From assembly GCF_963921235.1 (NCBI RefSeq), contig NC_086097.1, positions 41,914,001-41,978,000 of the forward strand: a DNA stretch of 64,000 bases. The letters run 5' to 3'. The notes beneath the pieces are model-generated. The model was given only the letters and a program-made list of their open reading frames with translations, made no database searches and had not been told where the DNA came from. The position numbers were made by a program, and so were the translations under genes. Numbering within the stretch: the first letter of the stretch is position 1; each line of letters starts with the position of its first letter. This DNA is from Mobula hypostoma (Eukaryota). Positions 1 to 64,000 of this stretch are shown in pieces.

Positions 1-2270
1 ACTCTTTGGCTCTTGCCAATCAGCCACTGCTTTATCCTTGCTAGCATCTTTCCTGTAATACCATCTTTCCTGTTAAGCAGTCTCATGTATGGCATCTTGT
101 CAAAGACCTTCTCAAAATCCAAGTATACAACATCAACTGATTCTCCTTTGTCTATCCTGCTTGTTACTTCTTCAAAAAATTCCAACAGATTTGTCGGGCA
201 AAATTTTCCCCTGAGGCAACCTTGCTGACTATGGCCAATTTTATCATGCGTCTCCAAATACACTGAAACCACATCCTTAACAATCGACTCCAACATTTTC
301 CCAACCACTGAGGTCAGACTAACTTGCCTATAATTTCCTTTCTTCTGCCTCTCTCCCTTCTTGAAGAGTGGAGTGACATTGGCAATTTTCCAGTATTCTG
401 GAACCATTCTAGAATCTAGAGATTTTTGAAAGATCATTACCTATGCCTCCACAATCTCTTTCAGAATTCTGGGGTGTACACCATCTAGTCCAGGTGACAT
501 CTACCTTCAGACCTTTCAATTTCCCAAGAACTTTCTCACTAGTTGTGGTAACTTCACACACTTCATGACCCCTGACACCTGGAAATTCCACCATACTGCT
601 TGCTAGTGTCTTCTACAGTGAAGACTGATGCAAAATACTTATTCAGTTCATCCGCCATTTCCTTGTCCCACATTAATACCTCTCCAGCATTGTTTTACCT
701 TCCATGTCAAATACAACATTGCCCTTTTGGCAGGCATTTTCTATCTCCTATTGTAACTTGTAGACCACATCCTTACTGCTGTTTGTATGTCTGTATATAA
801 CTCCTTTTAGCCTTGTGGTTCTTTAGCTCTATCCACAATGACTCAACACCTTCCAACCCTATTTCAGCTCTTTCTTATGAGATTTCATCTTTTACCAACA
901 GAACAAAGCCACTCCCTCTGCCTTACTGCCTGTCCTTTCAATACAATATGAATCCCTGGACAGTAGTTCCCAGCTATAAATTCCTTTTAGCCATGATTCA
1001 GTGATTTCTACATCATTGATACCAATCTGTAACCGTGCTAAAAGTTCATCGACCTCTTTTCTGTGTACTGCGCACATTCAAATGTAACATCTTCAGTCCT
1101 GTATTCACCTTTATCAATTTGTCCACCTTTTACATTGCAACTCATCTTGTCTCTCCTCAAACAAGAGAAAATCTGCAGATGCTGGAAATCTGAGCAACAC
1201 ACACAAAATGCTGGAGGAACTCAGCAGGCCAGGCAGCATCTATGGCAAAAAGTAGTTGATATTTCAGGCCGAAACCCTTTGACAGGACACCCTTAGCCTC
1301 TCCTTGCTTGAAGTCTCACTACACATTGCCTCCGTTAATAAACCAACTACCTCACCTTCAGCATTATCACTCTGGTTTCCATCCCCTGCCAAATTAGTTT
1401 AAACCCTCCCGAGCAACTTCTAGCCAACCTGCCCACAAGGATTTTGGTCCCCTTGTGTTCAGGTGTAACCTGTCTGTTTTGTACAGGTAATATTTTTCCC
1501 AGAAGAGATCTCAATGATGCATAAATCTGCACCCGTGCCCCCTCTTCTAGTTCCACAGCTGCACATTCCCCTGCCAAATCATTCTATTCTGATTTTACTA
1601 ATCCTGGAGGGCCTATTTTTTAGCTTTCTACCTAGCTCCCTAAAACCTCTCTTCAGGACCTCTTTTATCTACTTAAGTCTCTGGTGTCAATATGCACCAA
1701 GACTTCCAGCTGCTCACCCTCACTCTTGAGAACGCCATGGACACGATATGAGACATCCCTGATCCTGGCACCAGGGAGGCAACATACCATCCGGATGACC
1801 CTGCCGCACCCACAGATCCTTGTCTCTGTTCCTCTGACTGAAGAATCTCCTATCAACACTGCATCCTCATCGCCACTCTGCTCTACTAAGCCACAGTACC
1901 AGACTCAGTGCAGAGACCCAGTCACTGTGGCTCCCTCAGTAGGTTCTCTCCCTCAATAGTATCTAAAGTCGTATACTTATTAGTGAGGGGAACATCCACA
2001 GGTATATTCTGCACTCGCTGTGTATTTCCCCACTTCCTCCTGATAGTCACTCAGTTATCTGTCTCCTGCAGTCTAGGGGTGACTACCTCCCTGTAGCTCC
2101 TGTCTATTACCGCCTCATTCTCCCTTATTGGTTGAAAGTCATCGAGCTCCTGTTCCTTACTACAATATCTCAGGAGCTGCAACTCAGTGCACCTGGTGCA
2201 GATGAGTTATCTGGGAGACTGGACATCTCCCAGACAGAGTGCAAAACACTGTCCATGGAGTCATTCTTAC
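1..2270 (-). mobile_element. Decayed CR1-clade LINE, 5' part (ORF1 esterase + ORF2 fragments, internally deleted)
   Basis: Minus ORF 1665-1859 LIGDSSVRGTETRICG..RMVCCLPGARI..VLVHID is the SGNH esterase of CR1 ORF1. 892-1077 is the EN start (VEITESWL). 1-600 has RT-like pieces (KLKGLKVD; reverse complement of DFEKVFDK). Confidence 0.85.
1159..1290 (-). mobile_element. PLE terminal fragment nested in CR1
   Basis: caaacaagagaaaatctgcagatgctgg...gctggaggaactcagcaggccaggcagcatct matches the PLE end seen at 6322, 16827 and 62161. Confidence 0.8.
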
Positions 2271-2307
2271 TAATCTATGATGCCCTAACAGATATGTATA
2301 TATGTAT

Positions 2308-2437
2308 GAGAGAGAGGGAGAGAGGGAGAGAGGGAGAGAGGGAGAGAGGGAGAGAGGGAGAGAGGGAGAGAGGGAGAGAGGGAGAGAGGGAGAGAGGGAG
2401 AGAGGGAGAGAGGGAGAGAGGGAGAGAGGGAGAGAGA
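2308..2437. repeat. (GAGAGAGG)n purine microsatellite, ~16 units
   Basis: Directly visible perfect octamer array. Confidence 0.97.
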
Positions 2438-2604
2438 CTTACAAGAAAATCTACTTCACCCAAGCATGATGAGCCAAAGCCACTTTGAAGACTGCCACAC
2501 TCCTAATGAATGGTTACTCCAAGAGTGACTGTTCTGCTTGCACTTGAATTATTCTTATTGGCCCTTTCTAATGAATCCTTCTTGCTGATTGGTTGCTTCT
2601 CAAA

Positions 2605-2910
2605 GAGGAAAACCTGCCATAAAACTTTGCCTTCAAAATTTTGATTGCTTCCCAGATTAAAAAGTAGCTCTTTTCATGCACCTCTGGTATGGATTGTCCA
2701 ACTCAGAGAAAACCGGTTCAAAGTTCTGTTCTTTAAATTTTGGACGTGGACCTGACTGAAAGGTAGCTCTTTTTACACACTGCTGCTTGCTGTTTGGTCC
2801 TCAAATCAGAAAAAAACTGCTGTGAAACCTCTGCCTTCAAAATCTTGATCCTCACCCTGATTAAAAAGTAACTTTTTTCACACACCTCTGGTGTGGATTA
2901 TCCAACTGTT
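2605..2910. repeat. Diverged ~100-bp tandem repeat, ~3 copies
   Basis: aaaac(c)tgc..gccttcaaaat..tgat..gattaaaaagta.ct.tttt.ca..cacctctggt.tggatt.tccaact recurs at ~2608 and ~2812, with a weaker copy at ~2708. Confidence 0.7.
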
Positions 2911-2924
2911 TTTCAAGGATGTTT

Positions 2925-4503
2925 CCACGAAAGATGATGAAGGCAAGGCAGTAGATATTGTCTGCATGGACTTTATCAAGGCACATGACAGAGTCCCACA
3001 TGAGAGGTTGGTCAAGAAGGTTCAGCTATTTGGCATTCAAGATGAGGTAGTAAACTGGATTAGACATTGGCTTTGTGGGAGAGGCCAGAGAGAGTTAGTA
3101 AAAGTTCGCCTCTCTGACTGGAAGCCTGTGACTAGTGGAGTGCCACAGGGATCGGTGCTGGGACCATTGTTGTTTGTCGTCTATATCAACAATCTAAATG
3201 ATAATGTGGTGAACGGGATCAGTAAATTTGCAGATGACATCAAGATTGGGGGTGTAGTGGACAGCGAAGAAGACTGCCAGAGCTTGCAGCGGTTTCCGGA
3301 CCAGCTGGAAAAATGGGCTAAAAAATGGCAGATGGAATTTAATGCAGTCAAGTGTGAAGTGTTGCACTTCAGAAAGACCATCCAGGGTAAGTCTTACACA
3401 GTGAACAGTAGAGCACAAAGGGATCTTGGAATAAAGGTCTGTAATTCAGTGGTGTCAGATGCACATAGGGTTGTAAGGAAAACTTTTGGTACAATAGTCT
3501 TCATAAATCAAAGTACTGAGTGCAGGAGATGGGATGTTATGTTGAAGTTGTATAAGATGTTGGTGAGGCCTAATCTGGAGTATTGTGCGCTGTTTTGGTC
3601 ACTTACTTAAGGGAAAGGTGTAAATAAGATTTAAATAGTACGGTGAACATTTATAAGGATGTCACCGGAGACTGGAAGACCTGAGTTATAAAGAAAAATT
3701 GAATAGGTTAGGACTTTATTCCTTGAAATGTAGAAGATTGAGGGGAGACTTGATAGAGGTATACAAAATTAAGAGGGATTGAAGACCATAATACCACAAA
3801 ATATAGAAGCAGAATTAGGCCATTTGGTCCACTGAGCCTGCTCCGCCATTACATCATGGTTGAATCATGTTCCCTCTCAGCCCCAATCTCCCACCTTCTC
3901 CCCATTTCCTTTCATGCCCTGACTAATCAAGAATCTATCAGCCTCTGCCTTAAATATATCCAATGACTTGAACTCCATAGCTACCTGTGACAATGAATTC
4001 CACAGATTCACCACTCTCTGGCTAAAGAAATTACTCCTCATCTCCCTTCTAAAAGGATGCCCCTCTATTCTGAGGCCATGTCTTCTGGTCACAGACTGCC
4101 CCACCATAGGAAATACCCTCTCCATATCCACTGTATTGCTGCCTTTCAGCATTCAACGTTCAGGTATAGATAGGGTAAATGCAAGCAGACTTTTTCCACA
4201 GAGTTTGTGTAGGACTACAACCAGAGGTTATGAGGGAAGGTGAAAAGTTTAAGGGGAACATGAGGGGAAACTTCTTCACTCAAAGGATCATGAGAGTGTA
4301 GAACGAGCTGCCAGCACAAGTGGTGCATGTTAGCTCGATTTCTATGTTTAAGAGAAGTTCGGATAGCTACATGGATGGTAGGAGTATGGAGGACTATGGT
4401 CCCAGTGCAGTTCAATGGGAGTAGGCAGTTTAAATGGTTTGGCATGAACTGGATGGGCCAAATGGCCTGTTTCTGTGCTGTACTTTTCTATGACTCTATG
4501 ACT
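2925..4503 (+). mobile_element. 5'-truncated CR1 LINE (RT and 3' end)
   Basis: ORF 2891-3610: VDIVCMDFIKAHDRVPH, SGVPQGSVLGPLLF, SKFADDIK, LVRPNLEYC. 3' end gggccaaatggcctgtttctgtgctgta..ctatgactctatga. Confidence 0.95.
3785..4158 (-). mobile_element. CR1 3' fragment inserted antisense in the previous CR1
   Basis: ORF 3877-4152 RVFPMVG..TRRHGLRIEG..FFSQRVVNLWNSL. The host CR1 resumes at ~4162. Confidence 0.9.
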
Positions 4504-4504
4504 C

Positions 4505-4830
4505 GAAGGTAGATGTGGAAAGGATGTTTGCTCTTCAAAGGCTTACTGTAAGGGTCATCCATTTGGGACAGCATTAGCCTTCTCCATCTTAGTCTTTCAA
4601 ATTCTTTTCTCTCCGAACTCTAAATGTTATTCCTTGAAGGGCAGAGGAAGCCAAGCTTTTCAGTATATTTAAAACAGTGGTGGATGCATTCTTGATAAGC
4701 AAGAGGTGAAATGTTCCAATGGGAGACAGGAAAGCAGAGTTGATATTCCGGTCATTATATTAAAGAGTGGTGGAGAAACCTTGAGAGGCCGAATAGCCCA
4801 GCCCTTTCTGTAATCTACAAATGTATAGAT
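4505..4830 (+). mobile_element. Old CR1 3' fragment
   Basis: Degraded gtagatgtggaaaggatgttt..atatttaaaacagtgg..gagaggccgaatagcc. Confidence 0.55.
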
Positions 4831-6321
4831 GTATCAGTTTAGGTTCCCAAGATATGCACTCATAATTCATAATTTGGAAATCAGTTTGACAGCAGCCTCT
4901 TATTCTTCAGAAACCCATTTAATTGCAGGAAGCTTGAAATTCTTTGAGGGCTTTGTTTTGTTCCACATGGGTATACCATAATTAACCCCATCCTGCGGAT
5001 CTGAAATCTTTCAATGAAAAGTTGTCCTCCGGCTGTGGATAGGCCATCATTTCATTTGAAAACATGTTTGGGCTTAGCTGCCTTTGGTACCTCCCCTTGC
5101 ATGAAAGAGAAACTACTAGAAGCTGGTTATTAAAAAAATACTATGTTAACACAGGAATAAACTGAAGCCACTGCTTGTAGTGAATCACCACCGTCAAGCC
5201 AGAACATAGCTCGGTGCCTGTCTGTCTACCTGACCTGTGGCTGATGGGACATGTCTGTGCGTAGGTTTGGGTTGGGGTTAAGTGTACGTTCAGGTTAAGC
5301 TGCATCGGTCTGCCTCAGTGCTTTATCCAGATCAGAGTGAATTGCTTAGTTTTATGAGACAGGTCCTTTGTTCTTGAACAATATTTTTTGCTTTACCCTC
5401 AAATAAAATAATAACATGCTTATGATTATACAGAATTATAAGCATCATAACATGTTATTACAGAATCATAATCTTATCACTGAAGTATATTGTGGTGTGT
5501 TGCTGTGTGGCAGCAGTACAGTACAAGACATAAAAAATCACAAGTTATGATGTAAAAGATAAATAAATAGTGTAAGGACTAACCAAGGTAGAACATACAG
5601 GGTTAATGGTAAGGCACTGAGGAGTGCAGTAGAACAGAGGGATCTGGGAATACAGATACAAAATTCCCTAAAAGTGGCGTCACAGGTAGATAGGGTCGTA
5701 AAGAGAGCTTTTGGTACATTGGCCTTTATTAATCAAAGTATTGAGTATAAGAGCTGGAATGTTATGATAAGGTTGTATAAGGCATTGGTGAGGCCGAATC
5801 TGGAGTATTGTGTTCAGTTTTGGTCACCAAATTACAGGAAGGATATAAATAAGATTGAAAGAGTGCAGAGAAGGTTTACAAGGATGTTGCCGGGACTTGA
5901 GAAACTCAGTTACAGAGAAAGGTTGAATAGGTTAGGACTTTATTCCCTGGAGCGTAGAAGAATGAGGGGAGATTTGACAGAGGTATATAAAATTATGATG
6001 GGTATAGATAGAGTGAATGCAAGCAGGCTTTTTCCACTGAGGCAAGGGGAGAAAAAAACCAGAGGACATGGGTTAAGGGTGAGGGGGGAAAAGTTTAAAG
6101 GGAACATTAGGGGGTCTTCTTCACACAAAGAGTGGTGGGAGTATGGAATGAGCTGCCAGACAGGTGATAAATGCGGGTTCTTTTTTAACATTTAAGAATA
6201 AATTGGACAGATACATGGATGGGAGGTGTATGGAGGGATATGGTCCATGTGCAGGTCAGTGGGACTAGGCAGAAAATGGTTCGGCACAGCCAAGAAGGGC
6301 CAAAAGACCTGTTTCTGTGCT

Positions 6322-7521
6322 AACAACAGGAATTCTGCAGATGCTGGAAATTCAAGCAACACACATCAAAGTTACTGGTGAACGCAGCAGGCCAGGCAGC
6401 ATCTCTAGGAAGAGGTACAGTCGACGTTTCAGGCCGAGACCCTTCGTCAGGACTAACTGAAGGAAGAGTTAGTAAGAGATTTGAAAGTGGAAGGGGGAGG
6501 GGGAGATCCAAAATGATAGGAGAAGACAGGAGGAGGAGGGATGGAGCCAAGAGCTGGACAGGTGATTGGCAAAGGGGATATGAAAGGATCATGGGACAGG
6601 AGGTCCAGGGAGAAAGACCAGGGGTGGGGGGAAACCCAGAGGATGGGCAAGGGGTATAGTCAGAGGGACAGAGGGAGAAAAAGGAGAGTGAGAGAAAGAA
6701 TGTGTGTATAAAAATAAATAACGGATGGGGTACGAGGGAGAGGTGGGGCATTAGCGGAAGTTAGAGAAGTCCTTACCACCATTCAGGGCCCCAGACAGTC
6801 CATTCAGGTGAGGCGACACTTCACCTGTGAGTCGGCTCGGGTGATATACTGCGTCCGGTGCTCCCGATGTGGCCTTCTATATATTGGCGAGACCCGACGC
6901 AGACTGGGAGACCGCTTTGCTGAACACCTATGCTCTGCCCGCCAGAGAAAGCAGGATCTCCACACATTTTAATTCCACATCCCATTCCCATTCTGACATG
7001 TCTATCCACGGCCTCCTCTACTGTAAAGATGAAGCCACACTCAGGTTGGACGAACAACACCTTATATTCCGTCTGGGTAGCCTCCAACCTGATGGCATGA
7101 ACATCGACTTCTCTAACTTCCGCTAATGCCCCACCTCCCCCTCCTACCCCATCCGTTATTTATTTTTATACACACATTCTTTCTCTCACTCTCCTTTTTC
7201 TCCCTCTGTCCCTCTGAATATACCCCTTGCCCATCCTCTGGGTTTTCCTCCCCACCTCTTGTCTTTCTCCCCGGACCTCCTGTCCCATGATCCTCTCATA
7301 TCCCCTTTGCCAATCACCTGTCCAGCTCTTGGCTCCATCCCTCCCCCTCCTGTCTTCTCCTATCATTTTGGATCTCCCCCTCCCCCTCCCACTTTCAAAT
7401 CTCTTACTAACTCTTCCTTCAGTTAGTCCTGACGAAGGGTCTCGCCTGAAACATCAACTGTACCTCTTCCTAGAGATGCTGCCTGGCCTGCTGCGTTCAC
7501 CAGCAACTTTGATGTGTGTTG
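6322..7521 (+). mobile_element. Penelope-like element (Neptune-type GIY-YIG end) with inverted terminal repeat
   Basis: GIY-YIG remnant VIYCVRCSRCGLLYIGETRRRLGDRFAEHL (from 6841) and RLDEQHLIFRLGSLQPDGMN. 6356-6771 is the reverse complement of 7106-7522. TSD cctgtttctgtgct at 6308-6321 and 7522-7535. Confidence 0.93.
6419..6454 (-). ncRNA. Minimal type I hammerhead ribozyme motif (PLE-associated), intact core
   Basis: Minus strand reads AGTC-CTGACGA-AGG gtctcgg CCT-GAAA-C-GTC-GACT: stem I AGTC/GACT, CUGANGA and GAAA boxes, GUC cleavage triplet. Confidence 0.8.
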
Positions 7522-8109
7522 CCTGTTTCTGTGCTGTAGTTTTTCTATGGTTTCTATGGTTAGGTTGCGTTTATGGGTACTTGGACCATTCAGAAATCTA
7601 ATGGCAGGGGGACGAAGCTGTTGCTAAAATGTTAAGTGCGTGCATGTGTATAACAGCCATGGTTGGCTTGGGTATTCCAAAAAAGATGACCATTTGATCT
7701 TGGATTGCCCGTGGTCAGATTGGCCGTGATCAGGTCAGTTTATAAACTGTGTACCGAGCAGTCCTTAGTGCAAGCTGTGCTAACCTCATTTTGTTACTTA
7801 CTGAGGACTCTGATCACGCCATCAGGATGTGTTTTCTCTTGGAATGTGGCCGTGCTCTTGGGCTTGCAGGGGATCAAAGATCTTAGAAAGAACCTAAACT
7901 GATCACTTAGTTGAAACACAGGAGGCAAGTAGCAAGTGGCATATCTTCTACTGAAGAAAGCAACACGTTAAGCAAACACATGTACACACACACAAAGGAA
8001 TACACACATATGCCTTTATTAGACAGTTAAATGTCTGCATTAGGTGGGCATGTTGACAATTCAACAACCCAAAAGGCTGTGGATTCTAGTTGACTCAAAC
8101 ATTCTGATC

Positions 8110-8420
8110 ACATAGTTTAACCTGGCACTCCGGTTCAGAATTGCGGGAGTGCTTCACCATCAAGAGGCGCTGTCCTTTGGAGGAATTATGAAGTTGAGGG
8201 CTAGTCTGCCGCAAAGATGCCAATGCATTTTTCATCAAAAACCAGCATAGTTCTCCTGGTGTACTGGCCATTATTTAAATAGCAATCAATTAATTCAGGC
8301 CATCTGTTCATTTCAACCATTGCTGTTTGTTGGAGCTTTTGTATTCAAATTGCCAGCTGCCCAAAACGTAATATTGTTAAGCACAGATGAGCTGATTCCG
8401 CCTGGGATTGTGAAAATGCA
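8110..8420 (+). mobile_element. Ancient Deu-domain SINE (SacSINE1/AmnSINE1-like) remnant
   Basis: Collinear blocks gggagtgct..gaggcgctgtccttt..gtctgcc..aaagat..agttctcctggtgtactggccattattt..cattgctgtttgttggagctt..caaattg resemble the Deu-domain consensus as I recall it. Confidence 0.65.
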
Positions 8421-9674
8421 CTCCACTTAGTTCCATTGTCCAGCTTGCTTTTCCCTTTCATTCCTTTCGGCAGCCAGTGTGGAATTTAGTTTGCCATCTT
8501 TTCTGCAGCAGATTCTAAGTTGAAATCACTTACTGCACAAACTGCTATTTCCTCATGTTTCCTTTTGTCCTCTCACCAGCTACCTCCAAATGCCCCATAT
8601 TATTCCAGTAAAAACAATTCAGAAATGTAATTGTCTGTGAAATGCTTTGAGAGTGTGAGAGGCATGGTGTAAGAGAACTGGAGAACACCTGAAGGAAAAT
8701 AATCTCAATGCTGTGAGGCTTGGAATTAATTGGGCAGCTCTGCCAAAGAGCTGGCACGGGAACAAGGGGCCAATAAACCTCGAATTTTGAAAATATTATT
8801 TGGAGAAACACATATCGACAGAGAAGGGAGCAGAATAATGTTCCCCCGAAATAATTGAAAAAACAGTAGTGACAACAGAACATAAAGCAGAACAGTACAG
8901 CACAGGAATAGCTTTCTGATCACAACGTTGTGCCAAGCTAAATAAATTAATATTCAAATGTCCAACTAAACTAATCCCATCTGCCTCACAATATCCAAAA
9001 CCTTCCATTTCTTGCGCAATTGTGTGCCTATTTAAGAGCTTCTTGACTGTCTCTGTTGTATTTGCCTCCATCAGCAGCCCAGGCAGTGCATTCTCAGTGT
9101 ATCACTCTCTGTGTAAAAAAACCTGCACCACACACCTCCTTTCAATTTCACTTCACTCACTGTAAATGCATGTCTTCTAGTATTGGATATTTCAACCTCG
9201 GGAATAAAAAAGACACTGGCTGTCTGTCTACCCTCTCGTAATCTTATAAAGCTCTATCAGATTTCCCTAAATTTAACAAACCTCTTCTGATAGCACAATG
9301 TCTTCTAATTCAGGCAACACCTTGGTAAACCTGTTCAGCATCCTCTCCAAAGCTTCCACATCCTTCTTATAGTGGGTTGACCATGACTCGATGCAATACT
9401 CCATACACGGTCTAAGTAAAATTTTATAAAATTGCAACGTAATTCCTCAGCTAATAAAGGCAACAATGCGATATGCCTTCTTTACCACCGGTGTAAGGAC
9501 TTTCGGGGATCTATGAACTTGGATCCCAAGATACCTCTACACATCAAAACAAAGAGGGTCCAGCCATTAACAGTGTATTGTATCTTTACAGTTGATCTCC
9601 CAAGATGTAACATTTCATATTTGCCTAGGCTAATTCCATTTTCCACTTCTCCTCCCATATACACAACTGATCTA

Positions 9675-11862
9675 GAAACATAGAAAATCTACAGCACAAT
9701 ACAGGCCCTTTGGCCCACAAAGCTGTGCCGAACATGTCCTTACCTTAGAACTACCGAGGTTTATCCATAGCCCTCTATTTTTCTGAACTCAATGTACCTG
9801 TCCAGGAGTCTCTTAAAAGACCCTATCGTATCTGCCTCCACTTCCGTTGCTGGCAGCCCATTCCACGCTGTCACCACTCTCTGCATAAAAAACTGACCCC
9901 TGATATCTCCTCTGCACCTACTTCCAAGCACCTTAAAACTGTACCCTCTCGTGCCAGCCATTTCAGCCCTGGGAAAAAGCCACTGACAATCCACACGATC
10001 AATGCCTCTCATCATCTTATACACCTCTGTAAGGTCACCTCTCATCCTCCGTCGTTCCAAGGAGAAAAGGCCGAGTTCACCCAGCCTATTCTCATAAGGC
10101 ATGCTCCCCAATCCAGGCAACATCCTTGTAAATCTCCTCTGCACTCTTTCTATGGTTTCCACATACTTCCTATAGTGAGGTGACCAGAACTGAGCACAGT
10201 ACTCCAAGTGGGGTCTGAACAGGGTCCTATATAGCTACAACATTACCTCTTAGCTCCTAAACTCAATCCCACGATTGAGGAAGGCCAATGCACTGTATAC
10301 TTTCTTAACCACAGAGTCAACCTGTGCAGCAGCCTTGAGCGTCCTATGGACATGCTGACTACTCCTAATCATATTATGCCTCACCCAATGTTCATAAATC
10401 CTGCCTCTCAGGATCTTTTCCATCAACTTACCAACCACTGAAGTAAGACTCACTGGTCTATAATTTCCTGAGCTATCTCTGCTTCCTTTCTTGAATAAGG
10501 GAACAACATCCACAACCCTCCAATTCTCCAGAACCTCTCCCATCCCCATTGATGAAGCAAAGATCATTGCCAGGGGCTCAGCAATTTCTTCCCTTGCCTC
10601 CCACAGTAGCCTGGGAGCATCCCATCTGGTCCCAGTGACTTATCCAACTTGATGCTTTCCAAAACCTCCAGCACATCCTCTTTCTTAATATCTACATACT
10701 CAAGCTTTTCAGTCCACTGTAAATTATCCCTATAATCACCAAGATCCTTTTCCGTAATGAATACTGAAGCAAAGTACTCATTAAGTACCTCTGCTATCTC
10801 CTCTGGTTCCATAGACACTTTTTCACTCTCACACTTGATTGGTCCTATTCTCTCACACCTTATCCTTTTGCTCTTCACATACTTGTAGAATACCTTGGGG
10901 TTTTCCTTAATCCTGCTCGCCAAGGCCTTCTTATGGCCCCTTCTGGCTCTCCTAATTTCATTCTTAAGCTCCTTCCTGCTAGCCTTACAATCTTTTAGAT
11001 TTCTATCATTACCTAGCTTTTTGAACCTTTCATAAGCTTTTCTTCTTGACTAGATTTACAACAACTTTTATACCCCACAGTTCCTGTATCCTACCATCCT
11101 TTTCCTGTCTCAATGGAACATACCCATGCAGAACCCCACGCAAATATCCCCTGAACATTTGCCACATTTCTTCCGTACCCTGAGAACATCTGTTTACAAT
11201 TTATGCTTTAAGTTCCTTCCTGATAGCCTCATATTTCCCCTTACTCCAATTAAACGCTTTCCAAACTTGCCTGCTCCTATCCCTCTCCAATGCTACGGTA
11301 AAGGAGATAGAGTTGTGATCACTATCTCCAAAATGCTCTCCTGCTGAGAGATCTGACACCTGACCAGGTTCATTTCCCAATACCAGATCAAGTACAGCCT
11401 CTCCTCTTGCAGTCTGACCTACATATTGTGTCAAGAAACCTTCTCGAACACACCTAACAAACCCCCATTCCATCTAAATTCCTCGATCTAGGGACATGCC
11501 AATTGATATTTGGGAAATTAAAATCTCCCACCACGACAACACTGTTATTATTACACCTTTCCAGAATCTGTCTCCCTATCTGCTCCTCAATGTCCCTGTT
11601 ACTATTGGCCGCACTATAAAAACACCCAGTGGAGTTATTAACCGCTTCATGTTCCTAACTTACACCCACAGAGACTCCTTAGACAATCCCTCCATGTCTT
11701 CCTCCTTTTCTACGGCCGTGACACTATCTCTGATTAACAGTGCCATGCCCCCACCTCTTTTGCCTTCCTCCCTGTCCTTTCTGAAACATCTAAAGCCTGG
11801 TACTCAAAGTAACCATTACTGCCCCTGAGCTATCCAAGGCTCTGTAATGGCCACAACATCTA
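9675..11862 (-). mobile_element. Younger CR1 LINE (EN + partial RT, internal deletion near 10350)
   Basis: ORFs: LDLVLGNEPGQV..GDSDH; IKENPKVFYKY; PLFKKGSRDSSGNYRPVSLTS fused directly to LKAAAQVD; EYCAQFWSPH. Confidence 0.93.
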
Positions 11863-12214
11863 TATCATGATCTATATCATGCTATATCCTTTGTCAGTCT
11901 TCTACACTGTACACAACACCACCAATCTTCCTATCAATTGCGGATTTACTAACCTTTCCATCTACATTTTCATCCATATGTATGTGTTAGCAGAAGTTTC
12001 AATACGGATTCCTGCGGAACACCATGAGTTGCAGACGTCTTGCCAGAATAAGTCCCATCGATTACTACCCTCTTTAGAGCAGGACAATTCTGAATCCAAA
12101 TGGCCACCTTGTATCCTATGCATGTTAATCTGTTGGAAAACCCTTTGAGAGGAGGGACTTTGGCCAACGCCTGACAAAAATCCATGCGGACAACATCTAC
12201 AGCTCGGCCTTTAT

Positions 12215-12932
12215 CAAAAATACAAAGATTCGAAGTATGTATACATTAAACAACCTTGAGATTTGTCTCCTAAAAGGCAGCCATGAAACACAGAACCTAT
12301 ATAAAAAAGACCACCAAACACCCGATGCGCAGAAAAAAAATGCAAGCAAATAGCATTCTGAACAGAAGTCTGCAAGAGACTAGCATAGTTCAGCAAAGTT
12401 CAGCACAGAGCCAAGTAAACCTCAATGAGCAGTGATATGAACTGGTCCATCCCCTGCCTTGGGTCCCGACACCCTGACCTTTTCAATCTGGCCCGGCAAC
12501 CTAAGTCAACGGCCAAACCTCGAGTTCAGTCGAATCTGTATGGTCTGGGGCCTGGACCCCACCACATCAATTTGGCTTGTAACCAACACTTGCAATACGG
12601 CTTGGCACTTAAATCTCCATACAGACATTGTGTTCAGTTGAATCAGTATGCTTTGGTGCCTGATCTCGCCGCCTCGATTCTGCCTTCGGCACGGCACTTA
12701 AATCGAACGAACCTCGGGTCCTCCTCACTCTTGGCAACGGGTCTGCTGCCTCACCTTGCCTCAGTTCTGCCACATAGAATTGCCTTCAAGTCCAAAAGTA
12801 AGTTACAGAACTATTATTTGCAATGATAGTTTACCAGAAAAAGTGTGATTAACTAGGTATTTAATTATTTCCTTGTTTCGTTAGCCACCAGTCAGAAGTT
12901 GCTGAAGTTCACCAGTGCCATCTAAAACTGGA
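12215..12932 (-). mobile_element. Non-autonomous retroposon-like repeat (family also at 32355-32675, 35000-35327, ~58945)
   Basis: Shared 3' block (gga)gacaaatctca.g.ttgt...catac.ttga and TTTGA(AC)-type tail. No coding signal. Confidence 0.6.
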
Positions 12933-13159
12933 AGATCAATGACCTTTGTCACCTCCTCAAAAACACTCAATTAAGTTAGTAAGGCATGACTTACCCTGCA
13001 GAAAACCATGCTGATTATCCCTAATTAGACCATGGTTTTCCTATTGCCCACTTTTGTAGCTTCCCTACTTTAATACCCAATTCATTTTCTCACCTAACCT
13101 CTGTCTTTGGCCTCTGCATTTTTGTAATGATATTCATCTCAACATCAAGGAAGAACAAG

Positions 13160-13935
13160 AATCAGAATTATTATCACTGACTAAGATGATTTGAATGTTT
13201 ATGTTTTGCAGCATCAGTACCAAGACATAAAATTAATATAAATTACAAAACTTAAAGGAATAGTGCAAAAAATGAATAATGAGATAGTGTTCATGGATTT
13301 ATGCACTGTTCAGAAATATGATGGTGGTGTAGAATAAGATGCTGTTCCTGAATTGTGAAGGAAGGCTCCTGCACTTCCGCCACAGTGGTAGTAATGAGAA
13401 GAGGGCAGGTGGAGCAGAGAAATGAGATCTACAAACCCAGAACAGGAGAGAGAAAAAAAGTTATTCAGTGGATATGTGAGATACACACTGGCATAGCTGA
13501 TTATTTAAAATTGCTGAGTTCTTTGTTGAGAACTGAAGGTTGTGATGTGTCATTTCAGGAACTGAAGAACATACTGATTGGTTGCATCACAGCTTGGTAT
13601 GGAAGCTCCAATGCACAGGATCATAAGAGGCTGCAGAGAATTGTAGATTCAGCCTGTTATATCATGGGCACAATCCTCCCTGTCATCAGAGACATCTTTA
13701 AGAAGGCAGCATCCGCCAGTAAGGACATTCACAATCCGGGATATACCCCCTTCTCATTACTACCTTACAATGAAAGGTCTGGTGGATGCTGCCTTCTTAA
13801 AGATGTCTCTGATGACAGGGAGGATTGTGCCCATGATATAACTGGCTGAATCTACAATTCTCTGCAGCCTCTTATGATCCTGTGCATTGGAACTTCCATA
13901 CCAAGCTGTGATGCAACCAATCAGTATGTTCTTCA
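13160..13935 (-). mobile_element. Rex1/Babar-like LINE 3' fragment, rearranged by an inverted duplication
   Basis: Peptide NILIGCITAWYGSSNAQDHKRLQRIVDSA resembles the Rex1-type RT C-terminus. 3' tail aatcagaatt at ~13160. Confidence 0.7.
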
Positions 13936-14095
13936 GTTCCTCAAATGACACATCACAACCTTCAGTTCTCAACAAAGAACTCAGCAATTTTAAATAATCA
14001 GCTATGCCAGTTTGTATCTCACATATCCACTGAATAACTTCTTTTCTCTCTCCTGTTCTGGTTTTGTAGATCTCATTTCTCTGCTCCACCTGCCC
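13403..14095. repeat. Long inverted repeat, arms 13403-13719 and 13779-14095, 59-bp spacer
   Basis: Arms are reverse complements with only a handful of mismatches. Mirror ORFs 13355+ and 14089- encode nearly the same peptide. Confidence 0.97.
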
Positions 14096-16480
14096 AGACA
14101 GACCTTTCGTTGTTGTTTCTACTCCAGGATCCTCTCTCAGCCGGGGCTACCAGCACCATGTTCCTCATTCTCCTCCCTTCTACAGCCTTTCCGTTTATTC
14201 TCTCTGTCCCTCCCTGCTATCTTTGCTTCTTTCAACTCTCTTCATTTCTGACTTCTCTCAGTTCCCATGAAAGGGCAAACAAAACCATCATCTCTATTCC
14301 TCTCTGCACATAGAGTATGTTGAATATTCTTGGCACTTCCTGTTTTTATTTCAACTTCTGACTGCTAGAGCTCACTTGAAAGCCTCCATCCAGTTTCTGA
14401 CTAAAAGAAGAAGATCTCAGGCAAGAACAAAAAAGTTGGAGACAAAGAAAATGTGCCAAAAACAAGTAAAATACTGGGGTAGGAAAATTCTACTGTTAGC
14501 AAGTATGGGATCTGATTTGTTTAAAAAAAAGCTGCAAAAAAGTATCTTCTAGTGATTCTGCCATGAAGCACTTGCGTGAAGGAAGAATTTACATTTAGAG
14601 TGTGGGATTTCTGGCAGTTCCTCTTCAACTGTGTCATCACAGAGGAGCAAGGTGAATATCTGAGCTCTAACGTCCGTGTTGAAGGCACTTCTGAAAATGC
14701 ATGAGCAGTAAAGAAAATTAGGTTGGTGATCTCTTTTCAACATGGGCCCCTTCTCATTGTCCATCCTTTCTCTATACCCACTTCATTCCTGGATTCATAC
14801 TTGCTCCTCGCACGTTGTTGGACACTCTTGCATGATGAAATGGGCTGGCAATCCAGGGTCAAGCCCAAGGTCTCCCAATTTTCCTATGTTCTGCATCTAG
14901 GAACTGAACATTATCTGAGCGCAGGAAATCGGGCACGAAAAACCTTTTTTAAAACTTTCTATGCATTTTTTTTCTTTTCTGCTCAACTGACAGCAAAGCT
15001 CAGGAAAATAACTGAGTAGCAGGATCAGATATTTCTATGTATAGCCTGTCTTGCTACAGCAAAGGTGGGCCAGAATGTTAAAGAACTTGGACTCTGTTCT
15101 TGGCTGTCAGTTCTCTACTCTCAGCTTAGTCTATCATACCAGCAGATGCATTTGGGTCAATTATTGTTTCCACCTTACACAGGGTGCTCTAGCTCAGTGG
15201 TAGGAGGAATTAACATCTTTTGGTTAGAGCAAATAAAGTCACACACTTAGATTTGCCAGGATCACACCTTTTGTCAGCTCGCCACAAACTATTGACAAGA
15301 TCGCCTTAGGAGAAAAGGAAATATCTATTCAACACTTTCAAAGCAGGAGTAATATTCCCTTTAATATTTTTCTACAGCTACGAAGACCAACCATACCTCT
15401 GAGCAGGAAATTTTTGCACAGCTTGAAAATTGCACAACATTTAAAATGTTTTTTTTGTGTGATATGCATACTATGAATATTTGGAATGAAAATTGAAAAA
15501 GCACATACTTTTGAATTTATTTTAATGGAAGGTATAATGAAACACAGTACAACAAAAAAAATTCTTCATGTTTCATAAACTTTTCCTAAGCTGACAGCAT
15601 TGGTATTCAGCGGGCTGGCAGTTTATTAACAATGAGCTACCAACTTCCATTCCATGTTTATTGTTACAATTTGTAACTATGTTGTAACTTGAAACACCAA
15701 CAATCTAAATCCGTTGAAGCACTAAAATGTTTTAAAGTAAGGTTGTTGTATGTTTATTATGTAGAAAATTTATGGATTATATTTATTAACACATAATTAC
15801 AGAATATTTCACAATTATATTAACAGATTTCAATATTATATTAGCATAATTTCAAAATTACATTAACATTATATAAACGAAAATTCCAGCTGCACGACAA
15901 CAAAGGCTATGTGTGTGGGAGCATTTCTGTTATTGCATGGCCACGGACCTGCGCAGCTTAGAGGAAAAAGTGCTCAGGAGGAAAATGTAAGTTCAGAGTC
16001 CCATTAGACAAGAGAGTTGGATATATTTAATAATAGCTGAGGCCTATAAAGCCAGCTGGGAATCTTTAGAAACTATTTACATATTTGGGAAACAAAGACC
16101 ATGTAATTTAAAATAAAATAACAGATATTTTTGCTTGAGGGAACAATGACCTTTATGGTCCAACTTACTTTTTGATCAGTGTAATTAAAGTATATTGCAA
16201 AGTTCAAAATTATTATTATCAAGTAACGTGCCTTTGTTAATGACCTGGTTGCTGCTGCAATCACACCTGCCTTTGGCGGCTGCACAGTTCTAGTTACCCC
16301 TTGGGGTGGAGTCGGCTGTAAGTGACAGCGAGGTTGCTGATGGCAAGAAACGTATGACTGCTCCTGCCACCAAAGGCCTTGGACAGGTACTAAATGTCTT
16401 TAATGATCAGAAATATTCAGGATGGGCTAAAAAATGTAAATAATGAAAAGAAATCTTAAAAATGCAAAGTGTTCATAGTA

Positions 16481-16745
16481 GACGGCACAGTGATACAGCC
16501 TGTGGAGCTGCTGCCTCATAGTTCCTATGACCAGCGTCAGTCCTGATTTCTGGTGCTACCTGTGTGGAAATTGTATGTTCTTCCCTGTGACAGTATGGGT
16601 TTCCCCAGGATGCCTTGCCCTTCCTATATCACACAGATTATCCACAGCAAATGATTCTGAGCGTGTGGGTTTATGGTAGAATCCGGGGAATGTTGTTGGG
16701 AATATGCACAATAAAACTGAGATTAGAGCAGCATGAGTGAAATCA
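16481..16745 (+). mobile_element. V-SINE (HE1-like) remnant
   Basis: tRNA-like head gacggcacagtg..gctgctgcctcatag, then V-domain-like tgtgtggaaattgtatgttcttccctgtgacagtatgggtttcc. Confidence 0.7.
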
Positions 16746-17818
16746 GACATTGGTGTACTGGCATGAGCACTGGACTTCAAGGCGGATGGCCCTGAGTTCA
16801 AATTCGGCTGGGCCCCAACCTGGTCACAAACAAAAGAAAATCTGCAGGTTCTGGAAATCCGAGCAACACACACAAAATGCTGGAGGAACTCAGCAGGCCA
16901 GGCAGCATCTATGGAAAAGAGTACAGCCGACGTTTCGGGCTGAAACCCTTTGGCAGGACTGGAGGGAAAAAGCTGAGGAGTAGGTTTAAAAGGTGGGGAG
17001 AAAGGGGAAAAGAAACACAGGGTGATAGGTGAAGGGGAGGGATGAAGTAAAGAGATGGGAAGTTAATTGGTGAAAGAGGCAGAAGACCATGGAAGAGAGA
17101 AGAGGGGGGAGGAGAACCAGAGGGAGGTGATGGGTGGGCAAGGAGATAAGGTGAGAGAGGGAAAAGAGGATGGGTAATGGTGAAGGGGGGGTGGGGGGTA
17201 TTGCTAGAAGTTTGAGAAATCAGTGTTCATACCATCAGGCTAGAAGCTACCCAGATGGAATATAAGGTGTTGTTCCTCCAATCTAAGCATAGCCTTATCA
17301 CAACAGTGGAGGAGGCCATGGATGGACATAACGGTAAGGGAGTGGGAAGCAGAATTAAAATGGGTGGCCACTGGGAGTTCCCGGTTTTTCTGATGGATGG
17401 AACATAGGTGCTCAGCAAAGTGGTCTCCCAATTTACGCCGGGTCTCACTGATATACAGGAGGCCACACCAGCAGCACCAACTTCCCAGCTCTTTACTCCA
17501 TCCCTCCCACTTCAGGTTTCACCTATCACCTTGTGTGTGTCTCTCTCCCCTCCCAGCCCCCCTTTTAAATCTACCCCTCTGCTTTTTTTCTCCAGTCCTG
17601 CCGAAAGGCTTTGGCCCAAAACGTCGACCGTACTTTCTTCCATAGATGCTGCCTGGCCTATGGAGTTCCTCCAGCATTTTGTGTGTTGTTGCTCGGGTCC
17701 CAACCTGGGCAGCAGCAGTATCTGCGTGGAAGAAAGGCCTGGCAGTATATTGCCACGGAAACCCTATGGACAACTCATCGTGTCACAATGACTTGATGGC
17801 ACTCAGCAGCAACAACAC
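16746..17818 (+). mobile_element. tRNA-headed SINE with RTE-like tail (16746-16826 + 17695-17818), split by a PLE
   Basis: A-box-like tggtgtactgg, B-box-like gagttcaaatt. Tail tgccacggaaaccctatggac..gtcacaatgacttgatggcac..caacaaca. Confidence 0.6.
16827..17694 (-). mobile_element. PLE with inverted termini
   Basis: Minus GIY-YIG remnant GDHFAEHL..VATHFNS..RLEEQHLIFHLG. 17478-17690 is an inverted copy of the terminus. TSD ggg(c/t)cccaacctgg(t/g)ca at 16810-16826 and 17695-17711. Confidence 0.9.
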
Positions 17819-19089
17819 CATGTACTCACTGCCTATAAGGGCTTTTTCCCTGTTGTGAACTGCCTGACTCTTTGTTGAGGGAGGTAATCAATTAGTGAAG
17901 GTAATAAATTCACCCTCAGTAATAACTTTAAGTAAAGCACACTTATCTGATTGTAAAATAAACTTCAGTCTGTACAAAAAAAATAACTTTTGTCATAACA
18001 CTGGTCGTCTGCACTTTGCAAGTGTGCAGAGCAGGATTCAATGGCCAACTGGTTAACCATTATCCTGGTCACCTCATTGATATTCTTCCGTGTCATGAAG
18101 GCTGACTCCAGCTCAGTGAAGGCATCAGAGTATGGAAATTATACACATTCACTCTGTACAAATCACAATTAAGGGCCATTTTCCACACATATTAATATGG
18201 AAAATTGTGAAGGATGATCAAAGGAGTACAAAAACGTAAATTATTAATATTGGATGGCACAGAGATGTATCCCGAGGAGCTGCAGGTCCACAGGTCCTAT
18301 GAACTCTCTCTCGTGCTGACCAACACCCCTCACTCCTCCACTTCCGCTGCTATAGGCTTCTATTTCTTTTATAGCCACTTACCAGGAAAGTCAAAGGGGG
18401 ACAAAGCCCACTGATCTCTGGCAGCAAGGATGCGTAGTAGGATTTAGAATTGGAAAATGGTGTGGCCTTGGAACTTGAGGGGTGAAGGCCTGCACCAGTT
18501 AATGACCTGTCCCTACCAGAGCCCTTTTGTGGAATGATGCAATCGCTGGTCTCTTCATAGTCAGTCTTCTCTTGGTTGATGAGGTACAGACCCCAATAAC
18601 CATCATCGCGAGCTCCCAGCTCTTTACTGGCCGGAGGTCAGGGAGGTGTCTACTCCCACCGCCAGCACTACTGAAGCAATAAATGAAATAGGATTTCCAG
18701 CTTTAAGAGCTCCTGCCTTGATGGCTGATGGTATGTGAAGTCTGTGCTTCTTGTGCATCCTTGCAATAGCTCACCATCTCAGATTGTAATCACAGATGAA
18801 GCAGGGGACTTTGAACCTAATGCTCAACTCACTTCATGATGCACACACAAGAAATTTTGATCTCTTCAACCCCATGAAATCAGCATGGATTTCCTCTGCA
18901 TCATTAATTCGGTACACATTTTGCAGCATAAAAGAATTTCTAACTCATTGTGCTAAACACATGCTTGGTGTAGTTCCCCTCTGTTTTCATTAGGTCGAAG
19001 TAGAATCTGATAGCACTAAATACAAATGAAATGTTGCTTTTTTTTAAGTGCATACATGCTACCTCTCAGCACTTGCTGTGTTCTTGTAA

Positions 19090-19491
19090 AAGTGGAGCGA
19101 ATGGATGCTCAGAACAGTGAGGGTAGAGCGCCCTGAGGGGTATGAGAAGAAGTGCCAGGGGAGGGGGTGGCATGAGCGCAGGCACTCCCAGTCCTGAGAC
19201 CCAATGTAATTTGATTCCAAACAATTGGAATATTGATCATCACGGAATGTCTCTCTGGCGCTCCCTCCCCTCTTCTTTCTCCCTTTCCCAACCATGATTC
19301 CCTGTCCCTGCCCGCTTCCAACTCTCAGTCCACAATCGGGACCCATATCAGAATCAGGTTTATCATCACTCACATATATCATGAAATTTGTATTTTTATG
19401 TGGCAGCAGTACAGCGCAATACATAAAATTATAACTGCATTGTGCAAAGGTCTTAGGCACCTGATATATACAGTATGTGCCTAAGACAGTA
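19090..19491. mobile_element. Composite repeat: unassigned head + antisense Rex1-like tail + tiny Tc1-like TIR hairpin
   Basis: atcagaatcaggtttatcatcact..gcagcagtacag at ~19347. gtcttaggcac (19450-19460) and gtgcctaagac (19477-19487) are inverted. Confidence 0.5.
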
Positions 19492-19789
19492 CCTTATGTA
19501 TAAGGTCTTGACTTAGTAGCTGAATGAAGCAGTGTTTTATGAATTGGAAAATTATGCATGACTGTTAAAATGTTGCTCGTATTTAGCAAGCACACTTTGA
19601 ACACTGACTTTTTTAACTATTGCCTCTTTCATAAAGGCTGAGGATACACAATCCCTTAAAGGATTGTAATGTAATATCTATATATATAGCAGAGATCCAC
19701 TCACCTCACTGTTTTTACAATTAAATGACTTCAGCTTTGCCATTAAAGAGATTTATCCTTAATCCTCCTTTTCAACTGTTAGCAAAAGG

Positions 19790-22105
19790 TTGGCTGTGTG
19801 GATACTGAATTGTCCTGCTCATAGAAAGCAGACTGAGGCAGTAGTTGGAGAGTATTCTGCCTGGAGGTCGGTGACCAGTAGTGTTCCGCAGGGATCTGGT
19901 CTGGGACTCCTACTCTTTGTGATTTTTAAAAATGAGAAATGACTTGGATGAGGAGATGGAAGGGTGGGTTAGTAAATTTGCAGTTGACACAAATAAACCA
20001 GGAAATTATAGGCCGGTGAGCCAAACATCAGTGGTGGGAAAGTTATTGGAAGGTATTCTAAGGGACCGTATATATGAGTATTTAAATGGACATGGACTGA
20101 TTAAGGATAGTCAACATGGCTTCGTGCATGGTAGGTCATGTCTAACCAACCTTATAAAGTTTTTTGAGGAAGTTACGAGGAACTTTGATGAAGGTAAGGC
20201 AGCTGATGTTGTCTACATGGACTTTAGCAAGGCATTTGACAAGGTCTCGCATAGGAGGTTGGTCAAGAAGGTTCAGTCACTTGGCATTCTGGATGAGGTA
20301 ATAAATTAGCTTTGTGGGAGAATCCAGAGAGTGGTAGGAGATGGTTGCCTCTCTGACTGGAGGCCCGTGACTAGTGGGTACTGCACGGATCAGTGCAGGG
20401 TTCATTGTTGTTTGTCACCTAGTGTATATCAACAATCTAGATGATAATGTGGTTAACTTGATCAGCAAATTTGTAGATAACACCAAGTTTGGGTGTGTAG
20501 TGGACAGTGAGAAAGGCTATTGTGGCTTGCAGAGAGATCTGCATCAGCTGGAAAAATGGTCTGAAAAATGGCAGACGGAATTTAGTGCAGACAACTGGGA
20601 GGTTTTGCACTTCGGTAGGACCAACCAGGGTAGGTCTGAGACAGTGATTGGTAGGGCACTGAGCAGTGTGGTAGAACAAAGGGACCTGGGAATACAGGTC
20701 CATAATTCGTTGAAAGTAGATAGGATCATAAAGAAAGCTTTTGGCACAAAGAGTACGGAGAAAATTTGCAAGGATGTTGCTGTGTCTGGAGGATTTGAGT
20801 TAAAAGGAAAGATTGAGTAGGTCAGGACATTATTTCTTGGAATGTAGAAGACTGAGAGGAGATTTGATGGAGATGCACAAAATTAGGAGGGGCATAGATT
20901 GGGTAAAAGCAAGCAGGCTGTTTCTGCTGAGGTTGGGTGGGGCTACAATCAGAGGCCCTGGGTTAAGGGTGAAAGTTTAAGAGGAACATGAAGGGAAATT
21001 TCTTCACTCAGAGGATTATAAGACTGTCGAATGAGCAGGCAGCACAAGTGGTGCATGTAAGCTCAATTTCAACATTTAAGAGAAGTTTGGATAGGTACAT
21101 GGATGGTAAGGGTATGGCTCCTAAGGTTTCATAGCCAGGGGTGGTAGTGGGGATAAGCTCCCACTACCTATAAAATGCTCCAAATGGCATGCGACTCTAA
21201 CAGCCTCTGACAACCATGTCCAACTCTTGGCCTTCGCGTGTTCCTTAACTACTAGGCCTGGCAGAACTGTTTCTACTGACAAGAGAGGAGGCAAAGGCGG
21301 ACCACTGGCGCCTCAAAACCAGTTGCTTCAGGCAGGTGGGGTTCATCAGCATTCAACAGCAGACCACCTAGGAGAAAGAAAACTCTCATTTTAAACCTCT
21401 GCTGTCTTGCGGCAATGGGAAAGGCTTGGGGAGTAAACCCCGAGGAAGAAATAGGAACTGGGGTCCCTAAGGCAGTTTGATGTTGTTTACAACTTCACGC
21501 TGGCAACCTTTGCAACAACACTGGTGCCAAGCTGTATTGGCACTTGCCCTTCCCTTGGACTACCTCAGAGATGTGGAGAGGGGGAGCCCGCAGCATGGGC
21601 AACAGCCAGTTCTTCAAATCTTCCCGCCCAGGCTTGTGCCCTGGAGAGGACACAATCCACCAAAGGCGTAAACCCATAATCTCCTGGCATCAACAGTTGC
21701 CTACTACTATTTGGTAAGGGTATGGAGGGCTACAGTCAATGGGAAAAGGCAGTTTAAATGTTTGGCACAGATTAGATGGGCTGAAGGGCCTACTTCTGTG
21801 CTGTACTCTTCTATGACTCTAATTGTGGATAGTATGGAGGATTGTTGTAGGTTGCAAAGGGGCATTGACAAGATGCAGATTGAAAAGTGACAGATGGAGT
21901 TCAACACCGGAAAGTATGAAGTGATTCGTTTTGGAAGGTCAAAGTTGAAGGCAGAATACAAAGTTAATGGCAGGATACTTGGCAATGTAGAGGAGCAGAG
22001 GGATTTTGGGATCCATGTTCACAGATCCCTCAAAGTTGATCGGGTGGTTGATAGTTACGGTGTGATGGCCTTTATTGGTTGGGGTGATTGAGTTCAAGAG
22101 CTGTA
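19790..22105 (+). mobile_element. Nested CR1 LINEs: older copy (19790-19990 + 21821-22105) hosting a second copy (~19991-21820)
   Basis: WVSKFAVDT jumps back to KPGNYRPVS..QHGF..GRSCLTNL..DFSKAFDKV. After the tail ctatgactct the older RT resumes (MEFNTGKYEVIRFG). Confidence 0.88.
21118..21711 (+). mobile_element. Non-autonomous RTE-related retroposon with 14-bp TSD
   Basis: TSD tggtaagggtatgg at 21104-21117 and 21712-21725; (CTA)n tail; RTE-like gaaaactct..aaacc motif; no ORF. Confidence 0.75.
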
Positions 22106-22289
22106 TAGTTTCTTGTTTAAAGCTACAAGATAGTGTGTTACCATCTTCTAACTGGCTGGTGAATGTCAAACACATCAGAGCACATTTACGTTCAATTATT
22201 CCCCAATTCTATCCAATGTCCTGGAAGAGACAAAGAAACAGAGGTATAACCCAAAATAAAACACTACAGGTGCCAGAGTTATGAAATTA

Positions 22290-22520
22290 GACAATGCTGG
22301 AAATACTCAGCAGGCCAGGTGGTGTCTGTGGAGAGAGAAGCAAAATTAATATTTCAGACTCTTCATCAGAACAGGAAAAAGTGAAAGGGAAGAAATTATT
22401 AAAATGTAGAGAAAGCAGACTGAATTGAGAAGGAAGGGCTGGGTTTGTGGTAGGGTGGAGACTAAGAGATTTGAAGGACACACTTTCTGGAGCTGACTGA
22501 AAGGGAGGGAGTGGGTAAAA
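22290..22520 (-). mobile_element. Older PLE terminus with a hammerhead-like core at 22345-22372
   Basis: aatgctggaaatactcagcaggccagg; minus strand GTT-CTGATGA-AGAgTCT-GAAA-T-ATT-AAT. Confidence 0.65.
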
Positions 22521-24882
22521 AGCATGAATAAAAACTTCATGGTCTTAGAAAGTTTTTGCCAAAGACTGGGCAATGAGGTTAATTTTGACAAGACTGCTTG
22601 GTTCTATATCACATCGAAAAATAATTTGTTAATTTTTAATTCCACCAATAATTGGCTCTTTATTAAAAATTATATTAATTTTATTGATTCTGGCAAATGG
22701 GAAAAATACCTTGGTGACAGGATTAACTCTTGATAGTTTGTTCTGTGCATGATTGGTGTGGTAAATTCAGAAAGTGGGCTAAGAATATCTTGTTGGCAAG
22801 GCTCATGCCTACCCAAAAGGTAAAAAGATTTAAACCTACACCATTTCTCCAGATAAGATGTGTCTCTGTGATGAGAAATAAATCTAGAAATATAAAGAGA
22901 AAGAAAACACCCTGTAAAACACCTCTCCAATCACTTCAAGTATTTGGAATAGTTCATGTTCAACATGTGATGTATAAAGCCACCCAATTTATCTGGCACA
23001 AGATCTGTTCCAGCAATGTTTTGAAGACTCATCATCTCAAAGAACTGCCAGCCACCAGATCCCAAAACCTCGACAAGGGAAGCTGGGTTAACTGTGGAGA
23101 CAATTATTGGGATCTCAATCCAGGAGGATTTCCCAGCTGTTTGATTTCTATGTGTTGGCTTCCCTCCAATGGCAATGAACTGTTAGTACTGTGTTTTATG
23201 ACTGGTGGTACAGTGTCTTACACCTTCTCCCCGGAGTAACACTGTTCCATTTGGCTGTATTCACTGCCGTTCACGTTGAATGACAATTAAACTTGAACTT
23301 GAACTTGGAAGTCCCAGCAAGCTTCAAAGTGAACTGGAGCTCCTTTCCAGGAGCAATGGGCAAATCCTGCCCTTTGCCAGTCAGCTACATGATGGCTGAC
23401 ATGTACTTCTGTCCTTCCACATGATATGTACTGAAGATACAAGCAAATGATAGAAGCATCAGCTAAGTCTGGGATAAAGGGATTAGAGTTCATGTGTGCT
23501 TAAAATGACAAACTCATTAGCTGACAGGAACTGCATCATTCTTTGGCTGCCACCAAGTTTCCCTCTTTATCAGAACTGAATGTGTCCATCACTACCATAG
23601 TTATAGGATCTTGATGATTAACTCTGAATTCTATGGCTTTCTTTTTCCTGAGTTGAATTGAGTTCTCTTTTCTTCTTATGACTTAAGCTTCATCACACTT
23701 TTACCTTAGGCCCTCCAGCTGGTCCAATGTCCAGCTAGAGAGCAAATGTTTCTTCAGCTTGTCTCTTTCTGTCGGGCGAGCGTGTTATTATACGCCCCAT
23801 GGCTTGGTCTGGGTTTTCACAGTCACAGCCAGGCAAAGGTTTGAGAAAACACTTGTACCTCAGGTGCATCGTCAGTCCTTTGGAGTTGTTCAAGTGATCT
23901 GCAGTTAACTGAAACCTGGTTGTTAACTTATGGGATTGAATACTAGATAACTGGATCCTGAAATGCAGGTTTGTCAGCTGGGTGTGAAGGTTGCCTGGAA
24001 ATATTACGAAGCAAGGCATTAACTGCACCTACCCACATCACCCCTCCTCGTTTCATCACTTTTAAGTCAAAACTCCCAGCGGCACATTTTTCTTCAAGAC
24101 AGGGGAAATTTTGATCATTCTCAGACTTTTCTTCTTCTAAAGGTTTTGAGACATCTTACACTGAATGAGTACTTCCTGATTAATCTACTCATCTTTATTA
24201 CTCTTAGTCTTACTTGAGCATAGAGCGGGTAGCAGACTTGAGGGAGATAGACTCTGGACGATGAAACAGGTGTTCAACGAGCCATTGAAAATAATCCTGA
24301 ACTTAAAAATAACATGAACATCCAGAATCTCCATTCTAACTGGAAATTATTACCTATAAGTGATACTGTGAAATTAAAAGTGTCATGCTGCTTCCAATAT
24401 CAAGCTATCTAGACTTTGCCTCCAGTCATTGCTTTTGCTCATGATGTCTCAGTAGTGGGAAACCCCACCTCCTTGATCTTCATTGTGCAGTAATTAGAGT
24501 AATCCAGTGCAGCACCAGACTGCTATGACCTAAATTGGATCCGGACCATGGTAAACACTCTTCTAGAAATAAATTTACGGAAACAGATAGCACAAAGATC
24601 AGGAGAATGTTCTCTTTTGTCTTTGTAAATAATATTATTGATAGAAGCAATTTTGCCAATACAATGGTTTTCAGTTAATTGGACAACAGCTTATATAGGA
24701 CAACTCTTAAAATAACAAGACTAAATCAAGAAAATAGCCAGGATTCCTTCATTTCTTTGGGACAATATGCCACTTAACGGAGGCATGAAACTGTTTTGAA
24801 ACAAATATTTTTAAGTAGCATCACTCACATGCACAGTGTACGGTTGTTAGACACTACACCATACTTAGAGTGAATAGTTTTT

Positions 24883-25798
24883 AAGGATGGGTTCCCACCA
24901 CCAAACACAGCTTTCTCTCTGCCCAACTTTCTGCTTTCCACAGAGGTCACACACGATGCAACGCACGTCCATTTGTCCCTCCCCACTTATCTCCCTCCTG
25001 GCACTTATCCTTGCAAGCGGAACAAGTGCTACACCTGCCGTTACACCTCCTCCCTCACTACCATTCAGGGCCCCAGACAGTCCTTCCAGGTGAGGCGACA
25101 CTTCACCTGTGAGTCTGTTGGGGTTATATACTGTATCCAGTGCTCGCAGTGTGGCTCCTGTCTATCAGTGAGCCCTGATGTAGATTGGAAGACAGCTTCG
25201 CCGAGCACCTACGCTCTGTCCACCAGAAGAAGCAGGATCTCCCAGTGGCCACCCATTTTAATTCCACTTCCCATTTCCATTCCAATACGTTAATCCTCTA
25301 CTGTCATGATGAGGCCATACTCAAGTTGGAGGAACAACACCTTATATTCCATCTGGGTAGCCTCCAATCTGATGGCATGATATTTCGAACTTCCAGTAAT
25401 GTCCCCCACCCCCTCCCTTCACCATCTCCCATCCCCTTTTCCCTCTCTCACCTTATCTCCTTGTCTGCTCACCACCTCCCTCTGGTGCTCCCCCCCACCC
25501 CGGCCCCTTTTCTTTCTTCCATGGTCTCTGTCCTCTCCTATCAGATTCCCCCTTCTCAAGCCCTGTATCTCTTTCACCAATCAACTTCCCAGCACTTTAC
25601 TACATCCCTCCCCCTCCCAGTTTCACCTATCATCTTGTGTTTCTCCCTCCCCTCCTCCCTCCACTTTTTAAGTCTATTTCTCATCTTTTTTTCTTTAGTC
25701 CTGCTGAAGTGTCTTGGACCGAAACGTCGACTGTACTCCTTTCCCATAGATGTTGCCTGGCCTGCTGAGTCCCTCCAGCCTTTTGTGTGTGTTGCTTG
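24883..25798 (+). mobile_element. PLE (Neptune-type) 3' part: Zn-knuckle linker, GIY-YIG and terminus
   Basis: YPCKRNKCYTC..FTCESVGVIYCIQCSQCG; FAEHL; LEEQHLIFHLG; HHR-like agtcCTGCTGA..GAAAcgtcgact at 25697-25732. Confidence 0.9.
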
Positions 25799-26024
25799 GT
25801 TTTTAAATGGTATTAGTTGTGTGTATTTGTGTTCAAAAAGCAGTGATTTTTGTCACTGATAGCTGGCAAGAAATAAGCAGTAAGACAATTCAGAACTGTT
25901 TTGCTCACTGCAGCTTCAAACATTCAGGCATGGAGATGCCAGACGTGGCCAGCAGCAAAAATGAAACAATTTTCACTAATTCAGTGAGGTAGCAACTACA
26001 AAGAATTTGAAAGTCATCTTGAAT

Positions 26025-26480
26025 GTGACCCTTGGTCCCCAACAGACACTCAGCCCTCACCAATGGCTCTTAAGTAGCTGTTTGCATGCAACCTAGGCCA
26101 CTCCCTGGTACACAGGCAGGCTAAACTAGGTGAGGGCAGCCCCAGCGGTTTTCAGACCCAGTAAGAAAGGGACACGCTAGACCCAACCTGAGAAGCCAGC
26201 TCCGGTGGACTGGGCAGATGAGATCTACTGTAAGATCCAACCGCCAGAAAGGTGGTTCTGCAATGCTACGTGGACAGCAAAGGGCATAATGAAGCACAGA
26301 AGTAGTCATGATCATCCACTGCAACCAGAGATGACCCAATTTGTGATGTACACTCATCCCGCTAGAACCAGGCTCCCAAGGTCAAGGGAGCAGAACTGTC
26401 TCAGTGTGAAGGCTTTTCCATTTTAAAATCTCTCCTGCAAAGGTTTCCTGTCATCATCGGATACAATGGACAGATATCAG
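26025..26480 (+). mobile_element. Probable RTE-related non-autonomous element
   Basis: GC-richer block interrupting the Tigger-like element, ending tttcctgtcatcatcggatac. Family call is from recall only. Confidence 0.4.
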
Positions 26481-26707
26481 TAGTATTAGTAGTGTTCTAA
26501 TATTTTCTGTATCTCATTGAAGTATATAATTTGTAACTCAGTTAAACAGTAGTTCATTTTTTTTATATCTTTTCACCTATATCCATGAAACTTCGGCTAA
26601 CTGGGGCCAAAATGTACTGGTCCTGATGTGTCCCAGTTAACCGGAATCCACTGTACCTTTGGGTTTCAGTAGTGATGCAGCAATAATTAAGTTTGGTAAA
26701 AGGCTTA

Positions 26708-27267
26708 CACTCAGGGCATTTGATTAGGTACTGGAGGGATCTAATAAAATAGCCACTGAATGTATGTTTATGGTCTTCTGTTGCTGTAGCACTGCAAGGC
26801 TGGAGGTGTTTTGCCTTCAGAGATGCTCTTCCACACACCACTGTTGTCAAGTAAGGTAACTTGAGTTACAGTCATCTTCGTGTAAGTTCAAACCAATCTG
26901 GCCATTCTTCTCTGACCTCTCATTAACAAGGCATTTTTGCCCACAGAACAGGCATTCACTGGTTTCTCTTTTGTTTTCGCACCATTCTTTTTAAATTTTG
27001 CAGGCTGTTGTGCATGAAAATCCCAGGAGATCAGCAGTTTCTAAGATAGTCAAACCACCCCAACTGGAACAAATAATCATTCCACGGTCAAAGTCACTTT
27101 GATAACATTTCTTTCCCATTCTCATGTTTGGACTGAACAACAACTCAACCTCTTGACCACATTGGCATGCCTTTTTTGCACTGAGTTACTGCCACATGAT
27201 TGGCTGATTAGATACTTGCACGAGCAAACAGGTGTACATGTGTACCTAATATAGTGGCCACTGAGTG
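26708..27267. mobile_element. Tc1/mariner-type non-autonomous element (MITE)
   Basis: TA flanks; TIRs cactcagggcatttgattaggtac and gtacctaatatagtggccactgagtg. Confidence 0.85.
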
Positions 27268-27496
27268 TATTTTGACGTATAATTGGAGTGAGTGCTCCTT
27301 TTGTCTATGCACTTTTCATTAGTCACAAGCAAATCACAAGGTAGGCTAACTAAATTAGCATACAGGTCGATGTTTGTTAAAGTGCAATTGTCTAGAATAT
27401 TTTGTGAACCTCAAGAAATGGCCTTGTACCTTAGCTGAATGTTCCCCTTGCGAGAAACAAAAATACCAAAGTGACATAATAACCTTTCAAACAATC

Positions 27497-30437
27497 AAAG
27501 AACATAGAACATAGAATAGTACAGCACAGTACAGGCCCTTTGGCCCATAATGTTGTGCCAATCATTAAACCCTGCCTCCCATATAACCCCACGACCTTAA
27601 ATTCTTCCATGTACCTGTCTAGTAGTCTCTTAAATTTCACTAGTGTATCTGCCTCCACCATTGACTCAGGCAGTGCATTCCATGCACCAACCACTCTCTG
27701 AGTAAAAAACCTTCCTCTAATATCCCCTTTCAACTTCCCACCCCTTACCTTAAAGTCATGTCCTCTTGTACTGAGCAGTGGTGCCCTGGGGAAGAGGTGC
27801 TGGCTGTCCACTCTATTTATTCCTCTTAATATCTTGTACACCTCTATCATGTCTCCTCTCATCCTCCTTCTCTCCAAAGAGTAAAGCCCTAGCTCTCTTA
27901 ATCTCGGATCACAAAGCATACTCTCTAAACCAGGCAGCATCCTGGTAAATCTACTCTGTACCCTTTCCAATGCTTCCACATCCTTTCTATAGTGAGATGA
28001 CCAGAACTGGACGCAGTACTCCAAGTATGGCCTAACCAGAGTATTATAGAGCTGCATCATTACATCGCGACTCTTAAACTCTATCCCTCGACTTATGAAA
28101 GCTAACACCCCATAAGTTTTCTTAATGACACTATCTACCTATGAGGCAACTTTCAGGGATCTGTGAACATGTACCACCAGATCCCTCTGCTCCTCCACAC
28201 TACCAAGTATCCTGCCATTTACTTTGTACTCTGCCTTGGAGTTTGTTCTTCCAAAGTATACCACCTCACACTTCTCTGAGTTGAACTCCATCTGCCACTT
28301 CTCAGCCCACTTCTGCATCCTATCAATGTCTCTCTGCAATCTTTGACAATCCTCTACACTATCTACAACACCACCAACCTTTGTGTCATCTGCAAACTTG
28401 CCAACCCACCCTTCTACCCCCACATCCAGGTCGTTAATAAAAATCACGAAAAGTAGAGGTCCCAGAACAGATCCTTGTGGGACACCACTAGTCACAACCT
28501 CCAATCCGAATGTACTCCCTCCACCATGACCCTCTGCTTTCTGCAGGCAAGCCAATTCTGAATTCACCTGGCCAAACTTCCCTGGATCCCAAGCCTTCTG
28601 ACTTTCTGAATAAGTCTAGCGTGTGGAACCTTGTCAAATGCCTTATTAAAATCCATGTAGATCACATCCACTGCACTACCCTCATCTATATGCCTGGTCA
28701 CCTCCTCAAAGAACTCTATCAGGCTTGTCAGACACGATCTGCCCTTCACAAAGCCATGCTGACTGTCCCTGATCAGACCATGATTCTCTAAATGCCCATA
28801 GATCCTATCTCTGAGAATCTTTTCCAACAGCTTTCCCACCACAGACGTAAGGCTCCCTGGTCTATAATTACCCAGACTATCCCTACTACCTTTTTTGAAC
28901 AAGGGGACAACATTTGCCTCCCTCCAATCCTCCGGTACCATTCCCGTGAATAACGAGGACATAAAGATCCTAGCCAGAGGCTCAGCAATCTCTTCCCTCG
29001 CCTCGTGGAGCAGCCTTGGGAATATTCCGTCAGGCCCCGGGGACTTATCCGTCCTAATGTATTTTATCAACTCCAACATCTCCTTTCCCTTAATATCAAC
29101 ATGCTCCAGAACATCAACCTCACTTATATTGTCCTCACCTTCATCAAGTTCCCTCTCATTGGTGAATACTGAAGAGAAGTATTCATTGAGGACCTCGCTC
29201 ACTTCCACAGCCTCCATGCACATCTTCCCACCTTTATCTCTGATCGGTTCTACCTTCACTCCTGTCATCCTTTTTATTCTTCACATAATTGAAGAATGCC
29301 TTGGGTTTTCTTTTACCCTACTAGCCATGGCCTTCTGATGCCCCCTTCTTGCTCTTCTCAGCCCCTTCTTAAGCTCCTTTCTTGCTACCCTATATTCCTC
29401 AATAGACCCATCTGATCCTTGCTTCCTAAACCTCATGTATGCTGCCTTCTTCCATCTGACTAGATCTTCACCTCACTTGTCACTTATGGTTCCTTCACCC
29501 TACCACTCTTTATCTTCCTCACCAGGACAAATTTATCCCTAACATCCTGCAAGAGATCCCTAAACATTGACCATAGTACATAGTACCATGTCCATAGTAC
29601 ATTTCCCTGCAAAAACATCATCCCAATTCACACCCGCAAGTTCTAGCCTTATAGCCTCATAATTTGCCCTTCCCCAATAAAAATTTTCCTGTTCTCTCTG
29701 ATTCTATCCTTTTCCATGATAATGTTAAAGGCCAGGGAGCAGTGGTCACTGTCCCCCAGATGCTCACCCACTGAGAGATCTGTGACCTGACCCGGTTCGT
29801 TACCTAATACTAGATCTAGTATGGCATTCCCCCTGGTAGGCCTGTCAACATACTGTGACAGGAATCCGTCCTGGGCACATTTAACAAACTCTGCCCTGTC
29901 TAAACCATTGGAACTAATCAGGTGCCAATCAATATTAGGAAAGTTAAAGTCACCCATAATAGCAACCCTGTTATTTTTGCACCTTTCCAAAATCTGCCTC
30001 CCAATCTGCTCCTCGGTATCTCTGCTGCTACCAAGGGGCCTGCAGAATACTCCCAATAGAGTAACTGCTCCCTTCCTGTTCCTGACTTCCACCCATACTG
30101 ACTCAAAAGAGGATCCTGCTACATTACCCACCCTTTCTGCAGCTGTAATAGTATCCCTGACCAGTAATACCACCCTTCCTCCCGTTTTTCCCCCCTCACT
30201 ATCCCTTTTAAAGCACCAAAATCCAGGAATATTGAGAATCCATTCCTGCCCTGGTGCCAGCCAAGTCTCTGTAGTGGCTACTACATCATAATTCCATGTA
30301 TGTATCTAAGCTCTCAGTTCATCACCCTTGTTCCTGATGCTTCTTGCATTGAAGTACAAGTACTTTAGCCCTTCTACCTTACTACCTTTACACCCTTTAT
30401 TCTGCTTCTCTTTCCTCAAAGCCTCTTTATATGTTAT
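27497..30437 (-). mobile_element. Young CR1 (HER1-like) LINE with near-complete but frameshifted ORF2 (APE endonuclease + RT)
   Basis: EN: NARSIRNK..TETWL, MGDFNFPNIDW, GDSDH. RT: KSPGPDGI, QHGFVKGRSCLTSL, DFNKAFDKVPH, GVPQGSVLGP, KFADDTK. Tail (ttctatg)n. Confidence 0.97.
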
Positions 30438-31902
30438 ATCAGCCACTGAGGAACACGAAGAACAGAACCTTCGTGGTTTCACCTATAATCTACTGCAAAC
30501 AATGAAGTAGATATGAGACACCTGTAGCAAATAAGGAATATATACTCTCCAGATGCTTATCTGTTTATTGATTTGAGATCCATTTGTTGCTCAAAATGCT
30601 CTAATAGAATACAAATGGTAAAACTAATCAATCTTTTACGGGCTTGTCAGTATTGAGTCTTAAAGAGAATGCAACCTTTTGTGTGTGGAGGCCTCATTTC
30701 TAATCTTGGGTCTCGCTGGGCATTTATGCAGTTTATTACTTGTCAGCTCAAATGCATGATAACAGATTATTGAAGTGTAAAGTGTTTTGGGCCTGAGGGC
30801 AGATTGCACATTTCGGAAAGATTGCGCTCTGTCATTTTGTAATCACGCCTTTGCAGAAAAATACAGCGGAGTGCTGCAATATATTTTTATTGTATTAACC
30901 TTACTTAGCACGAAGTACAATTTTATAAATTTTAATGACACTACTTTTATACAGTACTGTATATAAAGTTGCATCATTTTTTCTTGAAAGTCGAAGAAAC
31001 AAAGGGCTCCTACTACTTCTCTTATTTCCTCCAGAAAAGCCAAGAAATTTCTTTGTTCTTCACTGCCCCCACTGGTTGTCACTGGAAGCAAGAGCATAAA
31101 TTTGTCTGAGTATAATTTCCTTTTCAAACAATATATCAAATTCAAAACTCGATCCCATTTCTGCTAATGCCAAATATTTTGAAAACTTGGTTAAGGTTAT
31201 TAAATTTCATGTTGGAGACAGCAGCATTCGAAATACAATACATCACATATCAATACGTTATCACAAAACAACACAAGTATGTCCCAATGCAATATAATGC
31301 ACTGTAAAGTACGGCAACATATTATAACGCAATGCAACCCTGGCTGAAAAATTGTATGCACAGATGGTGAGCTCTGAGTATTCTTGCAAGCTGGTCCTCA
31401 CATCTCATAACAAAGAAGGTAGCATAATGGTGGGTGTCAGCGAATTTGAATTCAAGTCATTACCAATAAATCAATGTTATGCTAGAATCCAATATCAACC
31501 TTGGGTGTCTTATTAAGATATACCTTTACTCCTCTCTTATGTATGAACTATGAATGCTTTTTTTTGGTTACAATTAAATTGGCAGACATTCCATTTCTGA
31601 TTGAGTGTGCTCATGCTTCCCGGTGCCTCTCCGAAGCCTTAGAAAGTATGTGACACCATTGAAAAATGTATTGTTCATCCCAATTTAAGCTCACAGAATT
31701 CCCTAAGGAATGCAACGTGTTGTAAAGCAGTGTAATATCACCGGCAGATTGCACCTCAAGGATACAATGTGGACAAATGGGATATTGATTTTATTCTGTG
31801 TGCCTCAAATCTGCTATAGCATGGGCACTATAACTATCTATTCCCGAGGCATATGCTATTCTATATAACTTTGAGAACAGATATCTCAAAAATGCAAAAT
31901 GG

Positions 31903-31904
<2 letters not shown>

Positions 31905-31933
<29 letters not shown>
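31905..31933. repeat. (CA)n microsatellite
   Basis: Directly visible. Confidence 0.95.
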
Positions 31934-31936
<3 letters not shown>

Positions 31937-32049
31937 CAGGATGCACAACATGCCACTTAATTAGGTACATAGTAAAGCACCCATTGTGCGTCGATTCCAC
32001 CCTCATTCACCTCCCCTGCAATCCATAGGAAACTAACAAGCTCTCACTG

Positions 32050-34850
32050 CAAAACAAAATGCTGGAGGAATTCAGCAGGTCAGGCAGAATCTATGGAAAA
32101 GAATAAACAGTTGATGTTCTGGGCCGAGCCCCTTTTTTCAGGACTGGAAAGGAAGGGGGAAGACATCAGAATAAAACAGTGGGGGTAGGGGAAAGAAGCT
32201 AGCTGGAAGGTAATAGGTGAAGCCAGGTTGGTAGGAAAGGTTAAGGGCTGAAGAAGAAAGAATCTGATAGGAGAAGAGAATGGACCATAGGAGAAAGGGA
32301 AGGTGGAGGGGACCCAAGGGGAAATAATAGACAGGTGAGGAAAAATAAAAAGTCAAAAATTCATTTATTATCAAAGTATGCATGCAATATATATCTCTGA
32401 GATTTGTCTGCTCCAGATAGCCAGGAAACAAAGAGAACCATGGAGGTTAGTTCAAAGAGAAACGGGTAGCCCAACCCACCGCACAAAAATAGAATGGCAA
32501 CATGATCGCCAACCCCCAAACCCCACCTTTCCCACACAAATGCCAAGGAACAGCAACGCCAAAAGCCCCTCCCCTACACAAAAATAACAAAATGTAACAA
32601 GAACATCAACTCCTGCACAAAAAAAAGAGAAAGAAAAGGCAAAAACACAGAATATATAAACCTTAAGACTGAAAAGGTCAGAGTGGGGAATAGCAGAGGG
32701 GAGGTGGAATTTATTCACCAGAAGGGGGAATCGATGTTCACGCCATCAGGTTGGAGGCTACCCAGACAGAATGTAAGGTGTTGCTCCTCCACCCTGAGGG
32801 TGGCCTCATTGTGGTACAAGAGGAGGCTATGGACCAACACATTGGAATGAGAATAGGAATCTGAATTAAAATGTTGGCCACCAGGAATTCCGACTTGTGG
32901 CAGATGTTGCGGAGGTGCTCGACGATGCAGTCCCCCAATTTACAACAGGTCTCACCATTGTAGAGGAGGCCACATCAGGAGCACTGGACATGGTAGTTGA
33001 CCCTGGTGATGTGTTCCCTCAACTGGAAGGAATGTTTGAGGCCTTGAATGGAGCTGAGGGAGGAGGTGTATAGGCAGGGGTAACACTTAGGCCAATTGCA
33101 GGGATAAGTGCCTGCGGGAAGATTAGTGGGGAGGGACGAATGGACAAGGGAGTCATGGAGGAAGCAATCCCTGTGGAAAGCAGAGAGGGGGAGGTAAAGA
33201 TATCTTTAGTACTAGGACGCCTGTAGAGAAGGCGGAAGTTACAGAGGATAATGTGTTGGATGCGGAGGCTGATGGGGCGGTAGGCAAGGACAAGAGAGAC
33301 TCTATCACTGTTACGACAGTGGGAAGATGGGGAGAGTGCAGATATACGGGAAATGGAGGAGGTGCAGGTGAGGGCAGCATCAGTAGTAGAGGGAGGGAAA
33401 CCCCATTCGTTAAAGAAGGAGTACGTCTCAGATGTGCTGGAATAAAAAGCTGGTTCATGAGAGCAGATGGAAACGAAGAAACTGAGAAAAGGGAAGAGCA
33501 TTTCACCAGCAAGTAGGGTGGGAAAAGGTACACTTGAAATAACCTTGGGAATTAGTCGGCTTATAGAAGATGTCAGTCGGCAGGGACAGAGCCAGAGAGA
33601 TCAAGAAAGAGGAGGGAGCTGTCATAAATGGATCAAGTGAATTTAAGGGCAGGGTGGAAACGCTGATAACATCGACAAGCTCAGTATGGGTGCATGAAGT
33701 AGCAACAATGCAATCATCATTGTAGCAAAGGAAGAGTTGGGGAGTATAACCGGGGAAGACTACATAGCCAATGAATAGGCAGGCATAGCTGGGGCCCATG
33801 TGAATACCCATGGCTACACCCACCCACCCCACCAAGTTTGGAGAACGGGGGAGGAGCTGAAGTAAAAATTGTTCAGGGTGATGACAAGTTCCACCAGATG
33901 GAGGAGGGGAGTGGTGGAAGGGGATTGGTTAGATCTTTTGTCAAGAAAGAAGCAGAAAGCTTTGAGGCCTTCTTGATAGGGGATAGTAGTGCATAGGGAC
34001 TGAACGTCCATGGTAGAGATAAGACAGTCAGGGCCAGGGAACTGAAAGTGAGTGAGGAGATTGAGGGCATGAGAAATATCACCAATGTCAGTGGGAAGGT
34101 ACTGAACCAAAGGGGAGAGAATGGAATTGAGGTATGAGTTCAGTTGGGCAGGAGGAGGCAGAAGCAATAGGCCTACCTGGACAGTCCTGTTTGTGGATCT
34201 CGGGTAGGAGGTCAAAGTGAGCAGTGCGGGGTAAGAGAACTATGAGTTTGGTGACATGGTTGGGAGTTCTCCAGAGTGGATGTGGTCAGAGATGGTGTCC
34301 GAGATCAAAACTGGGATGAGAGTGGGGAAACAAGCTGGTGGTGTTAGAAGAGAGAGGAGGGTTGGGTGTTTAGGGAAGGTGGGGTGGGAGGATGATAGAG
34401 CTTCTGAGGACCCAAGAGGTGACGGGGGACCTAAGAGACCCAGGGTTGCAGAGCGGTGTGGAGGAAGGGGAGAGAGCGGTCCAGCAGCAGCGTATAAATT
34501 CTCTGCCTGGAGATGCCGGCAGTCGACGTCCAGACTGGAGCTGGAGCTAGAGGTTGTGCAGTGAGCAGTCAGAACATGTCTGCGGCCGTAGGAACCAGCA
34601 TTGTTGACAGTGGAATTCGGATTCTTGATCCACACGGGATCATTGGAACCAACACTGGCAGTAGTAGGGTTACCAGTCGGGAGGAGCCCAGAGCAGTCAG
34701 AGCTGGGGATGGAGTCAGAGAGATCAGTAATCTGGGGATGTCCAATGGAATTGAGGTCCAAGCAGAAGGCAGGGATCTTACTGCAAATGTACAGATCGCC
34801 ACCTTTGTTGCAGAAACTGGTCAGTATACATTTCACATGTAATGTGACTC
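32050..34850 (-). mobile_element. Longest PLE copy in the window (decayed RT + GIY-YIG + terminus), with nested insertion 32355-32675
   Basis: RT motifs STMDVQSLCTTIPYQEG, GVAMG..GPSYACLFIG, LCYNDDC, FYKPTNS; EN remnant GDCIVEHL; PLE terminus at 32050-32340. Confidence 0.9.
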
Positions 34851-34999
34851 TCAGGCTGACATTAACCACACACTTTAATGAACCCACCATAAATGATGTT
34901 GACAATCTTAACATTCAGAATTATGAAAAACATAACTCCATAAGAATTGAACAAATGTCCTGTAAACTCTGTCCTAATGGAAGATGGTAAGCAAATGGC

Positions 35000-35327
35000 T
35001 CAGGGACAACTTCAAACTTAACATTTTATACTCTGTGTTCTTCACCCATTTCTTTCTGCTTTGTTGTGCAAAAGGAGGCGGTTTGGGGGGGGTTGATATT
35101 CTTGTTCCATTCTGTGCGGGGGAGGGGTCCTGAGGCCGATGCTCTTGTTCTGTTTTGTGTGGGGAGGAGGGGGGTTGGGGGGGCTGATGATCAGAATGCC
35201 ATTCTTTTTTGTGCAGGGGGTGGGTTTGATACTTTTCTCTTTGTTTCGTGGCTATCTGGAGAAGACAAGTCTCAGAGTTGTATATGGATACATACATTGA
35301 TAATAAATAAACCTTCGAACCTTTGAA
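35000..35327 (+). mobile_element. 3' fragment of the same non-autonomous family as 32355-32675
   Basis: ggctatctggagaagacaagtctcagagttgtatat..gataataaa..ttcgaacctttgaac. Confidence 0.65.
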
Positions 35328-38300
35328 CACCAAGTTATTGGGATCACCATGCCCAATCCAGACCAGATGCTTTTGAGTCATCAGATCAGATCAATACTTT
35401 CAAACCCTCAGAGAATCAGAATTCCCAATTAATACACTGCTCATAAATTATTTTTTATCAAAAATATTTTATCCCTTTCATTTCAAAGCAATTAAGTCTA
35501 ATCTCCTAACAGGTCTTTCTTTGCAGATAGTTGCATATTCTCTCAGCTCCACCTACTGTTCTGAATTATATTTCATTGAAAACAATAAAACCAATCTTAG
35601 TAACATCTTAATTAATTTAATTTCTTAAAGTTAATTTCTAATACTTCTGGCAATGACATAAAGACAGAAATTCATGATACTGCTTTTATACGTCTGAACC
35701 TTTCAGGTCTCCTCTGCCTTCTTGAACTGTAGTTTCTCCACTTCTCTCTCAGTAGACATCTGATCATTGATGTTTGCCAGTTTCATTTCTCTACCCCAAG
35801 TAAACTCAAGTTAAAAAATACATAATTCAGCTGTTCGGAGTAGGCACGAGACATTTTTAAAAAGTTATCGGATTGTTTCTGATGTCCTACATTATGAAGA
35901 TGATGATTGTGCTTGCATTTGTGGGGAGACATCATTGTCTTTTGTTAAACTGGTTATATGCTTGTGAGAAAGGGAAATATTCACCATTGCTATCAGCTGG
36001 GGATGTCTTCTCCTCCTAACCACGCATGTGATGAGCAGAAATCATCCCCCGTTCATGTAGAGGGGATGGAGAGTGAATGGGATATGACTCACTGGATTCT
36101 ATTCAGGTGAATATATTCAGTGAAGTAAACGTCAGGCAAAAGCCAGAGGCAGCGCCCACTGACTTTTTTTGGAGGGCAATTTTAAACAGCTGCACACAAT
36201 AGCTAAACATGTACTTTACCTACGTAGGTCTGTAATATGGTTAATAATTTTGACGACAAAGAATAATCCTCTGCTTCCTCCCACTGCACATGCATCTGGG
36301 CACTGTTGGTGTATAGATTATGTTAAGAAAGAAACTAATTCTCAGCTGTTCAGATTCAGAGGGAAGACGGAAGGATTTTCTATTGTTGGATGGAATGTGT
36401 GCATTAAAGATGAATCACTTTCCGAGATCAGAATTATGCTTGTTCTTAATAAAGACGAACAGTGTGGGTAAACGTTCGAACATTTTATTTACAAAAGCAG
36501 CTTCTGCCCCACACTGAGTGTTTGCCACCAGCTCACCATTGTCACTTCCTGTTCGGGGATGAATGGCCAGCATTGCCCACTGGGAAATGAAGTTCTTCAT
36601 TAAGTACACACATGACACATGAGTTATGAGGTCAAGCAGTGTCTCTGCCCTCAAGAGGATTGTCTGCTAATCTGAGGAGATGTGCTTCAGCTCTAATAAT
36701 GAGTAAATAATACCTTGTTTTATCCTCTGATGTAATGGGGAGAGAAGTTGTTGAGAAGGGAGAATAAAACACTGTTGGTCAGACACTGTTACTTAATAAT
36801 TTCAGTGTGAGCATCACCTTATGGTTCAATGTTCAAGAGATATGAGTAGATGCTAAATTTAGATTTTACTGCAAAGTTATGGCCAGCTGTAAAACCACCT
36901 GAATAGCTGGAAAACAAAATCTCCGGTGCCTTTAAATTTTGCCTTTATAAAGAGCACGGAGATGCATGCTGCCTTGTTTTGTTTGCCCACAGATAATGAG
37001 CTTTGCCATATGGCATCCAGAATGTTCGCCAGAGCTCTAATTAATGTGCTCAATTTTCCATCTAAACAGATTCTGAAATTGAAAAATTAAATAAATCTTA
37101 ACAGGTCAGGAAGGTTGCATTTTCAAATTCTCTTCTGTCACTTTAAATAGCTGTTAATTAGATTAATAGCCATATATATCACATGCTACAAATTATGATT
37201 CCTTTTTTAAGGATTCTCCTTTACAACATTCTTTATTACTACTGTATTCAGAAAATTTAATGATAGAGAAATTTAAGAAATAATTTAGAGAAAAATAATT
37301 CTGTTGAAGTATCCCTACGCCCCTGCAGTGAATAATTCATATTATCCCACTGTTGCACATTGCAGAGGGCTGGGGATTTATTTTTATTTCTAGACGCTGA
37401 TTTTATTTCTCTAGTTGTCCCACACTTCACTCCTTGACCAAATGCTAAGCTGTTACATTATATATTGTGGCACTATTGTGCAGATATGTAATGTCTGATC
37501 TGAATGGATTAAAAGAAGAGACCAAGGAGTCTGCTACCAACATGTTAGGTTCTGTCATGTAGTCCAAAAGCATCTGTGTAAATGAAGAATAATCAACGAT
37601 GATCACCACTGATTAGAGCTCGAGCTGCTCCTGATGGTCACTGTCTCAGCTGATTTTACATGTTGGCATCACAATACTAATAGCACATCACTATTCTTCT
37701 GTGATAATTGGTTGAGATGCTACAAATACTGGCTCATGTTAATCAATAATCATAATTAATAATTGATTGATTAAAGTAATTATTCAAAACATTAGTGCTG
37801 GGTTGAACTTTGTCATGCTTGCTTCTCTAAATAATTAACGGTTGTCTATGGTCAAAAAGCTCTGTGATTTCCATTAGTTGTTTCCCCTATTTTCAGCAAA
37901 GAAAAAGAAAAAGAGAGGCAGCATTGATATTTTATGAAGAGGGCAAGAAAGTAGCGAGTCCAGTAAATGACAGTAAAGTTCATCAGACCCTTAACCTTAT
38001 GACAGAAACTAAACTAAATCTATCCTTACACATCACTTGAGAGGACAGGGAAAGCAGGTGCTGGACCTGAAGGCTGCTGGTTAAACTGATGTGGACCTGG
38101 GAGACACTTCAATACAATCACAATATTAGCTGAAGTTCATGTCACTCCATTGGCCCAGCCATCTCTGCTGAAGAGCCTGAAGAGTGTGGCACGTAGTAAC
38201 ATGCTGGTTACCTGAGCTATTATTATAATAGCAAATGCGCCATACATGTGATTCTGAAATCCAGGCAACGAGGTTAGAGTGAGGAGCCATTTCAGAGACT

Positions 38301-39914
38301 GATTACATGGGTGAGAGCAGTGGAAAATATCCAAATCTTTATAAACCAGGGACCTCTACTGTTTGAAAGGCAAACAAGAAGAAGAGTACTTGCTGAGAGT
38401 TGGCAATGCAGTTGGCAACTTTATAGAAATTACAGTTATAGAGAAAGATGTGGCAGATTCTGAAAAATTGTCCCTCTGTGATTGGAGGCTCTTTCTAGGA
38501 TGGTTCCAAAAGAATGAAGGATCTACCAAGCCAGGGAAAAATGGTTGTTAGCCAGATGCTGCAGTAAGTCTAGTTATGCTGTGACTTCACGAGTACAGAG
38601 AAACTGAGGAGCTAGAAACAGCATAAATAACAAATCTCATGTCAACCAAGCAGTGGTTAACTCTGAAAGTTTGCTCCAATCGGGGCAAGCAACTGAAAGA
38701 ATGGCCGTACAATGATGTACTGTTACTAGGGCAGTATGGTGGAACGCAGGTATTAGTGTATAAAAAAACACGATGTGTGTAGCTTTTGCATGTTCCCTTC
38801 AGGTTTTGAAGTCACTGTCATACTGTAACAAAACCTGATTTCAGAAGCAAAGTATATAAGTTGACATATCGTGCATTCAGTTCGTGAAATGAATGACCAA
38901 TTTTCTTTCTCAAAGAATAAGCAAAATGGGATGAAAGCAAACTGCTGGATTAGCAGATCAGGCAGCCTCTGGAACAGAAATGTTGCTAATGTTTTGGATC
39001 TATGATCTTACATCAGAGCTTAACAACTGGAAAAGACACATCTGAAAGAAATGCGATGCTTCAGTCAGTGAGGTAGATTCTAATTACAGGGTTCATGTCT
39101 GTGCTGTAATATGAGGTATTCTTCCATCTGGTCACAGAGAATGTGCGGTGCACAGTACAGGGTACAGACTGACACTAGTGCATTACTGCAGTTTATATTC
39201 TGATAGGTGTGACAATATAAGGTGGGAGAACAAATGCCAACATTGGCCTGCTACACAAATATTCATCAACATAATTCTCTTCCATAAGGTAAAATTCCCA
39301 TTGATGAGGAGAGATCAGCTTGCATAGTTCAAGATTGTAACAGGCTATTTTTAGAAGTTTTTTGTATGACCCATGGCTCCGGGGTTGTACACCTAATGGG
39401 TTCTCTTTTTTTTCTCTCACTTTTCTGCTCAGTAGGTTTTTTTTGTTATCACAAAATTTTGTTTTCAATCTTTAAGATAATGTTTTTTTTGAGGCATTGT
39501 AAGTGTTGTTACTTTGATGTACTCATATTATTTTTCCTATATATACAATAAAGAGATTTGAAAAGAAAAAAAGGAAAGAAAGATTGTAACAGGCTGATTG
39601 CTTTTAGATGTAGTTTCCCCTTGGGAACCAACAGCAACAATCTCAACAACAGTGTTATTTGAGACTTTAGAACATTGAACAATATGGCAGAGTTCAGGCC
39701 CTTCGACCCATGACCTCTTAATCTTTTCCAACATCATTCTAATGTTTCCCTCTTCAATAGCCCTCCATTTTTCTTTCATCTATCTGCCCATCAACTTGTC
39801 TCTTAAATGCACCTAAATGTCCTGTTTTGCAAAGGAAGAGCTTCAGTGGTGGGTACTTTGTTGAACAGGAGATAAAGCTGTCATGATAAGGTACCTATAA
39901 ACCGATCTGTATTA

Positions 39915-41097
39915 CATGCTAGGGATGATAAGGTTTAATCAGAGACAGCCAACATGGCTTTCTCAAGGGCAGATCTTGTTTGACTAATCTGACTGTATTT
40001 TTTGAAGAGGTAATCAAATGTATCGACGAGGGCAGAGCTGCAAATGTGGTTTATGTGGAACTCAGTAAGCCTTTGACAAGATCCCCAGTGGGAGGTTGGT
40101 CCAAAATGTAAAGACCCTTGGGATGCAGTACAATTTTGGCAAACTGGATCTAAAACTGGCTTGACAGTCGAAGAGAAAGGGTGAGGAGAAAGAGATTTGT
40201 TCGTGACCGGATGGCTGTTTCTTGCGTCATTCCCTAAAGATCGGTACTGAACTTCCGTCCTTTGCAATACACAGTATGTGAATGATTTTATACAGATGTT
40301 TGAGATATGATCAGCAAGTCTTCAGATGATATGAAGATTGGCAGAGTTGTAGCTAGTCTGGAGGGTAGTCACAGTGATATCGATGTGTGGGAGAAGTGAG
40401 TTGAGAAATGGCAGATGGAATTCAGTCTAGATCTGAGGTTCCCACCCTTTTTGATGCCACGCACACCAACACGGACCCCAAGTTGGGAACCCCTGCTCTA
40501 GGCAAAGATGCGTCTTGGGAATACAAATAAGGCTGAGACATATACCATGAATCGTAGAGTCTTAGAGAGCACAGCTCAACAGTGCACAAGTTCAGGGATC
40601 CTAGGAGGTGAATGCACAATTAGGTAATATGGTCAGGAAGGTATTAATTGGTCAGGGCATTAAATGCATAAGCAGGAAGTTATGGGCCATCTTTATAAAA
40701 CTTAGGTTAGATATCAGATAGAGTACCATAATATAGACAGGATGTGATAATGCTAGAGAGGGAGCAGAAAGAATTCACCAGGATGTTACCAGGGATGGAA
40801 CAGTTCAATCATGAGGAGACACTGGAGATCCTAGGTATTTCTCCATGGAAAGAAGAAGTTTAAGAGGAACATAACTAAAGTTTATAAATTTATGAAGGGT
40901 ATAGAAAGGGCTGATGGCAAGAAACTTTTCCCCTTATCAGAGGCAGACAAAACCCGAGGGCTTGGATTTAGAATAAGGGAAAAGGGAATCAGAGTGGATG
41001 TGAAGAGGACTTTTTTCACCCAGAGGCTAATGAGTACCTGTAATGCACTGCCCAAGAGAGTGCATGAGTTGGGGTCATGTTTAAGGGGTTTTTAGAT
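39915..41097 (+). mobile_element. Old decayed CR1 RT/3' region
   Basis: caacatggctttctcaagggcagatcttgtttgactaat (QHGFLKGRSCLTN); KTRGLGFRIRE..FFTQR. Confidence 0.85.
40433..40495. mobile_element. Tiny hAT/Charlie-type MITE
   Basis: TIR gttgggaacccctg with degenerate partner ctgaggttcccacc; 8-bp flanks gtctagat and ctctaggc. Confidence 0.65.
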
Positions 41098-43368
41098 GAC
41101 CATTGGCTGCAAGTACAACTCACTGGTTCACTGGCAGACAGAAGGGGTGGACAGCAGGGGCTGCATGGCTTCAGTTGTAGTGAGGACAAGGCCTCCAACC
41201 GTGGTGTCACCTGTTTACAGGAGAGAGCCATTGGAGTCCATGTGCTCCACTGGAGTGCTGGGGCCAGCGTGGCACAACGTCCAAGCTGGAGTTGGTGCTG
41301 CCCCCCAGTGTTCACGCAGCAGAAGACAAACCATATTGGGTTCAACTGCATTCTGCTGAAACATTCATGGACTCGGGGTCTTGGACTACAAAAAAGTCAC
41401 ACAAAGACGGTATTTTACCAATATCTTATATGTGCTTTCTATCAACATATGTGCCTTGCACTGCGTGTGACCGTAGGGTTGGAGATATAGGAAACAGTGA
41501 TGAGTCTACTGGCATTATAAATCACCTCAGATCTTGAAGGAGTATTTCAGTTCAATGGTGTTGGAAATTGTTAGAGAATTGAATCAAAATGTTCCTATGT
41601 GGGCAACCTGAAGACTGTGGGAGCATGCACAATTGCCCGCAGTGTGGAGAAGGTGCCCAGAATATGAGTCAGTTTCAATCGGGGCATGATTCATAAAACT
41701 CCCAGTGCCCTGAATGGATTAATGCATATTCCGGGGAGTTAAAATGACTCTGCAGCCTCCGGGTGTCTGGCAAGGTCAGTTGATCCTCTGGATAGGAGGA
41801 AGCTGAACCTTTACTCTGCCCTGCTTGGCTAACCCACGCTTGTCAGCCTCCCCTAAGCAACCATATATGATTAACACTTACAGGTGCCACGCTGACTAAC
41901 CACATGCTTTCACTGCTCTTGTTGATACTGCAGAGGGGTCCATATGTGTAGACAGATGGACCACCTGACTGTGTTCAGACAGGTGAAGTGCTTGCCTACG
42001 TAAAATCCCACCATCAGCAGTTACCACAGTTCACAGAATGAAGCACAACCAGTTTTAATACCAGCTGCAGAGTCCATAACGTTCTTTGTGCTGTTTTTTT
42101 TTACATAAGCTAACATGCAGAGATTCAGGTAAAGAAAACAGCAACCTTTACCACAATTACAGGGCATGCCAATGAAGTGTGAGTCATGTAATGTGATAGT
42201 AGTCAGTTCTTAATGGTCTTCTTTTAATTCCCCCTTCATTAAAAAAAGGCATACAATTAATTAAATTATTTACATTTTGAAGTTGTGGAAGTGGTTAGCT
42301 CTTCATATTGAAGATGCAATTGGAAATTCAGCTATTGTAAGCTTGCTCAATTTCATTGTGCCCTTGTTCATGGAATCCTCTCCTGCACTGCAGCCAATCT
42401 CCTCGCACCCCACTTCACCCTGGTTTACAGGACATCTCTCAAGCCCAAATGCTATGTTGCATTAGGCCGCCTCAGCAGAAGGTGGCGTAAAGATTGCAAC
42501 TGCACATTCTGTTCCATCAGAGACTGATGTCATGGTATCAATGCAGATATCTGCATTCATCCCCTAAATCGACATGTCAGCCTAACTGTCTCCTCGCAGT
42601 GCTGATGTACCTATGTCTGCAGTAACCCCTCTCGATGGCATGCATATAAAAGCTTCTCACTGTATCTCAGTAGATACACGATTTCTATTTTCAGCTTCAC
42701 TTATATCATCTTTATTGTTTTCCTCTTGAATTTTATCAATTCTGTTGAGTATTCCTATTTTTAACCCTCAAACCTCTGGTGGTACCCCAGCAAGTCCTTT
42801 CTATAGACTTGCTTCCCTGCCACTGAGACTGTTTGGTGACAACCATCACCAATGGGCCTTTATCACCTTTGAAGACATTTTCTAATGCAATGTGTCCTAT
42901 CCTACAGTGTCTCTGTGTCTTGACCATGAAAGGGACGACACTCCCCTAGTATCAAACCACTGGGAATTTGATAATATGAGTTTTATGAATGTAGCATCAT
43001 TTACTTTGAGTGAAACTTCAGATTCACATTAGCTCACAGCAGAGAAAGCATCTTATGGGAGCATTGTAATATCTGATAGGTGCTAGTTATACTTTCAGGG
43101 GACTGTCAGTAATGACACCAATAGAAAATATTCAAGTACCATTGCCAGATAGTGTTATTAGGCTGTTAGTTTCAAGGTTAAATATTTATACAATGATGTT
43201 AGACAAGAAGACTATGCCTACAGCTGTGTCACATATGATCTGTATATTTGAGTGTTAGGAAAGCAGGTTTCTCAGACAACATTTGAAATGTCCTGCAGGG
43301 TCTAGAAACTTGGGCACATTAGCTCGAACAAGGCAGCTCACAGTGCAGTGATAAAATCCGCAAGCCGT

Positions 43369-43504
43369 AAACACAAGAGATTCTGCGGATAATGAAAATC
43401 TTGAGCAATACATACAGGATGCTGGAGGAACACAGCGAGTCAAGCAGTGTGAATAGAAGAGAATAAACAGTCAACGTTTCAGGTTGAGACCCTTCATCAG
43501 GACT
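43369..43504 (-). mobile_element. PLE terminal fragment
   Basis: aacacaagagattctgcggat..gctggaggaac.cagc, ending exactly at the hammerhead motif. Confidence 0.8.
43469..43504 (-). ncRNA. Minimal type I hammerhead ribozyme motif, intact core
   Basis: Minus strand reads AGTC-CTGATGA-AGG gtctcaa CCT-GAAA-C-GTT-GACT; palindromic AACGTT at stem III. Confidence 0.78.
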
Positions 43505-43879
43505 TCATTCTGCAATGTCTGTAGACATTGTTCTCCTCAGGAAATCACGAAGGATGGAGAAGATAGTCTATTCTGTCGAGGCTCATTGGTAGTGTCATAG
43601 AGTCATAGAAATATGAAATCATACAGTACAGAAAAATATCTACTCCACCCATCAAGTATGCCTCTACACTCATGACCTTTTCCAGTACTTGGCCCATGAC
43701 CTTCTTTGCCCTAGCAATTCAGGTGCTCACATAGGTTCTTCTGGAACCCATGACCCCTGTACTTGCAGCTTTATTTTACTTTGTTAGCCTGAGTTCAGTG
43801 CACAAACTGCATGTTGCCTTCCTGAGCAGCCTTGAGTAGGAAGAACAGCTGTCAGTTTCTAGCCTTTTCAATTTCGGCT

Positions 43880-43985
43880 TAGAAACAGCAGCCAGTTCAC
43901 TGGCACCTCTGATCCCACAACAGTGAAATAAAGCAAGATTTAGTTCCTGGAACCTTGGCTGCTCTTCAAAGAGTAGCCATGGCTT
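43880..43985 (-). mobile_element. Possible second Deu-domain SINE remnant
   Basis: Minus strand ccatggctactctttgaagagcag..cactgttgtgggatc..aactggctgctgtttc. Confidence 0.4.
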
Positions 43986-45034
43986 TGCGTGGCTGCTAGT
44001 GCTAAGGCACTTCTACCCTGTGACATGCCTTCCCTTTGTTTAGCCCATCTTACTTAAGTGTCAGTAATTTCAGAGAAATATAAACGAGAATGTACTCATG
44101 ATTTCTCATGCTCTGGGTCCTGAATACTGAGCAGTTACATTGGAGAGGAAAATCAGCATTATGGGAATTGATATCTCTCTGAAAGCAGTGAACTCTGAAG
44201 GCAACCTGCCTTTGTTGAGGTGTGTACAAATACATTTATAACACACTAACTTGACTCTCCGCACATTATCTCATAGGATTAAGGATGAATTGCCTTTCTC
44301 CCCACCCATTAGAAACAAATTTAATGTAACTATCAAGTAACCCTTGTGTATTTAAGTGATAATTTTCATGGAAACGTATCACTCCAGTAAATTTGCTGCT
44401 TTACAAGGAAGGCCAGATCATTGCTAAATTTTAGTGTGTAGACTGACTGTATTAAGCTTCAGCAAATTGATTGAAGATTTCAAGCTAAACCTGAACAGCA
44501 CCATGGGATATCTGTTTCTTTAATTGAATATCTGTTGGATTAACAGATATTTGAACAGTAGTTTCTCAGAAATAATCTGTTTTTTTTTATTTATAGCCCT
44601 GTTGCAAATAAAAATAGGATCAAAAGGACCTAGTGCCTTCCCAGCCTATATGACAAATAAACTCTCCTCAGGCTTCCAGCCAGGCGCAGGTATCGATTAT
44701 TACCAATGTTTCTATGACAAACTCTGCCATCTTCATCAGCGATGATGTCTGGGCATGTCTAGTCCAGAGGTATTTATACCCCCATTATCCATCCCTCCTG
44801 ATTGGTTCATCCTTATCCAAACAGGTTTGCACTCTCCCACCTTGCTTACAATTGAATTTAAGTCTTACTCAGAGTGAGACCTTCATCTTTGTTAAAATTA
44901 TTTTCCTCTAGTTTTATTTCAATAGCTTGTTTCACCGGGCAGTCCCAAAAGCCATTGGTGCAGCACAGTAGTTTGTGCTGTCGAAGTCAATCCTACAATC
45001 ATTGCGAATGCAGTGTTCTGTTACCACTGATTTC

Positions 45035-45362
45035 TCTGAGAAACTCTAACAGATACAGCTCCTTTGCTCCTCAATGTGGATTTCCACCATGCATCCTGTC
45101 TGGCCAATATACACTGCTCTGTATTCACAGGGAATCCTGTAAGCGCCAGCAAACCTAAGTCCCAGGTCATCTTTATTCCAGGGCCCTTAGTAGGGGTGAT
45201 GGAACAACCAGGAAACTTAACAATGAGGAGGAACCTACCACCGGCCTCCCTACATTTCAACGGTTTCTAGAAGGATCCCCAGAATCCTGAAGAAATACTG
45301 GTTAACAGCATCTACAAACCCATAAGGAAGCTCAAATCACAGCGAATGCTGGTCAAAGATGA
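45035..45362 (+). mobile_element. Fragment of a second PLE family (Poseidon/Penelope-type linker)
   Basis: Reads, with a frameshift, PYISTVSRRIPRILKKY..IYKPIRKLKSQRMLVKDD. Confidence 0.6.
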
Positions 45363-46894
45363 TTCATCTTCAACCACACTCAGTATAATTTATTTGCTCA
45401 GTGTTATTAGTGAAACCTCACACTGTAAACTGATCTGCAGATTACCCTAAATTATCAATCACACTACACAATTGACTGCAAAATTATCTGAGATGCTCTG
45501 AAATCATAAATCGTTCAGCATAAGCAATCAGTCTTGGAAATAATCAGAATCTGAGAGAAAAGACAGTCATTGAAACATACTTCATTTAGTTTTTTTGGGA
45601 TGAAATGTTAACTGCTTCTCTCACCAAAAATGTTGCCCAATCTTTTGAGCATCTCCAGCATTTTCTGATTTCAGTTCACTAGTGATGATGGTCATTCTAA
45701 GAAATGACAAGTCACGGAGAGAATTGTTTCAATTGTTTGTGTAGTTTACAACATTTCGGGATATTAGTAAAAGAAACTTAAACTCCATGCTCTTACTCCA
45801 ATATCTGTCCAGCAATGTCTACCCAGCCTTGATATATTTTGTGTATATTTCAGCCTCACAGTAACCATAAAATATATACATTGGGTAATTCTAATGTCTT
45901 CAAAATAAATGGCAGCTGAAAATGTCAATGCTTTAATGATTTTATATCTTTTGTATTGGAATTGTCAAAAATGCTTCTGATGACATTTCAGAAAAAAGTA
46001 AGCTGTGTTCAGTCAGGAGTTTAATAGCATACTTTGAACAGTTTTAGAACTAGCCTCTGTTGCACATAGAACAGTGATGTTACAACTTGAATGGTTTGAG
46101 ATATGATTTAAATCGTATCTAAAAGAATATCATCCAGCTAATTCTCATAGATGCTGAGCAGTATTTTGGGTGTAAGCTTAAATTGCCAGGTTGCAGATTT
46201 ATAATGGTTTTTTTAAGAGTTGTGAATTATAATGCTTGGTAGCTTTAAATCCCAGACTACTAACTGACTGCAGAAATGTACAATCATTTTCAGCATCTAT
46301 ATTGGAAAAACAATAAGGCATTGGACATCAAAATAGTAGATACAATATCATATGATTCATCTCAGCCCATTTATATTGCTGGTGTTGTTATTGTCTGCCG
46401 TGAATTCTAATTTCCCAGTTGATTGCAGATCCTTTCTATTTTAACACCTACCTGTGGAATTGCTTTTCTTCCAATGAAAGAACTATGTGATGCTGTATGT
46501 CTGAGGCCTCCTGATATACTGGTATGTTTGAGATGATTAAATGGATTGCCCAATGAAGCTTCCTGTCAGCCCTCACAATCTCCTAAGATTTATCCCAAGA
46601 TGTGCAAGCTTCGACAGAAATTTCAAGAAATGGTATTGCAGGAAGATAGCGGCCTTTGTTCAACTCTTCTATATCCCAAAGCTCAAGAGCTGCTTTCCAT
46701 AAGCATCCTAACAGAGCACGTGATCCTTTTAAAGATCTTTGAACTGCGGTCGTATTCAGGTAACTCAGCAGATATAAGATTTAAGCTGGAAAAAAATATT
46801 TGTTTGTCTTAATTCTCATCTCATACATTCCCATTCTTTATTGCATTATCTCCAGTCTGATTTTGAGCCTTAAAGCATTATAACATCAATGAAT

Positions 46895-48291
46895 TGTCAC
46901 AATGGTGGGGGCTTTGGGAGCAAGGGTGGACTCAAATGCAAGACACATCTTGTGAGGTTACTTAGGTTTAGTTTACTGTATGATACCAGGAGAGCAAGAC
47001 AGAAGCAGGAATAGTGAACAGGATTAGGACTCAGGACTACGACTAGGCTGGGACCAAGGGTCTGGGCTTGGACTCGGAATTGGCTCCCAGAACTAAAGGA
47101 GACATGAAGAAACCAGGGTATGGACTCCAAGCCAGAGACTGGGCAAGGACCCAAAACCTGGGTCTTGCCTCGGGCTCGGACCCCAGAACCAGGCATGGAC
47201 ATGACATGGGCTAGGGAGAGGAGGAACATGGAAAACAGAGCCTCGGTCTTGGGAGAGCAGGTACATGGAACCATGGACACATACACAGAACAGAGAGCTG
47301 GGACCCCTCCTTGGGTACAGGACATAGGGCCAGGACTCACACACAGAACACAGAGCCGGGACCCCTCCTTGGGTACAGGACATAGGGCCGGGACTCATGA
47401 CCCTCCGCGGAGCAATGGCAAGACGGCCTGACTTACCCCACGGAGGCGAGGACAGGACAAGACAAGACATGACTCCCCGTGGGGCAACGGCATGATGGCC
47501 TGACCTACCCCACGGAGGCGAGGACAAGACAAGACAAGACCAACAGGAATGAACACCAGACAGTACCTATCTAGCTCCGGTGATGGAACTAGACCGAAGT
47601 GCAGGCGAGGCTGCAGACGAGGGCTAGAGGTGAGAGGGGCAGAGAAGGGATTCAGACAAGGGGGTAGGACAGGAATCACAGACCGGCAGGGCCAGGACTA
47701 GACTCAGAACTGGAAGCCGCCAGGCCCAGGACTTGACATGGTACTTGAACGCCACCAGGGCCAGGACTTGACATGGTACTTGAACGCCACCAGGGCCGGG
47801 ACTTGACATGGTACTTGAATGCAGCCGGAACCAGGACGTGGACGTGGTACTTGGATGCCGCCGGAGCCAGGACGTGGTACTTGGAACCTCCGGGTAGTGC
47901 CGAGCTCTTGACTCGGCCCGGGAACAGTAGACAGCGGCTCTTGATTCTCTCCGGCAGGTTAACTGACGGACCCATCTTGATGAGGAAACTTTGCAGGCTC
48001 GCTTCGGCGAGGTAACTGGACTGGGTTGCTCCGGTGAGGAAAGGCGAATTACCAGCACTCACTTTGGGCGGAGACAAGGCTTGCTCTGACCAGATGACAT
48101 TGGCACGCCGTGACTTTGCAGACGCTCCCGACCGAACGGTTGAAAGCCAGAGACTATAAACTACTGGTTCAGCCGAGTGGTAATTGCCTCTAATCACCAA
48201 AGTCGAGGGACACGGGAAAACAGGGAATCAATGGTCCGGATCGTAACATAAACAAGGTACATTTAAACTGACCCCGATCCGGACCGTGACG
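46895..48291 (-). mobile_element. Solo LTR-like element with internal tandem repeats
   Basis: Ends TGTCAC...GTGAC(G); 5-bp flanks tgaat and tggat; GC-rich; ~55-bp x2, ~70-bp x2 and 33-bp x3+ tandem units. Confidence 0.75.
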
Positions 48292-49329
48292 TGGATACAA
48301 AGTGAGCTGCCAGCACAGGAATGATTTTGGTTTAATTACAGTTGATTCAATTCAATAGTCGAGCAGGTTAATCCAAACCTAGTAATCCTGGTTTTTTTTC
48401 AACTACCTTCAGTTCTTTTACATTTGTCCATAAATACAGTCCAGTAGTATTTAACCGTTCAGGGTCAACACTTGAGCAATAGTGTGGACAGTTTTGGGTA
48501 AAATATACCTCTGGAGGGGCAGTTCCAGACAGAATTATTCTGAGGTTGACTAAGTGTGGTGGAGGAACTAGGTGACGTGGCTAAATATTGAGGTAATGGA
48601 AGTCAAAGGTGAGAGAAACTCGGAATATCAGCAAGTAGATGTACTGCAGATGGAAATAGCCCAATGCAGATAGGAAGCATGTTGAAAAAGACAGTAGAAT
48701 TGCATTAAGATGAAGCAAAATTGAGGGTGTGGATCAGTTGTGTGTGAATTGTTCCTGTTCTAACACACCACAGCCATCAATCACATGATCCTGCCTGCTA
48801 CTGGTGTTCTCCACTGCTGATCCTAGGACAGTCAACATATTAAAGGAGATATATTTCAATCCAATGGATGGTCACAGCTCTATGAACAAATTGTGGGAAA
48901 TTACCTGCGATATCCTGCTGGCAACTACTGTCTACAATTTAACAAATGGACTCCCAGCAGACAGCCCACAGCTGTTTGCATACAGAGACCAGCAGTAATA
49001 TCTTTCACCTATTTTCGGTCTCTGAATGACTTCCTCTCCAGAGTTCACCTCCGCCACCATGTAGCATTATATAATTCAAAATTGGGCATTAGATCTGAGA
49101 CTAGTGTAATTTCTAATCCCAAACCTCAGAGGAGACAAAGCTCTTTAAGTAGGGAATGCTCCTCCATTTTGACACAGCTCTCCTTGTATGAAACAGTGGC
49201 TTTTGGGAGAAGAGCACAACTATTGCAACACTGATTGGTTTTCAGACTGAAAGACACTGTACTTCAGAAGTTGATACCTAACATATATTAACGTCTTTGG
49301 TGTGGGTGTAAAGAACAAAATTTCCAAAA

Positions 49330-49680
49330 TTTACGTTGATACAAAACTAGGAAGCTGACAAAGGTTACATTAAGCAAATTCAACTGGATATGGACAGAAT
49401 GGAAAAATGGGCAAACATACAGCAGAAAAAATTTAAAGCAAAAAGGGCAAAGTTTGCATTCGGAGAAGAACGTGGAGAAGCAATATAAATCAGAGGGCAG
49501 GGTTCTAAAAGAGGTAGAGAAACGAAGAGATCGGTGGTGTATAAGATGTAGCCGTGAAGGTCAGGAAAGCAGTTGGACAGCTTACAGGACCTTGGGCTTT
49601 ATAAACAGAGATAAAGAGTGCAAAAGCAAATAAATCACTACGAACCATTACTAAACATTGATCTGGTCACACTCCAGTAA
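49330..49680 (+). mobile_element. Very old CR1 RT fragment
   Basis: aatgggcaaacatacagcagaaaaaattta..ttgggctttataaacagag..tctggtcacactcc, collinear with CR1 RT. Confidence 0.55.
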
Positions 49681-49779
49681 TTTGCCTGTTTCTGGACAGC
49701 TAAATGTTCGTACTAAAACATTTCTAGAGAAAAGGGATTTTAGTTTTGTACAGTACAGACAATTAATGGACAAGAGAAT

Positions 49780-52700
49780 CATATGATATTTCTTTTCATT
49801 CTCCATTGATGCTGCTCTCATACTCATCTCCTCCATTTTCAAGGCATTCTGCTCTCACCCATCTTTCCATCGCCTTAATAGTGATAGAGTTCCGCTTGTT
49901 CCTACCTACCGACCCATGAGCCTCTGCATCCAACACATCAGTCTCCGCAACTTCTGCCATCTCCAAAAGGATTCTACCACTGAACACACCTTTGCCTCAT
50001 GCCCTCCCCACTCTCTACAGGGATCATTCCCTCTGTGATTCCCCAGTCCATTCGTTTCCAACCCGCTCCCCCGCTCCTCCCCCCGACTAATCTCCCTCCT
50101 GGTGCTTAACCCTACAAGTGGCCAAGGTGCTGCAGTAGGTTTTCGCAAATAAAATGACATGAAGTGTTTTATGTTTAAGAAAAAACATAACAAATCATTT
50201 ATTGTACCACAAACACTGAACACAAAAAATGCAGTAACAGAACTTCATGTAATTACATCGTCACGTCAGACCAGCCTATTAAAGTGAACCCAACTCAGTG
50301 TTTCCACCAGTTACATTACCCTGCACAGGCATCCCCAGAATTCAGTAAAACCAGCATTGTAAGCCTGTTTGAGCTCGGATGAGGCGCCTGGTTCGGGTCC
50401 TGTGTTCCATGGGAGGAAGCAGTGCCAGGTGCCTCTGGCTCACCCAGAGATGTGTTGACATGCTCATGGTCATGTCGTGACAGCAAGGGCAAGGTAGTAA
50501 TCCACCAACACTTGAGGGAGGAGTGGTTTAGGGTGATCTACCAAAGTACATTCAGGTTTACCCCTCTTATCTATGATAAAAGTCTTTTCTCTCCATTCCA
50601 AAACATGGAACGGGCCATCATAAGGGGGCCTAAGGGGACACTGGTTTGCATCATGGCAGATGAAAACAAACAAGGCGGAATGTGGGTCAAGAGGAACCCA
50701 AGAGTATGGTACACCATGATGGGAGGCAGGAGCAGGTACAAAGGAGTTGAATTTACAAAGGAGGGTGGAACACTTCTGAGAAGCAGACCAGGCAATGAAG
50801 GCACTTGTAACGGCTGCCCATATACCAACTCAGCCGCGGACGACTGCATGTCCGGTTCTCGAGCTGTTCTGAGACCCAGCAGGACCCACGGGAGATGATC
50901 ATGCCAACACTCATCTGTCAGGCAAGCCCTCACAGCAGCCTTTAAAAAGCGGTGAAACAGCTCGCATGGGCCATTGGACTGCTGGTGATAGGCCGTGGTG
51001 TGATGTATCCTAATGCCGAGGTTCCGGGCCATCACAGCCCTGAGGTCCAATATGAATTGGGGAACGTGGTCAGAGGAAATATCAGATGGGGTGCCAAACC
51101 GAGCAACCCAGGTGCTGATGAATGTGCGAGTCCTGCCTGCAGTCGTCATCGATGCTGGAGGGATGACCTCTGGCCACCGTGGTAAGAAGGTGTGTGAGAC
51201 CACAGGTCTGGGGAAGAGGACCAAGAAGGTCCTCATTGACACGGTCAAATCGTTGCTCAGAGACCTTGAAAGGTAACAATAGTGCCTGAACAGGATGGCA
51301 ATTTTTTTGCCTGCTCGCACTCCACACAGACTACAGTCTAATCACGTACGTCCGTTCTAAGGCCATGCCATACAAACCAGTTTCTGTGAGGCCTTCTGGC
51401 CCGGATGTGAGAGGCCAGGTTTGGAATCAAAAACAGCCCACCTCCAGTTTGTGGGCATCATGGGGGCGAGGGCAACTGGTTAAGATATTGCACAAGAGAG
51501 AAACCCTAGCATTACCGAAATTAATCTCAGCTAATTACAGGCCCACGACTACTGTTTGGTAAACTTGGACCTCTGGGTCAGTAGCCTGGTTGGCTGCCAT
51601 GCTGGTACAGTCAACCCCTATGAGTGTGGTCACAAAGGCTAGCCATGGCGCTATTTTCCCTCTTGATATGTTGTATATCAGTTGTGAACTCAGATATGTA
51701 GACCAGGTGGTGTTCCTGCTGTGCAGACCAAGGGTCTGATATTGTGGCCATCACATGCACGAGGGGTTTGTAGTGAAGGAACACTGTGAAATGGCAACCC
51801 TCTAGAAGAAAACAAAGTGTGCGGAGATGAGATATGTGTTCAGATTTGGATGCACTGGTGACAAGTGGGTTATCCAGGTTAACAAAAAGAAAGTCTAAGT
51901 CTTTTAATACAGAGTCTATCAGCCTTTGGAAAGTCTGTGCTGCATTTTTCAGCCTAAATGGCATGCGCAGAAACTCAGCGGGCAAGTGGGGTTATCACGG
52001 CCATTTTGGGAATGTCCTTCAAGCACACAGGCACCTGAAGTTAGCCCCTAACAAAGCCAACTTTGGAAAAAATTCACTTTCCAGCTAAACCTGCCAAAAA
52101 GTCTTGGGTGTGTGGGGCTGGGTAACAATCAGGGGTGGTGACCTCATTAAGGCGTCGGTAATCACCACATGGGCAGCAACCACTATTGGACTTAGGGACC
52201 ATATGGAGGGGTAAAGCCCAGCGGCTACTTGACCAGCGTACAATGCAGAGTCTTTACATGTTGGCAGATTCAGCCTTCACAGTTGCCAGTTTTTCTGGGT
52301 CCAGTCTGAGTGTGCAGGCGTGGACTGGTGAGCCAATAGTGGAAATGTGATGCTTGACTCCATGGTTTGTGACAGTAGTGGGCTGAGTGAGGTTTGGGAA
52401 TTCGCCCAGCAGTCGAGTAAACTCACGTGCGGTGGTGCATGTGCTTGACAGCATCGTTGTGGGGAACTTACTGGGGGAACTGGGTAATGACCCAAAGCCC
52501 TTGACATCTTAAGATCAACTAACAGTCCCTGGACGCACAGGAAATGTGAACCGAGCAGAGGTCTAGCCACATTAGGCAGGATGAAGTCCCATGTGTAATG
52601 TTGCCCACTGAAGTAGAGCATCTCTCATCGTATCCAGTAAGTCTGAATTCTGCTACCATTGGCGGCCTCCAGCGAGCTTTTGTCACTCTTTGCCTTCACA

Positions 52701-54510
52701 TCAATAGGTGATGCTGGCAGCACACTCACTTGAGTTCCCATGTCACACAGGAAGCGTCGCCCTGAAAGGGTGTCCGTAATGAATAGTAGACGACCGTGGC
52801 AGCTGGAACCCATTTTGTTCACAGACCTCTGATGCTCAGATGCGCTGGCACTGTCAAGCAGCAAGGTAGTCGGCATTTCCTGGCATTCATACCAAAGCAA
52901 GCGTGGCAAAAACACAGGCCCGGCATCATCGGTTTCGCAGCCACAGATGCCTTATTTTGGGGGGGCCTTGCTGACTGGATTTTTTTGTGGTAGGGAAAGG
53001 AGGAGGAAGGAAGCACCATTGTCTAGCTGACTGTAGACTATTAGCCATTTTAGCAAGCTCTCTCTAATCCTTCATGGGTGCATTAGAGGGCTATGCGAAC
53101 TTGATCAGGTATTTGCTACATGAAGAGTTCTTTAAAAATAAAATAAGTATGGTGATTTCCCAGGAGAGACAGCATGTGGTCCATTAACTTCGATGGATTA
53201 GCTCCGCTGAGGCTGGGCATGGAGAGCAACTCTTTGGCGTGCTCGGATTCTGATAGTCCAAAAGTCCTTAAAAGGTGAGTTTTGAGAGATCAGAATTTAT
53301 AGCGTTTAGGTAGGTGTTCAAGCAGACTCACCACTCTTGCAGCTGTGGAGCTGCAGAGCAATGCTACCACATAGAAATATTTGTTGTTGTTGGTGCTGAT
53401 TACTTGTAGCGCAAATTGTGCCCCAGCTTGTACAAATCAAGTGACGCCATTTTGCTCCCAAATATCCAACAGTTTCAAAGCGACTGTGTTGGCTGACAGG
53501 TTCAATAACTTGGGATTCGGCCCAGAGCATCGGTGTCACCAATGTACAGTAGTCTTTCACAAATAAAATGATGTGAGGTATTTTATGTTTAAGAAAAACT
53601 GTAGCAACTCATTTATTTCGTACAAACACTGAACACATAAAGTGTGGTAATCGAACTTCACGTAATATGTCATCATCTCAGATCAGCCTCGTAAAATGAA
53701 CCCCAACTCAATGCCAGTGGTTGTGAATTATGTATATTTCCACCACTTACATTATCCTACACTACACCTGCCCATTCACCACCTCCCTCAACTCCAGTCA
53801 GGGTCCCAAACAGTCCTTTCAGGTGAGGCAACACTTCACTTTCTGAGGTCAGCTATTGTATCCATTGCTCCCGATGTGGCCTCCTCTACAATGGTGAGAG
53901 CTGTCATAAGCTGAGGGACCGCTTTGTCGAACACATCTGTTCCATCTGCCAAAGGAGGAACTTCCTGGTGGCCCAACATTTTAATTCCCATTCCTGTTCT
54001 GACATGTCAGTCTATGACTTCCTCTTGTGTCACAATGAGGACACACCCAGAGTGGAGAAGCTACACCTTATATTCCATCTGGGTAGCCTCCAACCTGATA
54101 GAATGAATCTTCATTTCTTCTTTCAGTATAAATATTTTCCCCTCTTCCTCCCCCTTCTTCTATTCCCCACTCTGGTCTCATTGCTCTTCTCAACTGCCTA
54201 TACCTCCCCTGGTGCCCCTCCTTCTTCCCTTTCTCCTCTTGTCCACTCTCCTCTTCTATCAGATTCCTTGCTCTCCGGCCTTTTACCTTTCCCACCCAGC
54301 TGGCTTCACCTATCACCATATAGCTGTCCCACTTCACCTTGCCCCACCTTTTTACTTTGGCGTCTTCCCCTTTCCTTTCTAGTCCTGAAGTCGGCCTGTA
54401 ACACCCGATGTTTGTTCATTTCCATGAATGTTGCCTGATCTGCGGAGTTCCTCCAGCATTTTGTGTATGTTGCTTTGGATTTTCACCATCTGCAGAATGT
54501 TCGTGTTTGT
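49780..54510 (+). mobile_element. PLE (49780-50129 + 53763-54510) split by a Gypsy insertion
   Basis: ..caagtggccaaggtgc | tacacctgcccattcacc rejoins the Zn-knuckle; VAQHFNSH..EKLHLIFHLGSLQPD; terminus ttcctccagcattttgtg..atctgcaga. Confidence 0.88.
50130..53762 (-). mobile_element. Decayed Gypsy LTR retrotransposon (gag-PR-RT-RH-IN) with both LTRs
   Basis: LTRs ~50130-50327 and 53543-53762; PBS-like TTGGTGACACCG. PR LLFITDTLSGRRFLCDMG; RT MPFRLKNAAQTFQR; RH ISEFTTDIQHI; IN WVARFGTP..TTAYHQQSNG..PYDGPF. Confidence 0.93.
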
Positions 54511-54665
54511 AATCATATGATGTACCTGCTTTCAAACAGTGACAATCAAATTAGAGTACAAGCTTGCAAGAGTAGCAAGTTCAAGTGTTAAATGTTAGAT
54601 GTTGAGCTTTGTTCATTAATCATCCTCATTCCTTGACATCCATTAATATGTATTAGCATCACTTA

Positions 54666-54983
54666 GAAACACAGAAAACTTACAGTACAATACAGGCCCT
54701 TCGGCCTACAAAGCTGTGCCAAACGTGTCCTTACCTGAGAAATTACCTAGGGTTACCCATAGCCCTCTATTTTTCTGAGCTCCATATACCTGTCCAGGAG
54801 TCTCTTAAAAGACCCTATCGTATCCACCCCCACCACCATCGCCGGCAGCCCATTCCACGCACTCACCACTCTGTGTAAAAAACTTACCCCTAATATCTCC
54901 TCGGTACCTACTTCCAAGCACCTTAAAACTGTGCCCTCTCGTGCTACCCATTTCAGCCCTGGGAAAAAGCCTCTGACTATCCA
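54666..54983 (-). mobile_element. Short CR1 3' fragment
   Basis: RVVSAWNGLP..FKRLLDRYM; same subfamily tail as 9675; possible TSD cactta (54660-54665 and 54984-54989). Confidence 0.9.
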
Positions 54984-55740
54984 CACTTAACAGAAGAAAT
55001 CACAAATTGGACAAGAAGGATGGAATATGCAGAGGCCCACCATCAGTCTCATTGACACAGTTCTCACTGAAATGGTCCATGAGCCTCAGAACTGTAAGCA
55101 TGGTGGCAGTACTTGTCTTTCATCTAGGAAGGCACTGGGAGAAACATTAACAGAAGTGATGCATGGAGTATGCAGAAATTCAGATCTTACAGAGTAAGGA
55201 AGCTCTTGTGATCGTGACAGCAGAGCAGTTTTCACAGCTCCCAGCATTTCAATAATGCGGGAATTATGTTGAAAGAGACAATGTCAGCTGTACAATGAAC
55301 TAATGTTCCTGAAACAGTGGAAACTTGCACTCCTGTATCAGCTCATCAATATTAATGACAATAGAGTTAAAAAAATAAACAAACAAGGTCACAACTTTGT
55401 TTCTTTATTTCAGAAAACCACAACGTTTCAAAGTCTTTCATATATTGAGCACAACTGAGTCAATTGCAACTTAGAATTGAATAAAGAGTAATTCAAGAAA
55501 GCAATTTTCTTAACTGAAATTTGTCCTGAGATATATAACACCCTGAACGTTTTACTCATATGCTACTCCAAAAGTAATCAATATTTCTTTTGATGTGTTA
55601 AAGCAATTCAAGGAACTGTTCAGCTTTAGAAAAATCTAGAAGCTGGAAGTTCAGCACACATAATTAGCAGTATGGGTATGGCATTGAAGAGCCTTTCAGT
55701 ATATTGCAACTTTGGTGGATTTCTTAACAGAGACCCTATA

Positions 55741-55820
55741 CAAAGGGTTCCAACCTGGGGTTCACAGACCCCTCAGTTAATAGTAAAGGTCCATGGTATA
55801 AAAAAGGTTGGAAAACCCTG
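55741..55820. mobile_element. Tiny hAT/Charlie-type MITE
   Basis: caaagggttccaacc ... ggttggaaaaccctg; flanks contain cccta. Confidence 0.65.
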
Positions 55821-56437
55821 CCCTAGGCACAGCTGAGAGATGAGAGGGAATTGTCCGATGAAAGGCTCTAATCAATGTTTCTCAATACGTATAAACTTGT
55901 TTATGAGAAAGCTTGCCAGAGAGCAACTCAAATCGAGATGTCTACTTTAAAGTTAGAAGATCTTTATTTCAAATGACTGATACTGCACCTTGTCATAATG
56001 TCTTAGATTGTCTAAGTTAAGGCAGAGAGAAAAGAGTATACTAGAAGTAGAAAATAAAAATTCAAAACTTCCATCTCTTATAGATGCTAAAACAAGATTC
56101 ATATTGCAGTGCAAACAAAATGAGATTAGTCTTCATGTTAAAGATTAAACAGAAATTAATGAGAATGAAGAAAGTGAATTATAAGTGCTGATGTCGTGAA
56201 GGGCTGATTTACCACCAGGAGGGAGGTTCACCATTGCCTTGCTGTACTACCTGCCATTTGTCCAGATTTGAATTGGACCTCAGTGCCTTCATGTTAGTAT
56301 GACATTTATTCAGGAGCATCCATTTAGGTCTGGGGCTCTAGATATTTAAGTCAATACATCTGAGAACTAAGCATCAATGGATGCTGTCAGATCCTGCATT
56401 CACCTCTCACATCAAAGAAGAGAATGGGACAATTAAT

Positions 56438-56550
56438 TCCCCCTTCTTTTCCAGTCCTGAAGAAAGTTCTCAGCCCAAAATGTCAACTGTTTATTCAGTT
56501 CCACGGATGCTGCCTGACCTGTTAAGTTCCTCCAGCATTTTGTCTGTGAT
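56438..56550 (+). mobile_element. PLE terminal fragment
   Basis: ccagtcctgaagaaag..aaatgtcaactgttta..gatgctgcctgacctg..ttcctccagcattttg. Confidence 0.8.
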
Positions 56551-57309
56551 AATCTGAAAGGACTGGTTGTTTACCTTGGCAGATATGATGTGACTGTTGG
56601 ACTTCTTCTGAGAAGTTCTGGGTTCAAGGAGTTGGCATTTATTGCCCTAGTCAGCCCCTCCACAGGCTTGGCCAACCCTCCAGTCTCAATACCATCCTTT
56701 TGCCTCTCTTCTTCCATTAAAAAGACATTGATATTCAGCTGCTTGAGCCTTGAAGTTGAGTTTGTCAAATTGGCCATCATTCCTGCTGTCCAAATTCCCT
56801 CCATCGATCAGTAATTACATTGGAGGAAGTATTATCAGATTTGATATTTTCTGGCCCCATTTATTCTCTGATACAAATGTGAAGGGAGATTATTTCGAAA
56901 AGGTACAAACATAGGCACACTTCCATGAATCAGTAATCATGAAAATATCCATTCAAAGGTCAAGTGTAATCATCTACACAATTGTTGAATGCAGTTGCAG
57001 ACCATCACTGCAGAGTGAATTACAGAAAACACAACCCAAAAGAAACCTTTGCAGAGAATCTTCTAAGAATAGCTGAGTGAAGCTATGTTGGTTTTTCAAC
57101 TCAATTAAATTGATACATTCAGTTATCCTCCAATAGTAGTAACATTTGTTACAGAAAAGAGGCACCGAGAGCATTATCAGGACTATAATAAGGATGCAAT
57201 GGCAGCAATACAGAATTTGACATGAAAATATTCCAATCTGTGAGTAAGCAGAAATGATTCTATTGCCTCATTGTATTTAACTTTCAGTTGATCATCCTGT
57301 AAAAGAGCC

Positions 57310-60085
57310 TTAGAGTCATAGTCTTTCGTAGCTTGGATGCAAGCAAGCTGGCCGAACACGCCCACTTGAGCTAGTCCTGTTTGCCTGTTTTTGTCTCTTA
57401 CCCCTCTAAACCTTTCCATAAAACCATTAAGTCTAGAAGACAGTAGCAGAATTAGGCCATTCAGTTCATTAAGTCTACTCCACTATTTCATCATGGCTGA
57501 TTTATTATCCCCCTCAAACTCATTCTCCTGCTTCCTTCCCATAATCTATGACACTCTTTCTATTCCAGAACATATCGACCTCCGCTTTAAATATCTCCAA
57601 TGACTTGGCCTCTGTAGTTGTCTGTGGCAATGAATTCCTCATACTCACTACCCTCTGGCTAAAGAAATTCTTCTTCATCTCCGTTCTTGCAGGACGTCCT
57701 TCTATTCTGAAGCTGTGCGCTCTGGTCCTGGACTTTTTTGGCAGCTCAGGCACGGTAAGTGTCAGTGTCAGATCCCTACTGAAGGTCGGGAGAGAGAGAG
57801 AGAGAGAGAGAGAGTAAAGAAAGACCAGCTTTGGGTAAATCCGGCATGCTGCTAGTCTTTTCTGAAGAGAAGGCTGATGCAAAATATTTTATTCAGTTCG
57901 TCCGCCTTTTCCTTGTCCCCTACCTCTACAGTATCATCATCCAGTCGTCCAATACCTAACTCTTGCTTCTCTATTGCTCATTATACATCCAAAAAACTTT
58001 TCGTATCCTCTGATATTATTGGCTAGCTTACCTTCATATTTCATCTTTCCCTCCATATGGTTTTTTGTAGTTCCCTTTTGTTGGTTTTTAATTTTCCCGA
58101 TACTCTAACTTCCCATTAATTTTTGTTCTATCGTATGTGTCATGAGTCCCTCGGGCTTGTGCACATGTATTTATTTGTTGTTGTCTTATCTACAGTCGTT
58201 AAGCCCTTGTGCTTTCTGCTTAACTTTGTCAACTCTATTTTAACTAGCACAGGTTTACCGCCTACTGTATTTATTTAAAGCAGACTCCCAATTAGCATTG
58301 AGGGTGGGATCCTTGTGCTTTTGAAATGATTCATCTCACGGTGTTGCTTGGTCAAGGCACTAATATTCTGTTGGAATTCATATGAATAAGCTCTTATTTC
58401 TGTCTCTACATGAGAGTCTGTCGTTCCCCTGCACCTGGGTTCAGTCATCCGTTAGTGCACACTGTGACAGTCAGACCCCACCATAAATGGACCCATTTGA
58501 CGTTCAACAGCACCTTGGACATCAGTCAGCTGGAGGCAAGAGTGAATTCTATTCTCAGTGCTTGTCCCAATACCACATTTCGAGTTCCCAGAAGCCATGT
58601 TCCAAGTTTCCTGAGGCTACCTTCCAAGTTCTTCGAGTCCACACTCTGATATTCTCTAGTCTACTTTCAAGGCCATCATGGATTTCTGGGACTCCCATGC
58701 GGTCCAGGATTCTGAGAAATCTTCCAGGTTTCCAAAGACTATTCCACGTTTCCAAGGACTATTCCATGTTCCTGAGTTATATACGATGTTCCCAAGTTTA
58801 CCAGCCCTGTCTTGAGAACATCAGGTTCATCGTGAATTTACAAGCCGTGTTTCAAAGTTCCCTTGGGCTCACTGGGCCATCAGATTCTGGCCTTAGGGAG
58901 GGAGGTACTGTAATGAGCTCCACAGGCCTGTGCACCTGGATTTGTTTCAATAGGTACATTTAATGTCAGAGAAATATATACAATATATATCCTGAAATTC
59001 CTTTTAATTGTTATCTTACCTACAGTTGTTAAACTCTCGTAATTTCCTTTTAATCTTGTCAAGTTTATTTTGACTGTCATGGATTTATTGTGATTATTTA
59101 AAGCAGACCCCCAATTAGCACCTATGGCAGGATCTTTGTGTTTCAAGAATGATTCATCGCATGGTGTCGCTCAGTCAAGGCACCAATCTTCAGTTGGAAT
59201 TCCTATGAATAAGTACTTGTTTCAATCTCTACATGGGAGTCTGTCATTCCTCTGCATCTGGGTTCAGTCATCTGTCAACACAGACCGTGACAATAGACCC
59301 TCTCTTTTGCTTTCAGTTTGGTCATCCCTGCTAGTAGCCCCTTGCCACCAACTTTGGCCAGCTCCTCTCTCGTGCCTCTGTAATTCCTTTTAATCCACTG
59401 TAATACTGATGCATTTGACTTTAGCTTCTCTCTCTCAAATTGCAGGGTGAATTTTATCATATTATGATCACTACATGTTCAGGCTTCCATTGCCTTAAGC
59501 TTCCTAATCAAATCTGGTTCATTACCCAATATCCAATCCAGAATAGATGATCCCCTACTCCTAGCTTAACCACAAGCTGCTCTAAAAATCCATCTCATAA
59601 GCATTTTACAAATTCTCTCTTTTGGAATACAAAATCAGTTCCAACCTGATTTTCCCAATCTAACTGCATATTGAAATCCCCCATGACTGTTGTAACATTG
59701 CCCTTTTGACATGCACTTTCTACCTGCTGCTGTAATTTGTAGGCTACATCCAGACTGCTGTTCGGAGACCTATATATAACTCCCATCAGGATCTTTTTAC
59801 CCCTTGCAGGTTCTTAACTCTGCCTACAAAGCTTGTACATCTTCTGATCCTACGACACATCTTTCTAATGATTTGATTTCAACTTGTTTTACCAACAGAG
59901 CCATGCCACCCCCTCTGCCTACTTTCCTGTCCTTTTGATACAATGTGTATCCTTGGACGTTAAGGTCCCAACTATAATCTTTGATGACTACAATGACATA
60001 CTGGCTGATCTCTAACTGCACCACAAGATCATCTACCTTCCTTGCAGTACATGCATTCAAATACAACACCGTCAATTCTGTATTT
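57310..60085 (-). mobile_element. Fragmented CR1 LINEs (3' ends at 57310-57735; EN/linker at ~57870-58137 and 59293-60085)
   Basis: FFSQRVVSMRNSLP; GVIYRSPNS..MGDFN; LYLNA..RKVGRGGGMALLVK. Confidence 0.85.
58138..59292 (+). mobile_element. TRIM-like non-autonomous mini LTR retroelement
   Basis: Diverged direct repeats TG..CA at 58138-58469 and 58909-59292; PPT ttagggagggaggtac just before the 3' LTR; gag-like ATGGACCCA start at 58487; internal region only ~440 bp. Confidence 0.8.
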
Positions 60086-60225
60086 GTCTCCCTCCCCCTC
60101 CTGTCTTCTCCTATCATTTTGGATCTCCCCTCCCCCTCCCACTTTCAAATCTCTTACTAGCTCTTCTTTCAGTTAATCTTAATTAAGGGTCTCGGCCCAA
60201 AACGTCGACTGTACCTATTCCTATA
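60086..60225 (+). mobile_element. PLE terminal fragment (same subfamily as 7340-7470)
   Basis: cctgtcttctcctatcattttggatctcccc..actttcaaatctcttact..gggtctcggcccaaaacgtcgact. Confidence 0.85.
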
Positions 60226-60369
60226 GAAAGCCGACTAATGCTCCTTTAAAAATATCACCAATGGACATGTGAGTTACCTCCTCTCCAGCTTCTGATTCAG
60301 TTGGGCCACTGGAAAAATGCTCCATCTGCCATTCCTTGTCCTCCTTTCTTGGCTGATCAAGATCCTGCT

Positions 60370-60800
60370 GTAATCTTGGGCAACTTTCTGTCCATTATAC
60401 CACCAAGTTTGGTGTTACTGGCAGACTTACTAACCGTGCCAAATACATTCTCATTCAAAGTATTGATACAGATAACATACTCAGGTGAAACCAACACCAA
60501 TCTCAATCTAAACACCTGGTCACAGCCCCAGAGGTTCTACCACCTTCTGATTCCTACCGGCAAGCCGATTTTGCATCGAATTGGCTAGCTCACTCAGAAT
60601 CCCATGTGACATAACCTTCTGGACAAGCCTACTATGTGAGGCCTCATCAAAGGCCTTGCTAAACCCTATGTTGACAACTCTCAACAATTTTCTTGGTCAC
60701 CTTCTCAAAAAATTCAGTAAAATTTATGAGACATGATTTCCCACGCACAAAGCCATGCTGACACTCCCTAATCAGCCTTGTCTTTCTAATTGCATACAAT
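60370..60800 (-). mobile_element. Old CR1 RT fragment
   Basis: Minus strand cagcatggctttgtgcgtgggaaatcatgtctc (QHGFVRGKSCL), tttagcaaggcctttgat. Confidence 0.8.
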
Positions 60801-61534
60801 ATATTGATGATATTTAATAGTAAAATATAAATGAACATATGGAACGAAAAACTGCTGTAGGTTCTGTTTTGTCCTCATCCATCATTGAGTGAAAACTTTT
60901 TCATCTATTTTGAATTTTGTTCAAAAGTTCTTTTTCTTGATGATAGTTGAGACTAGATTATTGAGCCCTTTAAGCTAAAACAAACCAAAGCATGAAGCAA
61001 CCAAATAATGTTCAGTGAAATGGAGAGCAAAAACAATGGGGTTTATGATAGGCTGCTGTAAAAGTGTTCATGGAGATACTATATATCAATAGACCTCCAT
61101 TCTATGCTGTCATCTTCTATTGCTGTTGGACAGTATCCAGAAACGGTTCAATACTTCCAAATCTACCGAACGCTATAAACATTTTATCAGTGCTCTCATA
61201 TTATGCTCACCACAAGCCCGCTTGACAAGTTGAAATGGTTTTAACTGACCAAGCCGAAGTGATTAATCAGTGGGTCTGTGTCCTAGTGCCATTCTGGGAG
61301 TACGCTGACATACAGTTTTTTTCCAAACTTCTGAGTAAGCATGAATTCTCACATCTCAGTCCACGGCTCATTTAACATGATAGGACTTCCTTTGAAATGA
61401 AGGCTGGCAAATTAGGCATTGTACAATTGAGCTTTGCAAATACAGCTCTTCTTAGTGAGAGGAAGCAGTAATCTGATTCAATCCGCTATGCCCATATCAT
61501 TCCAACATCTTGTTTTCTTGCAGAGCTGGCCAAC

Positions 61535-61795
61535 ATAGACCAGAGTACAGTATAGTATGGGAACAGGGTTTATGACCAAACACAATGTCAAATTAAACTA
61601 GATCTCTTCAGCTATGCATGATGCATATCCCTCCATTTCCTGTACATTCATGTGCTAACTAAAACCTCTTAAATGTACCTACCATATCTGCTACCCCCAG
61701 CAGCCCATTCCAGGCACCCACACTGTGTAAAAACTTGCCCTGAATATCTTCTCGAAACTTTCCCATTCTCGTCTTAAATGCATGGCCAATGTTAT
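61535..61795 (-). mobile_element. CR1 3' fragment
   Basis: gcatatccctccatttcc..cagcccattccaggcaccca..tgtaaaaacttgcc. Confidence 0.7.
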
Positions 61796-62160
61796 TTGGT
61801 CTCTGGTTGCCTTAAATTTATGACTTGTGGAGTTTCAGTTGAATTCCAGTTGTAGCCAAGCAATGAAAGAATATTATGTTTTAATGTTTAAGAATTGTTA
61901 AATGGGATTTAGTTTTTGTTCAAACTGGATGGGATGGTGCACCTTGTCCAATGGATTGGTTATCATTCAGTGGGTAACTAACCATAAGACCAGTAAATTT
62001 TATGGCAACATTTCTGGCTTGACTGTAAGGTCCTTGGCAACTGTCAGGCTTCCACTCACATATATTGCCTGAAAAATTATTACCAGGCAAGATATTACAG
62101 AACCACGTCAATTGTGGAGCTGACAGTGTCCTCTTCTAGGCCAGCAACTCCAATATTAAC

Positions 62161-62541
62161 CCACAAACAAGAGAAAAGCTGGAAATACTGAAAACCCAAA
62201 GCAACACTCACAAAACGCTGGAGGAACAGCGGGCCAGGCAGCATCTGTGGAAAAGAGTAAATGGTCAACATTTCAAGATATTGACTGTTTACTCTTTTCC
62301 ATAGAAACTGCCTGACCTCTAGCATTTTGTGTGTGCTGCTTGGGATTTTCAGCATCTGTAGATTTTTAATAGTTCATGATACTACCACTACTGCAGAGTC
62401 TCTGACAGATGCCTACCCTGAAGATGTTTAAATCTTCCCTTCTAGTCCTGATGAAGGGTCTCAGCCTGAAATGTCAACTGTTTACTCTTTTCCATAGATG
62501 TTTCCTGGCTGCTAGGTTCCTCCAGCGTTTTGTGTGTGTTA
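62161..62541. mobile_element. Miniature PLE made of three terminal copies (inverted + tandem), hammerhead at 62444-62479
   Basis: Minus arm 62161-62275, plus arms ~62278-62367 and ~62435-62541; TSD ccaatattaa at 62150-62159 and 62544-62553; agtcCTGATGAagggtctcagcctGAAAtgtcaact. Confidence 0.82.
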
Positions 62542-62579
62542 CCCCAATATTAAGGCCCCGTATACACAGATAGATACAT

Positions 62580-62955
62580 AGCCAGTCCCAAAACTGTTCT
62601 CTGTTCTGGCCTGGGAGGAGATTACCAGACAGATGGAAGAAATGATTCAAAGGTGTACTCAAAGCCTCCTTTGGGAATGGGCACATTTCCACTAGCTCCT
62701 GGGAATTTCTGGCCCACGATTATTCAACATGATAAAGGAACATCTGGGATGGTTTTGTGAAACCCTGGGCCAAACATCTAAGGTGCCCAGAGTGCCTGAC
62801 TACGCAGCACAACGAGAAACCTCCTCCTCCCGGCCCACCACTCCCCATCTGTGGAAGACTGCAATTTCCATACTGGCCTCACTAGGGAACTCAGAATCCA
62901 CAAATCCAGAGTGGACGCAAGTCACTCTGATCTTGATGGAGTGCTAAAGAAGAAA
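62580..62955 (+). mobile_element. RTE-clade LINE 3' fragment
   Basis: gaaatgattcaaaggtgtactcaaagcctcc resembles the RTE KRFKDxLKASL motif; tail ..gagtgctaaagaagaa. Confidence 0.6.
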
Positions 62956-64000
62956 ATGAAACACCAGTACCCTCGATGAAAAAGAAGAGGATGTAAGAAA
63001 AAGATATATAGTTAATGTGAGGGATAATTGTTCTTAAATTTGATTACAAGATGCAAAAAAATTAACAATGAAACGAAGGACTTGCTTTGTACTTGCTCCC
63101 CTGCTGACTTTGTAATACAATATGCATATCATGTGGGGAATTTAAATTCTCAAAGCTCGCTTCCTCTGCTCCAGGCAGTGTGCCAGCCGCAGAGAGCTTG
63201 AGAAGACCATGACAGGAAGATGCATATGAGGTGAAAATGAGTGAAGATGAAACTAGTTCACCGTTGACTTCTCATATTTAGCATTCTGCTCTTGATAATT
63301 CTACAAGGCATGAGGTCATTCCTGTGTGAATTTTAACAATATAGCCAAGAGAGGTAATTGGGCTGATTTTTATCCTTAGTTTCAGGAAGGAGAGAAGGAG
63401 TAAAGTAAAAAGGCACTGTACTCTTTACCCCCTGTTGCTGCTGCTGATACTTCAGTCTGGTTTCCCTTCTGTTTCCAGAGATTTCTGCTTCACAATAAAA
63501 TTTTCAGGCACACTCTGCCCATGGGTTGCTAGTCTGAACCAGCAGTATATAAAGACCCACTCAAAAAACAGAAAGTAATTTTTTTTAGTGAATGATTTAG
63601 AGCCAGCTCTAAAGAATCTCTTAGCTTTCACCCTACCCTTATTAAGCAGTGAGACTAACCTAGTGACAGCCATCAGTAGAACTCTCTGACTCTAACTGTA
63701 GTGCAGTTTCCCTGTGATATTTGACAATTTTCTCCAAGCTGTGCTACTGATTTAACAGCAATATTCCTGCAACCTCACAAATCAAATAACGACTATAAAG
63801 TGGTATAAAAGTCCCAATTTGTAGCAATGTTTGCATGCCCAGCTATGGAATTTAATCCAAATAGGATTCCTCAGTGCAGCCGGATATTCTTTGTATATAG
63901 TTCTCATTTCCAGATGGTTAATTACTCTCCTCATTTGGCATAGCTATGTTTGAGGGGAGGAAGTTCAACAGCAAAGCGTGTTTTTGATGTTACTCTTATG

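Follow-up and report, generated by a model that had tools for sequence, protein, structure and literature searches.

The window, that is, the whole 64-kb stretch of DNA analyzed here, carries dispersed copies of a 36-base motif. It is the minimal hammerhead ribozyme (min-HHR) known from Penelope-like elements (PLEs) and lies in the pLTR of a young Neptune-type element. Sites were evaluated with a minimal-hammerhead descriptor made of a 4-bp stem I, CUGANGA, a 3-bp stem II, GAAA, the 15.2-16.2 pair and a NUH triplet. In the features below, A6C designates a lineage whose core has C at position 6.

1254..1289, minus strand: decayed short copy (~130 bp) starting from the motif's 5' edge, probably of the A6C lineage (T at position 6)
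6308-6321 and 7522-7535: 14-bp TSD of the insertion 6322..7521
6322..7521, both strands: one tail-out inverted Penelope insertion, with a short arm at 6322-6771 (minus) and a long arm at 6771-7521 (plus) that holds a GIY-YIG end
6419..6454, minus strand: intact minimal type I hammerhead of the young subfamily, passing the descriptor with all stem I/II pairs; predicted cut after C at 6423
7425..7459, plus strand: damaged hammerhead in the long arm of the insertion 6322..7521
16925..16960, minus strand: A6C-lineage remnant of the UUCG-loop type, in the left arm of the inverted insertion 16827-17696 (10-bp TSD)
17594..17629, plus strand: A6C-lineage remnant in the right arm of the same insertion
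25697..25732, plus strand: terminal hammerhead remnant of the A6C lineage in a 5'-truncated element of 900 bp (24889-25798) with a GIY-YIG remnant
32109..32145, minus strand: decayed motif forming the 3' end of a long, old element that still holds RT remnants (to ~34512)
38985..39020, minus strand: very old remnant with a weak profile match (E 0.03)
43469..43504, minus strand: intact-pattern hammerhead with a GUU triplet, an older short copy starting at the motif's 5' edge
54381..54410, plus strand: decayed motif with a deletion in the element 53762-54498, overlooked by the earlier sequence-only reading of this DNA
56453..56488, plus strand: decayed motif
60175..60210, plus strand: decayed motif, core lost
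62444..62479, plus strand: core kept but inner stem I pair broken; belongs to an older subfamily

The full descriptor matched two places in the window, 6419-6454 and 43469-43504, both on the minus strand, and none in each of 200 shuffles of the window in two-base blocks. The sequence-only reading had called six sites intact or near-intact. All six are present where it placed them, within a few bases and on the right strands, but just two pass the descriptor. The plus-strand site at 62444-62479, described as having an intact core and decayed stems, does keep its core, but it fails the descriptor at the broken stem I pair. "Near-intact" proved too generous for the plus-strand copy at 7425, where a 1-nt deletion goes with the loss of the stem III palindrome and of one stem I pair, and for the plus-strand copy at 25697, which carries the A6C mark of a separate subfamily and has two broken stem II pairs. 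The pattern of the supposed short variant at 22345-22372 (minus strand) matches two places in the genome, one of them 22345 itself; a short-variant family was thus rejected, this copy being a singleton with a stem II deletion in an old copy. All seven sites reported as degenerate were located, at most a few bases off and with the right strands. An Rfam scan of the window, which the same reading had suggested, gave no match to a hammerhead family at E≤5. The motifs are partly non-independent, 6419(-) and 7425(+) on the one hand and 16925(-) and 17594(+) on the other each belonging to a single TSD-flanked inverted insertion. No Pfam match was obtained for 10 ORFs of the window, and 11.4 kb compared with the contigs of four runs showed scattered covered patches with no splice-like joints; neither result shows the absence of a host gene. 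As to RNA evidence, the contigs yielded neither ends nor informative joints.

In all, 664 kb were sampled, comprising 264 kb around the window (50 profile matches) and 40 scattered 10-kb stretches (52 matches). The total of 102 matches compares with none in reversed controls. The estimate of about one motif per 5 kb was right for remnants, found once per 5-8 kb, but not for copies passing the descriptor, which are 11 of the 102, or about one per 60 kb. By extrapolation, the genome would hold roughly 450,000 remnants. The very large number of copies that had been anticipated was confirmed, with 45,476 exact copies of one 34-mer and 64,613 copies of a wider intact pattern genome-wide.

Assignment to the minimal type I hammerheads of Penelope, with a zero-loop palindromic stem III, is borne out by the core, the topology and the element context. 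CUGANGA, GAAA and the NUH triplet are all present, the exception being position 6 in the C6 lineage, and apart from that lineage the two boxes are kept in the family consensus (five subfamily majorities). The type I topology is complete in 6419(-) and 43469(-), with all eight stem I/II pairs, and 81% of stem cells are paired in the true register vs 15-43% in slid registers. Stem III has no loop and is palindromic at 15.1-16.1, reading ACGU in five of five subfamily majorities. No covariation of the stems was found: the score on 14 window copies was reached by 167 of 500 shuffles, a comparison of low power within one genome, and changes between subfamilies came to only a G-C/G-U change plus loop changes. 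We also looked for an older family in which a U3-A32 pair would be compensatory and did not find it; the 297 listed GUU/AAC matches have the look of copies decayed at CpG, and C3 is retained in 26 of 30 A32 copies. Among the five subfamily majorities, the motif is 86-97% identical, whereas flank identity is 68-93% downstream and, over the 60 upstream nt, 52-67%, rising to 90% between the two youngest. This higher conservation between subfamilies indicates that the motif is under selection. Variation falls on N7, loop II and a wobble, whereas the bases of the catalytic boxes are invariant.

Full elements are organized as hammerhead, ATG at +170, a frame encoding RT, zinc linker and GIY-YIG, a 295-nt 3' UTR and again a hammerhead, the motif lying in both pLTRs (loci L083-84, L087, L088, L091 and L097). 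The unit measures 3,515 nt and is sometimes found in tandem, as with three tandem motifs 3,515 and 3,513 nt apart. Its single ORF has the RT and C-terminal GIY-YIG of an EN+ PLE (RVT_1, E 3.6e-5; GIY-YIG, E 0.0011; both below the Pfam curated cut-offs), and the same domain set was found in 402 homologues. The closest named homologue suggests that the DNA comes from a cartilaginous fish. Further EN+ PLE traits are the pLTRs, tandem and inverted 5'-truncated insertions and a 30-40 bp tail. A CX2-5CxxC linker, read from L085, lies between RT and EN; it is a feature of the Neptune clade (PMC8557442) that also occurs in Nematis.

The A6C core is carried by three window copies (25697, 16925 and 17594). 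C occupies core position 6 in 11 of 55 readable cores of an unbiased sample, in 1,600 of 2,193 UUCG-loop copies and in 78 of the 100 listed among 2,503 non-A CUCG-loop copies. A6C copies group on a tree built without the motif; sense ORF remnants lie upstream in 19 of 44 C6 loci, and the 5' end is at the motif edge in 8 of 20 copies. With end branches of about 0.1, the lineage is an old, extinct one, and A6 is kept in all non-C6 subfamilies, the youngest included. A single C6 clade was not rejected (AU p 0.36), although in free trees the C6 copy at 25697 sits close to the A clade (96/72). The idea that A6C reverted along the branch leading to the young family was not supported, C making up 19 of 100 non-A position-6 bases in the older A subfamily, a random-like share. 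A selected "off" hairpin in the UUCG subfamily was also rejected, since 275 of 1,460 double changes made at random damage the stems to the same degree. In two other hammerheads A6C sharply lowers cleavage with Mg2+, and an A6C hammerhead still cuts with Mn2+ (PMC7151607). The change is predicted to cripple cutting in this old sub-lineage, which was amplified to thousands of copies; protein could rescue the cleavage.

Insertion ends were then compared along the motif. In matched patterns, 5' junctions at its outer edge (-5..+5) amounted to 6,942 of 77,885 (8.9%; about 10 of 100 listed belong to other subfamilies), against 395 of 40,840 (0.97%) in an upstream control window (-25..-15). Read by eye, the peak inside the edge window lies at +1 in 28 and at 0 in 16 of 100 listed junctions. 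The cut-site window (+29..+39), with 373 of 49,709 (0.75%), was not above the control. A cut-site hot spot was rejected, the profile being flat except for fold-back inversions (about 11 of 100 listed cut-site junctions) that are explained by the stem I repeat. TSD-flanked solo copies of 100-145 bp begin at the 0/+1 edge, and among 79 copies two TSD-flanked solo ones (L194 and L241) begin exactly at the cut site. Copies extend across this site; a re-ligated circular RNA would likewise yield copies spanning it. At the other end, 24 of 79 copies stop at +96..+101 and 24 of 79 at +133..+135, and such a two-cluster tail is the signature of internal RT initiation (PMC11167929). No extra cap-derived G was evident by eye at the 0/+1 edge. 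In every subfamily the motif comes after a pyrimidine tract and AG.

We consider it probable that the copies are inert by-products in the end repeat of a hugely amplified PLE, whose RT likely copies uncut RNA and often stops at the motif's outer edge. RT would start at two sites 60-100 bases downstream of the motif, with uncut element RNA as its template, and would often halt at that edge. Any cleavage would be confined to tandem or protein-bound element RNA and would be dispensable for making a copy. The location of 5' ends at the outer edge rather than at the cut site, together with the spread of the A6C lineage, argues that cleavage is not needed for copying, and this lineage may have been able to spread because of it. 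The long-term conservation of the motif would imply that some selected role remains. A bolder version, which we find doubtful, takes the A6C lineage as a natural knock-out: crippled, it would have gone on transposing over two or more subfamily steps and reached about 60,000 copies, the motif would sit at the very 5' end of capped RNA, and the ribozyme would be a dispensable protein-gated leader switch, not a needed processing step.

Obligatory cleavage appears unlikely. In the model of Cervera and de la Pena, unit-length RNA is released by tandem or protein-assisted hammerheads and forms a circle that RT copies across the re-ligated site. Tandem full units with a motif at both ends, conservation of the motif across subfamilies and the two solo copies beginning at the cut site agree with this model, and the circle accounts for the copies spanning that site. 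However, a circle has no end at 0/+1, where 5' ends accumulate, junctions in the cut-site window do not exceed the control, the A6C lineage was amplified, and insertion of the anole element in vitro was not reduced by ribozyme mutants (PMC11167929). The 36-mer could instead be kept mainly as a promoter, a 3' splice signal or a protein-binding RNA structure, the 0/+1 edge being a splice acceptor or an RT stall. The pyrimidine tract and AG in every subfamily, the lack of stem covariation and the Drosophila virilis Penelope intron, which ends at helix I (PMC4209133), are in line with such a role. We nevertheless judge it quite improbable, as it is the catalytic boxes that are invariant, target DNA abuts the 0/+1 edge of TSD-flanked copies with no exon between, and the junction maximum is at +1 and 0 instead of at +2, just behind the AG.

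The sequence-only reading had further proposed that intact copies inside host transcripts could cleave pre-mRNA. A monomer is predicted to form a rod of -10.0 kcal/mol, vs -6.0 for the open fold, and a double hammerhead reaches -9.5 vs -20 kcal/mol for two rods (nearest-neighbour energies, crude for the double hammerhead). The predicted rod pairs core G6-G9 with the cut-site strand; the stability of the monomer fold is no better than that of shuffles (z -0.37). Neighbouring matches within 1.3 kb lie on opposite strands in 136 of 178 cases, in fetched loci that were chosen by pattern and partly overlap. Published single min-HHRs showed no cleavage (PMC4209133) or cleaved only with the element's protein (PMC11167929). 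Dispersed monomers, opposite-strand pairs, the core-sequestering rod and the inactivity of published monomers thus all make host cutting unlikely. Cutting by intact dispersed copies, alone or pairing in trans, would find many potential partners among ~65,000 intact-pattern copies, and retrozyme-type copies are under-represented in Xenopus introns (bioRxiv 10.64898/2026.07.22.740005). We still hold it to be highly improbable, given that the active dimer is predicted to be less stable than the rod and than a rival 6-bp palindrome spanning the cut site, and that just one of nine Xenopus dimers cleaved in the same preprint. Dispersed lone copies are likely inert, and the burden on host pre-mRNA is probably harmless.

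This kind of motif has been known since 2014, and the function of PLE hammerheads was called unclear in PMC8557442. In a literature search on hammerheads in stingrays and cartilaginous fish, none of the papers listed dealt with ray hammerheads; supplements may list chondrichthyan or A6C cases. With its tens of thousands of near-identical copies, this young family is a fossil record of RNA ends; it speaks for uncut templates and for a hard 5' end at the ribozyme edge. In the A6C lineage a natural variant is at hand for asking whether catalysis matters in vivo.

As in the PLE min-HHRs of Cervera and de la Pena 2014 (PMC4209133), which include Neptune elements of fish, the motif is of type I with a short stem I, a bulged base after A9 and a zero-loop palindromic 15.2-16.2, is found in both pLTRs of full elements, and occurs mostly as single truncated copies and opposite-strand pairs. 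Unlike in that report, the copy number is far above ~4,000 (coelacanth) and 9,000 (Xenopus), stem II has only 3-4 bp, and the core variant is a subfamily-level A6C and not U3-A8; chondrichthyans are absent from its Table S1. The Poseidon element PAc of Anolis (Frangieh et al. 2024, PMC11167929) shares the two internal RT starts giving an optional 30-40 bp tail, the uncut RNA template and the lack of ends at the cut site. In PAc the motif overlaps the ATG; the element studied here has its motif 170 nt before the ATG, its RT starts within the 5' UTR and a zinc linker of the Neptune type in its protein. Non-LTR retrozymes (Cervera and de la Pena 2020, PMC7229834; Li et al. 2026 bioRxiv, with one chondrichthyan genome sampled) also have type I hammerheads derived from PLE pLTRs at very high copy number, such as 126,247 motifs in axolotl. 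In contrast, we observed dispersed truncations and inverted pairs, and no short head-to-tail array with an intact motif per unit among the window repeats or the neighbours of fetched loci. Finally, C replaces A at core position 6 in the natural hammerhead Bcep176 (Naghdi et al. 2020, PMC7151607) as it does here. Bcep176 is a single ribozyme outside the PLEs and has a normal stem III, whereas the A6C of this genome, predicted to impair cutting, marks thousands of retroelement copies.

In the min-HHR carried by the PLE pLTR, where numbering begins with 0 at the A of the 5' strand of stem I, this stem occupies positions 0-3/32-35 and the core positions 4-10, followed by a bulged A, stem II (12-15/20-23), GAAA (24-27) and a palindromic stem III with zero loop; cleavage is predicted 3' of base 31. 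All the sites listed in the sequence-only reading were found in the window. Among those called intact or near-intact, two satisfied a strict descriptor (4-bp stem I, CUGANGA, 3-bp stem II, GAAA, 15.2-16.2 pair, NUH; 0 in 200 shuffles), and the other three did not. The supposed short variant turned out to be a singleton, and an Rfam check of the window gave no matching family. Two site pairs each represent one inverted insertion, with TSDs of 14 bp and 10 bp. Features of the window are as follows.

6419, minus strand: motif satisfying the strict descriptor
43469, minus strand: motif satisfying the strict descriptor
7425, plus strand: motif with broken pairs
62444, plus strand: motif with broken pairs
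25697, plus strand: motif with C replacing A at core position 6 (A6C)
22345: short singleton
62162-62343: third tail-out inverted pair, without core, including element sequence +91 to +205
62330-62542: another copy, inserted next to this pair
13403-14095: inverted repeat of 317 bp (98% complementary, 59-nt spacer) built from an RTE/LINE-like fragment, which looks like a young fold-back insertion
50383-52951, minus strand: remnants of a degenerate Gypsy-like LTR retroelement (protease, RT and integrase fragments)

A 34-base intact pattern had 45,476 matches across the genome of 3.48 Gb (reversed control, 0), and a broader intact pattern had 64,613. A profile of motif and tail gave 102 matches in 664 kb, 52 of them from 40 scattered 10-kb stretches; extrapolation to the whole genome puts the number of remnants at about 450,000. 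Within the 664 kb, 11 matches satisfied the descriptor. The proposed density of one motif per 5 kb holds for remnants; intact motifs occur about once per 55-60 kb. Five similar pattern matches lie inside 82 kb at G000:C1:141.15-141.24 Mb, probably reflecting segmental or tandem duplication at this locus. Comparison of the majority sequences of five subfamilies, each based on 11-40 copies, gave identities of 86-97% for the 36-mer, 68-93% for the downstream 60 nt and 52-67% for the upstream 60 nt (90% between the two youngest). Within the motif, differences were limited to N7, loop II, CpG sites and a single pair that is G-C or G-U, so the motif is under selection in master elements. Covariation of the stems, suggested as a check, was not found.

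Cleavage of host pre-mRNA by dispersed copies, also raised by the sequence-only reading, appears unlikely from predicted folds and published analogues. According to PMC4209133, single min-HHRs showed no cleavage and dimers little, and PMC11167929 describes cleavage of the anole motif as protein-dependent. With crude energies, the predicted monomer fold, a rod, pairs core bases 6-9 with 28-31 (-10.0 vs -6.0 kcal/mol for the open fold). The double hammerhead reaches -9.5 vs -20 for two rods and -15.3 for a duplex formed on a 6-bp palindrome that spans the cut site. Close neighbouring motifs were on opposite strands in 136 of 178 cases. Checks for a host gene or for transcript ends brought up neither.

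Copy ends were examined in 79 copies selected solely on sequence downstream of the cut site. Their 3' ends clustered at +96..+101 (24 copies) and +133..+135 (24 copies), which we equate with the optional tail that PMC11167929 attributes to RT initiation at two internal sites. Genome-wide junction patterns of matched design (5 forced mismatches, 10 free bases, 20-base anchor) placed 5' junctions at the outer edge of the motif (-5..+5; 6,942/77,885) rather than in the upstream control (-25..-15; 395/40,840) or around the cut site (+29..+39; 373/49,709). The enrichment ratio of about 8 is only approximate, because about 10 of the 100 edge matches listed belong to other subfamilies and inverted partners are non-random sequence; set beside it, the 79-copy sample gave 16 vs 5. 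By eye, the edge peak fell at +1 in 28 and at 0 in 16 of the 100 matches listed.

Two solo copies of the sample begin exactly at +32; non-inverted junctions there (by eye, 6-9 per 100 matches listed) were at the level of neighbouring positions, and inversions at +32 make up about 11 of 100 cut-site matches listed, the stem I repeat supplying microhomology at this point. In TSD-flanked solo copies, target DNA directly adjoins the edge, which argues against a spliced-on exon. We infer that the RNA template is mostly uncut, 0/+1 being its 5' end, with an RT stall as the alternative to such a template end. The initiator consensus is YYANWYY. In several copies (e.g., G000:C1:98170412 and C9:84152043), a deletion that runs between the two GTC repeats, in stem I and in stem III, has removed the entire core.

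C at core position 6 was present in 1,600 of 2,193 UUCG-loop copies; among 2,503 CUCG-loop copies with non-A at this position, it was C in 78 of 100 matches listed, vs 19 of 100 in a control subfamily counted likewise. An unbiased sample gave C6 in 11 of 55 readable cores (30 further matches stopped short of the core and 17 were unreadable), hence roughly 60,000 C6 copies genome-wide by extrapolation. In a tree computed without the motif, C6 copies grouped (2 changes vs 16.5 shuffled), and a single clade was not rejected. ORF remnants accompanied 19 of 44 C6 copies, and 8 of 20 started at the 0/+1 edge. In two other hammerheads, PMC7151607 reports A6C to lower Mg2+ cleavage greatly but not Mn2+ cleavage, so by analogy the C6 ribozyme is likely crippled. 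These counts and that report together suggest that the C6 lineage, its ribozyme probably crippled, spread across two loop types before going extinct; later families carry A6. Such amplification agrees with the in vitro insertion by ribozyme mutants described in PMC11167929, and this lineage is the part deserving a bench test. The two changes that mark the UUCG-loop subfamily, seen for example in L049, both complete a single alternative hairpin of 6 bp across the core; its effect on the stems is no rarer than that of random double changes.

An RT search of the genome yielded 150 scored matches, with identities of 96-100%. Several of 19 retrieved regions contained full units comprising a motif, an ATG at +170, a coding frame (RT, CxxxxCxxC linker, C-terminal GIY-YIG), a 295-nt 3' UTR and a second motif. 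No unbroken ATG-to-stop frame was found among the 19, and a C-run preceding the linker was the break point in most. The break just 5' of the zinc linker is shared by many young long copies (L083, L084, L087, L088, L092, L093, L097, L099 and L101), reflecting either a slippage hot spot or an assembly error. End branches of 0.001-0.04 indicate that the young family is recent. One tandem locus has three motifs spaced 3,515 and 3,513 nt apart. At G000:C12:173,175,750-173,182,880 (L083-L084), three intact motifs surround two near-identical 3.5-kb units, a layout that would allow a dimer in cis.

PMC4209133 already covers PLE min-HHRs, the dimer design, opposite-strand pairs and the occurrence of these motifs in fish Neptune elements. 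Literature searches brought up no paper on ray hammerheads; such cases may be contained in supplementary files or in Luense et al. 2016. Retrozymes are reported for one chondrichthyan in a preprint. At L198 (G000:C1:1,875,528-1,878,560), a copy spans -54 to +289 before the same pLTR sequence recurs, so that about 340 nt, the size of a retrozyme, are duplicated in tandem. By identity, the nearest named homologue (71%) comes from the bamboo shark Chiloscyllium, in support of a cartilaginous fish as the source. The linker is compatible with Neptune or Nematis, as PMC8557442 defines them.
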